NCBI GenBank assembly: GCA_002269645.1 | Contig: NIVC01000190.1 | Location: 62,001-126,000 of the forward strand | From: Macrostomum lignano | Taxonomy: Eukaryota | Direction of reading: 5' to 3' | DNA: 64,000 nt | Shown here: positions 1 through 64,000 of the stretch, piece by piece | How the letters are laid out: every line of letters starts with the position of its first letter | Numbering within the stretch: position 1 is the stretch's first letter | The notes under the pieces: model-generated | The model's database searches: none | Seen by the model: only the letters and a program-made list of their open reading frames with translations | Told to the model about the DNA's origin: nothing | Translations under genes and position numbers: made by a program

Positions 1-902
1 AAGGTTAAAAGGAACTGTAAAAGAAGATTCAAACCACTAATTGACGAGAAATATAGAAAGGTTCATCATAGAGCTGAGCTGACGAAAGCGGATTCGATGG
101 CCGAGTAGGCTGAAATTCGTGAGAGAGGCAATGACAGATCAATAACAGAAGCGGTCCCGGACCACGGAGGCAGGGAAGGTCCAGGAGAATATTTCGTAGA
201 AAAAATAAGAAGATTAAGCCATCATATGCGTGAACGAAAATATGAAAGTCGGTAAAATGATTGGCTTATCATATGATTGCTCACCAACTCATTCAGTATA
301 ATAGGACTGGTATAGTCAAATCATTTTATTTTCAGTTTTAGTAACTTTTGTCGTTTTTAAAAATGCCCTTCAACTTCTTGTAGGCTCGTACTCGGATGAC
401 CTTTTTTAACTAATGGAATCTTACGTTTGTTAACATGCATTTGAAGCATACAAATTTTGACCTAAATTAGTTTTAATGAGTTTACAGTTAGTATTTGATA
501 TGATTCGGTATTTATTTTCAAAATGCTTTATTTTCATTCACCTTCTTGTATTCACGCGACGCAACTAACTAATGCGATCGTACATTTGTTTAACCCGATT
601 AACCCGATTAATAATGCTAAATAAATTGGTTTGAACTTGGGATATTTTCATTAAATGACGTCGTAACCCTTTTATCTGTTCTTTTTGAGAATTTCTGTTT
701 TAATTAGTTCAAAAGAACAGTTTAAAGCAATAAATTTTCTACAACGAAAGAGGTCTAACTAAACCAACTGTTTTTTGCGGTCCACCTAACCCGGTCCCCA
801 AAACGTAGTTTGTGAACCACCACAGTTTCCCCGAACTGGCTATTCCGTCAAGTTAACAAAAAGATAACCCTAGCTAGCCTTTCGCGTTGTCAAAACAGAC
901 TC

Positions 903-1024
903 TATTTTTTAACCGAAATTGCGTGGTCCACGTAACGCATTAACATAACTCAGGTCCCGCTAAACACACAGACAGTCGTAAGAGTGTCTGTCTGTCTGTC
1001 TGTCTTAGTGTCTGTCTGTCTTAG

Positions 1025-1065
<41 letters not shown>

Positions 1066-1068
1066 TAG

Positions 1069-1101
<33 letters not shown>

Positions 1102-1104
1102 TAG

Positions 1105-1145
<41 letters not shown>

Positions 1146-1590
1146 TAGTGTCTATCTGTCTGTCTGTCTTAGTGTCTGTCTGTCTGTCTGTCTTAGTGTC
1201 TGTCTGTCTGTGTCTGTCTGTCCTAGTGTCTGTCTGTCTTAGTGTCTGTCTGTCTCTGTCTGTCTGTCTGTCTGTGTCTGTCTGCCTGTCTGCCTGTTCG
1301 CAACCTCAGCCCTTTCACGCTGATGCTGATAACTAAAGCTATAATTCCCAGGGTTCCTCACCCCGACTCGAAGGTTCCTACTTTCTTCCACTTGTTGGAG
1401 TTGCCGGCCCCAGTGCCAGGCTCTGGCTGTAATTTTTCCCTGCAATTCCCCTCGATTCAGTTGTAATGGTTATAATTAATCAATCTCGTTAGTCAAGTGT
1501 CTTACTATTAATAGGCGGGTCCTGTAAGCCGAGTGGCTGAAGACTGAAGCCAAGTGGGCACTCGACATTGGATTGTTGCAATTACTGAAT
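903..1590. mobile_element. Possible non-autonomous Helentron/DINE-1-like element carrying a (TGTC)n microsatellite
   Basis: Starts in a T-run (TTTTTTAACCG). Inverted pair CAGGTCCCGC (951-960) / GCGGGTCCTG (1515-1524), 9/10 match, flanks a GTCT-type microsatellite. A stem-loop follows (CGAGTG 1530-1535 / CACTCG 1559-1564). This matches the DINE-1/HINE layout; boundaries approximate. Confidence 0.35.
984..1297. repeat. (TGTC)n microsatellite with periodic TTAG interruptions
   Basis: Direct reading; explains the low-complexity ORFs at 1148-1466. Confidence 0.97.
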
Positions 1591-1739
1591 TAGAAAAGCT
1601 TTAATGGATTTCGCTCTCCTTGCTCAGATCGGCTTTACTTAAAGAAATTGACACTTTCAAAAACTTAATTCAACTGCAGATCTAAGCTTTCAAGCTTCTT
1701 GTTCTAATTTATGAGTAATCAAAAGTTCTCAGTAATATA

Positions 1740-1994
1740 AATGGATTGTTAATCTATCCTTTCAGAATGGATTGCTAGTCTATCCTATCAGAATGGATTG
1801 CTAATCTATCCTTTCAGAATGGATTGCTAGTCTAGTCTATCAGAATGGATTGCTAATCTATCCTATCAGAATGGATTGCTAATCTATCCTTTCAGAATGG
1901 ATTGCTAGTCTAGTCTATCAGAATGGATTGCTAATCTATCCTATCAGAATGGATTGCTAATCTATCCTATCAGAATGGATTGCTAATCTATCCT
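1740..1994. repeat. 26-bp minisatellite (GAATGGATTGCTAATCTATCCTATCA), about 10 copies
   Basis: Direct tandem copies; unit contains the near-palindrome TGGATTGCTAATCTA. Confidence 0.93.
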
Positions 1995-2155
1995 GCTGAA
2001 ACGAAAAAGTTTTACAATTTATTTTGTAATTTTCTTCTTCAAATGAATATTTTCAATAAATTTCAAATAAAATCCTGAATATCGTACTGAAAATTAGGTC
2101 AGTAGCAATCAAAGCAAATTGCAACCTAAATTACAACTTTTTTAATCGTTGTCAG

Positions 2156-3717
2156 GCTATCGACACGTCCGCCTGCTAGACAGCGACGGCGAGCCGCTGC
2201 CGGAGGCGCACCTGTTCCTGCACGTGGCCGTGACGAACCGGCACGGCGGCGGCCGGCTTGGCAAACGAAGCTTCGCCTCCTCGAACAAGAAATCTTCAAA
2301 TTCAACAAATTTCAACGTCGGCTCCTCTTTGGAACCGAATTTAAAAGGGCGCACCAGCAGCGGCGGCAGCGAAGGCGGAGGCGGCGGCGGCGGCGACAGC
2401 GGCGATCGAGTCGAGTCCATCGGGTCCGGCGGCGGCTATCCGCGACTCCGGCCGACCGGATTTCGCGACATCGACGACGCGTTTAAAGCGGCTCTGCCGA
2501 CACTGCGCGAGGCGGCCGGACTGCGCGAGGGATTCGACAGGGCGCTGGCCGGGCTGCAGGACGCCTGCGGCCTGTCGCACATCGCCAATGTGAAGCAGTG
2601 CGTCAGGGTCATGGCCGCCAGAGCCAGCAGCTGCGCCGCTGCCGCCTCATCTGGGGCTTCTGCTGCTGCTGGCTCAGACTCAACAGCCACTTCAGGCCCG
2701 CAGGCTGTCGGTCTCCGAATGATCTGCAAGGCCAGCTGCCCCTGTCTGGAAGCGCTGGTGCCGCTGCCTGAACCGTTGAAAAAATCTCTAGTCGCGTTTG
2801 AGCAGGTCGGTGTGTTTATTTGAGTTCGTTTGACGCAATAGCATCAAATTCTTAGTGAACTACTAATAAGTAAGCAAAGGGGGGTGGCGAAATATAATTT
2901 GTGTAAAAATTCAAACTGCACTACTTTTAAGTAGTTAAAATGGGAATATTTACTGTGTAATTTAATTTGTGTAAAAATTCAAACTGCGCTACTTTTAAGT
3001 AGTCAAAATGGGAATATTGGTTGCGTAATTTAATTTCTGTAAAAATTCAAACTGCACTACTTACAAATAGGCAAAATGGGAAAATGGGATTGCGCAAATT
3101 AATTGTGTAAAATTCAAAATGCACTAGTTACAAGCGGCAAAAATGGGAATATTGATTGCGCAATTGAATTTGTGTAAAAATTCAAACTGCACTACTTTTA
3201 AGTAGGCACAATGAGAATATATGTTGCGTAATTTCTTTCGAGTAAAAATTCAAACTGCACTACTTACAAGTGGGCAAAATGAAAATATTGATTGCTTAAT
3301 TTCTTTAGAGTAAAAATTCAAACTGTACTACTTAAAAGTAGGCAAGATACGAATATTGCATGTATAATTTGTTTTGTGACATATAAAAACCTTGTACTAA
3401 TTTAATTTTCTCCAAAACAATTGCAGCTGGTTACGGAGAGCAAGAAGCTGATGCAGCTAGGGCCGGGCATGCACACCCGACTGCAAGACTGCGAGGCCGC
3501 CTGCATGCAGTTCTACGACGATTTGGCACCCATGTGCTCATCGGCCGGCTATAAGCCACGCAAGGTGGCCAAAATTGCCGACAGTTTCGCTTGGAACGTC
3601 CGCGTTCTTCGCGGCCAGGCGGACCTGCTTGCGCGGGCGGTCAATGGCGCCAGGTGCACCATGGTGCAGGCCGAGGAGGCTGGGGAGGCCACAGGCCTGG
3701 CCATGACTGCAGTGTGA
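2156..3717 (+). CDS. PLCL: Phospholipase C-like protein (PLCL1/PLCL2/PRIP family), last two coding exons 2156-2805 and 3427-3717
   Basis: GYRHVRL..GEPLPEAHLFLHVAVTNRHGGG matches the PLCL2 end-of-C2 sequence GYRHVPL..GEVLAHASLFVHVAITNRRGGG. IDDAFKAALPTLREAAGLRE..LQDACGLSHIANVKQC and SFAWNVRVLRGQADLL match the PLCL C-terminal domain (SFTWNITILKGQADLL). TGTCAG acceptor (phase 1), CAG|GTCGGT donor and TTGCAG acceptor (phase 0) are compatible; TGA at 3715-3717. Upstream exons lie outside the window. Confidence 0.9.
2893..3365. repeat. 68-bp intronic tandem repeat, about 7 diverged copies
   Basis: GTAAAA(A)TTCAAA recurs at 2903, 2971, 3039, 3107, 3174, 3242 and 3310. Confidence 0.92.
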
Positions 3718-4167
3718 TGATGGAGCTGGAGCTGTGATTTGATTATTATCAAGAAAAGTTTTATTAAGGCCGGCTTTTCCCAAAAAGTGCTTGCGTATTT
3801 TTCGCGTAAAACCGGCCTTCAATTTTGTTCTAAGAAACAGATTCCAGTACTTGCCGGGATACTGCTGAACAGGTTTAACATGCTTTTGGACACACGCACT
3901 TATTTTTCTATGTTACCAGTCGACACGAAACAAGCTTATATATATAATTAATTGCTATATTTCTGTTTATAACGTGAAACTTTTTACTGCCATTAATATG
4001 GATAATGTGCATGGGTATCCATTTTAAATGCAACCAAAAATAGTTTAAAATACTTTACTGTTAAACAGTTTAAACACAATTGTCTCTACCCGTAGATTTT
4101 CACTGTAAACCCGTAGAGAAAATGTCATTACATTTCAAAGGCATCGTTTTCATTTTGAGTGCGTGCA

Positions 4168-4510
4168 TTTCAGTTGTAGTGGCGCCATTTAAGTTCTGGT
4201 GGCACCATTTGAGTTCTAGTGGCACCATCTCAGTTGTGGTGGCGCCATCTCAGTTGTGGTGGCACCATCTCAGTTGTGGTGGCGCCATCTCAGTTGTGGT
4301 GGCACCATTTCAGTTGTGGTGGCGCCATTTCAGTTGTGGTGGCGCCATTTCAGTTTTGGTGGCGCCATTTCAGTTGTGGTGGCGCCATTTCAGTTTTGGT
4401 GGCGCCATTTCAGTTGTGGTGGCGCCATTTCAGTTGTGGTGGCGCCATTTCAGTTGTGGTGGCGCCATTTGAGTTCTGGTGGCACCATCTCAGTTATTGG
4501 GGCGCCATTT
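4168..4510. repeat. 20-bp minisatellite (CAGTTGTGGTGGCGCCATTT), about 17 copies
   Basis: Direct tandem copies; source of the repetitive ORFs at 4080-4679. Confidence 0.96.
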
Positions 4511-5377
4511 CATAATTTGTCGCCATCACCATGTGCAAAAGGCGCCATATGCTACTCCCCTGCAACACAGGGTGCTCACACCCATTGTATGTTGGATATT
4601 GCAAACGCAACATGAAGTGTTGAATGCGACATCCGATTTACTATTTTTATCTCCCTATTTCTACACCGCACAAATTTAACTACTATTAGTAGTTTTTGTT
4701 AAAATTCAATTATTATAAAAACTCAAGCTTAACTGCAAGCGTACTTTTTAAAAAACCATGCAGCTGTACTTGTTTATTTCCCGCAATTAAAAATGATTAA
4801 TTACTTAGTTGATCTCCATATTTTTATATGTTTAGACCCAGAGATTCATTTTCTATAAATAAGAAAACAATTTTTTATATTCCAACAAATATTTCGCAAT
4901 GCTAACCGTAACCATAATTCATGTACACGCCGTGTAAATGCATGCGATCCTTACCATGTACAAGACATAAATTTTGTTAAATTATACACACGTTTCTTTG
5001 CGTAGAATAAAGAATTATCTATGTATTAGATAAATTAAATTTTAACTGCGTTTTTTAAATTAATTAATTCATTAAAGAATTCATTTCCATGTTTACTGTT
5101 TGCACAGAGTGTACATGCATGCTCAAATAAAATATTCAAATAGTTAATAGCTAATTAAATTCGAGTTCTTAGCATACAGTCCCAGTATGACATAAATTAG
5201 AATTTTATTTAAACAATGTACATCAGTATTTACTATAGCTCAATATACATTTTAAGAACTGTGACAAAATTTATGCTATTAAAGTTATATGAAAATATTA
5301 AAAGCGTAATAAATAAACTTTAGCTACTCCGCCGATATCGGTGCGTATCGGAGCCTATTTTTACAACTCTCTATCCC

Positions 5378-5620
5378 TCCTGTCCCTCTCTAGATCTCAC
5401 ACCTCCCTCTCTAAATCTCAGATCGCCCTCTCTAGATCTCACACCTCCCTCTCTAGATCACACACCTCTAGATCTCACATCTACATTTTCTAAATCTCAC
5501 ACCTCCCTCTCTAGATCTCACATCTACCTCTCTAGATCTCAAATCTACCTCTCTAGATCTCACATCTACCTCTCTAGATCTCAAATCTACCTCTCTAGAT
5601 CTCACACCTACCTCTAGCGA
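5378..5620. repeat. 21-bp minisatellite (CTCTCTAGATCTCACATCTAC), about 11 copies
   Basis: Direct tandem copies, each containing the palindrome AGATCT. Confidence 0.93.
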
Positions 5621-5670
5621 TTTAACAAAGAAGTCAGTACCAGCAAGCAAAAAGCATGTAGTAAAAGCGG

Positions 5671-5916
5671 TCACTTCGCTTGGCGAGCGGATTCCAACTG
5701 CTGCTGCTGCTGCAATCGAGTCCTCGCTCTCATCTCAGCAAGCTCAGCCTCGATAAAGTCTAACCTGTGATCGTCAGAGAACCTATACTTATAGTAGCCA
5801 ATACCGCTCGAGAACAAGCTGCCAAACAGAAACACCGTGACCAGCTTGTGCTTCGGCACTGTGCGGAGTTTCGATTTAAAAGCAGCAATAAATGTGTTTG
5901 TAGGATTCGAACTCAT
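5671..5916 (-). CDS. 81-aa single-pass membrane protein, probably COA3/CCDC56-like cytochrome c oxidase assembly factor
   Basis: ATG-to-TGA single-exon ORF with an in-frame stop just upstream. LVTVFLFGSLFSSGIGYYKYRFSDDHRLDFIEAELAEMRAR aligns without gaps to the human COA3 segment [41 protein letters not shown] (recalled from memory, not searched): TM helix, GYxxYxxS, LDxxExE coiled coil. Confidence 0.6.
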   Translation of the reverse strand: MSSNPTNTFIAAFKSKLRTVPKHKLVTVFLFGSLFSSGIGYYKYRFSDDHRLDFIEAELAEMRARTRLQQQQQLESARQAK

Positions 5917-5985
5917 GACCTTTGTTCATGAAATTGGAATTAGTCAGTCTCTAAAAAATTCTCTTTATAAAAACTTTCATTGAGT

Positions 5986-6835
5986 TGGATTCAACTGATT
6001 GGGATTTCACTGAGAGGATTCCACTGATTGGGATTCCACTGATTGGGATTCAACTGATTGGGATTTCACTGATTGGGATTTGACTGATTGGGATTTGACT
6101 GATTGGGATTCCACTGATTGGGACTCCACCGATTGGGACTCCACTGACTGGGATTTCATTGATTTACTGATTGGGATTTCACTGATTGGGACTCCACCGA
6201 TTGGGACTCCACCGATTCGGACTCCACCGATTGGGATTTCACTGATTGGGATTTCATTGATTTACTGATTGGGATTTCACTGATTGGGACTCCAATGACT
6301 GGGATTTCATTGATTCACTGATTGGGATTTCACTGATTGGGACTCCACCGATTGGGACTCCACCGATTCGGACTCCACCGATTGGGATTTCACTGATTGG
6401 GATTTCATTGATTTACTGATTGGGATTTCACTGATTGGGACTCCAATGACTGGGATTTCATTGATTCACTGATTGGGATTTCACTGATTGGGACTCCACC
6501 GATTGGGACTCCACCGATTCGGACTCCACCGATTGGGATTTCACTGATTGGGATTTCACTGATTGGGATTTCACTGATTGGGATTTCACTGATTGGGATT
6601 TCACTGATTGGTATTTCACTGATTGGGATTCCACTGATTGGGATTTCACTGATTGGGATTTCACTGATTGGGATTCCACTGATTGGGATTTCACTGATTG
6701 GGATTCCACTGATTGGGATTTCACTGATTGGAATTCGACTGATTGGGATTCCACTGAGAAAATTGCACTGATTGGGATTCCACTGATTGGGATTCTACTG
6801 ATTGGGATTTCACTGATTGGGATTTCACTGATTGG
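5986..6835. repeat. 15-bp minisatellite (CACTGATTGGGATTT), about 55 copies
   Basis: Direct tandem copies; source of ORFs 6080-6268 and 6458-6754. Confidence 0.97.
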
Positions 6836-7464
6836 TTAGCCTAGCCTAGTCCCAAAGTCGTATTGAACTGAAAGCAAGAGCCAAACTGCTTGACATTTTC
6901 CAGGAGCAGATCATACCAATAAGCAGACAGAGCACCTATGACTAAGAATATTTCGAAATTTCAATTAAGAAACCAACAGGAGTCGAATACGCTACTGTAA
7001 GTAGTAAAAAAGCAGCACTTTATATATTATAGTCGGTGTAACTTGCGGTGTCGAGCGCATTATTTAAAAAGTTGAATGCAGAGAGAAGTGGTTAATTGCT
7101 GAGCGTAACTTTACGTGCCCAACATGAAATTAATACCAAAGTAATAGTACAGAATATATGACAAAAAAACTCTAAAATCATTATTTAAATGCAAATAGAT
7201 ATCGGAATTAACTAGTTTAAGAACAAGCTGAGAACAAAGTATGTACAATTTTACTCACTTAGAAGCGGTAAGTAGTGCAAGTAGCATATAAAATTTTTCA
7301 ATAATGAGGAAAAAAAATTATGATTTGATCATATTTCCTATCACAGCTACTGAATAAGTAGAAACAGACATTTTGTTGCTATTTTCTCAGATTAGAGGAT
7401 AAAAACTTAACTTTCTACTTACAAGCACGTAGTAAGTAGTTTAGTTAGGACATTGTAAATTTCG

Positions 7465-10392
7465 CTACAGGGGGCAATCGGCATCGCCAACCAGCGCCAG
7501 TCGTTCCTTCACAAGCCGCTGCCTCCAATCGATGAGATCCTGCAGGTAGCGATGCAGTTGAGCTTCGGTCAAGTCTGCGCGATGCTGCAACAGCGGATGC
7601 AGGCGCAACAGTCTCAAAGCCTGCTCTTTGGCCTCAGAAAATAAATGAAGATCCCGCTGGTTGATCGGCCCGGCTAGAGCTGTCAGAATCTCGCCTTTAG
7701 TCAGACCGTGCTTCATCAGAGCCAAGTAAAGGCCGAGTCGTCGCAGGCGTGATCTAGCAATGCTGCTGGCTCGCCAAGACGATGCCAGAGTGTCCGTCAG
7801 TGCGGCCGCGTCCGCTGCCACTTCTGAGCTGGCGTGACGAGCAGCGCCATCGGGCGATAGCAGAGAGTAGAATGCGTTCTGGAGTGGTGGGTGAGAATGC
7901 ACTTCATGTACATTGCATCGATTATCCCAATGTACATTGACTGGATTTCCTACCCCCATCCCAATGTACATTCACTGGATTTCCTACCCCCATCCCAATG
8001 TACATTACTGGATTTCCTACCCCCATCCCAATGTACATTAACTGGATTTCCTACCCCCATCCCAATGTACATTAACTGGATTTCCTACCCTCATCCCAAT
8101 GTACATTAACTGGATTTCCTATCCCCATCCCAATGTACATTAACTGGATATCCTACCCCCATCTCAATGTACATTAACTAGATTTCCTACCCCAATATCT
8201 GGATGTACATTAAGTGGATTTCCTACCCCAATATCTGGATGTACATTAAGTGGATTTCCTACCCTAATATCTGGATGTACATTAACTGGATTTCCTACCC
8301 CAACATCTGGATGTACATTAACGAGATTTCCTACCCCAATATCTGGATGTACATTAAGTGGATTTCCTACCCTAATATCTGGATGTACATTAAGTGGATT
8401 TCCTACCCCAATATCTGGATGTACATTAACTGGATTTCCTTTCTTAATGCTCTCTTGATTAAATTGTTGCCTCAAACGTACATTAACTAGCAAGATTTGC
8501 CACTTACATCATTATTTTCACATAGAAAAGCCGCAGCGGACCCTCCAGTCAGGTTCCAGCCGCGTTCAACTAGAGAACGTTTAACAGACTCCATAATTTT
8601 CAGACTGGCGCAAGAAGGCGCCTGGCATACTAGCTTAGCTTTTGCCAGACTAACCCCCGGACACAGCAGGTGCAATACGCAGGCTAACTTGCCACGCAGG
8701 CCGGACTCTCGAATATTCGGCTTCTCGGCCAATAACTGTCCGAGCGCCAGGCGAATCCGGTCTAAATCGCTTTGATTGCGAATGCCGAGCGCTTGCGACA
8801 GGCCAACCAGCCTGCGAGACATCCTGCGACCGAGCGGCGTTCGAAGCAACAGCTTATTACTATCAGTAGTAGTTGTTGTTGTTGCACGATTAGCACTTGA
8901 GTTTGCATTAGATACACCCAAGCAGCGAGCCAGAGCCACTCGAGACCGGGCCTGGTAGTTGGAATTTGAGATTGATATAGTATAGGCCAGACAGCACTGG
9001 ACTGAATTACAGATCATTAGTTCCTCGTCTACGACAACTGACTGCCAGAATGTGACACTGCTAACCCTAATATTAAATCCAAGTCTATCTAAAATATAAA
9101 CCCTAACCTAAAACCTGACCTAGACCCTATTCTAAAACCAAATCTAAGCCCTAACCTAAAACCTGACCTAGACCCTATTCTAGAACCAAATCTAAGCCCT
9201 AACCTAAAACTTGACCTAAACCGTAATCTAAAACCAAATCTAAACCCTAACCTAAAACCTGACCTAGACCCTATTCTAAAACGAAATCTAAGTCCTAACC
9301 TAAAACTTGACCTAAACCCTATTCTAAAACCAAATCTAAGTCCTAACCTAAAACTTGACCTAAACCGTAATCTTAAACCAAATCTAAACCCTAACCTAAA
9401 ACCTGACCTAGACCCTATTCTAAAACCAAATCTAAGCCCTAACCTAAAACCTGACCTAGACCCTATTCTAAAACCAAATCTAAGCCCTAACCTAAAACTT
9501 GACCTAAACCCTATTCTAAAACCAAATCTAAGCCCTAACCTAAAACCTGACCTAGACCCTATTCTAGAACCAAATCTAAGCCCTAACCTAAAACTTGACC
9601 TAAACCGTAATCTAAAACCAAATCTAAACCCTAACCTAAAACCTGACCTAGACCCTATTCTAAAACCAAATCTAAGTCCTAACCTAAAAGTTGACCTAAA
9701 CCCTATTCTAAAACCAAATCTAAGTCCTAACCTAAAACTTGACCTAAACCGTAATCTAAAACCAAATCTAAACCCTAACCTAAAACCTGACCTAGACCCT
9801 AATCTAAAACCAAATCTAAACCCTAACCTAAAACCTGACCTAGACCCTAATCTAAAACCAAATCTAAACCCTAACCTAAAACCTGACCTAAACCCTAATC
9901 TAAAACCAAATCTAAACCCTAACCTAAAACTTGACCTAAACCGTAATCTAAAACCAAATCTAAACCCTAACCTAAAACCTGACCTAGACCCTATTCTAAA
10001 ACCAAATCTAAACCCTAACCTAAAAACCTAATCTAAAACATAATCTAAAACCTAATCTAAACCCTAATCTAAACCTAACCTCAACCCTAACCTAAATCTT
10101 AACCTAAAGCATAATTTAAACCAAAACCCAAAACCTAACCTGAATCAGGTCAGCTACTGACACCATTAAACAAATGAGTTACCTGAGCAAATGCAACGCC
10201 TTCAGTATCAAACGGCGCTCCACCAACGGCATCTGGATCGGTGACAAGCTCGCAACTACCCATTAAAACTGTTGCCCCAGTGGCTGAATCAACTTTAACA
10301 GCCTGGTCTTGCACTGCGCCGCAATCTAAGCAGGCCTTATCGTGCGACAGAGTGGCTTTGGCCACCTCACCATTGCAGAACTGGCAGAGTTT
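7465..10392 (-). CDS. BRF2: TFIIB-related factor, BRF2-like (RNA Pol III type-3 promoter initiation factor); exons 10392-10183, 8951-8508, 7878-7465
   Basis: First exon reads KLCQFCNGEVAKATLSHDKACLDCGAV (CxxC-x14-CxxC TFIIB-type Zn ribbon). The next exon has a cyclin-fold-like helical region (RRLVGLSQALGI..KLACVLHLLC). The last exon has LTEAQLHRYLQDLIDWRQRLVK, resembling BRF2 [22 protein letters not shown]. All junctions are phase 0 with GT/AG; TAG at 7467-7465. No initiator ATG found in this exon. Confidence 0.68.
7915..8447. repeat. Composite intronic minisatellite: 34-bp unit (7915-8180) switching to a related 36-bp unit (8180-8447)
   Basis: Shared core GTACATTAACTGGATTTCCTACCCC; the period changes from 34 to 36. 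Confidence 0.93.
9101..10140. repeat. 48-bp higher-order repeat built from eight degenerate CCCTAA (telomeric TTAGGG) hexamers
   Basis: Unit CCCTAA CCTAAA ACCTGA CCTAGA CCCTAT TCTAAA ACCAAA TCTAAG, about 19-20 copies, decaying into simple hexamers at the right end; lies in a BRF2-like intron. Confidence 0.92.
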
Positions 10393-13236
10393 CTGAAATA
10401 AATTAGAAAGTTAAACAAGTTTACTAATATTGACTTTTCCTTAAAATTTTGATAAATAAAAGTGCTTATAACTTAGCACATAAACAAAATTACAATAATC
10501 ATTTTTTAAATCAACAACTATAGCTGTTTCTGTACATCCTATATACTGATCTTCCTTATTGCTTTTATTCCTTAAAATAAAACAATTATAGCTATTGCAG
10601 AACATTTAATACCATACCTTTTCAAGCTCGACTTTGGCAAAAGTGACTTCAATTTTGGCAGCCCATAGAAAAAGCATATGCCTGCCAGCAACATGTCTAT
10701 GGTCAACTGTGGTAGAATTGGTTAAAGCGTGCATTCAACTTTGGCAAGTGAGCAAATTTTGCTAAGTTAAAGTATTCAAATCATTGAAGGGACTTAAGAG
10801 CTCCCCTGTAAAAGTGAAAACTTTCATGTTAAATTTAGCTCCTGCCACCCAACCAAAATGTGGAAATGGCATTAACAATATATGCTAATGCTAGAGTCCC
10901 AACTTCTAGGGACTTTGAAACTTCCAGGGACTCTTTCAATATGAAACTATAAATACTCATTTATTTCAACTACTGTAACCCTATTAAATCAATAGCTACA
11001 ATGGTCTTTCAATTCTCAATTACTAGATACATAAACTAGGTATGTTGCCATAACTAAAAACATACCTGTATCCATATGCTTTGCCAAAAAATCTCTATCT
11101 ATAACTTCCTATAGCCATATCCATAGCTATAGCAGAACTCTACACTTAATTGACATACTTTATTGGCATTGGCATATTTTTTATTAGATAGCTAAATACT
11201 TTCTAGCTTTTAACAGTTTGCAATATGATATAGAATATGAATACTAATAGAACAAAATAAGAAATACTTAGTAGTTTAGCTAGGAGGGGAGATAGGGATA
11301 TATCTTTTCTCATTTTGATGATTATTAGAAAATTAAAATGAGATTTTTTAATAAAAGCAAAATAAACTGGCTATATATTTACCAAAAATACTAAAAATGA
11401 TATCATAAAAAGTTTTTCACTTATGAATTATAATTAAAATGTTTTAAGTAATTATTCTATGAATCTAGAATTTCCTAAAATTCTGTAGTCTAGGCAAATA
11501 TCTGATGGCTTTTATTCTGATATCAACAAATTTTGTTTTTTATCCTATTAGTGTTAAAATAGTACTTGTACTTTTAAATGCATATATAAAGTAAAACATT
11601 ATAGAAAACTACTTCATTGGACTGTAACTAGATATAGAAAGTATATGTTTCTAGAACTATACCATATTGCAGGTATAGTATATGCTGGAAAATTCTGGAA
11701 TATAAATGCTTTGGCTAATATACATTTGGTATACAAAGAAGAAATACAAATTCATTTTAGCACAATCATTGGCTTACAACTCTTAACTATATTTATTCAA
11801 GCTTATGATGCAGCATACAAAAGCATAGAAGAATTTAACATCATTACATAAATTATACTAAACAACCCTTTGCTATAGTAAAGTTAATTTCTCAAAGATG
11901 ACAATAAGTTAGCTTTTTAAAGAATATACATTTTTTTACAGTTAAGAAAGTATTAGTAAACTAGTAAAGAATGTATTCAAATCAATAATACACAAAACTA
12001 TTTTGTTTTATTAATTTTTGTTATTTTGAAATGATTTAGGTTTTATTATTCTGCAGCAACTATTTGCTAGGTCTATTGCTTGTTGAATTGTTTTTATGCT
12101 TGTTAATCACACAATTTTATTGGCATACAATTTATTAGAACACCTAATTAATAGGCCTATACTTTATTGGCATATACTTTACTAGATAGCAGAGTATTTT
12201 CTAGTGTATATATAACAATCTGCAATATGGTAACTATAACCAACTAAAGTCAAAGGTTAAATCTAAATCTATAATAAATGTCAGAAAACATCACATTATT
12301 TTTGTTCCTTTGAGACAATCAAAATTCAATTGAGATTTAGGATTATTCCTAGACTTAATTAATATCTAGTAGGCCTATTTATACTATTCTAGTTTCTAGG
12401 CCTTGTGGCCTATCTATCAATGCTAATAGTAATAATAATATTAGGAGGAAAGGGCTTCAATGAGATTTTGAATTTTAAAAGTTCAAAAACTACAGTATCT
12501 TGTCTTGATATAATATAATAGAATACTGAATAGGGTCTACTGCCTAGACTAGACTAGGCCTAAGACTAAGAGCTTGATTATATGAGTAAAGACACTTTAC
12601 TTTCAAAAATTTGGCCTAGGCTAGGCCTAAGGATTGCAAAATCTTAGACTTTAACAATCATAGGATCCTGGGATTTAATCTTAGAATTTGGCCAATCCCA
12701 GCATTCAATCCTAAGTTGGAATTTTAAGCCAGGCAAAATATGTGCTAAACATTTTTTGCTTCTATTGTATTTTTATAAAGCCTATGATCTATTTGGAGAT
12801 AGAATACAGCATCATCTTGTGACATATTTAAGTAAGTAGTATGAAAGTATTAGTAATAATGAAGCATATAATGTATCAAAATTTATACTAAAATAAATTT
12901 TACACATTAATTTGTAATATAGGGTTTAAAAAGGTCCCACACCATATGAGGCAATTATTAGAAATTATCATAGTATAATAAACTAATTATATTTATATTA
13001 TAAAACTTTTTATAAAAATAATAACAAAAATTTGTCCCAGGATTTGGGACCCCAAATCCTAGGTTGCCAATGGTGGCATATCTCTAGTTGGGGGGGGGGG
13101 GAGGGAGATGCAATGTTGGGTGGTCACCCCCTTGCCCCCTAGTAGACAAAATGAGACTAAAAAAGGAGTAAAAGGTTATTTGGTGCATTGCAATACCACA
13201 AATGAGGCATAATAATGAAGTTTTAAAACTGCAGAC

Positions 13237-14022
13237 GGCTCATTCCATATAAGCATGGTCGTAACATGACAGGTTATTTTTACTTATAAAATGAAATCTA
13301 ATAATAGAATATACTAAACCAATATTTTAAATGAAAGATTATTTTGTCTAGAATATATTTATAGAGTTTCATATAGATATCATCATTAGTATAGATGCTA
13401 TTAAACCTTAAATGACACTTATGGTCGTAACGACAGGATTTTTGACATATAGAAACTAAAAGGTAAAAGTCTTATAACATTTTTCATTTTTGATATTTTG
13501 CAATACATTTTTTAAATTTGACTAAGAACATCTTTAGAAATCATACTCTTTTATTAGAATATATAAACTCAAAAGGCAACAAAGATACAAAAGAAAAGGC
13601 AGCCTTATGGTCGTAACATTATGGTCGTAACATATTTTTTTCTGTCAATTCAGTAACTTTGAGGTACTAATACATTAAAAATATAATAGATTATTTGGTC
13701 ACCAATGCTTTTATCTGATGATGCAAGTACTATACTTTTATCTATAGTTTGTTTCAACCTTCAAAAGCTTTCTATTTGTTTTTAAAAGGTACAAAATCTT
13801 AATGATGTCTTTTGCTTCGAAAAATGTCCAAATTTTTACAAAAATGACTTTTTGCCAATTGATAACATACTAATCCAACATTTTACCATTCCTTTATTCT
13901 TAGATTGTATATATTGCACAATATAAACATTTGGTAAAAAAATAGGCTAATTAGGCAATGGCAAGCAAAAATATTGACTTTTTTCTATTTTCCAAATATG
14001 TCCATCTTATATGGAATGAGCC
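13237..14022. mobile_element. 786-bp non-autonomous TIR DNA transposon with 4-bp TSD (Sola2-like?)
   Basis: Perfect 17-bp TIR GGCTCATTCCATATAAG at both ends. AGAC is duplicated at 13233-13236 and 14023-14026. Internal repeats of ATGGTCGTAAC; no ORF. Confidence 0.8.
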
Positions 14023-14539
14023 AGACGGTGTCCGGCGCACTTTTGGAATTTTTCTAAAGCGAGGGCAGCTGCGCCTGTGCGTGTGCTGCCCTTTCTTACT
14101 GGCTGCTACTTTAGCAAATACATATATATGGAAATGGGTATAATACCTCTATGGAAGGGGCTTATACTCTTGTAATTTATTAAGCTAATGTTCTAAAAAT
14201 TCAATTTTAATTTTTCAAAATTTGAAATTTTTTAGAGCAAATTTCAATTTTAAAAAAAATTTAGAAGTGAAAATTTTGGTAGTGTCTAAAAATTTGCTAA
14301 AAATATTTCTACTACATATAAATGTATTACTGTTTGCTTAAGCAGTAAATTGAAAGTGAAAAACTGAGTGCTGATCATACTAAACTTTATTTTTCTGAAT
14401 TATGATTTTGGGAAATTTTGATTTTGATTTTGGAAAGTTAGTGAATTTTGATTTCGATGAAACTGCAGATCTTTTGGAACATCTCTAAAAATCCTAAAGC
14501 GTGGTAAAATAGTTTGACTCTTTTCTAAAGTGCATATCC

Positions 14540-14850
14540 GCGGGTTTTCAACATTTATTCCAATAGGGCCCTACCCAATTGGGCCAAGCTGCAGAGCCTA
14601 TCTATCATTCTGCGCCGGCGACAACTTCAATTGGCGGGTCATGTGATCTGGGCCAAGGGCTTCTGCCCCCAACCTATTCAAGACATCCTGCTGCTCACCT
14701 TGCAGGATCCATTTAGGCGGGGTCAGGCCTGAACCCGTCAATACATGGACTGCCTGCTCTTGCACTCTAGGGCACCCGACACTGCCAATAGAGTGGACTT
14801 TATTTGTTCCCAGGCTCTGAAGTGTGCCATCTGACACGGCCTGCTCTAAC
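14540..14850 (+). mobile_element. Degenerate non-LTR retrotransposon 3' ORF2 fragment (RTE-like)
   Basis: Frame reading AKLQSLSIILRRRQLQLAGHVIWAKGFCPQPIQDILLLTLQDPFRRGQA*TRQYMDCLL matches the post-RT 'RRL+LAGHV.R' motif; contains a stop codon. Confidence 0.6.
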
Positions 14851-16744
14851 TGTGACTGTGCATGTGGGGTTGCATATTTTGTATTGTTGTTGTTGTTAGG
14901 CCCTATTGATTGCCCCATTTTTTAGATTTTGAATTGTGTATGCATAAGTGCATTTAGAATACGTACTTATAAAGTCTTATTGAAGTCTTTGGCAATATTT
15001 TGCTCATTGAATTACAGAAATTTACAGTTATTGCATTAAGGAATAAACTTTATAGCAAGTCTGTTTGTCTTGTTGATGAATTCCCTCAGCTTGTTTTAGC
15101 TAGGCCTATTGACAAATTCAATATCAGTCAATTTCTTATTTTAGGTATGTTGACAAATTAATTAGATGCTGATGAATTTGGGGTACCCCAAATCCTGGGA
15201 CTTGGGCCCAATTCCAGGATTGCAATCCCTGAACCTAGGCCTAACCAACTTTTTTATACTATGTATTTTTGCTATTTTTTAATACAAATTTGCCATTAAG
15301 GCTTGTGACCATTTTTACAAAAAACAAAAGGCAAGAGACAATCACAAGACAAGAGTCTATAAGACTGATAATTATAACTTTTTTTATTTAGAATTAGCCA
15401 GCTATAGACCTAGCTATTTGCCGATTTCTTAATTTCGTATGAAATAATGTTGAATAAAAGGGGCGTATGCATGTACTGATGTTAATACTGAAAACGAATA
15501 TTCTGTTTGCCCTGTCAATCTAAGATAGAACACTTCTATCTAGAAGTGTTAAGTCATTAAAGTATGCGATTTCTCTATCTATATGTAATGTAGTCCAGCT
15601 GTTTACGGAAGATTTATAAAAACAAGTTTCGTAGAAAACGAAACAATTGACTAGTTCAAACTAAAAAAAGTGGTATAGCAAACGAGTTACATACCATTTA
15701 CATATTTTTTATCTAGATTTATGCCACTTTTAAAAGCATCAAATTAAATTAAACCAAAGACAGTAACACTTCAGCATACAATACAACCAGCCTTCGAAGT
15801 GACATGATACCTGCGAAGTTTATGAGACTGAATGTTTGGCATCGAATTGTCCGGTATTACATTGTTCAGTTTATTTCTATTTTAAAATAAAAAAACTGTT
15901 AAAATTCAAAGAAAAAATTAAAGTAAAGTGTGAACATTTTCGCTCTACCCCCTGTTTTTAATCTTGCAAAAAATATATATACCTGTACGTTTTTACAGTA
16001 AATGTAAAAAAAATATTACGTTGCCCGGTACTGCTTAGGCACGTATAGCACTTTGCCCACTTCTGAATCAAATAAATTTTCCTAATTCCTGAAAAAATGA
16101 TACACAAACTAAAGCCTAAAAGCCTAAAACAAAGGCTATTGTGTAAAACACCAAAAAGCTGACTGAACCTGATGATATTGAAAAATTGCAACGAATAATA
16201 TCAGCACTGAGCTACTGCGAAAACTTTTACAAAAAAAAATTCGCTTCATTTAAACGCCTCCCACCTAAGAATTAATTGCTTTAAAATGCATTCAAGCATG
16301 CCTCCAGAGGATCGAAGCTGTTCAAACTTTACATTTTAACACAACCGCGATCGACAGCAACCTAATCAAAAGAGGGTCCTAAGGAAATCTTACGAGAAAA
16401 GCATCATACAGCGGATCAATACGAAGCTGTACTAGGCAAGGAAAACCTAATAAACCAAGCTTTTCTTAATTAAAGCAAAGGAACTATGGAATCTCATAAA
16501 GCCTACTACACATGTATTAATTATATATTAGTCAAACAAACTCATGGCATACAAATTGAAGAAAACTTAAATTACACTTCCAAAACTTACATATGTACAT
16601 GTACCAACTAAACGAAGCAAAAAAGACATCAAAACTAACGACAACAGCTTCCATCTTGACAACGCTAAATTTCTCAATATTGCATATTGTATGCCTTCAA
16701 CTCTCCTTTCACATCAGAAGAAATAATGAAACGCATAGAAATTT

Positions 16745-16920
16745 AAAACTAGCAAAGCACCTGGCAAATTAAGACAAAATATACAAGTGCATCATGTAGC
16801 TACGAGCCGTAGATGTCGAAACACTTCTCCATTTGGAGAAGACTTCTCAGAAGCACTATGCCAACTATTCAACAAGATCCTCAGTAGGAACCTATAGCTT
16901 CCCTACCGACTGGATTGCTA
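16745..16920 (+). mobile_element. Degenerate LINE reverse-transcriptase N-terminal remnant
   Basis: Broken reading KTSKAPG...EDFSEALCQLFNKILS..FPTDWI resembles the KAPGxDG...LFNxIL..GxxPxxW motif; frameshifted. Confidence 0.45.
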
Positions 16921-17590
16921 ACACACCTGCTATTGCACCTCTGAAATCTCAGCAATTCGATCCCCTCGTGAGCCACCACAGTAGTTCGCAGGGTCCCTGC
17001 CTTCACCTTTAGGCAACGAATCCATGTAACGACGTATAATGGAGACGTCGACAGGGTCAGAAAACGGGAACATACGAGTAAATATCAGAGTTTGCAGGTT
17101 TCCAAGATAAATGTTTGCATTTCGCCTCAACCCGAAGCCGAAAGCGCAAACTCACAAGTAAAGTATATGTATAGCTGCTACACGTAGATTTCTTATTTGA
17201 ATCTCATAACCTGATCTGAATTTCGCCCAAATAATGAAGTCTGCATGATCGACGACGCTGCTTTTAATATTTGACATGTAAAGTGTCTGTATTTTTGGTA
17301 CTCACACTCCGTAAGGCCCAACTCAGGGCCCATGGGCACTGGTTCTTTTCTGGACATACGGTCGGACAATATTTTGAATTCGAATTCGTAACGGGGGGCG
17401 CTGATTGCTAGTTAATGACACTGAAAAGTTTTCCACTGCACCGATTGACACAACTGCGACAGTATGGCGTCCTGAAGCAAAATACGAATAGTTTGCTTTT
17501 GGTCATAATTTAAGCTTTTGGATAAAGGGTGGGATTGGGAAAAAGCTTTTATACCTGTGAGCCACATGCCTCTCTCGGTGTTGCGGGACC

Positions 17591-18117
17591 CAAGGACGAC
17601 TAAAGTAACGTATATATAAGACGCAAGACTCAAATTTTGTGGAAAATTCGTTGGAGGCCGATTTTCGTAATGGCTTGCATAGCCGAAATAGAAGTAGTTG
17701 CATGCTTTATAATTGTTGCAAGATACAGCTAGGTATTATCGACTGGTGTACAACAGGTGCAGCATTTTAATCTTTTTATAATACATCCTTATTTGATTTT
17801 ATTATATATAGCTAGATACAGAGTTGCACTTACTACCCTGCGAGCTACTTCTGGGCCTACTTCTGTAGATCTAATCTGAAAATTTTCAGCATCTGATACA
17901 TGACTGTACTGTTGACACGCATTTTAAACTGTTAAATTCCGAATTATTCAACTTTTATTGATGTCTTAAATGAAACAACATATGGTACTGCATATTCTGC
18001 GACAAAATAAGCATCTTACGATCAATACGCTCGTAGCGTGGAGATACATTAAAAAATCGGCCTCCAATCAAATTTTCTCCAATTCTGAGCCTTGCGTCCT
18101 TCTACTTGTAGTCCTTG
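17591..18117. mobile_element. 527-bp hAT-type MITE, same TIR family as 25195-48477
   Basis: Termini CAAGGAC.../...GTCCTTG with about 70 bp of diverged inverted similarity (GACGCAAG..CTC..TTGGAGGCCGATTTT). 8-bp flanks GCGGGACC (17583-17590) and GCGGCACC (18118-18125) match 7/8. Confidence 0.72.
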
Positions 18118-18756
18118 GCGGCACCCTTGTGTCACTCGCTACGAGTATCAACAATGGTTTATAAGAAAACATGCAAGGTATATGTAAAGCTTTTTATGAT
18201 CTGGCGAACCATGGGAAGGCAGGAAATATTTCATCAATCTGGTTGAAGAGCACTCAATGTGCCGCCTCTAGTGGCTAAGTTGCCATTGGTTCTCGATTTT
18301 ATTGACCAAGTGCTGAAGTAATGTAGAGCCTTAGTTAACGGAGAACTCAATTTATATTCACATTGCCAAGAGCGATACCGACCCGTGTTCCGGAGAAAAT
18401 GGAATATGAATGTCAACATTTATTCACAGACCTATAATGAATTCTAAGAAATCTGACAAGCTGCAAGCAAGGCCTCAAGCAAAAATATTGTTTCAAATCA
18501 TACAATTTCCATAGATTCTACAGATATCGTCTGGTTGGGCTTATCGAGAGATAATTACCAGCTCTCCCTACGAGAAACTATAAACGGTAAACCAGTCGTC
18601 TTTCACCTGATTATAGCTCTAGGCAACTGTTACAGAGCGCCTGAAGGAACGACTTATTTATAGGTGGCATTATTGAGCAGAAACACAAAAGGAATTACCG
18701 CAGCCCATGAGTGCCATTTAACTTAAGCTTACGCAGGCTTAGAACGAGCATGTATT

Positions 18757-18763
18757 TATAAAA
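18757..18763 (+). promoter_or_regulatory. Candidate TATA box of iGluR paralog 1
   Basis: TATAAAA about 100 bp upstream of ATG 18861; paralog 2 has a similar box. Confidence 0.3.
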
Positions 18764-18860
18764 ACCAAACTTTCTTTGGCTGATTTGAATCCGCGCACCG
18801 CCATTTCTTACAAATGATGCAGACCTCATTGAGCTTATTGCATTGAAACTATTTGTCAGG

Positions 18861-21800
18861 ATGACAACATCAAAGACAGTAAAAGAAGTAGCCTTTGTTT
18901 ACTGGTTAGTAATGGTCGGCTGCTCATCCGCCCTGGACCTGACAGTCGGCGTGATCACGGAGGCCGGAAGCTTGAACAGCTCGCTCATCGACGTCGCCTT
19001 CGCCAGACGGGTCAACTACAACTGGAGAGTGCTGCAGGGCCACACACTCTCATATGTGCATGTCAATGTGAGCTCGTGCAGCTCACACCAGGCTGTCAGG
19101 ACTGGTGAGTTGAAGCATTTGCTACACGACTCAATCGCTGCTCTGCTCAACCTGCTCAATCAATGCACACAATTGAAGCATGAATTGCACGAATGCAAGT
19201 GTGAGTGCGAGCTGTGAAACTGTGCATGTGTCTGTGTGTCTCGCTCCGCAGTGTGCTCGGAGAGCGGCCTGTCATGTCTGATTGGCGTCGGCAGCTGCTC
19301 TCTGCTGGATGAAGTGAGCTCACTGAGCAAGTCTCTGCAGCTGCCGCTGATCGCCCTGCCGACTGGACTGTGCGACTCTGCTCGGCTGAGCAAAGGTAAC
19401 AGAGATGGATGTCTGGTGTCTTTTTACCATTTCTCTAGATGTCTGGTTTTGAAGTAAAAATCACGCGGAATTGCAGACATGACAATCGTGGGCAGCCACA
19501 GCTCAGAAAACATCGTCGCTGCAGCTGCCTCCATTGTTACCTCGGATTCCATAATTAGCAGTGTGGCAGTTTTCTACGATGGTCTGCAAAGTGAGTGCTG
19601 TGAATAAAGTAAAATACGACGTTCGCATTTTCGTTGTATAATCAGACATCATTTTTATCTAAATACACACTTGTGCACGTGATTGTACTCCCACGATGAT
19701 TCAAGTCTGCATTTGGTCACTGCAGGCACAACAGTGCTGCAGAACCTGCAGTCCAGTCTCTCCTCTGCCGGTGTGAGCAGTCTCACATTCCGAGTGGACG
19801 ACACTGTCAACGCTTCTGTTACTCCTGACCTGGTGCACCACCTCAAGCGGCTGGTCAAGAAGAAAGTGTTCAAGCTGCTGCTGTTCGCCTCTCCTCGCAA
19901 TGCTCTCAGTGTGCTCAGGCTCGCCAGGGAAGCTGCAGTGATGCAGCAGAACTACTTCTGGCTCGTGCTCGACACCGGACTGTCCAAGGCCGATGTGCTC
20001 AGCGTGACGCCGGCGAACGCGAACGTCGCTCTGCTGAGAGGCAGCGTGTTCACTGAGTGCACAGCAGCAGTGATGGATGTGTTTCCTCAGTGCCAGACGG
20101 ACTGGCTTCGGGTGAGCGTTTCATGTGTGCTGCTTGATGGCTGCAGGGATTCATCATGCAGCTCCGCACGTGTGCAATGCATGCCACTGTCGCACTCGAT
20201 CTCGCACTCGATCGTCGCATTCGCATTCGACAGACTCTGGACGCTCGCTTCGTAGACGCCGTAGAAGCCATGGCCAAGGCGCTCAACGACTCGCTGCTGG
20301 ATCCGGGATTCTCTCCCGGCAACGCCTCGTGTGCGCCACTGCGCCACTGGACATCGGGCTCGACTGTGCTCAACAGACTCATGAGTGTGAGTGAGCTCAC
20401 TAGCTAGCAAGCATTGACAAGCATTATTAGTTTCGAGCTGGTCTCTCCCCAATCCCTACTCGATGTGCAGATCAGTGACTATGACACTCAGCGAGGCCTG
20501 ATCTCGTTCAACAGCTCGACCAGACACTTCAGCTCGCAACGAGTCGAAGTGGTCGCGTCCTACAATGAGCTGTGGTCGTCTCCGGTCTCGATGTTGAGGT
20601 CGGCTCAGTTCGATGCATCGAGCGGAGCTTTGAGCAAGCTGTTCCGCTACAAAGGAGTCAGCTTGGCATTCCCCAACACCTTCATGGGGTTCAAGAACCA
20701 GACCATCATTGTCTGCTCTCCCGAGGTGTGTGCCTTTACTTCATGAAAAATTTTTTTAGGAACGTAAAATCGTACTTACGTTTTCACCAATAACCTACAA
20801 TAACATACAGAGCGCTCCAATGACTGTATTTGTCGAAAAGTTTCCTAACAAGACAGTAATAATCAGCGGAATGACTTTGAGCATCCTTGAATACTTCTCA
20901 ACGCAGTTAGACTTTCGGTATGGTGATATAATTCTTACATTCGTATTTTTCTTGTTTTTATAAGTGTATGTACTAATTTTATTATGACGAAACGTTGAAG
21001 ATTTTTAACGAAAGATTCGACAGACGGAAACTGGGGCTCGCCTGAAGTCAACTCAACCTACTTTAACGGATGCGTTGGCGAGTTGCAGCGAGGGGTGAGT
21101 AGGTGACCGAAGTTTTTTATGACCTTAATCGATAAATTTCACATGATTTTTTATTGCTACAAACGTCTGCAGCAGTTTCGTAATTTCTTCACAGAGGCCA
21201 GATCTCATATGTTGTTGTTGTTGTTAAACGGGGGTGGGAAGCTACGGGGCTACCCGCGGATCAGCCCTTGGAGGGGCTCTACCGCAAGAGGGCACTGTCC
21301 AGGGGCACAGATAAAACTGTGTACCCGAGATACCCGCTCGGAGTCCGAGTCACCAATTTAGTTGGGCCCCAGCTTAAGCTAGGGAAAGAGCGAGGGACTT
21401 CAAGCCTACGGTACAAGACACCGCCAACCCAACAGTGGAATCAGGGACGGTGCTAGGACCGAGTCCACCCAGGCTACCCCCCAGCAGACAGGTCCTCGGG
21501 AGTGCGCGAAAAACAGAATTGGATTATTACTGAAAAGCCGTCCAAGAGCGGGAAACCCAGAAGTCTTGGAAAGGGCTAACTATTGGAGTGAGTCTGGAAG
21601 GCTTGTTTCCGAGGGGGAGACTCCAGGCGGACATAGCTACACCTCTATTGCTACAACCCCAAGGGCATCGCCTATCCAGCTCATTATTGGGGGCCAGGCC
21701 AAGGGGGGGAGGGGCACAAGGAGCAAGAGGAAACCGGACTCAGCCGGTTTTCCCCGATTCGGGACGAACTTCCTTCCCAGGACTCCAATCCACTGTCAGA

Positions 21801-24369
21801 GATGAGAGCCAAGACACTAAAGCAGGGAGACAACCAGAGGAGCCAGCAGATGGACCAAGGACAGAGCAGGATGGACCGGGCAGGTAGGGCAGAGCTCAAA
21901 ACTCCAAGATTGGAAAGCGACCACCGGAATTTCGGCCAGATCTCATATACAACGTAGGACGCTTACAAGATTTGTGTGTCGTCTTGAGCGCATATCGCTA
22001 TTAACAGTAGTTTTGCCACTGTTTACGAATGCAATAGTACTTTCCCCCCAATGACCAAGAGTATGCAACGCCCCTGACTCTCGTGACAGAGTGCCCAGGT
22101 TTGATTCCTTGCTCGGCCACATTAATTTGAGGCTCGTCCAAAAGAAAACTGGCCTGGTGCTTGGGGCGATTCTTGCCCAGCACATGGGGGTAATACCTTG
22201 AGGAGTAGAGTATGTCGTATCTGTGTGCACGTGCGTGCTCAAGTGTCAGCAAATGGGCTTGACTGCATGGCCGTCTGACGGACATTGTCGCCTTGATTGA
22301 AGTTGTCCAAAGCCTTCCGCCATAGACTAAATAAAAGATAATGTACAGCGCACTTCAATTGGAACGATTTACAGGAAGTTTCAGTCGCTGCCGGTCCGTT
22401 TACCATAACCGCAGCGCGTGACGAGGTCATTGACTTCTCCGTTCCTCTGTTTGAAGAATCGAACGCTATTTTATTGCCGAGGCCGGCTCCAGAGTCTAAA
22501 CTATGGAGAGTGTTCTCACCTTTCACTATGAGCGTCTGGCTTTCTATTGTTGCAGCTCTGTTTGTCACCACCTTTGCCACTTGGGTCCTGGCCTATTTTT
22601 CACCGTTTACAGCCTACAACTTGAATCTTGAGTTTGCCATAGCTGATGAGGTCTGGCTTCAAGAGTACCTGTGGAGTGCGATAGGCAGCTTTCTGCAACA
22701 GGGCCAAGACTTCTATCCGTTTGCAATGTCGTCTAGAACAGCCATGGCGTTCTGGTGGCTGCTTTCCGTGATTATTTGTGGCGCATTCAACGGTGAGACG
22801 GCTTGATCAGTTATTACAAAAAGACTTTGCAGTAGTCAAACACAAATCGTTAGCTATAGCTTTACAGAGCTAGTTTGAACCACAAACTCACCAATAGGCA
22901 CTTTTATGCCCAAAGCGATGGCGTGTGCAGAGTTTTAAATGTAGGGGGAGCGTAACACAAAGGGGCCAATATTTAGTGTCTTGGCCGGTAGGCGCCCCTG
23001 TCTCTTGGTGGGCGCCCCTACCACAACGATGTACCAAGTACGACTGACACGGAAATTTGAAGTGACACCAGCGTCCATTTGATCTGCGACAGCTTTAAAA
23101 GGAAAAAGAAAAAAATGTTTCCGTTGGAGAGCAGCCTCATTGAAAATTCTCTACTAGACAAAAGTGCAAAATAAAAAATGATCGTCTACCAAAACTTCAA
23201 TTCTGTTTTCAATCAGAACAAAATGTACTAAAAGAAAACGAAAAACGAACCGCAATGAATCTTCTTCGCGTCATTTCAGGCGATCTGACGGCCCACCTGA
23301 CGGTGACTGTGACGCACTATCCCATCAAGACCCTGGACGATTTGACAGGACAAACAGAAATCAGACCCTACGTAATTGCTGGTACAAGTCTGCACACTCT
23401 GCTTTTGAACGCGGAATCTGGTGTCTACAAGAAAATCACCGAGAGTATGGTTGAATTGGGGCCTTACGATGACTGTCCGACAGATGTGAGCGACTCGATC
23501 ATTGTATTGCATTGTTTGACGCTTGTATCGGTGTAGCAGGAACAGGGGGCACGGTAAAGTAATTCCGAGCACAATATAAACGAGATCTCACTTTCATGAG
23601 CTCAAATTGACTTGAATTCCAGCTTACTGTCGTCAATTACTCAGCCATCGTAAATAACGTACGAAGCAGTTTGTCATACTAATCTGGTAATTTTCGAACC
23701 CATTTTTAGCCGCCAAATCCTAACCAGGCCTGCCTCACGGACTACACTTACCTGCTAAACATAGCCAGAAAGAATTGTACTCAATTTTACCTGGCCGAAG
23801 AATTGTTTTTAACTGCGCCAATTGCTTTGATGCTACCGGATGACGCGTTTTATGCGGAACTGTTCAACTTCCAGTGAGTTTCAATCTTCCTTAAAAAGTA
23901 GAGAGTCGGGAGCATAAACTCACTTTTTACTCCTTGCTGTTTCGATTCCTATTAGAAAATGGTTACGCGCAGAGAAAGGCGCAAATATTTTAGGACAAAA
24001 AATCCACTCAGTTGTATCGAGGAAAACATTGACATTCGCTAGATGAACCTAGGACTCTGCATAGGTGATCCTACTGTTCAGTAGTACCAAATAAAGAACA
24101 TGTTCCAAATTCTTTTTAACTCTGTTTGCAGCATGCAGAAACTGCACGAAACTGGCCAACTGCAGCGCTGGTTCCAGCTCTACTGGTCCAGCGACTCAGT
24201 CTGCTCTGTTGGCAGCTCTGCCGAAACCGACGCTATAAGCCTGGAGAGCGCTGGTGGGTGCTTCATAGCGACTCTCTGCTTCTACGGCCTGGGACTGCTG
24301 ATTCTATTGTTAGAGCTTGTCTGGACTAAGCTGGCTAAGAGGCAGCCGCTGGATTGCTTCTTCTATTGA
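18861..24369 (+). CDS. Ionotropic glutamate receptor / IR-family subunit, paralog 1 (ATD+LBD+TMD, 840 aa, 12 exons)
   Basis: Exons 18861-19104, 19252-19395, 19477-19590, 19726-20111, 20234-20386, 20471-20725, 20811-20917, 21001-21094, 22375-22792, 23280-23485, 23710-23873, 24132-24369; all GT-AG and phase-compatible, total 2523 nt. Motifs: signal peptide; DGNWG..FNGCVGELQRG; GPFTITAARDEVIDFSVP (S1 Arg); M1; WSAIGSFLQQG pore loop; M3 WWLLSVIICGAFNGDLTAHLTV; M4 GGCFIATL. Confidence 0.92.
21211..21933 (-). mobile_element. 723-bp retroposon insertion (SINE or 5'-truncated LINE) with (CAA)n tail and 15-bp TSD, in iGluR-1 intron 8
   Basis: GGCCAGATCTCATAT is duplicated at 21196-21210 and 21934-21948. 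A (GTT)5 run at the left end reads as a CAA tail on the minus strand. GC-rich body with no clear RT motif. Confidence 0.82.
22043..22340 (+). mobile_element. Possible degenerate tRNA-derived SINE
   Basis: B-box-like GGTTTGATTCC at 22098-22108, preceded by a weak A-box-like TGACCAAGAG and tRNA-like spacing; about 220-bp body ending in an A-rich stretch. No TSD found. Confidence 0.35.
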
Positions 24370-26072
24370 TTAAAATTTCAAATATTAGGCTACGTTTGGA
24401 CAACAAATCCAACATTAGATAATAACTTTGCACTGCGTAGTTAGAACGTGCTTTAACATCAACATTTTCAGTTTACTGGAAGCAGCTTCTATTATGCTTA
24501 TTAAATTTGCACTTGAACAGGGTGTTGATTGCATATTTCATGATATCATTAGAATTATTTTGACTATTAAGTGCACCACGAAACAGAAAAAATTTTTCTA
24601 CATAACGGTTGAGAAGTTGAAATCTAAGGGAAGTTGCATTCTGGATTTTATCATATCTTCGAATAATATTGCTAGAACTTCCATTGTGTCTCAATCTTCT
24701 CGAGTCAGTAGGTAAAATACTTCATCCTCAACAGTAAGATTTTTTAATTTGAAACTTTGTCAGAGATTTCTTGCTCAAATTCATCACGGGAAGCACTATA
24801 AAAGTACCAACTATAGTCGAACAGAAGTTAACTTCACTTTCTACTACCCCCCCCCCCCAAATAACGTGCAAGATGCTGCGCATTTTACCATCATCGGAAG
24901 GCCAAATATCGGTCAAGTGTTTACTGTCCCGAAATTCTAGTTTTAAGATCGAAGGATATGTAAAGCCTCATCCACCCACTAAGTCAGTGTCAGGGATACG
25001 AGCTACATCTTCTCTGACCAGCTTCACAGTTTTGTGGACGCTTTGCGAAAGCATGCTTGCCATGTTTTTCTCTTAGTCCATGTATAATCCTACTGTCTGA
25101 ATCTGATAGCAGGTTGAAAAAATTATCAATAATCATTGAATTATAAGTCACTGACGGAAAAAATTACCTCAGAAGAACTTCTAGAGAACCATAACATGGA
25201 CAACTAGAGTAGAAGGACGCTACACTCGGCTTTCGTGGAAATCGGGCTGGAGGCCAAATTTTCGCGTAAATACACTAGTGTGACGTTGTCAGTTTAAGGT
25301 GGTCCCGAAAAGGGCCGTTGGACTCCTGTTTCCCCATAGTCATTCAACCCTTCAGTTTCACCGTTTCAACTAAACTTTTCCATTTGTTTATTGCGACGTT
25401 TACTTGTAGTAGTGCCCAACGATTTTGTGGCAATTTCTAATTCACTGTATATTTTGCTATCCTCTCTCTCGACCGTATAAAATTGGCACGATCGATAATT
25501 TTAAGTTCTCTCGCCAGCCAATGAAAACCACTCGTGCTTCGCGCTACCCCCCTCTGCGCTCCTTTATTAAACCCCCCGCCTGGCGGCGGCACTCCTCACT
25601 CCCGTCCTTATCTGTGCTTCTCTCTTCCTCCCGGCCTGTCCTCGGCCTTGTTTTCCTTCTCTCTGTCTGGGCCAGCCTGTTTACACTGCCTGCCACTGTC
25701 TGCCACGGCTAACGCCAATCTCACCACTACGCATCTGCCACTGTTGTACTCATCGCCGTTACTCACCACGTTGCATCGTCTTGCATCACTCGCCTACCAC
25801 TCAACTACAATCTCTAACTCACCTTCAAGTCAAAACCATTGTTGCAGCCGCCAGTGCCCCAAAGCGCAATAAGTTCTATATTGATATTAACCGCATCGAA
25901 TATTGATCTCAACAATAATAACCAACTACGGCCAGTTTCCGGCCTTGTATGCCAAGTGCTCCGCTACACAAATCCGCTATCAAGACTTGACTCGATTCAT
26001 TTGGGACTAAAACGGCCCTTTTAAGGGTCACGGACAACATCAAAGGCCGAACTGCAGGGCTGTAGCCGGGAA

Positions 26073-27803
26073 ATGCGTGCACTCTGGGCTCAATTCAAGG
26101 ACCTTGAAGTAGTCGAGGGCCTATTGTACTTAGCCAAATCTTCCAAAGCCAAGACTGCCAGCAGGCGCCTGGTGGTGCCTGAGACCGCAGACGTCAGTCA
26201 TCTGGTCCTTCAGTATCATGGCCAGTTGAACCATTGCGGTATCACCAAGACGATGGCCGCCCTGAAGGCGCGCTTCGTTATCTCCGACTTAGATACTATA
26301 GTCAAGGGGGTCCTGGCCGAATGCACCGTTTGCGCTAAGACTAAGAAGTCAAAGCGTAAGCTCAAGGCCCCTATGCAACCAGAACTGTCCGGCTACCCGA
26401 ACCAGGTTGTCCACGTGGACCACGCAGGCCCATTCGAAGAGTGTGAGGGGTACAAGTACCTGCTGGTTATGATTGACCGGTTCACCGGGTTTGTCGAAGT
26501 AGTTCCTGTTCCCGACGTCAGCGCAGAGACCACTGCCACAACCATCCTGACTGAATGGGTTGCCAGGTATGGGGTGATGGAGCAGTTGGTGTCTGATAAC
26601 GGAACTGCCTTCATCAATAGTACCATGATAGAATTAACTAGGCTCCTACAGATTGACATGGGTCGGATCACAGCCCGTCGCCCTCAGGCTAACGGTAAAG
26701 CTGAGAGGATGATCCAGACGGTGAAAGCCCAGATTAGAGCCATCTGTCTTGAGAGACAATGCGACTGGACCCTTGCCAGCCGCCTGGCCGCCATGTCAAT
26801 CCGTGCCACAGTCGCCGAATCCACCGGATTTACTCCAGCCAAACTTTTCTTCGGGCGTGAGTTCGAACTGCCGCTCGACCTCTGTCACAATCCACCGCCA
26901 AATGAGCACTACCAGCCGGAAAAGTACGCCCACCAGTTGCACCGCACGCTAGTCGAAACCTCTGCCCTAGCCCGCCGCACTAGGGGTAAGGCCCAGGAAA
27001 GGCAGAAAAGGTATTACGACCGCCGCGCCCTCCGCGCTGAGTTCCACGAGGGAGAATTAGTCTGGGTCTTGAACCCGAATCACAAGGGCATAGAACCCGC
27101 TGTGTGGTTGGGGCCATACCGAGTAGTACAGCGCTGCTCCGAGCGGACTTACCGTTTAGTCCCCGAGTATGGTCTCCTAAACCCAGCAGATCGGGTGCCA
27201 AATCCGCGCCATAACATTTACAACATTGACCGTCTCAAACCGTGTATCAGACAGCCCACTTACCAAGACGTAGTTGACCGGTATGGTGAGGCCACCCATG
27301 CCAGGTCTCCAGCACCTAGTGTGAACCCGCCAAACGGACCCACGAGCGAGCTTAGCCTCGTCACCATTCCCCAGCCTCCCTCTGCCCGGCCAGAGAGCCC
27401 ACGCAGAACGCCAGGGCCAAATCCACCACCGCCAGCTTCAGGCGCCTTTGAGGAGGGGGCGGGAGCTGCTGCGGGAGAAGGCCAACCATTCGCCGAAGCT
27501 GGCGATGCTGTAGCCATTGAGGGACAGCCACAGCCAGACACTGACACTGACAGCACAGACACTGACACCAGCCATAGCCAAGACAGCTCAGAATCGCTGT
27601 ACACGGCCTCCTTGGGGGACCCCTCCTCCGAGCAAATAGAACCACCTGAGATTGCTGCGAATCCAGTCGCTGCGCAAGCAGCTGAACCACCAGCCCCGGC
27701 TGACGTACCCAGATCCAGGTACGGACGCCCCATCCGCCCGCCTGTCAGGTACCGGACCTGTCAGGTGTCCGACCTGCTCCAGCAGTGGGGAAGCAGACAC
27801 TAG
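26073..27803 (+). CDS. Gypsy integrase ORF (576 aa from the first ATG; remnant of pol)
   Basis: HHCC zinc domain (YHGQLNHCG...ECTVC), DDE core (VHVDHAGP, LVSDNGTAF, NGKAERM), SH3-like WLGPYRV and a Pro/acidic tail; uninterrupted. Confidence 0.93.
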   Translation: MRALWAQFKDLEVVEGLLYLAKSSKAKTASRRLVVPETADVSHLVLQYHGQLNHCGITKTMAALKARFVISDLDTIVKGVLAECTVCAKTKKSKRKLKAPMQPELSGYPNQVVHVDHAGPFEECEGYKYLLVMIDRFTGFVEVVPVPDVSAETTATTILTEWVARYGVMEQLVSDNGTAFINSTMIELTRLLQIDMGRITARRPQANGKAERMIQTVKAQIRAICLERQCDWTLASRLAAMSIRATVAESTGFTPAKLFFGREFELPLDLCHNPPPNEHYQPEKYAHQLHRTLVETSALARRTRGKAQERQKRYYDRRALRAEFHEGELVWVLNPNHKGIEPAVWLGPYRVVQRCSERTYRLVPEYGLLNPADRVPNPRHNIYNIDRLKPCIRQPTYQDVVDRYGEATHARSPAPSVNPPNGPTSELSLVTIPQPPSARPESPRRTPGPNPPPPASGAFEEGAGAAAGEGQPFAEAGDAVAIEGQPQPDTDTDSTDTDTSHSQDSSESLYTASLGDPSSEQIEPPEIAANPVAAQAAEPPAPADVPRSRYGRPIRPPVRYRTCQVSDLLQQWGSRH

Positions 27804-27815
27804 CCGCCAGTTTTT

Positions 27816-27960
27816 CACGCCCCGGGCAAGGCGTAAAACTACCTCCTGTGGCACCTGCCGGCCACAGGTCACTGCGGCACCTGTAGACCGCAAGCTCACG
27901 CCCCGGGCAAGGCGTAAAACTACCTCCTGTGGCACCTGCCGGCCACAGGTCACTGCGGCA
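27816..27960 (+). repeat. Two identical 64-bp direct repeats (81-bp period) after the integrase stop
   Basis: Copies at 27816-27879 and 27897-27960. Confidence 0.93.
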
Positions 27961-28714
27961 TTTGCCAGCCACAGACCACAAAACACAAGCCACAAGCCAA
28001 ACTAGTTAATTCAAAAGTAAACTAACTTAAAATTAATTCATAAAGCACTTTATGGTCAAAATATAATTATGACATGAATATTATAAATATAAAAGTTGTC
28101 AAAAATATTCTGTAGTAGTTCTCTGCCTGCATCGGCGTTGCCATAGTCTATAAGGTACACAAGGGCGCGCATGCCCCTGTAAGCCTAATATGACGACAAT
28201 ATGAATAATATATATAAATAGTGATGGCATGAATAGTATAAACATTATAGCAATGGCAAAAATAATTAAAATAATTGATAGCTTAGAATAATCCTATTGC
28301 ACCCGTTCGGTGTTGCCGAAGTCGATGAAATGTATAAGTGCGTCATCTCTGACGTTAATACCTCAAAACCATGTGATGTGCAATATACGGTTGGTAATTA
28401 AGCATAACTACTGGCGACGAATAAAACTCATAAATAACTCAAAAAGAAAATAAAAACTGAAAAAAAGCCATTGAAAACTCGGAAAAAATGCATATAGGAA
28501 TATAGCTAGCTCAGTTCGCTACTCAGCCTATTGACGAGTGCAGCGTAACGCTGCGCAACTGGCTGATCAGGTCAGCGTCGTTTACTTCAAAAATCAGCTG
28601 CAGTTTATCATTAAATTTAGCAAATTTCGTGGGTGTCCGAATAATCATAGGTATATATATCTTGTGTGGGGTAAAAGTAAGCACTATGCACATACACACA
28701 CACCGCACGCACGC

Positions 28715-29035
28715 TCTCTCTGCCTTTGGCGCGTAGCGCCATCCTCTGCCTTGGCGCGTTGCGCCGTTCCTGCCTGGCGCGTAGCGCCATCCTCTGCCTT
28801 GGCGCGTGGCGCCGTTCTCTGCCTTGGCGCGTGGCGCCGTTCTCTGCCTGGCGCGCTGCGCCGTTCCCGCCTGGCGCGTGGCGCCGTTCTCTGCCGTGGC
28901 GCGTGGCGCCGTTTCCTGCCTTGGCGCGCTGCGCCGTTCTTTGCCTTGGCGCGCTGCGCCGTCTCCGCCTTGGGCGCTCCTGCGCCGGTTTCCTTCCGCC
29001 TTGGCGCGCCGCGCCGTGTCCCGCCGCCCTTGACG
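28715..29035. repeat. GC-rich degenerate tandem array (TGGCGCGTGGCGCCGTTCTCTGCCT-like) inside the Gypsy 3' region
   Basis: Recurrent GGCGCG/GCGCCG units; generates overlapping low-complexity ORFs on both strands. Confidence 0.85.
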
Positions 29036-32000
29036 CTTGTCGTCGTTGCCCGCAGTTGTCCGGACTGTGTCTCTGTTTCGTGCCTCTGCTCTGCATCCTT
29101 TGCCTCATCCATCTGTCATCCTTGTTCTGTGTTTTGCCTCACCCATCGTATCACTTCTGCGCGTCCTTTGTCGTTTTGTGTTCGCGCGCGCCGCGCGCTC
29201 CGTCGTGCACCACTTTCCGTAACCACTGTCATATTTTTGTTCTGTTTTTGTAACACCACCATGTTGTATTGCTCGTGCTCACCGCGTTCTACTGCCCTGT
29301 AATATTCTGCTCCCGTAATAGTCTGTAGCCTTTGGAACTTTGTAATTTTGTCCGGTAATCATATACTCCTTCATACTACTCAAGCTCCCTGTAATTCGCT
29401 CTGCTATAATTTCATACGCTGCGGTCACGTTGTGTTTTTCTTGCCGTCACCCCGCGTGTTGGTTTTCTTTTTGCGCGACCCTATCCTTTTTCGGAAGGGA
29501 GGCGGGTGTGACGTTGTCAGTTTAAGGTGGTCCCGAAAAGGGCCGTTGGACTCCTGTTTCCCCATAGTCATTCAACCCTTCAGTTTCACCGTTTCAACTA
29601 AACTTTTCCATTTGTTTATTGCGACGTTTACTTGTAGTAGTGCCCAACGATTTTGTGGCAATTTCTAATTCACTGTATATTTTGCTATCCTCTCTCTCGA
29701 CCGTAAAAAATTGGCACGATCGATAATTTTAAGTTCTCTCGCCAGCCAATGAAAACCACTCGTGCTTCGCGCTACCCCCCTCTGCGCTCCTTTATTAAAC
29801 CCCCCGCCTGGCGGCGGCACTCCTCACTCCCGTCCTTATCTGTGCTTCTCTCTTCCTCCCGGCCTGTCCTCGGCCTTGTTTTCCTTCTCTCTGTCTGGGC
29901 CAGCCTGTTTACACTGCCTGCCACTGTCTGCCACGGCTAACGCCAATCTCACCACTACGCATCTGCCACTGTTGTGCTCATCGCCGTTACTCACCACGTT
30001 GCATCGTCTTGCATCACTAGCCTACCACTCAACTACAATCTCTAACTCACCTTCAAGTCAAAACCATTGTTGCAGCCGCCAGTGCCCCAAAGCGCAATAA
30101 GTTCTATATTGATATTAACCGCATCGAATATTGATCTCAACAATAATAACCAACTACGGCCAGTTTCCGGCCTTGTATGCCAAGTGCTCCGCTACACAAA
30201 TCCGCTATCAAGACTTGACTCGATTCATTTGGGACTAAAACGGCCCTTTTAAGGGTCACGGACAACATCAAATAACGTGACACTAGCGAGATAGAAGAAT
30301 ATATTATTTTTCATGCGAAATAGGCAGCTAAATTTGATTCCAAGAAGCAGTGAAGTTCTTATTTTGATATAAGTTGAAAGAGTTATTACTTTGTTGAATT
30401 TTATATGGCTTTCATCGCGAAAGTGTAGCATTCTATTTTTTCATTTACATTATAACTATAGGCCTAATTATAAGGTATACTCTACTCTAGTAGGCCTGTG
30501 GCCTATCTAGTAGTATAGTATTCCCTACTATTATTAATAGGCTCTGCATGTCATTGTCTGCAGGACAATGACCAAGCCAGTCTATACATCCTATCTGTAG
30601 CTAGTAGATCTTAAATCTCATGCCTATAGCCTATGATCAATATAGCTACTTAGTATATTACAAGAGTTGCAATCTAGAGTGTTATGGATATTCATTCATT
30701 CAAGCATACAAACCCAACCTTAGAGATTTTGTATATTTAGATAGGGTAGCTTTAATTTTTGTTTACTTTGATTTGAAATGATTGTTTTATAATAGAAAAC
30801 TACCCACTGGTTCACACGACCTCGAAACGACATCGAATCAAGCAGTATACCTCGATTTGACTATATTCTGGTTTTTCCAACAATTTGTTTATATAAACCA
30901 TCCCCGTGGTGTCGAATGTATTAAAAAACATAGATTTTTTTAAAATTAAAATGATAAAGTGTGACGTAATGACATCGTATCCATGCCGTAAAGTAGGACC
31001 TCGTTTGTACGATAATTAACTTCGATAAGAAGTTGATAGTTCAAATTTTTGACAACAAAAAACATGTATTAAAATGAAAGTACCACTGTTAATTCAAAGA
31101 TTTTTATAATCATTTTTTACCAGTTATGTTTTAGCATTAACGAACAATAAAGAGTATTTTTTTCAATTGTTATAGTACGTTTATTAAATATGGACAGACT
31201 AGTCTATCTGCGGTTTTAAATTATTTTCCAGACCTACGACGGCCCTCTATACACGTGCGTGCGGACGTGTCAGTATAGAGTATAGTCTACAAATGATTAT
31301 CTTTGCTGCGCTAGAATTGTTATTGAAAGATAAAGTTAAAAAGTAATATACACTGCGTTTCAAATAAGCTTGTCTAATATAGTTCATAATAAACTTTCAT
31401 TCTTTATTTTTCATTTTTTTTAAAATATTGAAAAAAATGAATGTTTCAAAAACATTCATTTTTGAATTCATTGCTTATATTCAAATTCATTTATATTATA
31501 GTTATACTTAATTTTATGTTCATAATTTGAGTAAGATACTGTGTCTAACTCTATATTTTAATAAAAGTTTAATTTCCTCTTACTGGAGACTCCAAGCCTA
31601 GTAGATTCTGAAAGCATGGGCAGCAGGCAGTGGAGCTTGTGACACCGGGGGCACATACCCACCTCCCCTAGAAAATAAGTCCATATGGAAATTTTAGTGC
31701 TTTTTCTTATTTTAGCCTTTAATTAGCAGCTTATAAAGGTACATGTGGCCCACTTTCTTTGTGCCCAATGCCCCCCTTAAATATTAGGCTCCACTGCCCC
31801 TGTCTGAATGTTAAAAAATTCAAAGTTGTGTAATATAAATTTTAATTTTTGTCAAGATTAATAAATATACTGCTTATTTAAACTTCTATTTTTAGTGAGT
31901 GAACATTTACTTTATTGCTTAACATAGTTTTTTAAAAGAATTTTCATAGAGCAAAACAAGTTTGTTTATGTAAAATATATATTAAATGAAAGTAGTGCAT

Positions 32001-32257
32001 TCAAGTATTTTTCAATTCCACATAGCTGGCCTATATAGACAAGTTTTGGCCTACAATTCGGTTTTTATATTTTATTATATGACACATTCTATGAATGTTT
32101 TATGTTTACTATACAAATTATCTTTTATTTTAATTTTATTTAGACATCATAATATCAATCATATATTTCATGTATATGATATTAACTAGTATTTTTTATA
32201 TCTATGAATAACTTGTAGCATCCAAGTGTTTTAGTTATTAGGCCTAGTAGAAATAAG

Positions 32258-33276
32258 GGCATTCTTTCGTTTTACGATCCCTGAGCAGGTCAAGTTTTAT
32301 CTTATGATCCCCAAAAAAAAGAGTTGAAAAGACACTCTAGTTTATCAAAAAGTACATTTCACATTTATTTTTCAAGAAAAAAATCACTGCAACTTACTTT
32401 CTAGTCAACTTAAATCATCACTGCAACTTACTTTTCAGTCAACTTGAGGATTGTGGGTGTAGCATAGTTATGAAAGCATATAGCTTATATTCACTTTGTC
32501 ATACAATCATTTAAATGGTGAAATTATGTGTAGAATGATCGCAGGACAAAACCAAAAGAGCTTGTAGGTTTTGAATTATGATCACCGCATTAGTAGAATT
32601 GTATTGAAGGGATTGTATGATGAAAGTGAATGGATTGCTATGTCCTAAATTGCTATATTAACTGATCATTGTCACTCTATGGACTGTATCTTAAAACTGT
32701 ATTTGTTATAAAATTTGCATGCGTCGGTGTACACTGCCCCCCCTCACTTTTGTTATACAATCACCCCTTGGTATAACACATAGGTCCAATGAACTGGGGG
32801 ATCGTTAGACAAAAGTTAGGGGGTACCCAAAAAGGGTGCAATATAGTTTATTTAGTAAAAAATGCTTCTTATGTGCGCCACAGGGACTTGGCTTTCTATT
32901 TACAGACATATTGTAGAGAGGCTAGCTGCAATTGATTGTTTAGTTAAAATGTCTATTATAGCAACAATTTTCTACCATTTTGTCATACAATCCCTCCAAT
33001 ACAATTTTAACATTAATGTGATCATAATTCAAAAACCTACAAGCTTTTTCAGTTTTGTCTTGCAATCATCTACATATAATTTCACTATTTAAATGATCAT
33101 ATGATGAAAGCAAATATAAGGACACTTCTAACTTCTGTAGGACACAAGATTTTATATTAAAATGATATGCTTAGAAGTGGTCCTATTTTGAACTTTGATT
33201 TGTCTTCTGTGGGGGATTGTATAACAAAAGTCCCAACTCCCATAGGGACAGTGCTGGGTCAAAACAAAAGAATGCC
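32258..33276. mobile_element. Foldback/MITE-like inverted-repeat element inside transposon A
   Basis: Outer IR GGCATTCTTTCGTTTT (32258-32273) / AAAACAAAAGAATGCC (33261-33276). Long inner IR about 32485-32625 versus 32977-33120, roughly 80% similar by eye. Confidence 0.6.
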
Positions 33277-34296
33277 AAAATAAGAAATAAAGGCCTAGCT
33301 AAAATGTGTTATACAATTCAATGACAATGAGTTGATCTATTTTAAGATGTGCATAGTTACTTATCCCATTTATCTAATTAATTTTAATAAAATTTTAACA
33401 GAGGCAGAAGGCTTTTTATTTCAATGGATAGAATGGCAGCAAAGAGTTTATGCTTCTTTGTGGGTATATTTATATTTACACAAACTGCGCAAGATTAAGG
33501 GGCCTAGAGAGATTTGAAAAAAGGTGGCATGGCATAATAAGCTATGCTAACCCCCCAGCTTAGTGAGCTGGCTAGCCTGGTGCATAACCAGTTTTACAAC
33601 ATGCCAATTTTAGTGAGCAACAAAGACTAGGCAAAGCCTCTATATGGAATCAAGATAATAGAATAAGATAAGATAATAGAAAGTTAAAACCCATGCTGCC
33701 ATTGTCAATAACCTGAATACAAAAAATGCTTTAGTTTTATAACACAATATATTGACCTAAATATTTTAATGAGAAAGTTTTAAATAATAATTTATTGTAA
33801 GATATATGACAATAATATAATAATACCTTAAAAACCAGGTTGTTTCATTTCAATGGCCATGGCATAATTTCAACTCATATTAAACATGATTACATGAAAT
33901 TGATTGTTAATACACATTATTTGAGCCTGATGTGAAAAAGTGAGATCCCCAAAATGCCAAAACAAGCTGAAATTTAATTCATTGAATTCAACTATGCTGT
34001 TTAGCTTGCAATATTTTTCCTTTATCACTTGGGTATTATAAAAAGCAGACATATAGTTTAACAAATATTTAATGTTTTAAACAAAAACCTTTTTTGTTCT
34101 ATTTAGCTATCTAAAATTGGAATAAGGTGTAAAAAATAAGCTTTTGAGCTTTTATTAGAACGAATATTGGTAAGATAATCTTAATAAAAATCTAGCTAAG
34201 AGAATCTTAGTACTCTTGGAAAATCATTTACTTAAATAATTTTAGTATAAAATTTTGTCATACCCTCAAAACAATCATTTTTTTAACTTTTCAGAA

Positions 34297-36261
34297 ATGG
34301 CTTCTAGACAAACAGCAAATCGCTACATCCGTGAATATCTGTTGACTCTGATGTCAGCAGACAGCACTGCTAATTGTGTAGAGGATGAGAGTTTGTCTGA
34401 AGTTTCTGCTTCATTTCAACTTTCTGAAGCTGAAGAGTTTGCGAATCCGCACGTGTGGAAAGACCTGGCTCCAGATGCTGGTGAAGACAATTCGGAAATC
34501 CCATATTGCTACTCGCACGAAAGTAGTGGTGAATCTTCTGATACAAGCGATGACGAGTCAGGTTCTGCAACAAGCAATCCGCAAACAAGCCGCCCTTCGC
34601 TGCCGGCGAAGCTTCTGACTTTCATGCTGATATTTTCTGTTAGCAAAAGAGCTATGCAACACCTTTTAGTAATTCTGAACGAGGAGGGTTGCAATGTACC
34701 GAAGTCGGTCAGCACTTTGAAACGCTATTGTCAACCTATTTCACATGACCTTTTATCTGTCGCATGTGGTGGCCAATTCGCCTACTTCGGTATTATGAAC
34801 AATATTCGTTTTTGCTTCGAACGCCAGCTTTTAAAGCTCAATGATCACTTCCAGAAGTTGACAATATTAGTCAACTTTGATGGGGTTCCCGTGTACAAGA
34901 GCTCGAAAATGTGTCTATGGCCCATTTTGCTTGCCATTAAAGGTGTTGATTTATCTGTCCCTTTACCAATCGGAGTTTTTTGCGGCACCAACAGGCCACC
35001 ATTGAGTACGTATCTTGAGAGTTTTGCTCAAGAGTTGCGCTCTTTAATGGAAACTTACGTTTCCATTGCTAATAAAGCTATAACAATCGAACGCTGCATT
35101 ATTATTGCTGACGCACCTGCCCGTGCGTTCATTCAAGGAATTTACAGCCATTCGGCTAGACTCGCATGTGGATATTGCAAAATTGAAGGCTCTCGTATTG
35201 AAAACCGTATGTGCTTTCCTTATAATCAATATGAGCCACGTACCAACGACGCTTACATGTCCATGCGTGAAAGTAACCAACTTGTATCTTCTCCATTACT
35301 CGGCATTGTCAATTTCGTGGAAGATCTCCCCCCTGAATACATGCATTCGGTGTGTCTAGGTGTTGTGAAGCGTTTGTTTTCTTTATATGTTTCTTCTATT
35401 AAGGGTATTAAGTTACCGTGCCGATTGTCTGCTGTTCAGAGAATTCATCTTTCGCAGCTAATGATTCAAGTTTCTAAGTGCTTGCCCCGTGAGTTTCACA
35501 GAAAGCTCAGAAGCCTCGACGAATTCGAGCACTTCAAGGCGTGTGAGTTTAGGACTTTAATTGTGTACCTCGCTCCCGTTTTGTTTCGTAAGTTTCTACC
35601 AGCTCCTTATTTTGACCACCTGATGCTATTGCATGTAGCAATCTTTTGCTTTGTTTCACAAGAGCTTTCTACTTCTCTGTTTCATCAAGCATCTTCTTGT
35701 ATTACACTTTTTTGCCAGAGAGCTCCAGGATTATACAAAGGTGCTCTGCAATCTTTTAATGCGCATCTGTTATCCCACATGCCTCATTTTGTAGAATCAC
35801 TCGGTCCATTGGATCAGTGGTCTGCATTTTTTTTCGAAAACTACAACGGAGTTTTGAAGCGTCGCTTAAGGTGCACATCAAATATTTTCATGCACACCAT
35901 AAATACTATGTCTCACATTCGAAACGCTTTTGTTACTACTACTCCTCGCCCGCTATACTTTTCCTGCGCGTCGCCGGACAATTGTTGTATTACTCAATGT
36001 GGTCATGTACTTGCTATTTCAGCTCTATCTATCGAGTATGGGCGCACAAAAGTTATTGGTAAAATTATTCAATTTGTTAGAGACATGTACTCTTTTCCAT
36101 ATAGCTCTTCATCAATAGGCATTGGTATATATAAACTGACAAACAATAGCGTTTATGATGCCACGGCAAAGTCCAAATGTATTCTGATACCACGTGAGAG
36201 CAATGAGTATTTCGTTATTCCTCTCGCCAATCCTGATTTGGCTCTCTTTTCGCCATCCTAA
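34297..36261 (+). CDS. CACTA/EnSpm-type DDE transposase of element A (654 aa from ATG)
   Basis: Motifs NFDGVPVYKSSKMCLWPIL, IADAPARAFI..HS..ACGYC, PPEYMHSVCLGV, FKACEFR, FNAHLLSH, SAFFFENYNG; intronless and intact. Confidence 0.9.
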   Translation: MASRQTANRYIREYLLTLMSADSTANCVEDESLSEVSASFQLSEAEEFANPHVWKDLAPDAGEDNSEIPYCYSHESSGESSDTSDDESGSATSNPQTSRPSLPAKLLTFMLIFSVSKRAMQHLLVILNEEGCNVPKSVSTLKRYCQPISHDLLSVACGGQFAYFGIMNNIRFCFERQLLKLNDHFQKLTILVNFDGVPVYKSSKMCLWPILLAIKGVDLSVPLPIGVFCGTNRPPLSTYLESFAQELRSLMETYVSIANKAITIERCIIIADAPARAFIQGIYSHSARLACGYCKIEGSRIENRMCFPYNQYEPRTNDAYMSMRESNQLVSSPLLGIVNFVEDLPPEYMHSVCLGVVKRLFSLYVSSIKGIKLPCRLSAVQRIHLSQLMIQVSKCLPREFHRKLRSLDEFEHFKACEFRTLIVYLAPVLFRKFLPAPYFDHLMLLHVAIFCFVSQELSTSLFHQASSCITLFCQRAPGLYKGALQSFNAHLLSHMPHFVESLGPLDQWSAFFFENYNGVLKRRLRCTSNIFMHTINTMSHIRNAFVTTTPRPLYFSCASPDNCCITQCGHVLAISALSIEYGRTKVIGKIIQFVRDMYSFPYSSSSIGIGIYKLTNNSVYDATAKSKCILIPRESNEYFVIPLANPDLALFSPS

Positions 36262-37177
36262 TCCTATTTTGACTCCATTCTACTTCGGGTGTGTCATAAG
36301 TAATGCCCACTAAAAAAGCTTGGTCGGATTCCGATCGGAAATGCAGCTCGGAAACCGAGTGGAAATTTGTCCCGGGAAATCCATTCGGATTCTGATCGGA
36401 TTTGACGATCGGACTCATCCAGAGCTTTTCGTTTCACTTTCCGAGCTGATATAAATGACGAAGCACAAAGCGAGTACAAACATGCATGTGCTACAATGTA
36501 GCCGAAGATCAGTGTACACGCAGTCACGCATGTACATTTAGACAGCCCGATCCCGTCTGAAAATTCAATGACACAAAGACCGGGTGTGCATCATTTTACA
36601 TCAAATACAAAATTGCTCAATGGCAGCAGATGGAAAGGAATAATAAGTGTTTATTTAGTGTTTACAAAATAGAACATTGCAGCAACGCGTGGTGGGCCAC
36701 CAAAGCAGTCACTAATAGGGTGCAGGTTGGAGACAGTTCGACAAGTATTTTATAGTTGTTAGGTCAATTTGATTAGGCCTAGTGTAGTGCGGCTGAAAAT
36801 GTTCTGTTAAAATTGCACTAAATATTTAATTGTTGCTATATAGTAACTATAGCAATTGCAAATAGCATTATTATGTTATTAATTTCTACTTTTTTGACCC
36901 TTGAAAATAAAGCAAATATTAATTATAAATTATTTTAATCGTTGTCTAATTAAAATATAATCGCACCAGTTTGAAAAGCGCGCTGCAATCGAGTGAACAA
37001 TTGTAAGGCGCTGCGCTGCGAGTGAACTGAAGACGTTAAATTGCTGTAGTGAAACTGTTCAAATTCGCGGCCTTCAAACCCAGTTGTACTACACTAGCAT
37101 TTCGGTCTCGGAGCAGTTAAAATTTAAGTTAGCGCGAAGTTTCGACGAAAGGGACAATTTTTTACTATGCCACCAAG

Positions 37178-39688
37178 TTACATATTTTCCTCGTCAGTGC
37201 TGTCGGATATGCGTTGCACTCGCATCGTCGAGCGACGCCTGCTTGGAGTGGGGGCGCCATGCCCGCCGGCCACGTCCGATTCAGCTGATCCCTCGTGGCT
37301 TCGACGCTTCCGGACGCCATCGAAGAACCGTTCGATTGCCTTATTGATGTCGTGCAGCGTAAATGAAGAGCCCAACGCGTCTGAAATTTGACAATCACAA
37401 CATAAGCAGGTTGTCAAGTCCACAACTGTTGACCTGAGAGAAATACATGTATGAATTACGGCATGAATACGTATGGTTATGGCAGTACCCACCCCGTACA
37501 TTTATCAGTACGTTGTATCAGACAGTATATCACTATTGATATCACTATTAAGAATCAACTCTGGTAATTGGTACATATGCGACAGTAAAGCATAACCTAC
37601 CCTTCACAATCCCTCCAAAGCACTTGTCGAAAGACATCTTGGAGTTCTCTTGTTGGCCACGGCCTCGGGCATCCTTGCCGCCAGTGCGATTGAAGCGCTG
37701 CTGGAAGTCTCGCGCCAGAAGCTCGTTCATCGCATAGCGAACAGACTGAGTCACAGAAGGGCCCAGGCACTTTTTCTGAATGAACGAAGTCTAAAATTCA
37801 CACATGAAAGCGTCTGGACCATTTCCCCGAGTCTACAGTACCGAAGTTCCGAACGCATGGTGGAAGTTTAATAGTAAGAGAAATGCTCATAAGATATTAA
37901 CTAACCAGCGCAGTCTTGGCCTCCGCACTGGCAGAAATCTTCTCGACTGCACTGTTGAGGTCGGCCTCATTTGCGACAGGAAGCCCGAATGGAATTTCGA
38001 GCGTGGGTGCCGCAGCAGCTCCCCGGAGACTGGACGACTCAATCGTGGCCTTTAGCTTCATGAGTTCGCGAATGCTCAAGAGCTGCAGACAGTAGAGCCC
38101 TGAATAATGAGTTGAAAGTTGCATAGTAAATTAACTTCAATTTACGTGCCAGTTCCAAGCTAGACGCTGTCGATTTCATCCACCTAGCTGTTCAAGCAAC
38201 GAGTGTGCGCTGGTCACCAGTTACATTTTGCGGCTGTTGTCAACTACTGCTATCTCAGCGTCAATAACAATAACTCCATTACCTTCAACAGATCCCCACG
38301 TGTACCCACAAGCCTCAACCTGGCTTCTGGCTTGCGTTTCCAGCTGAGGCAGAGCTGAAAACTGTGGATTAAATTTTCGTTAGAAACCGTGGCAAGTTCT
38401 GAAAAAAACTGTTGCAAGACTTCATGAAACGAGTTTTACAAATTACCTGCGCAGGCTGTCGCAGCTGTTCGCGCGAGAAGCTGGCTCTTGGGGCTGAAGT
38501 TGGAGTGCACGAAAACTGCCTAGACGGGTGTCGAGTAGGCGTCGAGCTTCCAGACGAATTGAGAGCTGCTTGAGGGTGCAGTCGCTCAAAGGCTGGGCTG
38601 TCGATCGACTGCGGTTCTGGTGGAGGTGCCATGGAGGTGCGGTTCTGAAGTTTCCTGACAGTGCTCTGCGCCATTGTGCCGTCGTAGGCCTGGGTTGGTA
38701 AAGAAATGATTAGAATAGATAATTTTTTTCTCAGCACGTTAATCTGTAACATAGTAGGAGAAATGATATACTCAACAGTAACCATACACGCATTGAATGA
38801 GATGATGCAGACATAACAGAGGTGTATAGATATAAACATAACAATGTGATGTGTGACAACAAGCCGTCACGCTAGCCTGGCATTGGGGTGAGGTGAAGAC
38901 AGTGTTAGATTAGAGAAATTAAAGAAAAGAATAAAATCCAAACTATTAAAACTGTCTCAATCATTTTGTAATATGTCTGGCAAACTGCCAAGTGCAATAA
39001 TTTGAAATTAATAAGCATACTGTACTCCAAATGCATGAATACATAAAGACTATAAATGCTTGACATTTTTAAATAGACACAAATGTAAGCACGTACTTCT
39101 GCAATTCCCGAAGCTTGCAGAGTTGGCAGTGGAGGGAGGCAAACAACACCAGAAGACCCAGACAATGATTCACTTCTCTGTGTGGGACCCCGGTTGGCTT
39201 GTCCATGGCTGGCTGCATCAGCAACCTACAATTATATTATTTTATATTTTATATTAACGCACGTGGCAGACCTTAGTTGTATACTAAATATTAAATTAAA
39301 TATTATTTTACATTATACTTACAGCATCAATATCTGTTGCATCATTGTCTGTCTCAAGATTCTTCATAGGAGGAAATGTCTGTCTTTTGTTGGATCGAAC
39401 ACGATCTGGCAGAATCTTTAGTAGCTTGCTTGGACGATAGTGCTTCTCTTTGACCACAGCTCGTAGCATGGCAACAGTGTCACTGGTGTCACAGGCATGT
39501 GGAACAACTTGCAAAACAATGCAATCTTCCAACTTGTCATTATATATTACCTGAATATGAACTTCTTCAAGTTTGTCCACTTGCCTCCATTGCTCAATAG
39601 TCCACTTAGTAAAAGAGCCAAGAAGGCAATCTTCCTCATCAGCTTCTATTACTTCATAGTCAGAGGTAAAATACACAATAAACTTCAT
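37178..39688 (-). CDS. Element B partner protein (467 aa, 7 exons), C-terminal DUF4806/BEN-like domain
   Basis: Exons 39688-39323, 39225-39097, 38689-38447, 38361-38283, 38099-37906, 37790-37601, 37380-37178, phase-consistent, 1404 nt. LPVANEADL..KCLGPSVTQSVRYAMNELLARDFQQRFNRTG..KMSF..DINKAIERFF resembles the DUF4806 pattern and is homologous to the element A partner. Confidence 0.75.
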
Positions 39689-40388
39689 TGAGTCACTGCA
39701 ACAAGATTACTGAACTAAAGTTTTATTATTTAATGATTTAGCAACTGCACAAGACACTGCATGTACAAGAAGGACTATTTACTCATTGTGGTGTAATGTT
39801 GGCCAAGCAGTAACTAAAGTTTTTACAGCATAATATGGCACATAACATGTAATTATTCCATTGGAACAAGTGAGTTACAAATTTAGAGGATACACAAAAA
39901 ATGTTTATTGAATTGTTCATAGGGGCCTATTGCTACTTGCTAACTTACTAGTAGACAACTTGTCAAAATACATTTACACTAGAATTCTGCCACAAAAATC
40001 ATAAATAGTCTGACTAGGACATTCACATTGAAGGACACATTACTTAAATAATACGTACTCATATTTGCAAGCACTTAGGAAGGTTATAATAAAGCATAGA
40101 AATTATACAAAACAATAATAATTGTTTTTTGTAATAAAATTAATTAATAATAATAATAAAAATAATAATGATCATCTTATTTCATACCATGATCCGAACA
40201 AATGCTTTAGTTTGTTAATGGCTATAATGGCTATACTACTTCAATATTATATAATATATATGGAATTATATATTTTTTTATTCTAGACCTAATTAAATTA
40301 TATTTGCTGACTGTATACACAATTACATTTGTAAACAACTTAGGCAAGACACAATTATGGACGATGGACTTCAGGCAAATAACTTGAT

Positions 40389-42299
40389 TTACTTGATGCA
40401 AGGAATGACCAGATAGTCTCCGCCAAAGGGAATTAGAATGGCCTTCTTAGAAGGTTGCAAGTTGGATACAAATGTCTTTGAATGCTTATAGTAGCCTATG
40501 CCAATTGATTTTGATGGATATGGATAGGAATAAAGGCTTCTATCAAATGTGAGAACCTGGCCTGAAATAAGACCATCATTTAAATTGGTGACAATGACAA
40601 CCTTTCCATCAACAATAGCACAGTTATTAGGACTCTTATTAGTAAAACCAATGTCACCCAACTTGTCATTAGAATATAAAAATCTCACATTCAACAACTG
40701 GTTGACAGATTGGGCAAAAACATGATTGGTACAACGAATTCTCTTCTTGATCAATTGCAAGTAGTTTTCAAAAGGGAAAGCTGAAAACGTGTCAAGTGGG
40801 CCATACATTTGCACAAACTCAGGAAGGTGCAACAGAGCATGCCAATTATAAGAAACTACACTGTTGTAATATAGGCTTGGTGCCTCAGCAACAAACTTTT
40901 TCAAACAAGCCTCAGCAGCATCAAAATAAATTTCACAGTACTCAGGTGAATTAAGGACTGAAATTGACCAATGCAATAATAGATAATGATTAAAGTAGAC
41001 CTTTGGCAAGGTATTCTTAAAAAGGAACGGACCAAAGTACAAAAGACATTGGCGGAATTCCGTTGCTTTAAAGTATTCAATGTCAGCAAAAGTGCGAAGC
41101 CGTCTTTGAAAATCTGAAGGAACAAATTCCTTAATATACATTATTTTTCTATTTATTTCCTCTTTTAATTGGGATGACAACTTGCAAGCAAGTCGAATGT
41201 GCTTTGCTCCAAGGAAGTAAAATTTGAGCAACTTCTTTACAACCCCTAAGTAGACAATATGCATTGGGTCGGGTACAAAATTGGAATACATTGGAACAAT
41301 CCTGGCTAGTGGAGAAATACCAAGTTGGTTATTTTCACGCCCTTGTTCATAATCTTGATTTGTTCGAGCCTCTGCAATGGTATTAGAAAAACAAATTCTG
41401 TCACCTGTGTAATTTCCTACTTGACGACACCAACTACAGCCAAGATAACTGGAATGACCTTTCAAACATTGAATAAAGTTTCTAGCAGGTGTGTCACAGA
41501 TAAAGACAATTGACTTAATAAAAATTCTTTTCATATTATAGTCAAAACCATTCTGTAGACCTGCAATTTCAGAACAAAACCTTTCTAAGAAGACATGTAG
41601 GTCAGGCTTTCCAATGCCACAAAAAAGGCCAAATGGCACAGGTCTAAAACAATTATTTACTAGCATCAATATAGGCCAAAGATTGATTCTAGATGACTTG
41701 AATAAAGGAAGACCATCAACATTTACCCTTAAGGAAACAAAGAAGTTTGTAATTCCAGATGGAATTGTAAGGATTTTGGAATCAAGTAAAAATTTCAAAT
41801 TGTCCACAATGGAGAGAAAGGCAACATGACCATTATTGACATTGAACCTCGTGATCTCTGTGCTTGGACACTGCCTCTTAAGCATGTAGACAGAAGTGGG
41901 TATGTCAGTGAAGAAACGAGCCAAAAGCCGAAGTAGGTAATTCATGGCAGCACTAGTAATATTGAATGTTATGTAAAACAATAGTAACTCTTGCACCAAA
42001 GTAAGTGGCGGAGGTCTATTATAGCCAAGAGAGTCATCTTGTTCTTCAACTTCTTCATCCATTTCTTCCTCAAAAAGAGCATGCATTTGGCTATCAAAGT
42101 CCATTGGCATTGGACCCACTGCATCAAAGAATGTCTCTTCAGGCTCAGCATTGCTCTTTGTATCTTCATTTTGTCCCATCACATTTTCTAGATCTAGCCT
42201 AGCCTCAATATTTGTAGCCCCAATCGTCGGAAGCTCTTGTAGTATTTCTTGCATTTCCCTGGCTACCTGTCTATTTGATGCACGACTTGGCAAAGCCAT
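40389..42299 (-). CDS. CACTA/EnSpm-type DDE transposase of element B (636 aa)
   Basis: Motifs NVDGLPLFKSSRINLWPIL, ICDTPARNFI..HSSYLGCSWC, VPDPMHIVYLGV, FKATEFR, YNWHALLH, SAFPFENYL; collinear with the element A transposase. Confidence 0.92.
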   Translation of the reverse strand: MALPSRASNRQVAREMQEILQELPTIGATNIEARLDLENVMGQNEDTKSNAEPEETFFDAVGPMPMDFDSQMHALFEEEMDEEVEEQDDSLGYNRPPPLTLVQELLLFYITFNITSAAMNYLLRLLARFFTDIPTSVYMLKRQCPSTEITRFNVNNGHVAFLSIVDNLKFLLDSKILTIPSGITNFFVSLRVNVDGLPLFKSSRINLWPILMLVNNCFRPVPFGLFCGIGKPDLHVFLERFCSEIAGLQNGFDYNMKRIFIKSIVFICDTPARNFIQCLKGHSSYLGCSWCRQVGNYTGDRICFSNTIAEARTNQDYEQGRENNQLGISPLARIVPMYSNFVPDPMHIVYLGVVKKLLKFYFLGAKHIRLACKLSSQLKEEINRKIMYIKEFVPSDFQRRLRTFADIEYFKATEFRQCLLYFGPFLFKNTLPKVYFNHYLLLHWSISVLNSPEYCEIYFDAAEACLKKFVAEAPSLYYNSVVSYNWHALLHLPEFVQMYGPLDTFSAFPFENYLQLIKKRIRCTNHVFAQSVNQLLNVRFLYSNDKLGDIGFTNKSPNNCAIVDGKVVIVTNLNDGLISGQVLTFDRSLYSYPYPSKSIGIGYYKHSKTFVSNLQPSKKAILIPFGGDYLVIPCIK

Positions 42300-44220
42300 T
42301 AAATCAAATTAATCAATAAATGACAATACTTATTTATTATTAGAACTAGCTTTTGCCTTATATGTTTTTAGTACACAATGTAGTCAATTATTTTAATTTG
42401 CAGTCTCTTTCAATATGAGAAATCTAGGACTAGCACTAGATAGAATTTATAGAATTGGCCCTTGTTTACTACTTTGCGATGGTCTGAATTGAAACTGGCT
42501 ATGAGTATAGTACAATGTCAGTATATATTATGTATAGCTGGACAATTGGTGCCTATCATATACTGTACTCAAATATTAATAAGCTTCTGCAAGTGCCACT
42601 ATGGTCAAAACTCACTATGCAGTATTGCAGTATACCAAATTGTTCTTTTTAGGTATAGTATAATAGTTTTGGCTAGCTGTTATCACAAATAAACAATAAT
42701 AATATATTTTATTACTGAAATTAGCGATTATATAGTCCGCCAGTAAAAAATTCAAGCATACAAGATAATAGGAGACTAAAGAAATGCACTAAATGAACGA
42801 AAGGAGTAGCATACTAGTATAGTATTTGCGTGTAACCACAGATGAAGTTGCAGAGAGTTCAAAGTTGTGGTCTCACTGTCCTGTGTTGGCTAAAGGAGCT
42901 GTGTTCAAAAGAGCTGATGTTCCAAGCGAGCGCAAATTAGTGAAAATGGAAGTGTGCAAATTAAACTGGTCAATAGCTTCAACACTTGATCGCGTAAAAC
43001 AAAGCTTGCTAGCTGTTCTTCTTGCAAATTGCGAGGGCGCAGAATTCCCGTCTAAAAGAGTTTTTTCTTCAAAGTGGACAGTCATCATACTAGTTGATAA
43101 GTATGCTGATATTTTTGCGAAGCTTGCGTTCAAAATTATTGTCGGAAAGTGACGGCTCGGGTGCAGTGTAAATTCCGGTCGGAATATGGAGCCTCATATT
43201 CCGGTATGTTTCCGGGGTGCTTCCGAGAAGCAAAGAAAGCCAGGAAATACTTTGTGTAGTTTTTGGATGTCATTGGAGCACATTTTTCATCGTTTTTTTG
43301 CTTGCAAATCTAGTTCCACCAGATTCCGATTGCCCTGCTAAAATCCGGCCAGATTCCGATGTCAATCCGATAACCCGTTTTTAGTGGGTGCCACTGCATC
43401 CTTCTGTCTAAAGTATGTAGGCATATGCACTTAAGGATGGTCCAGCTGCAACGTATAATTCACCAAAAATCTCAGCAAGACGCCTGCGCCAAGCAGATTC
43501 GCATGGACTTTTCCAAAAGGAGTTTTCGCAAAGTATGAAGATGTCAACAGGCCGTGTTGCACTGGTTCCGGCAGCTGGAGGAAAAACTGGAGGAAGGCTG
43601 AGTTGGAGAAGCTGTATGAGCACTGCCAGGGGTCGATTGATATTGGGGGGACACTGTGTTGTTGATAGATACGGTTTTGTTCATCTGCGGTTGTAAGTTT
43701 GTCTGTTTTCACATCACTCAGTGACATTTCTTATGACACACCCGAAGTGTATCGGTATTTTGCGTCTTTGTTTCGTGTTTTACGGTTTAAATTCTCACAA
43801 AAGTCTTATGCATTATTGGCTTGTGTAAACATTGGGACTTTTAATTAATGTTCTTGAAGAATGAGCTCCAGTTTGACTTTAACTTCTTTATTTTTTATTT
43901 GCACTTTGGATATTATAAGTATAAAAAGATACTTAACTGCTTGTAATCTTCAAGTTTTGTTCATATTTTTAGATAATGAACCGCCGTTATTTTAAATTAC
44001 TAGTCCACCCAATCTGCATGCTGCCCTATACTTTCTTTTTCTATCTAGTTAGCTTGTATCTACTATGGGGAGCTAGAATACTGCCTAGAACTTGTTCGCC
44101 TGCCAAATTCCTTTACCGAGGATCGCTTACTAAAAGTAAAATTATTGAACAAATGCTAAAATTTTGATAATTTTCTCAAAACTAATTAAATAGCCAGTCC
44201 ATTTGTTTAAAATTGCAGAA

Positions 44221-46129
44221 ATGTCGCAAGCAGGCGAGTCAACTGCATTTATGCTGTTTTTTCGGACTTTTAATCAATTCCGCGTAATTGCTGGTGATTT
44301 CATAGATTTGCCGCACCGCAATTGGACAGAGGAAGACTGGATGGACACTGGGTACGCAGAAGTCGCAGTTGACTTGCAGGACGAAAATGGATCAAGTACA
44401 GGCATTGTAGTCCAAGTGGCTACATCTATTACCGATCTAAATGAGACATTTAAAAAGGCAAAGGATCTTCGCTACAAAAAAAACTTCTCGTTGGCCAAAA
44501 TCCTGACGTTCTTTCGCCGTTTTAAGTCCGGTCGGGATCACGTGCCGCCTATGAGAAACCTAACTACCGAAGATGAGCAAACCGATGCAGATTTAGATGC
44601 TGCAGCAGTACGAGTGAAGGCTTTACCTGCACAGCATCAACAACAGCAAGAGATTCAGCTGCCATCAATGCCTGCCAAAAATGCACCATTAACTACACGT
44701 ACAATTTCGAATGAGTCAGCGGTTGAGACTACTGTTGTTTCGACAGGCGTGTCTACGAATTTGGTTAGTCATGCATCAGCATCGTTTGCCCCTCAGCCCC
44801 GCGGTGGTGGAAGGTTTCAGTCAAATCTACGACCGTACATTCAGTCGCTGCAGGCGCAGGGTATTGACCCCTTCTCTCCGGACGGTCATACTCATCTGCT
44901 GCTCCTTGTCCTTACGGAAGTGACCAAACTAAAACAAACGATTGCAGAAATCAGACCTGCTGCGTCAATGGCCAACACCAACACGGCAATTGATTTGGGC
45001 CTTCCTATCAAGGACCGTGAAGAATACGCCGCTTTCTCGAACCGCGTCAAGGAGAAAAATTTTCGACAAAGTATTGTGAGTCTGACCGCATGTTTATTTT
45101 TCTGAGTGCATATTATACAGACAATCATTTATGGCATGTTTGGATTGAGTAATTTCCCTATCCTGTATACTTCGCATATCGAATGTCATGGTCAACAATT
45201 TCAAAGTCAAAAGCTAAGACTTAGTGGATATTTTTGATTTAATCAAATAACTATAATATTTGAAGCAGGTGCTTCTGATTGCATTTTTACCTAAGTCTGA
45301 TGTCATTGACATCATTGTAGGTTGCTTATCTCCGCCGGCTGGGCGGCCAGTCAGTTGACAGAATGATTACGTCAATGGTGGATGCACTACTGGCAACTGA
45401 TTTTCAACGCCAGTTTAATTTGACTGGGAAGGATTACAGCCAGCAGGGGCGGCCGAGATCGAAGATATCGTTTCGTGAATCTATTGAGCCCATTATCAGC
45501 GGTAAGTCACATACTCTGTGAAGCGTAGTTTTGCAGGAGAATCATAATCCGATTTATTATTTAGTAGTGGCTATTGTTTTTAAAACAAGAGTAAATTTAC
45601 TAAGTTTTCTTAATTCCTACATAAAATATAGGAGAATAGAATTAATTACTGTAGAGAACCAAAATTTATCGTAAAGGGAAGGAAATTAGATCGTATACCA
45701 ATGCAGTGCGTTATCAGACTAAATACTATACAGTATGCTGCAGTTGTTGTTTAGAAACTTTCATAACTTCAGGGTCATATCAGTTATTTTCAGCTATTAT
45801 GCCTATCTACTTACGCAATATAGCTTTATTCAGATGTTAGCTCTAATATATTGGCCTATTGATGGTATTTTAAGTATGCAAATTTAATCTTTTTTCCAGA
45901 AGCAATGGCCACGTGCAAGCCGCCAGTCACGTCGGCTGAGGTCACCCGGCGCATTAGTCGCTATCTGCAGGATGTTGGCCAGCGTTGTAAAGCCCTAACG
46001 CGCTTAAACCCTCAGCCTGACGGCAATGAGGAAAGCCAAACCGAGGGACGCGATTCTGCCGACTGCGACAGCGAGGATGAAGATTTTGAACCACTTCACA
46101 AGAGAGTGGCAAGGCAAAGGGAGACCTAA
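44221..46129 (+). CDS. Element A partner protein (421 aa, 3 exons), C-terminal DUF4806/BEN-like domain
   Basis: Exons 44221-45075, 45321-45501, 45900-46129, phase-consistent, 1266 nt. LPIKDREEY..LRRLGGQSVDRMITSMVDALLATDFQRQFNLTG..KISF..EVTRRISRYL. Confidence 0.8.
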
Positions 46130-48639
46130 TTTTGATGCTGTACGACGCACTCCATCTATGAAACAGTTCATGAATTTCTTACTCAGCACATTTTTTGTTT
46201 TGCTTTCCTTGTTTTTCTTGTTTCTTGAGTATTATGCAAACTATGGTACAAGCAAATTATATTAAAGAAAAACTGGGATATGAAAAGCAAAAACAATTTT
46301 GCTGTCGACAATCGGTTACGAGGGAAAACTAGCAAAGCATAAGAATGGGTCAAACTTGTGAAATATAAGAGATAATAACTACATGTAACATACGCTCGAA
46401 GTTGTTATAGTAGTGGTAAGATCACCAGGGGAAACAGATAACTGTAAAAATTTTCTCATGTTACTTTTCCTATTTTTTAAAAGCAGAATAAAATTTCGTT
46501 TTTGTTGCATGTACGATTTTTTGTTTCATCATTTATTTTTTATTTCTTATTCTTTTCCGCTTTGCATTCGTTTTCTTTTCGTGTGTTTCGATTGCTTGTC
46601 GGCCAGTGTTTAACGTTTTTTAGAAAAACAAATGTATCAAATAAAGTGCAGACAATCCCCCTAAAATATTATAATGCTGTTCGATATAAATTGTACGTTT
46701 CAATTGCATATCAGCTAGTTGTTTTCTCATCATTGGTTATTTATAAATGCGTCCATGCAGCCAAAAAGCAAGTTTAATTGCAATTCCGTATTTAAATCTA
46801 TGTACAGTACTAAATATACGCGATCTCGTTTTCACCTCGTTTTTATGACTCTGTCACGAGGTCGAATCAACGAGGTCGTTACGCCGGAACATTTAGTATA
46901 CTCGTTACGAGATGCCAAAATGAGGTCGATTCGAGGTCGCATTGACCAGTGGGTATTGATTTGTATCTATGCTATCTATGTAGACTCTAACTCAGATGTC
47001 AGACATCCCAACATAATCATTACCTTTAAGTTTGATTTACTTAGAATTGTAACTGATGTAGGCCTATGATAATATCATATTTATATACCATTTAATGTCT
47101 TATGGCCAATTGTCATTGATTATATATATATCTATATATATATCCCTAATGTAGTTAATATAGTTATTCAATTTTTATTGTACTTTTCAGACTATCACTA
47201 AGTTGGATTTTTTTCGCCCGAGACAAGGTGCAAAATCTCATCTTGTGCCAAATTTCAAGGTGCAATTTTAAGGCTCAGAGTGCAATTTCTCTTGTTTCAA
47301 AAAATTGGGAATATATATAGACATGTCTTATATAAAGCTATAAACATATAGGCCATATGACTTAGTAGGTCATAGGAGTTATTTCATTTCATATTTTAAG
47401 GCAGTGTAAATGAGCTTAAGCATGTTAAGCCTTAAAAATGGTTATAAGATTGCACTTAAACTGCACCTATTTTTTCAATTTCAAGGTGCAATTTTAAAAT
47501 TTTAGGTGCATACGCACACTCTGCGCACAAAAAACCTAGGCACTAAGCATATGGGTATTTGCTCAAAGCATTGGCCAGATGGTACACCACTTATTAAAGT
47601 AAACAACTGTTTCTAACCAGTTGACCCACCATTGTTTTTTTTGTATCCACCAAGTTCCCTTTGGTAGACATTTAAATGTAAATTTGCAGAAGTTATGATT
47701 GTTTAGTTACATATTTCTTTTGTTTATTTATAGGCTTCATCAAACACTTCATTTCAGTGTCATCAAGGAATGTGGAGAAACGAAATCTCACTTCATTACA
47801 ACGATGTCAGTTAGCAGCTGAGCTTCCTGAATTCAATGACATTGATAGAATTGGTGACTGGAAAATACTACTATCTGACAAGTTGGCTACCTGGCATAGT
47901 GGTGACTGGGGAACCTGCATGGACAATCGAAGTCATTCATCTTTATTGCCTTATTGCTTTAAAATTATAGTATTGTTTGTTTCATTGTTGATATAGTTCT
48001 GATACAATTCATGTAGAGTATTGTTATATTTATCTCAATTGCTTCCAACTCTTGGATATATCCGAAAACTTTCGCCTTTAAATCTATGTAAAAGCCTACG
48101 AGTATAATATACACATTCGCACTTGTTTTTATACAGCTTTTTATAAGCTGATTATGCATCAGATATTTTACTGATGGCACAAGATAAAAGAATCTACTAG
48201 AAGGGAGCTGTGGCTTGTGTGGCCTAATGGGTCTGTTTTGACTTTCGACTGCATTATTTTCTGACTGATCATAGTTTTCCATACATGTTCAGTGCCGATT
48301 AATAGCAAAGATGAGCATTAATCGTTTTTACTAGAGACAACAAATTTCTGAGCAACCCAGTGAAAGAATTTTTAGTTTTCATGCAGCCAATCAAGAGATA
48401 TTGACTTTTGAATTTTGGCCTCCAGCCAATTTTACACGATTCGCGAGTGTAGCGTCCTTCTACTCTAGTTGTCCATGAACCATAATTAGAAAGTGTATGG
48501 TAGCACTCCAAAAAGTATAACTAAACAATGACTGAGAACTCAATATAAGATGAAGTTTAAAGCTACCAACTTGCTTGACCAAACATTTTCTATCTCAAAA
48601 GTGGCCCCCGAACTTTGAGACCGTTCTCTAAACTCGAAG

Positions 48640-50860
48640 GCACTCAATTTAGACTTATCCTCGCCTCGTTGAAAAGGTTCGCCAAATCGCTACGCCCGTA
48701 AAGCAAGCAAGAGGTATCGCAGTTTCTGGGTCTTGTCAACTTTTTCGGCCGACTAATCCCAAATTTCACCGCTAAAACACGCGCGTTAAACAATCTTCGC
48801 AAGGCTAGCACAGCGTTTGTCTGGGATTCCAGTTGCTCTGAGGAATTTGAAAATCTGAAGCGTGAGATTAGCTCCGCTCCTGTCATAAGGCCGTACAGTT
48901 TGGAGAAACCAGTCACTTTGACTACCGATGCCTCTAAAGGTGCCGTGGCTGGCGTACTCACGCAGGAAGGACATCCCATCATCTATGTTTCGAGAACGTT
49001 ATCAAAAGCTGAGGAAAACTACTCAAACATTGAGCGCGAGGCGCTTGCAGTTTTCTGGGCAATCAATCGCCTAAGACAATACCTCCTAGGAAGAAATTTT
49101 ACTATCCAGACAGATCATCAGCCGCTACTTCGCCTCTTTGGTGGCGAGGTGCCCACGCACACCTCGGCTAGAATTGGTCGCTGGGCGCTTGCGCTTATGC
49201 AGTATGACTTCCAAATTCAATATGTTAGTGGTCCTCAAATTCCCCATGCCGACGCACTATCCCGCCTGCGTTTCACTAAAGCGTCGCCCGATCCAAAGGA
49301 AATTTCTGATGCGATCAACTGCGTGGTATTCGAAACCTCAACCATTGACTCTAAGCGTATACTGGCGGAGATGGATTCTGACCCTCTTGTTCAGAAGATA
49401 ATTCAGCGCGTGCGCTCTGGAGACTGGTCGAAGTGCTCTCAGGCGGAATCCCCATACAAAAAAGTCGCGGATCGCCTCACTATGGAAACTGGCCTGCTAT
49501 TCAAGCAGAGACGCATCTTTATTCCGCCTCGCCTACGTCTCGAAGCCTTTAACACTATTCACGACACGCACTTGGGCGCGCAAGCCTCTTACAATCTACT
49601 AGCCTCATCGTGTTGGTGGCCTGGGATGCGGCTTGATGTTGAACAATTTGTGCGTCGATGTGCTGGATGCAATCAGCTACGACCGCGACTGCTCAAAGAA
49701 AGAGACACTTGGCCAGCATCTACTTTTCCTTTCCAGCGGATCCACATCGATTGGGCGTATGTAAAGGACATTGGAAATATCCTAATTGTCGTCGATACGT
49801 TTTCAGGATGGATAGAAGCTTTTCCGTCGCGTGACAGATCAGGAGATAGCGTTGTTCGGTCCCTAATTACCGTATTTTCTCGATTTGGTGTACCCGAACT
49901 ACTTGTGTCGGACAACGCACCTGAGTTTACTGGTGATCCCCTATCCTCATTCCTACGCGCCAATTGGAGTCACCTCCGTACTACCCTACCCTCAGGCAAA
50001 TGGATCGGCGGAGCGGGCAGTTCGTACTGTCAAGACGGCGTTGAGAGCGTGGACCGAGCGCGTCACCCACATGGAGTTCCTCCGCTTCCTTCAGAAGATA
50101 CTTTTCCACCATCGCAATTCGTCTATGTCCCGAGGTAAATGCCCGGCGGAATTGGTCTTTGGCAGACGATTGCGCGCGATTGACGCTTTCGTTCAGGGGA
50201 GACGGTCCACTACAAACCACATGAATCGTCGTCAGGCACCCCCGCGACCTTTGTGATGACTGCAGGCAGGAACACGGCGTGGGTTCTCGCTGACAGTCGG
50301 TTGCAGTTAGCTAGCACTAATCAGCTGGCGCCTCAAAACCAGCCTTCAGACGCCAATGACGATGATGAAGATGCTGTTCCCACATCCAATGCAGACGTGC
50401 CGCCCGATGACCAACAGCAGGCCCAACTGAGACGAAGTTTGCGAGACCGTCGACCTCCCGAGAGATTCACCCCATAGCATTCTCATGAGTTGCAGTGAAC
50501 AATAACTACCTTGCCTGTTAACAATGAACTGAATAAGATATGTTTTCCCACTCTAAAAGTTACTCATGAAATTTTATACTTTATTGATATAACCCATACA
50601 TATAGGTCATGGTTGTAAGCAGCTTCTGAAGAAGGGGCATGTTGTGCATTGAGAGAATGCCTCCTATCAACGCGCGCATTGATGTACTACTATTAATTCT
50701 CTTACTGACTCTCTCGTTCCCTTCAAGTTTCGCTTTTTGTCTATGTCCTATCTCTCTACAGGAATTCGTATATTTTAGAGCACCGCTCTCTTGTTTGTTT
50801 CCTAAAAGCATGTTTGAGACTTAAGGCAATAGAAAACAATAAAGTGCATCAGCATTAACG
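48640..50860 (+). mobile_element. 5'-truncated, frameshifted Gypsy element (RT thumb-RNase H-integrase, PPT, probable 3' LTR)
   Basis: FLGLVNFFGRLIPNF (connection); TTDAS, EREALAV, TDHQPL, ADALSR (RNase H); HDTHLG..CAGC, HIDWA, LVSDNAPEF. Frameshift near 49960-49990 before NGSAERAV. PPT GAAGAAGGGG at 50628-50637, then TGTTGTG.. from 50640 with AATAAA near 50840. No 5' LTR found. Confidence 0.85.
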
Positions 50861-51508
50861 CTGCTCCAAGTCTTTGGAGAAGAGTCCACGTTCTGACGAC
50901 AGTGCATGAGCCACTTCAGACTGCATTTCGGAATCGAGTCAATTTATACCAGCTAGTTCGATCGGAAGACTTTGGCAGCTGGTCTGTAATCCTATAGCAT
51001 TTGCATTATGGATTATATAAAATAAAATCTAGCAAATGTGTAGAAATCAGAGCGGAACCTATTCTGCTGTTGCACTCGAATGCACAAAACAAGCTCCGAA
51101 AAAAACGTTCTTTTCGGGTATATCATCAGCACAAGAGACATAGCGGCTAAGGGACACCACACGGGACAGGCCCTATTATCAAAGTCAGGTCAGGCAGTAC
51201 GAACAGGGAAAACTAATGAAGTAAAAAAACAGTCAGCTTCATTAGCAGCAGGAGGTTGAGCTGATGTCATCAGCAGTATCTGTTTAAATCAGCGATTAAA
51301 TTTCCTAAAGACAGCCGAATGCCTTCAATGCTTTAACTGCCTGCTTGGGCGTGGCTGTAGAGCCATGTTTAGCCTAACCTCGCGGAAATTTACATGCAGT
51401 TGAGCAACGCCAGATTAATCTATGCAATTAAATTTAAACAAAGTTCTCCATTGGGCGTTGACAACACGTATGATTCTTCTCCAGAGTTGCACGCTTCACT
51501 GCTGCACT

Positions 51509-51962
51509 TACATACTCACAATGTCAGCATTAGACTCTGGTATGCCTCCCTTAGTCGAAACCACACCACACCACGAGGAGGTGTGGAGGCAGTGCTGCTG
51601 TCAGGAGGCAGTCCGGAAGCAGACGGTTCCGGACCGGTCACTTCCCTGGACCTGGCTGCATACCGCCCCAGCATCGGCCAGGAAATCGCGGAGGACTGCT
51701 TCTTGTGCGGCTCAGCGAGCGAGACCCTTGAGCATCTGGTGGAGTGTCCGGCCACGTGGAGCCGACGCGAGGAACTCGGGCTGCTTTGCATGCGGGACCT
51801 GAACAGCAAGGAGCAAGGAGTCACCAAGTTCTGGAAATGGTTGCGTGCCAAGCTGGGGCGCGGGCCGGATGTGGATGCAGTCGGCAGCAACTGATGGACG
51901 TGTCAGCGACAGACTCTGGCTTCACACACACACACACATACATACACACACACACATACATA
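51509..51962 (+). mobile_element. 5'-truncated LINE (454 bp) with C-terminal CCHC finger, (CA/CATA)n tail and 12-bp TSD
   Basis: DCFLCGSASETLEHLVECP; CACTGCTGCACT duplicated at 51497-51508 and 51963-51974; microsatellite tail about 51926-51962. Confidence 0.88.
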
Positions 51963-52608
51963 CACTGCTGCACTGATAAATTTGGCGAATTTAGTGCATC
52001 AGCACTTAAATAGCTTGGGCTAAAATTTGACGCAAACTGCTTCTACAATGACCCAATGATTTCTTCCAGTCAATCAGTGGCACATTTAATAGCAAAATCT
52101 GTCAATCTATCAGACTATCAAGTACAGTGCATATACCTAAATGCTTGAAGGTTTCAATTCTTACCTATGACTAAGATTCATTAACTTTACAAAAGGAGAT
52201 ATGCGCGGGAGAAATTTTGTCAACAAGTACTAAATAACTTTGACGCTCTGTCACGTTTTTTGCGATGAATTATTAGTTGGTTAGTCTGTAGGAAGGCTTG
52301 GGGCACTGTTGCAAATCACACGTGACAGGGGATCCCGCAGCCGCCGAGGATACAAGCATTCAAACTGGTTCTGCTGAACCCTCAGCACGCAGAAGCACAC
52401 ATATTTGTGCACAGGCAAAGTTATTTCTGCTATTCAACTGCAAAAGAAGTTAAGGAAGACTCTTTTACATTACTGAAAACCAGAATCGGCATGATAAGTG
52501 AACTTAAAAATCTTCGCAAGCTATATAAAAATAAAGTAAGCGATGGAAACTGCCTGAGAGTTATTTCCAACGGTAGCTGACTTGGACTTGATTGGCTGCT
52601 GATATCCC

Positions 52609-52617
52609 TATATAAAA
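52609..52617 (+). promoter_or_regulatory. Candidate TATA box of iGluR paralog 2
   Basis: TATATAAAA about 70 bp upstream of ATG 52683, with ATTGG (inverted CCAAT) at 52591-52595. Confidence 0.35.
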
Positions 52618-52682
52618 AGACCTTGCATGTGAATCCAAATACAATCAACTCTACGAGCTACTAATCAACTAACTCCAAAGTA

Positions 52683-55600
52683 ATGGCAGTTGCACGCGTG
52701 TTAGCAATAGTCACTGCCTTCTCAGTTTATCTAGGCAGCTCATCCGCCCTGGACCTGAGAGTTGGCGTGATCACGGAGGCCGGAAACTTGAACAGCTCGC
52801 TCATCGACGTCGCCTTCGCCAGACGGGTCAACTACAACTGGAGAGTGCTGCAGGGCCACACACTCTCATATGTGCATGTCAATGTGAGCTCGTGCAGCTC
52901 ACACCAGGCTGTCAGGACTGGTGAGTTGAAGCATTTGCTACGCGACTCAATCGCTGCTCTGCTCAACCTGCTCGATCAATGCACACAATTGAAGCATGAA
53001 TTGCACGAATGCAAGTGTGAGTGCGAGCTGTGAGACTGTGCATGCGTCTGTGTGTCTCGCTCCGCAGTGTGCTCGGAGAGCGGCCTGTCAGGTCTGATTG
53101 GCGTCGGCAGCTGCTCTCTGCTGGATGAAGTGAGCTCACTGAGCAAGTCTCTGCAGCTGCCGCTGATCGCCCTGCCGACTGAAATGTGCGACTCTGCTCG
53201 GCTGAGCAAAGGTATGCTGCAGCGTGTCTTCTAAAGTTCTTTTGACAATTTTATTCAGTATTAATAAGCTGGCCAATCTAAACTTGCCTAAAAATAGCAG
53301 GATACACTGTGGTAGCCAGTCACAGCTCTCACGACATCATGCGCGCAGCGGCAAGCATATTCAAAGACGAATCGGAACTCAACAAAGTCGCCATGCTTTA
53401 CGATAAAAAACAAGGTTTGAATGTTTTGCAAAATCTTTATTTTATGTACTTTTTCCGGTATTCGGGTCAGGTTTCATACGGTAGCACTTTTTCTAGCTAT
53501 AAATATTAACATAATACGAACCATAAAATTGATTCAGATTCACTGATGCTGCAGAACCTGCAGTCCAGTCTCTCCTCTGCCGGTGTGAGCAGTCTCACAT
53601 TCCGAGTGGACGACTCTGTCAACGCTTCTGTTACTCCTGACCTGGTGCACCACCTCAAGCGGCTGGTCAAGAAGAAAGTGTTCAAGCTGCTGCTGCTCGC
53701 CTCTCCTCGCAATGCTCTCAGTGTGCTCAGGCTCGCCAGGGAAGCTGCAGTGATGCAGCAGAACTACTTCTGGCTCGTGCTCGACACCGGACTGTCCAAG
53801 GCCGATGTGCTCAGCGTGACGCCGGCGAACGCGAACGTCGCTCTGCTGAGAGGCAGCGTGTTCACCGAGTGCACAGCAGCAGTGATGGATGTGTTTCCTC
53901 AGTGCCAGACGGACTGGCTTCGGGTGAGCGTTTCATGTGTGCTGCTTGATGGCTGCAGGGATTCATCATGCAGCTCCGCACGTGTGCAATGCATGCCTCT
54001 GTCGCACTCGATCTCGCACTCGATCGTCGCATTCGACAGACTCTGGACGCTCGCTTCGTAGACGCCGTAGAAGCCATGGCCAAGGCGCTCAACGACTCGC
54101 TGCTGGATCCGGGATTCTCTCCCGGCAACGCCTCGTGTGCGCCACTGCGCCACTGGACATCGGGCTCGGCTGTGCTCAACAGACTCATGAGTGTGAGTGA
54201 GCTCACTAGCTGGCAAGCATTGACAAGCATTATTAGTTTCGAGCTGGTCTCTCCCCAATCCCTACTCAATGTGCAGATCAGCGACTTTGACACTCAGCGA
54301 GGCCTGATCTCGTTCAACAGCTCGACCAGACACTTCAGCTCGCAACGAGTCGAAGTAGTCGCGTCCTACAATGAGCTGTGGTCGTCTCCGGTCTCGATGC
54401 TGAGGTCGGCTCAGTTCGATGCATCGAGCGGAGCTCTGAGCAAGCTGTTCCACTACAAGGGAGTCAGCTTGGCATTCCCGAACACCTTCATGGGATTCAA
54501 GAACCAGACCTTGGTTATGTGTACCCCTAGAGTTAGTTACTTTGACAAATCTCTTTTGTTGTTCTACATGTCTTTTGGAAATGCATTTCTCTCAACCGCA
54601 GCTTTCTCTCAAAATTATCTCAACATTCAGATCAAATTAATGAGTTTTCTTCTAACTTTTCAGACCTCTCCGATGACAGACTTTGTTGCTGAGTTCCCAA
54701 ACAAAACTGTGATTATTCGAGGAATGACTCGAGATGTGCTGGACATTTTGGCTCAGAAAATGGATTTTAGGTAACCTTTTTATAGTCGTCCTTAATTACC
54801 TGCCTTATTAAAGTATAAGTTGGATGGGAGTTTTACCTGAAAATGCAGATACATCACTAAGGCACCTGACGACGGTAACTGGGGTGCGCCCCAGGCAGGC
54901 AAACCCTACTTCTCAGGATGTGTCGGAGAGCTTCAGCGTGGAGTGCGTGGGCTGTCATGTTTTCTCAAGATTTTTTTTGGTGAAGAATGATATCAGTTAT
55001 TTATACTTGCTTATATCTGATTTCCCCGCGTCCAGATCTCACACCTGGGAGCTGGCCCCTTCACCAAGACTTCAATTCGCGATTCCGTTATCGACTTCTC
55101 AACGCCGCTGTTCGACCAATCCACCGCAGTCATGGTGCCGAAACCGCCACCAGACACAAAGATGTGGAACATTTTTACTCCGTTGAGTCCGTCTGTGTGG
55201 TACCTCCTGCTAGGCACTTTGGCATGCGCCTCAGTTGTCATGTGGGTCCTTGCTTACTACTCTCCATTCTCGGCTTACAACTTGGGCCTTGAGTACGCAG
55301 TTTCTGATGAGATCTGGCTGCATGAGTACATTTGGAGCGCTATCGGGAGCTTCCTGCAGCAGGGCCAGGACTTCTACCCGTTTGCGATGTCGCCAAGGAC
55401 TGTTATGGCATTTTGGTGGATGTTTACCTTGATCATATTTGGAGCTTTTACCGGTGCGTCTGCTAGTGCTTTTATGAGCTAATGTATAATTAATTTCTAG
55501 GGTAATAAGCTACTACCATTCCTAATTATCATTACAGGTGACTTGACTGCTCACCTGACTGTGACTGTCACGGACTATCCGATCAAAACCCTGACAGACC

Positions 55601-56961
55601 TGGTCTCTCAAACCGCTGTTAAGCCCTACGTTCCAACCGGCACGAACCATTACACCTTGCTCACTACTGCCGAGTCAGGCATCTACAAGCAAATCGCTGA
55701 CGCAATGGTGGTCATGCCAGCTGGAGAATACTGTCCGTATAATGTGAGTCTTGAATTGTCGTGTTTCGGGTTGTTGACACTAAGCAAATTAAACGTTCCA
55801 AGTCACTAAAGGAAGTTCTAAAACAAAACTTTTCTCAGCCACCGAAAAATGACGCAGCCTGCATAAATGACTACACCTTTCTGTTGGGCCAAGCAATCAG
55901 GCACTGCTCCTTGTACTACATGCTCTCGGAGACTTTCAATCCATCTACGGTGGCGCTTATGTACTCGGAAGACGCTTTCTATGCTCAAATGTTCGACTAC
56001 AAGTAAAATTTTAGCTAACGACCTATGCTACCCAGTTATTTGCTTCGGTTGCTCAAAAGATTGCCATTGGAGTTGACAAACTAACTATTAGTTTACTATA
56101 AGTTTGCTACTATTGTAACAATTGTAACATTGTAACAAATGGCTACGCTAGACCACTACATGTAGGCTACACTATACCACTGGGCTAAGCGAGTCCGCTG
56201 GGCTACGCTAGACCACTAGGCTACGCTTGACCACTAGGCTACGCTAGACCACTAGGCTACGCTAGACCACTAGGCTACCCTAAACCACTAGGCTAAGCTA
56301 GGCCACTAGGCTACGCTAGACCGCTGGGCTACGCTAAACCACTAGGCTAAGCTAGGCCACTAGGCTACGCTAGACCGCTGGGCTACGCTAAACCACTAGG
56401 CTACGCTAAACCACTAGGCTACGCTAGACCACTAGGCTACGCTAGATCACTAGGCTACGCTAGACCACTAGGCTACCCTAGACCACTAGGCTACGCTAGA
56501 CCACTAGGCTACGCTAGACCACTAGGCTACGCTAGACCACTAGGCTACGCTAGACCACTAGGCTAAGCTAGACCACTAGGCTACGCTAGACCACTAGGCT
56601 ACGCTAGACCGCTAGGCTACGCTTGACCACTAGGCTACGCTAGACCACTAGGCTACGCTAGGCTAAAAATAACCACGCTAAATTTGTCCACAATCAACGC
56701 TCGCCCATCAGCTTGCAGAAGATGCACGAGTCTGGACTGATGCAGAGACTCTTCGATTTCTACTGGTCCAGAGAGAACTTCACCGACTGCGGCAAAGGAG
56801 ACGGCAGATCCACGGAGGCCGACGGCATCAGTTTGGAAGGCGTAAGCGGCTGCCTGCTGATCACGGGCTGCCTGTACACCATCGGCCTGCTCATCCTGTT
56901 GATCGAGCTCGTCTGGACTAAGCTGGGACGGAAGCGACCGTTGGATTGCATCATCTATTAA
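52683..56961 (+). CDS. Ionotropic glutamate receptor / IR-family subunit, paralog 2 (12 exons)
   Basis: Exons 52683-52920, 53068-53211, 53301-53414, 53538-53923, 54040-54192, 54277-54531, 54664-54770, 54849-54942, 55036-55453, 55538-55743, 55839-56002, 56712-56961. Internal exon lengths are identical to paralog 1 (144, 114, 386, 153, 255, 107, 94, 418, 206, 164). Motifs GPFTKTSIRDSVIDFSTP, WSAIGSFLQQG, WWMFTLIIFGAFTGDLTAHLTV. Confidence 0.93.
56141..56663. repeat. 18-bp minisatellite (GGCTACGCTAGACCACTA), about 28 copies, in iGluR-2 intron 11
   Basis: Direct tandem copies. Confidence 0.96.
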
Positions 56962-58688
56962 CAATTTTGAGTAAAAGCTCTTGAAATATAACAACTTTAA
57001 CAACTTTATAACAACAATATAACAACTCTATTAGATATTTGTGTTGTATAATTAGCCTTAGGAAACCGATATAAATTGCGATAGCATCGTTAAAAGTCTG
57101 TCAGAAGTACTCGATGATTATTGAATTCTGCACTGCACTGCATCATCCACCGAAGTAGAACCAAGCACAGTTTTTAAGCTAATAGAAATCAAAAAGTAGA
57201 TTTAGTTACGAGCTAATCTCAAAAAATATTAACAAAACTAATTAACTACGAGGTAAATTAATTAGCCATGCTCGTACACACTGTGTTTTATGAAGAAAAG
57301 TTGCACAGATGCACACAGGCAGTTCAGCTTTTTCATTTACATTTATATCCGAACAGCAAATATCTATTCTGCATGGTTAAACATCACAGTCTTCGGCAGA
57401 AATGACTGTAAAGAAAAAGCAGTTTGAGTTTGAATATCATCAGAATAAATGAAAAACATTCAATATACTCTTACTTATACATCGTACAGTCAATGTGTTA
57501 ATATTTGCGTCACTTTGAAAACAACTAGCTATGACAAAAATTGACGCATTCTACTGACAAATCCGGCCTTTAAGTAGTGTCTAAAAGTTTTTTTAACAAT
57601 TTCCCAAAATTTACAGAGGAAATTAAAAATACCTGCAATATATCGATACAACTCAGGATTAGACGAAAAACAAACAAAGTTTAACGCAGCATCAAATTTT
57701 ATACATTTAACCCAATACCGAAAATATGAGCAGGTCCAACTGTTCCAGTCTGTACAATTGAGTAACATCTCAAGACTAAAATGGGAATTATCAATTTGTA
57801 GAGCTATATCGTTAGTGTACAAGTGTATGTTAGTCGATCCCGTAAAAATGGTGTCTTTGCAAGGTTGAAAAATTATTGAAAAAATTGATCAAGCAAAGAA
57901 AGTGAATATATATTAATTCAGCTGCAGTAGTACGAAGTTACACTCGACTTACTAGATGCACCAACGACAAACACTGTTCCTTGCCCTAGAACTGCTCATT
58001 TCTAAGAAAAAAATCGAATGTAGTGTCGTCCTACTTTGGTTGTCAATGCATGTTATTGACATACGAGCCTCCAATTTCGCACCGTTGCAAGTTTAAATCG
58101 TTCGTGAGATTTCTGACGGTGTTAAAGAGCCATAAAGCGGTAACATTGAATAACAACGGAACAATGTCTTAACTAACTACGTAATTTGTTGATCGAATGC
58201 AATATTAGCTTTTTGCAGCAAATTTGGGCCTACACGAATTGAATTTAATCCAAGGTACGAGCCGTATGCTTGCCAAAACAATGGAGCTTTTTCTACAATG
58301 GTAGCATTTAATTTGGTCCAACAAGCATCAATTTGGTCCATAGCGGCTCTGTAGTTTCACCCTTAGATTTTCATTTAGACAAGACTGTCAAAAGCAGTGA
58401 TAATGCTGCGGAGGAGCAAGATCAGCCCCAGAATCATGGACCATATTTTAGACCATTGAACGAACGCCATGGGCATTTGCTATACTCATAGTTGAGCAGA
58501 TTGCATTTTTGACGTGACCTTGTATTGGCACAGTGAAATTTGATCAAATAAATAGCACTTAACAGCTATAACCAATGATTTCAGCAGGTTTCACATCCGC
58601 TATGGATCAGATTAAATACTTGTTGGACCAAACTATTTGTTATTTGCTATTGTTTGTGAATCGACACCGACGCATGCCGCACTAACAT

Positions 58689-64000
<5,312 letters not shown>

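Follow-up and report, generated by a model that had tools for sequence, protein, structure and literature searches.

The window analysed here, a stretch of 64,000 nucleotides of Macrostomum lignano DNA, raises the question of how two old receptor paralogs can be nearly identical over one domain and strongly diverged over the rest. The two genes, A and B, were modelled by hand and are listed below in window coordinates.

18861-24369, + strand: gene A, a 12-exon iGluR-type gene of 840 aa (manual model)
18861-19104, 19252-19395, 19477-19590, 19726-20111, 20234-20386 and 20471-20725, + strand: gene A exons 1-6
20811-20917, 21001-21094, 22375-22792, 23280-23485, 23710-23873 and 24132-24369, + strand: gene A exons 7-12
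52683-56961, + strand: gene B, a 12-exon iGluR-type paralog of gene A with 842 aa (manual model)
52683-52920, 53068-53211, 53301-53414, 53538-53923, 54040-54192 and 54277-54531, + strand: gene B exons 1-6
54664-54770, 54849-54942, 55036-55453, 55538-55743, 55839-56002 and 56712-56961, + strand: gene B exons 7-12

The two genes form a tandem with a spacing of 28 kb. All introns of the manual models were GT-AG and the reading frames of both genes were intact. Exons 2 to 11 had the same lengths in A and B (144, 114, 386, 153, 255, 107, 94, 418, 206 and 164 nt), in agreement with an earlier sequence-only reading that all ten internal exon lengths are common to both genes. The N- and C-terminal parts of gene A were exact matches of the UniRef M. 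lignano proteins P0011 and P0016, and the C-terminal part of gene B was an exact match of P0004; these protein models possibly stem from the same assembly as the window, and separate physical confirmation comes from the second A-B copy (P0015) only.

Both genes encoded Pfam ANF_receptor (52.7 bits in A and 68.3 bits in B), Lig_chan-Glu_bd (55.2 and 49.1 bits) and Lig_chan (85.6 and 86.5 bits), all above the curated cut-offs. The amino-terminal domain (ATD), the ligand-binding domain (LBD; Lig_chan-Glu_bd/PBPe) and the channel followed in that order, which places the genes in the iGluR superfamily. End-to-end alignments were obtained with GluD1 (6ksp) and GluK2 (5kuf), the closest solved structures, at E ~1e-40. 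Hydropathy revealed M1 (~545-575) and M4 (~801-830), and M3 in gene B only. A pore loop, FLQQGQ, was located at A605/B603. Judged by its residues, the M3 motif is recognisable but altered, reading GAF(N/T)GDLTAHLTV in place of SYTANLAAFLTV.

Comparison of A with B by blastn divided the genes into two homogenised tracts, an island between them and a long diverged part.

18918-19398, + strand: homogenised tract 1, gene A copy, starting in the signal-peptide c-region, spanning intron 1 and all of exon 2 and reaching 3 nt into the donor that follows (GTA), by blastn
52734-53214, + strand: homogenised tract 1, gene B copy, blastn partner of 18918-19398
19399-19734, + strand: unconverted island, gene A, made up of exon 3, the introns on either side of it (2 and 3) and the opening 9 nt of exon 4, identified by exon 3 divergence and unalignable introns
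53215-53546, + strand: unconverted island, gene B, the only gene of the family in which the whole of exon 3 is divergent
19735-20704, + strand: homogenised tract 2, gene A copy, beginning 9 nt into exon 4, covering introns 4 and 5 and stopping 21 nt short of the exon 6 end, by blastn
53547-54510, + strand: homogenised tract 2, gene B copy, blastn partner of 19735-20704
20705-24369, + strand: anciently diverged part, gene A, from the exon 6 tail to exon 12, comprising the first LBD strand, S1, M1-M3, S2 and M4
54511-56961, + strand: anciently diverged part, gene B, counterpart of gene A 20705-24369

Tract 1 comprised 481 nt with 11 mismatches (97.7% identity), four of them within the first 53 nt. 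Tract 2 held 970 nt with 16 mismatches and one 6-bp gap (97.7% identity). Seven of its 16 substitutions fell within the last 154 nt, and the gene A copy stopped after the FKNQT codons. The gap was one CATTCG unit in intron 4 (20215-20220). The near-identical stretches proposed earlier for exons 1-2 and exons 4-6, including a single 6-bp intronic indel, were thereby recovered in place. Exon 3 showed 56% nucleotide and 49% amino acid identity between A and B with a pS of 0.74, introns 2 and 3 were unalignable, and the exon 3 peptides quoted from the letters alone agreed with the manual models. In the part after tract 2, amino acid identity was 55-59%, pS was ~0.76 and dN 0.33, and intron lengths were very different between the genes. 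Over all regions outside the tracts, exons were 56-66% identical at the nucleotide level and introns did not align, as had been claimed for the signal peptide, exon 3, introns 2-3 and everything from exon 7 onward. Self-comparison of the whole window yielded no further long-range match between the A and B loci.

All four tract edges were razor sharp, with identity dropping from ~98% to random within 1-3 nt. The inner edges lay at exon-intron junctions or 9 nt away from them and lacked a gradient of differences, which fits heterology-blocked tracts without being proof of them. The outer limits of the block lay inside exons, one in exon 1 and the other 21 nt before the exon 6 donor. They matched the limits of the mature ATD, namely the signal-peptide c-region and the junction of FKNQT and IIV, which aligned with the junction of NRS and LIV in GluK2 (S1 start). 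Differences were denser toward the outer margins of the block, a pattern expected of variable tract end-points.

Divergence was far from uniform along the gene, with 16 differences in 908 exonic positions in the tracts versus 457 in 1133 outside (Fisher p = 1e-114). The longest identical run in the concatenated exons 2-11 was 186 nt, compared with a maximum of 62 in 10,000 shuffles. Synonymous divergence inside the two tracts was 0.012 and 0.044. Outside the tracts, pS amounted to 0.73-0.90 in exons 3-11, 0.62 in exon 12 and 0.76 in pooled exons 7-12, so that synonymous sites there are at or near saturation. Within the tracts, introns (2.0%) and exons (1.8%) differed equally. Third codon positions were richer in GC inside the tracts, with a GC3 of 0.751 versus 0.559 (A) and 0.617 (B) outside (p = 9e-9 and 4e-5, respectively). 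Converted introns had 51-52% GC versus 32-34% in neighbouring short unconverted introns (p <= 4e-6). The raised GC3 and intron GC, limited to the tracts, are consistent with a signature of GC-biased conversion and could in principle also have been inherited in a single wave from a GC-rich donor.

Altogether, near-identical internal tracts that include silent and intronic sites were found in otherwise anciently diverged paralogs, with diverged sequence to either side of each tract and unrelated upstream and signal-peptide regions. Only non-allelic (interlocus) gene conversion accounts for this mosaic, and its probability is estimated at roughly 0.85.

A and B belong to a lineage-specific family of iGluR-type channel-subunit genes in M. 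lignano with at least seven members, and the paralogs are old, given their saturated synonymous sites, unalignable introns and LBD/TMD parts of 55-64% identity. Repeated interlocus conversion very probably keeps the DNA of the mature ATD, from the signal-peptide end to the ATD-LBD linker and including introns, near-identical. Conversion tracts would extend until the sequence is too diverged to pair, resulting in razor-sharp, self-maintaining boundaries. Regions that once escaped, i.e. the signal peptide with the promoter and the LBD/TMD, would no longer be convertible. The 336-bp island of gene B, with its 114-nt exon 3 between two heterologous introns, would likewise be beyond conversion. The outcome would be a subunit repertoire in which one common ATD is joined to different ligand-binding and channel modules. 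As molecular mechanism, we infer homologous-recombination repair limited by heterology.

The homogenised module was shared at 91-100% protein identity by at least seven M. lignano genes including A and B (genes A-G), with at least five module-bearing genes elsewhere in the genome; these family-wide statements rely on protein models taken from a fragmented annotation, and shared introns were shown for A and B only. The genes were distributed over several loci, including the A-B tandem and an F-E tandem. Among the seven, signal peptides were unrelated (0-30% identity) and C-terminal halves were 55-64% identical. P0005 was a more distant paralog with an ATD of only 46% identity and thus shows what an unconverted ATD looks like. 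The description of A and B as twin paralogs with a homogenised ATD and a diverged LBD and channel therefore stands as to the mosaic and fails as to a twin-only process. With the module in at least seven genes, direct conversion between A and B need not have taken place.

Variation at the protein level also involved the other paralogs. Positions 37 and 194 occurred in all four combinations across paralogs, a four-gamete violation. Position 363 (S/L) varied between genes and also between copies of gene C, and position 221 (F/L) varied between A and B as well as between two copies of A. When copies of one gene were compared, 10 of 1180 module residues differed versus 1 of 1125 post-module residues (p = 0.012). 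These observations point to chronic, family-wide and regionally confined concerted evolution. Of the recent ectopic conversion suggested at first, the ectopic part was retained; one recent event is at odds with the tract-limited GC rise, the four-gamete violations and the within-module differences between copies.

Exon 3 had been described as escaping conversion and as possibly marking a specificity-determining ATD patch. Escape of the exon as a whole applied to gene B. In the six remaining genes, the homogenised block took in the first half of exon 3, and the family-wide variable patch was restricted to aa 150-171, i.e. the second half of exon 3 and the first 3 codons of exon 4. Patch types were common to the gene pairs C and D and E and F despite unrelated signal peptides, indicating that the patch was exchanged as well. 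For exon 3, omega was ~0.16, which represents purifying and not diversifying selection. Calculated per domain, omega was ~0.4 inside the module (11 non-synonymous versus 9 synonymous differences), no lower than elsewhere, versus 0.12-0.26 in the diverged parts. Uniformity of the module is thus attributed to conversion and not to strong constraint, and there was no direct sign of strong selection on ATD identity.

Chronic conversion may nevertheless be selectively neutral, with the ATD block as the part that never happened to escape and its boundaries as accidents of where heterology or indels arose first; ATD uniformity would then carry no functional meaning. Provided that conversion is real, this has an even chance; it contests the adaptive reading only and leaves the conversion mechanism untouched. 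The omega of the module agrees with neutrality, as do the inner edges at heterologous introns and the 114-nt exon between two such introns, which is plausibly too short to pair. The patch types common to gene pairs imply that nothing was strictly protected. The outer limits are harder to reconcile with accident, since they lie inside exons, at the borders of the mature ATD. Moreover, among the parts of iGluRs the ATD normally evolves fastest, and that of P0005, which is unconverted, shows 46% identity, so that escape should have been easy over the time needed for dS saturation. That the homogenised DNA equals the mature ATD and linker, with limits that are not exon edges, hints at selection and is the sole such hint. 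Selection for ATD uniformity itself, e.g. as a common platform for co-assembly or partner binding, is put forward as a hypothesis only, at clearly less than even odds. Rather unlikely is the more specific proposal of a selected 'constant region', in which the invariant ATD would be no by-product and would form one assembly or partner-binding platform, any LBD/channel module could co-assemble with any other, and the patch at aa 150-171 (lower-lobe start) would define a few compatibility classes.

A single recent patchy conversion, or two simultaneous ones, between the twins A and B only is improbable. In its favour, A and B lie next to each other in tandem, and the two tracts were indistinguishable in divergence (2.3% and 1.65%, p = 0.41). 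The module was nevertheless found in at least five further genes, and the shared polymorphisms and four-gamete violations involve other paralogs. The identity of A and B prior to such an event would have been only ~60%, with heterologous introns, which is far too low to start homologous repair, and the GC rise of the tracts in introns and third codon positions needs many events.

An artefact of assembly or polishing, with reads of paralogs merged and the tracts as consensus chimeras, is very improbable, in spite of the many repeats and the recent duplication of the M. lignano genome and the numerous near-identical copies in the family. The tracts were not identical but 27 substitutions and an indel apart, and copy-specific variants recurred in separate models (C90 in P0011 and P0015; H406 and NQTL in P0004 and P0015). 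The same mosaic was present in a second assembled A-B tandem (P0015), and reading frames and all splice sites were intact in both genes. Polishing cannot make 98% identity with nucleotide-sharp edges from 60%-identical exons and unalignable introns. Absence of any conversion, with extreme purifying selection on ATD DNA or a recent duplication followed by explosive divergence elsewhere, has only the high identity itself in its favour and is already refuted by introns and synonymous sites that are as similar as replacement sites in the tracts, by adjacent exons with saturated dS and by purifying selection (not runaway divergence) in the diverged parts. Recent duplication or unequal crossover as such was ruled out by the diverged flanks on both sides and the unrelated upstream and signal-peptide regions.

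The A/B family is a new example of conversion confined to one protein domain, and is close to the regional conversion of protocadherins. Literature searches on the topic retrieved no paper describing gene conversion in the ATDs of iGluRs or IRs, or in iGluRs of M. lignano. For the variable exons of teleost clustered protocadherins, regional gene conversion is documented (Yu et al. 2007, PMC1852091; Noonan et al. 2004, PMC353213, as cited in PMC1852091), in fugu together with a raised GC3. Both systems are neuronal or sensory surface receptors with one part >97-99% identical in nucleotides across many paralogs and another part divergent. Synonymous sites are homogenised, GC3 is raised in the converted part, and conversion has been repeated and specific to the lineage. 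The homogenised region of protocadherins is located in one large exon of a single tight cluster, whereas the M. lignano block spans six exons and three introns in genes at several loci, covers a whole folded domain (ATD) and contains an internal variable patch.

Domain-restricted concerted evolution occurs in MHC class I/II, KIR/LILR and duplicated globin and opsin genes; an overview of gene conversion in gene families was reportedly given by Ohta in 2010. Conversion and selection interact in these genes such that some exons are homogenised while specificity exons are diverse. As in M. lignano, boundaries are sharp and stable, and polymorphisms are common to paralogs. The M. lignano genes belong to another gene family and phylum, and what is homogenised in them is a ligand-gated channel's assembly domain. 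Their unconverted part gave no signal of diversifying selection.

With nucleotide-sharp edges, co-carried introns, an island of escape inside the block and no fewer than seven participating genes at several loci, the family is an unusually clean case for the study of boundary setting. If true, the constant-region reading would make the family an equivalent, built by conversion, of the constant exons that clustered protocadherins or UGT1 share, and would reveal a new way to assemble a combinatorial repertoire of chemoreceptors. In practice, phylogenies, orthology calls and read mapping are misleading for this iGluR family unless the ATD is excluded, and assemblies of the A-B region need long-read validation.

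In vertebrate AMPA, kainate and delta iGluRs, the ATD forms dimers that govern subunit assembly, and its lower-lobe interface is the variable part (PMC4576161). Control of subunit pairing by the ATD normally goes with differences between subunits; an identical ATD combined with a varied pocket thus provides a natural experiment in modular receptor design. These vertebrate receptors share the ATD-LBD-TMD architecture, the QQG pore loop and the S1 Thr and Arg with the M. lignano genes, at an overall identity to A and B of ~22-25%. Their ATDs are subunit-specific, the opposite of the M. lignano family, and their M3 sequence SYTANLAAF is replaced by FNGDLTAHL.

A glutamate or amino-acid pocket was defined by the S1 Arg (GluA2 R485) and Thr (T480) and an acidic residue in S2 (GluA2 E705 / GluK2 E738). 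In S1, T509 and R514 were present in gene A and R512 in gene B. In HMMER alignments, the S2 position that contacts the alpha-amino group, GluK2 E738 and an Asp in GluD1, was occupied by N724 in A, G722 in B and Ala in gene C. This replacement of the acidic residue makes an alpha-amino-acid ligand for genes A-C doubtful. Divergent IRs typically have no ATD. The variant IRs of protostomes, chemosensory relatives of iGluRs, resemble the M. lignano genes in their lineage-specific tandem expansion, the loss of the canonical glutamate-contact residue and variable ligand-contact positions. In contrast to them, all M. lignano members carried the ATD, and the best solved relatives were delta and kainate receptors.

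Genes A and B, two paralogous iGluR-type genes located 28 kb apart, were modelled manually by reading frames. Every intron of both genes showed GT-AG borders and the frames were open throughout. Comparison of the two loci with blastn yielded two near-identical stretches, tracts 1 and 2, almost to the base as proposed in the sequence-only reading.

Gene models and homogenised tracts
18861-24369, + strand: gene A, 12 exons, 840 aa, manual model
52683-56961, + strand: gene B, 12 exons, 842 aa, manual model
18918-19398 (A) versus 52734-53214 (B), + strand: tract 1, 481 nt, 11 mismatches, 97.7% identical (blastn)
19735-20704 (A) versus 53547-54510 (B), + strand: tract 2, 970 nt, 16 mismatches, one 6-bp gap, 97.7% identical (blastn)

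The shared lengths of the internal exons (exons 2-11) were confirmed, and the exon-3 peptides quoted earlier were correct against the manual models. The strong divergence reported outside the tracts was also found, as exon 3 and exons 7-12 were only 56-66% identical. Exons 2, 4 and 5 showed 97-99% identity and exon 6 93%, because its final 21 nt fall beyond tract 2. Introns 1, 4 and 5 were 94-98% identical. The remaining introns were unalignable, often with lengths far apart, such as intron 8 with 1280 nt in gene A (21095-22374, 52% GC) versus 93 nt in gene B; the gene A intron likely holds an insertion. Intron 11 comprised 709 nt in gene B versus 258 nt in gene A and was swollen by an 18-nt tandem repeat, TAGGCTACGCTAGACCAC, at 56163-56661 (approximately 28 copies, 90% matches). 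Self-comparison of the whole window revealed no further long-range similarity between the loci, leaving a weak last-exon match, an unrelated LTR pair and tandem arrays. No additional copies of the module, the near-identical amino-terminal domain (ATD), were detected in the 64-kb window by tblastn or self-blastn.

Exonic differences between genes A and B amounted to 16/908 in the tracts versus 457/1133 outside (p = 1e-114). The longest stretch of uninterrupted identity across the concatenated exons 2-11 was 186 nt, and 10,000 shuffles gave at most 62 nt. Nei-Gojobori estimates of dS were 0.012 and 0.044 for the tracts. Beyond them, pS was 0.62-0.90, with 0.76 for the pooled exons 7-12, which is at or near saturation, and dN was approximately 0.33. 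The substitutions within the tracts were 11 non-synonymous, 9 synonymous and 7 intronic. Introns (2.0% difference) and exons (1.8%) were thus equally alike; their similarity is therefore due to recency and not to constraint.

The module had been described for genes A and B as twins. It was not confined to them, as homology searches found a near-identical ATD in further M. lignano genes, at least seven in all. Seven genes, A to G, were told apart by bona fide, unrelated signal peptides. Exact UniRef matches from Macrostomum lignano were P0011 and P0016 for gene A and P0004 for gene B. The family-wide comparison was made at the protein level.

Protein models of the further family members
Gene C: P0001, P0007, P0010
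Gene D: P0008
Gene E: P0012
Gene F: P0002a, P0009
Gene G: P0003, P0013, P0014

Protein identity among the seven genes
Signal peptides: 0-30%
Module, aa 24-130: 91-97%
Module, aa 172-424: 97-100%
All residues past FKNQT (A, B, C, G and a fragment of F): 55-64%

The remoter paralog P0005, whose ATD is just 46% identical, provided the unconverted control. In P0002, gene F lies upstream of gene E, and P0015 represents another assembled copy of the A-B tandem; the family thus occupies several tandem pairs. The three database copies of gene G (P0003, P0013 and P0014) all showed a frame shift in exon 3 (DMTIVAATARKTSSLQPPPSL) relative to the family sequence, and the models stopped prematurely past exon 8. 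Either gene G is a pseudogene, or an indel error recurs in the source assembly.

The pattern is best explained by chronic, family-wide, regionally confined non-allelic gene conversion, that is, concerted evolution of the ATD, in which the conversion boundaries would be self-maintaining. Several observations pointed to continuing exchange. Module variants were common to paralogs in incompatible combinations; for 37 S/N and 194 T/S, all four were present at the protein level. Position 363 (S/L) was variable among genes and among the copies of gene C, and position 221 (F/L) differed between A and B and also between two copies of gene A. At 120-121, 340 and 351, the second copy of gene B agreed with A or with the consensus. 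Copies of the same gene differed at 10/1180 module residues versus 1/1125 post-module residues (p = 0.012), an excess expected if paralog variants get copied in. Differences between A and B were denser at the outer edges: four fell within the opening 53 nt of tract 1 and seven within the closing 154 nt of tract 2. Variable tract end-points would yield such a pattern. GC3 was 0.75 within the tracts versus 0.56-0.62 elsewhere, and converted introns had 51-52% GC versus 32-34% in neighbouring short introns.

The classical conversion cases MHC, KIR, globin and opsin are close to this system. The closest documented one is that of the teleost clustered protocadherins, where regional gene conversion left the 3' parts of the variable exons >99% identical, the 5' parts divergent and GC3 raised, and where a signature of GC-biased conversion served as evidence (PMC1852091). 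The GC rise in the tracts and their introns matches this signature. Unlike these known systems, the M. lignano block extends across six exons with three introns carried along, corresponds precisely to a single folded domain of a ligand-gated channel, contains an internal variable patch and involves several loci. Literature searches turned up no account of such conversion for iGluR genes, IR (variant ionotropic receptor) genes or M. lignano.

With a module omega of approximately 0.4 between A and B, the uniformity of the ATD was made by conversion and not by strong constraint. The odds that it is a neutral by-product of conversion are about even. Selection of a uniform ATD as a common platform is possible and is put forward tentatively. 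A one-off conversion event between A and B is unlikely, as the genes would beforehand have been too diverged for pairing and the module is also present in five more genes. An assembly or polishing artefact is also unlikely: the tracts differ by 2.3%, copy-specific variants reappear in separate models and in the other assembled A-B tandem, identity breaks off at the edges with single-nucleotide sharpness, and every splice site and frame is intact. Pure purifying selection was excluded because introns and silent sites were equally similar.

At all four tract edges, identity dropped from approximately 98% to random within 1-3 nt. The inner edges lay 3 nt inside intron 2 and 9 nt inside exon 4, beside intron 3. 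In the simplest mechanical reading, heteroduplex formation or synthesis would proceed until blocked by the heterologous introns. The outer edges sat within exons, one in the c-region of the signal peptide and the other past the FKNQT codons, 21 nt short of the exon 6 donor. The FKNQT/IIV junction aligned to NRS/LIV of GluK2, which we take to be the start of S1 of the ligand-binding domain (LBD). The homogenised DNA thus coincides with the mature ATD and linker, and this match of the outer edges to the ATD is the sole hint that selection, besides heterology, set the limits. Transposon-mediated exon capture was rejected, since the tract edges lacked repeats or transposon hallmarks and lay in frame within exons. 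Unequal crossover or a chimeric gene was ruled out, as neither tract reaches a gene end and the 5' flanks are unrelated.

Exon 3 had been read as escaping conversion. This applied to gene B only; in genes A and C-F, the first half (DMTIVGSHSSENIVAAAAS) lay within the homogenised block, while gene G, frame-shifted in its models, was comparable only up to DMTIV. In gene B, exon 3 measures 114 nt and lies between two heterologous introns; it was plausibly too short for pairing and may have drifted apart. The family-wide variable patch was aa 150-171, comprising the second half of exon 3 and the first three codons of exon 4. Patch types were few and deeply divergent (A near E, E = F, C = D, B alone). 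Genes that share a type have unrelated signal peptides, which indicates that the patch, too, was exchanged at times. Exon 3 omega between A and B was approximately 0.16, giving no sign of diversifying selection there. A P0005-like donor for exon 3 of gene B was considered and dropped, as the GYTVV/GHTVV likeness (8/19 versus 7/19 for gene A) was uninformative. Based on HMMER alignments to GluK2 and GluD1, the patch on GluK2 covered a helix end, a core strand and the turn opening the lower lobe. The helix directly after it presumably carries lower-lobe interface residues in GluA2 (L137, L144). An AlphaFold model of P0001 from a five-sequence alignment (mean pLDDT 32, pTM 0.20) was too poor for residue-level mapping of the patch. 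In AMPA receptor ATDs, the variable, affinity-setting part is the lower-lobe dimer interface (PMC4576161).

Proteins A and B exceeded the Pfam cut-offs for ANF_receptor (the ATD), Lig_chan-Glu_bd and Lig_chan, and aligned over their full length to GluD1 (6ksp) and GluK2 (5kuf) with E of approximately 1e-40. Genes A and B retained the FLQQGQ pore loop as well as Thr and Arg of S1 (T509 and R514 in gene A), and their M3 motif was changed relative to glutamate receptors. E738 of GluK2 is the acidic residue of S2 that contacts the alpha-amino group of the ligand in glutamate receptors. The aligned residue was N724 in A (exon 11, approximately 23760), G722 in B (approximately 55890) and A in gene C. 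The three domains and the altered contact residue therefore indicate full-architecture iGluR-type subunits with an IR-like and variable ligand pocket. Judged from these residues, alpha-amino acids are improbable as ligands, and the ligands probably differ among paralogs.

The surroundings of the genes contained the following repeats and open reading frames.

Features around genes A and B
985-10146: patchwork of satellite arrays in the first 10 kb, periods 4, 26, 68/203, 20, 21, 15, 36 and 48 nt
9092-10096: 48-nt array, approximately 21 copies, 91% matches, degenerate telomere-like CCCTAA/CCTAA units
25278-30272: LTR retrotransposon remnant, 0.9 kb downstream of gene A
34255-36261, + strand: intronless ORF, 668 aa, between genes A and B
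40389-42299, - strand: intronless ORF, 636 aa, between genes A and B
48900-50138, + strand: Ty3/gypsy-type pol fragment, 412-aa ORF, 2.5 kb upstream of gene B; domains RT-RNaseH, integrase H2C2 and rve
59389-59922: (CTAT)n microsatellite, approximately 134 copies, downstream of gene B
62970-63479: (TAAC)n microsatellite, approximately 127 copies, downstream of gene B

The direct repeats of the LTR remnant (25278-26044 and 29506-30272, 767 bp) were 99.6% identical. Its interior contained only a 576-aa ORF (26073-27803), encoding the zinc-binding and core domains of an integrase, and a GC-rich 25-bp tandem array (28717-28973). It is a young insertion and probably non-autonomous. The repeats differed by 0.4% (3/767), compared with 2.3% for the A-B tracts; the last A-B homogenisation is therefore approximately six times older than the insertion, if neutral rates are equal. 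A 67-nt inverted match (25195-25261 versus 48477-48411, 87%) joined the neighbourhood of the pol fragment to the edge of the remnant. The 668-aa and 636-aa ORFs had no match in a Pfam search. They shared 36% identity across 544 aa (E = 6e-120) and presumably resemble a DNA-transposon transposase (DG..P..KSS....WPIL motif).

Follow-up and report, generated by a model that had tools for sequence, protein, structure and literature searches.

Tandem iGluR genes of Macrostomum lignano with a derived M3 gate and a retained putative amino-acid pocket

In iGluRs no element is more conserved than the SYTANLAAF motif of M3, mutations of which lead to constitutive opening and disease. The stretch of Macrostomum lignano DNA analysed here (64,000 nucleotides, hereafter designated the window) contains two tandem iGluR genes, P1 and P2, in which most of this motif is replaced and which are separated by a transposon-rich spacer of ~28 kb. 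The locus raises the question of what kind of receptor the two genes encode, and whether opening by an agonist may still be expected of it.

Gene structure and domain architecture

18861-24369, + strand: P1 (paralog 1), 12 exons, 834 aa, intact, all introns GT-AG, frame open
P1 exons 1-6: 18861-19104, 19252-19395, 19477-19590, 19726-20111, 20234-20386, 20471-20725
P1 exons 7-12: 20811-20917, 21001-21094, 22375-22792, 23280-23485, 23728-23873, 24132-24369 (stop included)
52683-56961, + strand: P2 (paralog 2), 12 exons, 842 aa, intact, GT-AG introns
P2 exons 1-6: 52683-52920, 53068-53211, 53301-53414, 53538-53923, 54040-54192, 54277-54531
P2 exons 7-12: 54664-54770, 54849-54942, 55036-55453, 55538-55743, 55839-56002, 56712-56961 (stop included)

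Two ATD introns of P1 were positioned by the annotated M. lignano homologues P0001, P0003 and P0004. Residues 495-842 of P2 are 99.4% identical to the M. lignano entry A0A1I8H6T5 of UniProt, and P1 is 94% identical to A0A1I8H5G6. The span 22375-56002, which a sequence-only reading of the window had assigned to the two paralogs, corresponds to the start of P1 exon 9 and the end of P2 exon 11, but not to the gene limits given above.

Each protein contains a signal peptide, an ATD, an LBD, a pore loop and hydrophobic M1, M3 and M4 segments, and the LBD Cys pair is retained in a MAFFT alignment with labelled references. Pfam detects ANF_receptor, Lig_chan-Glu_bd and Lig_chan in both (E 1e-13 to 1e-24), with PF10613 at 1e-13 to 1e-15, PF00060 at ~1e-24, and PF01094 (ANF_receptor, the LIVBP-type ATD) at 8e-18 in P2 and 3e-13 in P1, all exceeding the cut-offs (curated for the first two); because three iGluR domains are matched at such values, the iGluR features are not due to chance. 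Of the solved structures, GluA2 and GluD1 are the best matches (E ~1e-35), the latter aligning over the full-length LBD-TMD, and the ATDs of GluD1 and GluD2, the only solved ones detectably similar in sequence, are weak matches (E ~1e-3). Thus, P1 and P2 possess the S1/S2 LBD, pore and M1/M3/M4 of the iGluR superfamily as well as its LIVBP-type ATD, the domain that the sequence-only reading had already ascribed to both.

An odd gate could also reflect degeneration, if one or both copies were decaying pseudogenes. The initial P1 model indeed contained an in-frame TAG (20405-20407), intron 8 of P1 carries a 1.28-kb insertion, and young retroelements flank the gene. However, the TAG is intronic, since the annotated M. 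lignano homologues splice that intron out, both reading frames are intact, and no segment is better conserved than the gate (see below). Moreover, pN between the LBD+TMD of P1 and P2 (0.27) is far below the saturated pS (0.76), which indicates long-term purifying selection on these regions. We regard decay as extremely improbable; P1 and P2 are, by all these signs, old, intact tandem genes.

A derived gate with a retained pore and ligand pocket

22783-22792 and 23280-23296, + strand: P1 M3 gate AFNG/DLTAH, split by a phase-1 intron of 487 bp
55444-55453 and 55538-55554, + strand: P2 M3 gate AFTG/DLTAH, split by a phase-1 intron of 84 bp
22672-22710, + strand: P1 pore loop WSAIGSFLQQGQD; the Q/R site is Q and position +4 is D
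55333-55371, + strand: P2 pore loop WSAIGSFLQQGQD, identical to P1
22393-22422, + strand: P1 S1 strand GPFTITAARD, P478, T480 and R485 equivalents retained
55054-55083, + strand: P2 S1 strand GPFTKTSIRD, P478, T480 and R485 equivalents retained
23378-23392, + strand: P1 alpha-F motif AGTSL (G653, S654T, T655S)
55636-55650, + strand: P2 alpha-F motif TGTNH (G653, S654T, T655N)
23734-23745, + strand: P1 beta10/alpha-I motif LTDY (L704T, E705D)
55863-55874, + strand: P2 beta10/alpha-I motif INDY (L704N, E705D)

The gate strings AFNGDLTAH and AFTGDLTAH quoted earlier are real on the + strand, though at the DNA level both nonapeptides are interrupted by a GT-AG intron within the Gly codon. HMMER and MAFFT both align them to SYTANLAAF, HMMER pairing 'ftliifgaftgdltahltv' of P2 with 'ftliiissytanlaafltv' of GluA2. 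Neither protein carries the SYTANLAAF motif of the superfamily, P1 matching it at two of nine positions and P2 at three: Y2 is changed to Phe, A4 to Gly, N5 to Asp, A7 to Thr and F9 to His, and in P1 T3 is also changed to Asn, with the alanine A8 retained. A7 has been proposed as the gate residue under agonist control, and A8 is the Lurcher site (PMC3434102). An exhaustive HMMER search gave 5062 hits, and in the best 150 of these GDLTAH gates were confined to paralogues of M. lignano. Pore-M3 is also the best-conserved stretch (0.85-0.90, against a mean of 0.61) of seven paralogues only 36-66% identical. Because this holds although synonymous sites between P1 and P2 are saturated, the rewritten gate is, to judge from these comparisons, both derived and constrained, and the possibility of altered gating raised by the sequence-only reading is a reasonable one. 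The pore loop WSAIGSFLQQG (22672-22704 in P1, 55333-55365 in P2) is found at the sites quoted for it and is the same in both, keeping the QQGxD pore.

As for the ligand pocket, both proteins have the residues for amino-acid binding (Arg485, Thr480 and an acidic 705), which are invariant as R, T and D across the same seven paralogues. The S1 Arg is kept, as had been stated, within TAARDE (22408-22425, P1) and TSIRDS (55069-55086, P2) on the + strand, and HMMER pairs 'gpftktsirdsvidfs' of P2 with 'apltitlvreevidfs' of GluA2. A hand alignment giving S (P1) or N (P2) for T655 and D for E705 agrees with MAFFT and the labelled references. The two pockets differ at two lower-lobe positions, 655 (S/N) and 704 (T/N), on which the earlier proposal of a separate ligand for each paralog would depend. 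In both, the lid aromatic Y450 is Met, a further non-canonical residue absent from the earlier reading, which could alter or weaken ligand binding.

The view that R/x/D patterns typify variant IRs with ligands other than glutamate does not hold: an acidic 705 combined with R485 is the mark of receptors that bind alpha-amino acids (PMC8437780; PMC12226733). G653/T655 is typical for glutamate binders (PMC8437780). In one alignment (PMC13648236), Gly occupies the first alpha-F position of every glutamate-selective receptor, and 'TD' at beta10/alpha-I occurs among both glutamate-selective and alanine-selective receptors. In tuning IRs the ATD is absent and at least one binding residue is usually missing (PMC2924276), whereas P1 and P2 retain the ATD and all binding residues; the predicted pocket matches that of amino-acid-binding receptors and not that of tuning IRs. 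It is an inherited signature and no novelty of the two genes, because their closest spiralian relatives, whose gates are canonical, share G-(S/T)-N ... (T/S)-D.

Relationships to other receptor classes

Trees were built by neighbour-joining only, with references transcribed by hand from supplements, and gave no resolution of the deep branches. In the phylogeny against AMPA, kainate, delta, Epsilon, NMDA, IR25a and IR8a that had been called for, P1 and P2 fall inside none of these classes. Instead, they lie in a Macrostomum clade (100% bootstrap) within a flatworm-only clade (84-94%), which includes Spirometra, Fasciola, Paragonimus and Cichlidogyrus and in which every gate is degenerate. Profile scores (bits, P2/P1) are highest for a spiralian clade (296/312), neodermatan flatworms (268/274) and IR93a-like proteins (236/249), followed by delta-like (~209), IR25a/8a (188/198), and AMPA and kainate (163-183), and lowest for Epsilon (128/146, from only three references), NMDA (about 70; 67-74) and Phi (61-76). 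P1 and P2 belong to a Macrostomum-specific expansion nested in a clade of divergent non-NMDA receptors (AKDF/IR-type) that is restricted to flatworms; the distribution of GDLTAH and the 100% clade agree with the lineage-specific subfamily proposed earlier.

Trees, profile scores and motifs set P1 and P2 apart from the following classes. An AMPA+kainate clade (92%) excludes P1 and P2, which score 163-183 bits there against 296-312 and have TD or ND, not (L/M)E, at 704/705. The GluD2 clade (70-100% internal support) likewise excludes them, and the delta receptors, which share Asp at 705, differ in their canonical SYTANLAAF gate. P1 and P2, whose Q/R/N site is Gln, not Asn, fall outside a 100% clade of the GluN1 references. 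Neither protein groups with GluE1_Bbe, GluE3_Adi or GluE4_Adi of Epsilon, a class reported as lost in protostomes (PMC6307864). IR25a and IR8a retain, like P1 and P2, the ATD and R/T/D residues; however, DanaIR25a, DanaIR8a, P0109 and P0146 constitute an 88% clade apart from the flatworm clade, and their TPQGGGE pore, SVMAERE S1 motif and canonical gates (SYTANLAAF, TFTANLAAF) differ. Of the features of tuning IRs, protostome restriction alone fits P1 and P2, which have an ATD and keep R/T/D.

The nearest relatives of the flatworm clade are, on profile and motif comparison, uncharacterised spiralian AKDF-type receptors (Pecten maximus XP_033737179, Haliotis XP_067672970 'delta-1-like', Lineus 'kainate 3-like' and Owenia). 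They share with P1 and P2 the ATD-LBD-TMD order, GPFTIT..R, G-(S/T)-N and (T/S)-D, but have an (S/T)YTANLAAF gate (8/9) and an xYMEQGG pore, in contrast to 2-5/9 and GSFLQQGQD in the flatworm genes. Parasite relatives, unannotated or mis-annotated, have the gates AYQAELVAF (Spirometra VZI22347), FWEADITAY (Fasciola THD27464), TWQADMTAF (Paragonimus KAF5404236) and TYQADMTAF (Cichlidogyrus KAL3310748), with recurrent Asp/Glu at N5 and Thr/Val at A7. None of these four has GDLTAH or the GSFLQQGQD pore, unlike P1 and P2, and several parasite proteins lack some pocket residues (e.g., Fasciola, 'AS' at 704/705).

The spiralian clade may correspond to the classes that Zeng et al. 2021 named 'Phi (GluF I-IV)' and 'Zeta' in molluscs, and P1 and P2 might then be ordinary members of such a named class, or of delta, with ordinary glutamate gating and neutral gate changes. 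Proteins of Pecten maximus and other molluscs belong to the top-scoring clade, Phi and Zeta occur in all molluscs (Zeng et al., PMC8437780), and the P1 pocket (G-T-S / T-D) is near the glutamate pattern. Moreover, SYTANLAAF is weakly conserved in Lambda and some Phi iGluRs, and whole lineages can relax the gate (Ramos-Vicente et al. 2018, PMC6307864); Lambda, however, is sponge-only. On the other hand, P1 and P2 stand apart from the Phi references, which are two amphioxus proteins (GluF1_Bbe, GluF2_Bla) and score lowest together with NMDA, and they do not group with GluD2. The drop from 8/9 in the spiralian relatives to 2-5/9, and a motif so conserved after its change, argue against neutrality, and we consider ordinary membership improbable.

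Neither is it likely, although slightly less far-fetched, that P1 and P2 are IR-like chemosensory receptors for non-amino-acid environmental chemicals, working as tuning subunits with a co-receptor. Like protostome IRs, they diverged from non-NMDA iGluRs as a protostome-specific offshoot; chemoreceptors typically show lineage-specific expansion in tandem; and Schistosoma miracidia express an IR-like gene (PMC5080760). IR93a-like proteins give the third-best profile and share Gly at gate position 4 (TYSGNLIAF), one molluscan member bears the automatic name 'ionotropic receptor 93a-like', and in one tree the flatworm genes join spiralian and IR93a-like proteins in a protostome-only assemblage (92%). 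This join, however, falls to 30% once IR references are added, the R/T/D residues are retained and invariant, and a Pfam-detectable ATD is limited among IRs to IR25a and IR8a (PMC2924276), with which P1 and P2 do not group.

Gene conversion and predicted mode of action

18918-19398, + strand: gene-conversion tract A of P1, mature ATD N-terminus, intron 1 and exon 2, 97.7% identical to P2 52734-53214
19735-20704, + strand: gene-conversion tract B of P1, from exon 4 through introns 4 and 5 up to the ATD/S1 boundary within exon 6, 97.7% identical to P2 53547-54510
19477-19590 (P1) and 53301-53414 (P2), + strand: hypervariable ATD cassette of 38 aa (exon 3), escaping homogenisation

The ATDs of P1 and P2 are homogenised by gene conversion, the hypervariable exon 3 excepted; there, amino-acid identity is 47%, pS is 0.74 and the adjacent introns are unalignable, and identity is 29-50% in five further paralogues.

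Collectively, P1 and P2 are rather likely to be amino-acid-gated cation-channel subunits of the iGluR type with modified gating. Each is a full-length subunit, running from signal peptide and ATD through a bilobed LBD, M1, a re-entrant pore loop, M3 and M4 to a tail of 11 residues, and would act overall like an ordinary iGluR. An alpha-amino acid would be held in the clamshell, with predicted contacts of Arg to the alpha-carboxylate, of Thr, and of Asp-705 to the alpha-amino group; glutamate is fully compatible with the predicted P1 pocket, and P2 departs at the two lower-lobe positions. Lobe closure would pull M3 and open a cation pore in which the Q/R site is Gln and position +4 is Asp. The special part is the M3 bundle crossing, where A7 is Thr. 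Since only 2-3 of nine canonical gate residues remain, normal agonist-gated opening is not to be assumed; the derived motif is under purifying selection, so that a change of gating is predicted and not its loss. Such a change could bear on how stable the open state is, on conductance, or on the response to divalents, protons or Zn.

Alternatively, the proteins might not be opened by agonists in the conventional way, being constitutively open or leaky and modulated or blocked by ligand, as is Trichoplax AKDF1, or acting mainly non-ionotropically through the ATD like vertebrate delta receptors. All clade members have a substitution at A7, a change that in NMDA receptors strongly stabilises open states (PMC3434102), iGluRs that naturally leak in a constitutive manner are known (PMC12226733), and conversion holds the paralogue ATDs near-invariant, as if they had a shared function. 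Nevertheless, we think this unlikely: the Lurcher alanine is kept, the Trichoplax leak is ascribed to loss of D705, which P1 and P2 retain, and the alpha-amino-acid contacts and the pore Q and D are all invariant and strongly constrained, as expected if binding is coupled to permeation.

A flatworm lineage replaced most of SYTANLAAF and then fixed the new version, which constitutes a natural experiment on the residues needed for agonist-controlled opening. RNAi and transgenesis are workable in M. lignano, and therefore the gate question is directly testable there. The clade also covers cestode, trematode and monogenean parasite genes very unlike host receptors. Main phylogenies missed it by sampling no flatworms or filtering out sequences with <4 motif identities; Ramos-Vicente et al. 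2018 did both (PMC6307864), and P1 and P2 would have been excluded from their set for these reasons. ATD-restricted gene conversion offers a clean case of assembly domains and ligand domains of iGluR subunits evolving separately. A broader and doubtful proposal is that a flatworm-own iGluR branch with a rebuilt polar M3 gate gave rise to a combinatorial repertoire in Macrostomum, with domain-selective concerted evolution as its organising principle. If true, a near-invariant ATD scaffold, gene-converted in at least seven paralogues, would permit free co-assembly or serve a common partner, this scaffold would carry one hypervariable 38-residue cassette (exon 3) and be joined to freely diverging LBDs, and the genes would represent a new receptor family with unconventional gating.

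Gene models, protein architecture and surrounding DNA

By tblastn, the window contains exactly two iGluR genes in tandem, both on the + strand (hereafter designated P1 and P2), which were modelled with frame-preserving GT-AG junctions and with two introns in the amino-terminal domain (ATD) placed from annotated M. lignano homologues.

18861-24369, + strand: P1, 12 exons, 834 aa, no internal stop
52683-56961, + strand: P2, 12 exons, 842 aa, no internal stop

Every string quoted in the sequence-only reading was found in the window; the span that it gave, 22375-56002, covers neither gene in full, beginning with P1 exon 9 and ending with P2 exon 11. A model with a 35-bp intron and read-through of the two ATD introns was dropped, the homologues showing both stretches to be introns. 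The same homologues place the in-frame TAG at 20405-20407, which had suggested a pseudogene, within an intron of P1. The reading of one or both genes as pseudogenes is further opposed by the lack of an internal stop in either model and by the comparison of P1 with P2 over the ligand-binding domain (LBD)+TMD region, where nonsynonymous differences (pN) reach only 0.27 against synonymous differences (pS) of 0.76 (saturated). These values indicate that the duplication is old and that purifying selection has acted on both copies.

The architecture of both proteins is intact. Each has a hydrophobic signal peptide, M1, M3 and M4, together with the Pfam domains ANF_receptor, Lig_chan-Glu_bd and Lig_chan, the first of which bears out the earlier claim that the receptors carry an ATD. 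Both genes are already in databases as unnamed predictions: P2 matches UniProt A0A1I8H6T5 at 99.4% identity over residues 495-842, and P1 matches A0A1I8H5G6 at 94%, the two entries being annotated as 'PBPe domain-containing'. A word-indexed protein search gave five matches, all from the free-living M. lignano, a number limited by the prefilter and not a sign of isolation. An AlphaFold2 model of the paralogue P0001 (7-sequence alignment) had a mean pLDDT of 34 and a pTM of 0.25, too low for use. The cytoplasmic tail comprises only ~11 residues and ends in PLDC(I/F/V)(I/F/V)Y-stop (24346-24366 in P1, 56938-56958 in P2), a heptapeptide common to all full-length members seen of the clade with the GDLTAH gate, which could be a sorting or scaffold-binding motif.

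The surrounding DNA is rich in repeats. An LTR retrotransposon remnant (25278-29805) lies ~0.9 kb downstream of P1; its 300-nt direct repeats (25278-25577 and 29506-29805) are 100% identical, indicating a very recent insertion, and enclose an ORF encoding an integrase (26073-27803; rve + Integrase_H2C2) as well as a GC-rich 25-bp tandem array (28717-29025). P2 is preceded at ~2 kb, on its own strand, by a second retroelement pol fragment (48702-50474; RT_RNaseH, Integrase_H2C2, rve). Intron 8 of P1 (21095-22374) is 1280 bp long as compared with 93 bp in P2, and its extra DNA, with long stop-free stretches in all three + frames and no Pfam match, is probably an inserted repeat. The last intron of P2 is 709 bp long as compared with 258 bp in P1, because it contains an 18-bp minisatellite, TAGGCTACGCTAGACCAC (56163-56661, 27.7 copies, 90% matches). 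Dense micro- and minisatellites in the flanks (985-10122, 59389-59922, 62970-63479) account for the long spurious ORFs there. Three ORFs in the spacer between P1 and P2 gave only sub-threshold Pfam hints, DUF1258 and DUF4218 (transposase-associated domain), and are probably transposon-derived or orphan genes.

985-1297: (TGTC)n
4166-4512: 20-bp unit repeat
5975-6835: 15-bp unit repeat
7924-8440: 36-bp unit repeat
9092-10096: 48-bp unit repeat
59389-59922: (CTAT)134
62970-63479: (TAAC)127
34255-36261, + strand: spacer ORF, 668 aa, no significant Pfam match
40389-42299, - strand: spacer ORF, 636 aa, no significant Pfam match
44203-45105, + strand: spacer ORF, 300 aa, no significant Pfam match

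Homogenised tracts in the ATD

Over two tracts, which include introns 1, 4 and 5, P1 and P2 share 97.7% nucleotide identity with a pS of 0.033. The tracts start at the signal-peptide cleavage region/mature N-terminus and stop where the ATD gives way to S1, within exon 6, and between them exon 3 and its flanking introns have diverged like the rest of the gene (47% amino acid identity, pS 0.74).

P1 18918-19398 = P2 52734-53214, + strand: gene-conversion tract A, 97.7% identity
P1 19735-20704 = P2 53547-54510, + strand: gene-conversion tract B, 97.7% identity
P1 19477-19590 and P2 53301-53414, + strand: exon 3, 38 aa, between the tracts, not homogenised

At least five further M. lignano paralogues are alike, with 88-97% identity in the ATD tracts, 29-50% in the exon-3 cassette and 50-66% in the LBD/TMD. 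The pattern is absent from the paralogues P0004, P0005 and P0013; at the P0004 locus one gene stands without a tandem partner and its ATD is not homogenised, showing that not every family member is paired in tandem or has a converted ATD. The pattern is one of domain-selective concerted evolution, in which the assembly domain is homogenised around a single hypervariable cassette; co-assembly or a shared partner as its meaning is speculative.

Placement in a flatworm-only clade

An exhaustive HMMER search, using a profile of the two paralogues P0001 and P0004 as proxies for P1 and P2, yielded 5062 homologues. Neighbour-joining trees were built from 138-142 LBD-TMD sequences (Kimura distances, ~406 columns, 200 bootstraps), with GluA, GluK, GluD2, GluF, GluE, GluN1 and plant GLR of Ramos-Vicente et al. 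2018 and IR25a, IR8a, IR21a and partial IR93a of Croset et al. 2010 as references; these labelled references were copied by hand out of two supplements, some being partial, and the trees are distance-based. P1 and P2 fell in a Macrostomum clade with 100% support, itself nested in a flatworm-only clade (84-94%) that also includes proteins of Spirometra, Fasciola, Paragonimus and Cichlidogyrus, which agrees with the lineage-specific subfamily proposed earlier. All members of the flatworm clade have degenerate gates at the M3 SYTANLAAF positions (AYQAELVAF, FWEADITAY, TWQADMTAF, TYQADMTAF, YYTADMIGY). The closest solved relatives of P1 and P2 are GluA2 and GluD1 (E about 1e-35). In the trees the flatworm clade lies outside the AMPA+kainate (92%), GluD2, GluN1 (100%) and IR25a/IR8a (88%) clades; the rival view that P1 and P2 are ordinary members of a named class is less likely. 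A protostome assemblage joining the flatworm clade with a spiralian clade, an unlabelled 'NxY' clade and IR93a-like sequences had 92% support without IR references and 30% with them, the deeper placement being unstable. Scoring against clade profiles agreed with the trees.

Clade-profile scores of P2 and P1 (bits)
Spiralian clade: P2 296, P1 312
Neodermatan (parasitic) flatworms: P2 268, P1 274
IR93a-like: P2 236, P1 249
NxY clade: P2 233, P1 246
Delta-like: P2 208, P1 210
IR25a/8a: P2 188, P1 198
Kainate: P2 164, P1 183
AMPA: P2 163, P1 164
Epsilon references: P2 128, P1 146
Phi references (amphioxus): P2 76, P1 61
NMDA references: P2 74, P1 67

The spiralian clade (molluscs, annelids, nemerteans; auto-named 'delta-1-like' or 'kainate-like') has the gate (S/T)YTANLAAF, unlike P1 and P2, and a G-(S/T)-N ... 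(T/S)-D pocket is already present there. Possibly it is the group for which Zeng et al. (PMC8437780) use the class names 'Phi' and 'Zeta' in molluscs; its S1 motifs had no match in the Croset et al. 2010 supplements, as far as these were covered (Dataset S1 in truncated form). A well-supported molluscan group of ATD-length proteins (P0078, P0099, P0113, P0144 and P0147, with P0091 listed alongside) has the gate ATYSGNLIAFLTV and the pore WYMYGALLTQGGE, in agreement with the IR93a signature of arthropods, TTYCGNLVAFLTF; an IR25a identity was rejected, the gates of IR25a and IR8a being canonical. Indeed, partial DanaIR93a grouped with this assemblage in the neighbour-joining tree. IR93a orthologues were found only in arthropods by Croset et al. 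2010 (PMC2924276), and thus, from these motifs, IR93a-like genes may predate arthropods.

Literature searches, including SYTANLAAF with Platyhelminthes and with IR25a, found no paper describing the flatworm clade or a GDLTAH-type gate. The sampling of Ramos-Vicente et al. 2018 included no flatworm, and sequences with <4 motif identities were filtered out (PMC6307864); the Lynagh-lab trees include Schmidtea and mention only 'uncharacterized AKDF' branches, and one Schistosoma 'IR' is reported as expressed in miracidia (PMC5080760).

M3 gate, pore loop and ligand pocket

Alignment by HMMER and MAFFT with the labelled references confirmed that the gate is non-canonical, with 2/9 (P1) and 3/9 (P2) identities at the SYTANLAAF positions.

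22783-22792 + 23280-23296, + strand: P1 gate, phase-1 intron within the Gly codon
55444-55453 + 55538-55554, + strand: P2 gate, phase-1 intron within the Gly codon
20865-20882 (P1 SGMTLS) and 54718-54735 (P2 RGMTRD), + strand: Y450 lid site, Met in both

Among seven Macrostomum paralogues, which share 36-66% identity in the LBD+TMD region, the pore loop and the gate are the best-conserved stretch (majority-residue fractions of 0.90 and 0.85 versus a mean of 0.61), so that x(Y/F)(T/N)GDLTAH is a fixed, constrained state. With motifs tabulated for the best 150 of the 5062 homologues, the GDLTAH gate and the GSFLQQGQD pore occurred only in M. lignano proteins; Gly at gate position 4, Asp at 5 and Thr at 7 are each present singly in some related protostome receptors, and only the P1/P2 clade combines them with His at 9. 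The pore loop WSAIGSFLQQGQD is, as claimed, the same in P1 and P2; its Q/R site is Gln and its +4 position Asp. A7 is a proposed agonist-controlled gate residue whose substitutions stabilise open states, and A8 is the Lurcher position (PMC3434102). In P1 and P2, A7 is replaced by Thr and A8 is retained. The residue aligned with GluA2 M629, a downstream gate residue in GluA2 structures, is also Thr. The replaced A7 speaks for the rival that these are leaky, ligand-modulated or non-ionotropic subunits, and the retained A8 and conserved pore loop speak against it; this rival is less likely than amino-acid-gated channel subunits.

In the pocket (GluA2 numbering), the S1 Arg is kept as stated earlier, likewise P478 and T480, and the hand alignments held: at position 655 P1 has Ser and P2 has Asn, and L704/E705 are Thr-Asp and Asn-Asp, respectively. 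G653 is retained and S654 is Thr; none of the ligand-contact residues Arg, Thr, Gly-Thr and Asp varies among the seven paralogues. The aromatic lid residue Y450, missed by the sequence-only reading, is Met in both and in close Macrostomum relatives, and Leu, Met, Phe or His elsewhere in the flatworm clade; this substitution is the most unusual feature of the pocket. Arg485 with an acidic residue at 705 marks an amino-acid ligand, Gly653/Thr655 being the typical glutamate pattern and Ser653 with a non-polar 655 that of glycine (PMC8437780). In an alignment of functionally tested receptors, the first alpha-F position is Gly in all glutamate-selective channels, 'TD' at beta10/alpha-I is seen in glutamate- and alanine-selective ones, and a hinge Val, also present in P1 and P2, occurs in glutamate-selective ones (PMC13648236). 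By these patterns, P1 (G-T-S, T-D) is close to the glutamate pattern; G-T-N, N-D of P2 is a state common among spiralian relatives. On the strength of two positions, P1 and P2 may differ in ligand.

The earlier premise that an R/x/D pattern marks IR-like receptors for ligands other than glutamate was not supported, since Arg485 and acidic 705 mark amino-acid binding and tuning IRs lose these residues. Tuning IRs are defined by loss of R/T/D-type binding residues and of the ATD (PMC2924276), which weighs against P1 and P2 as IR-like chemoreceptors; what they have in common with IRs, Lambda and some Phi is that these, like the P1/P2 clade, are lineage-specific iGluR offshoots with relaxed gates. 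Collectively, P1 and P2 are most likely amino-acid-gated cation-channel subunits that would work like other non-NMDA iGluRs, with a rebuilt, more polar M3 bundle crossing; we infer the ligand class, cation permeation and a gating that would be altered rather than absent.
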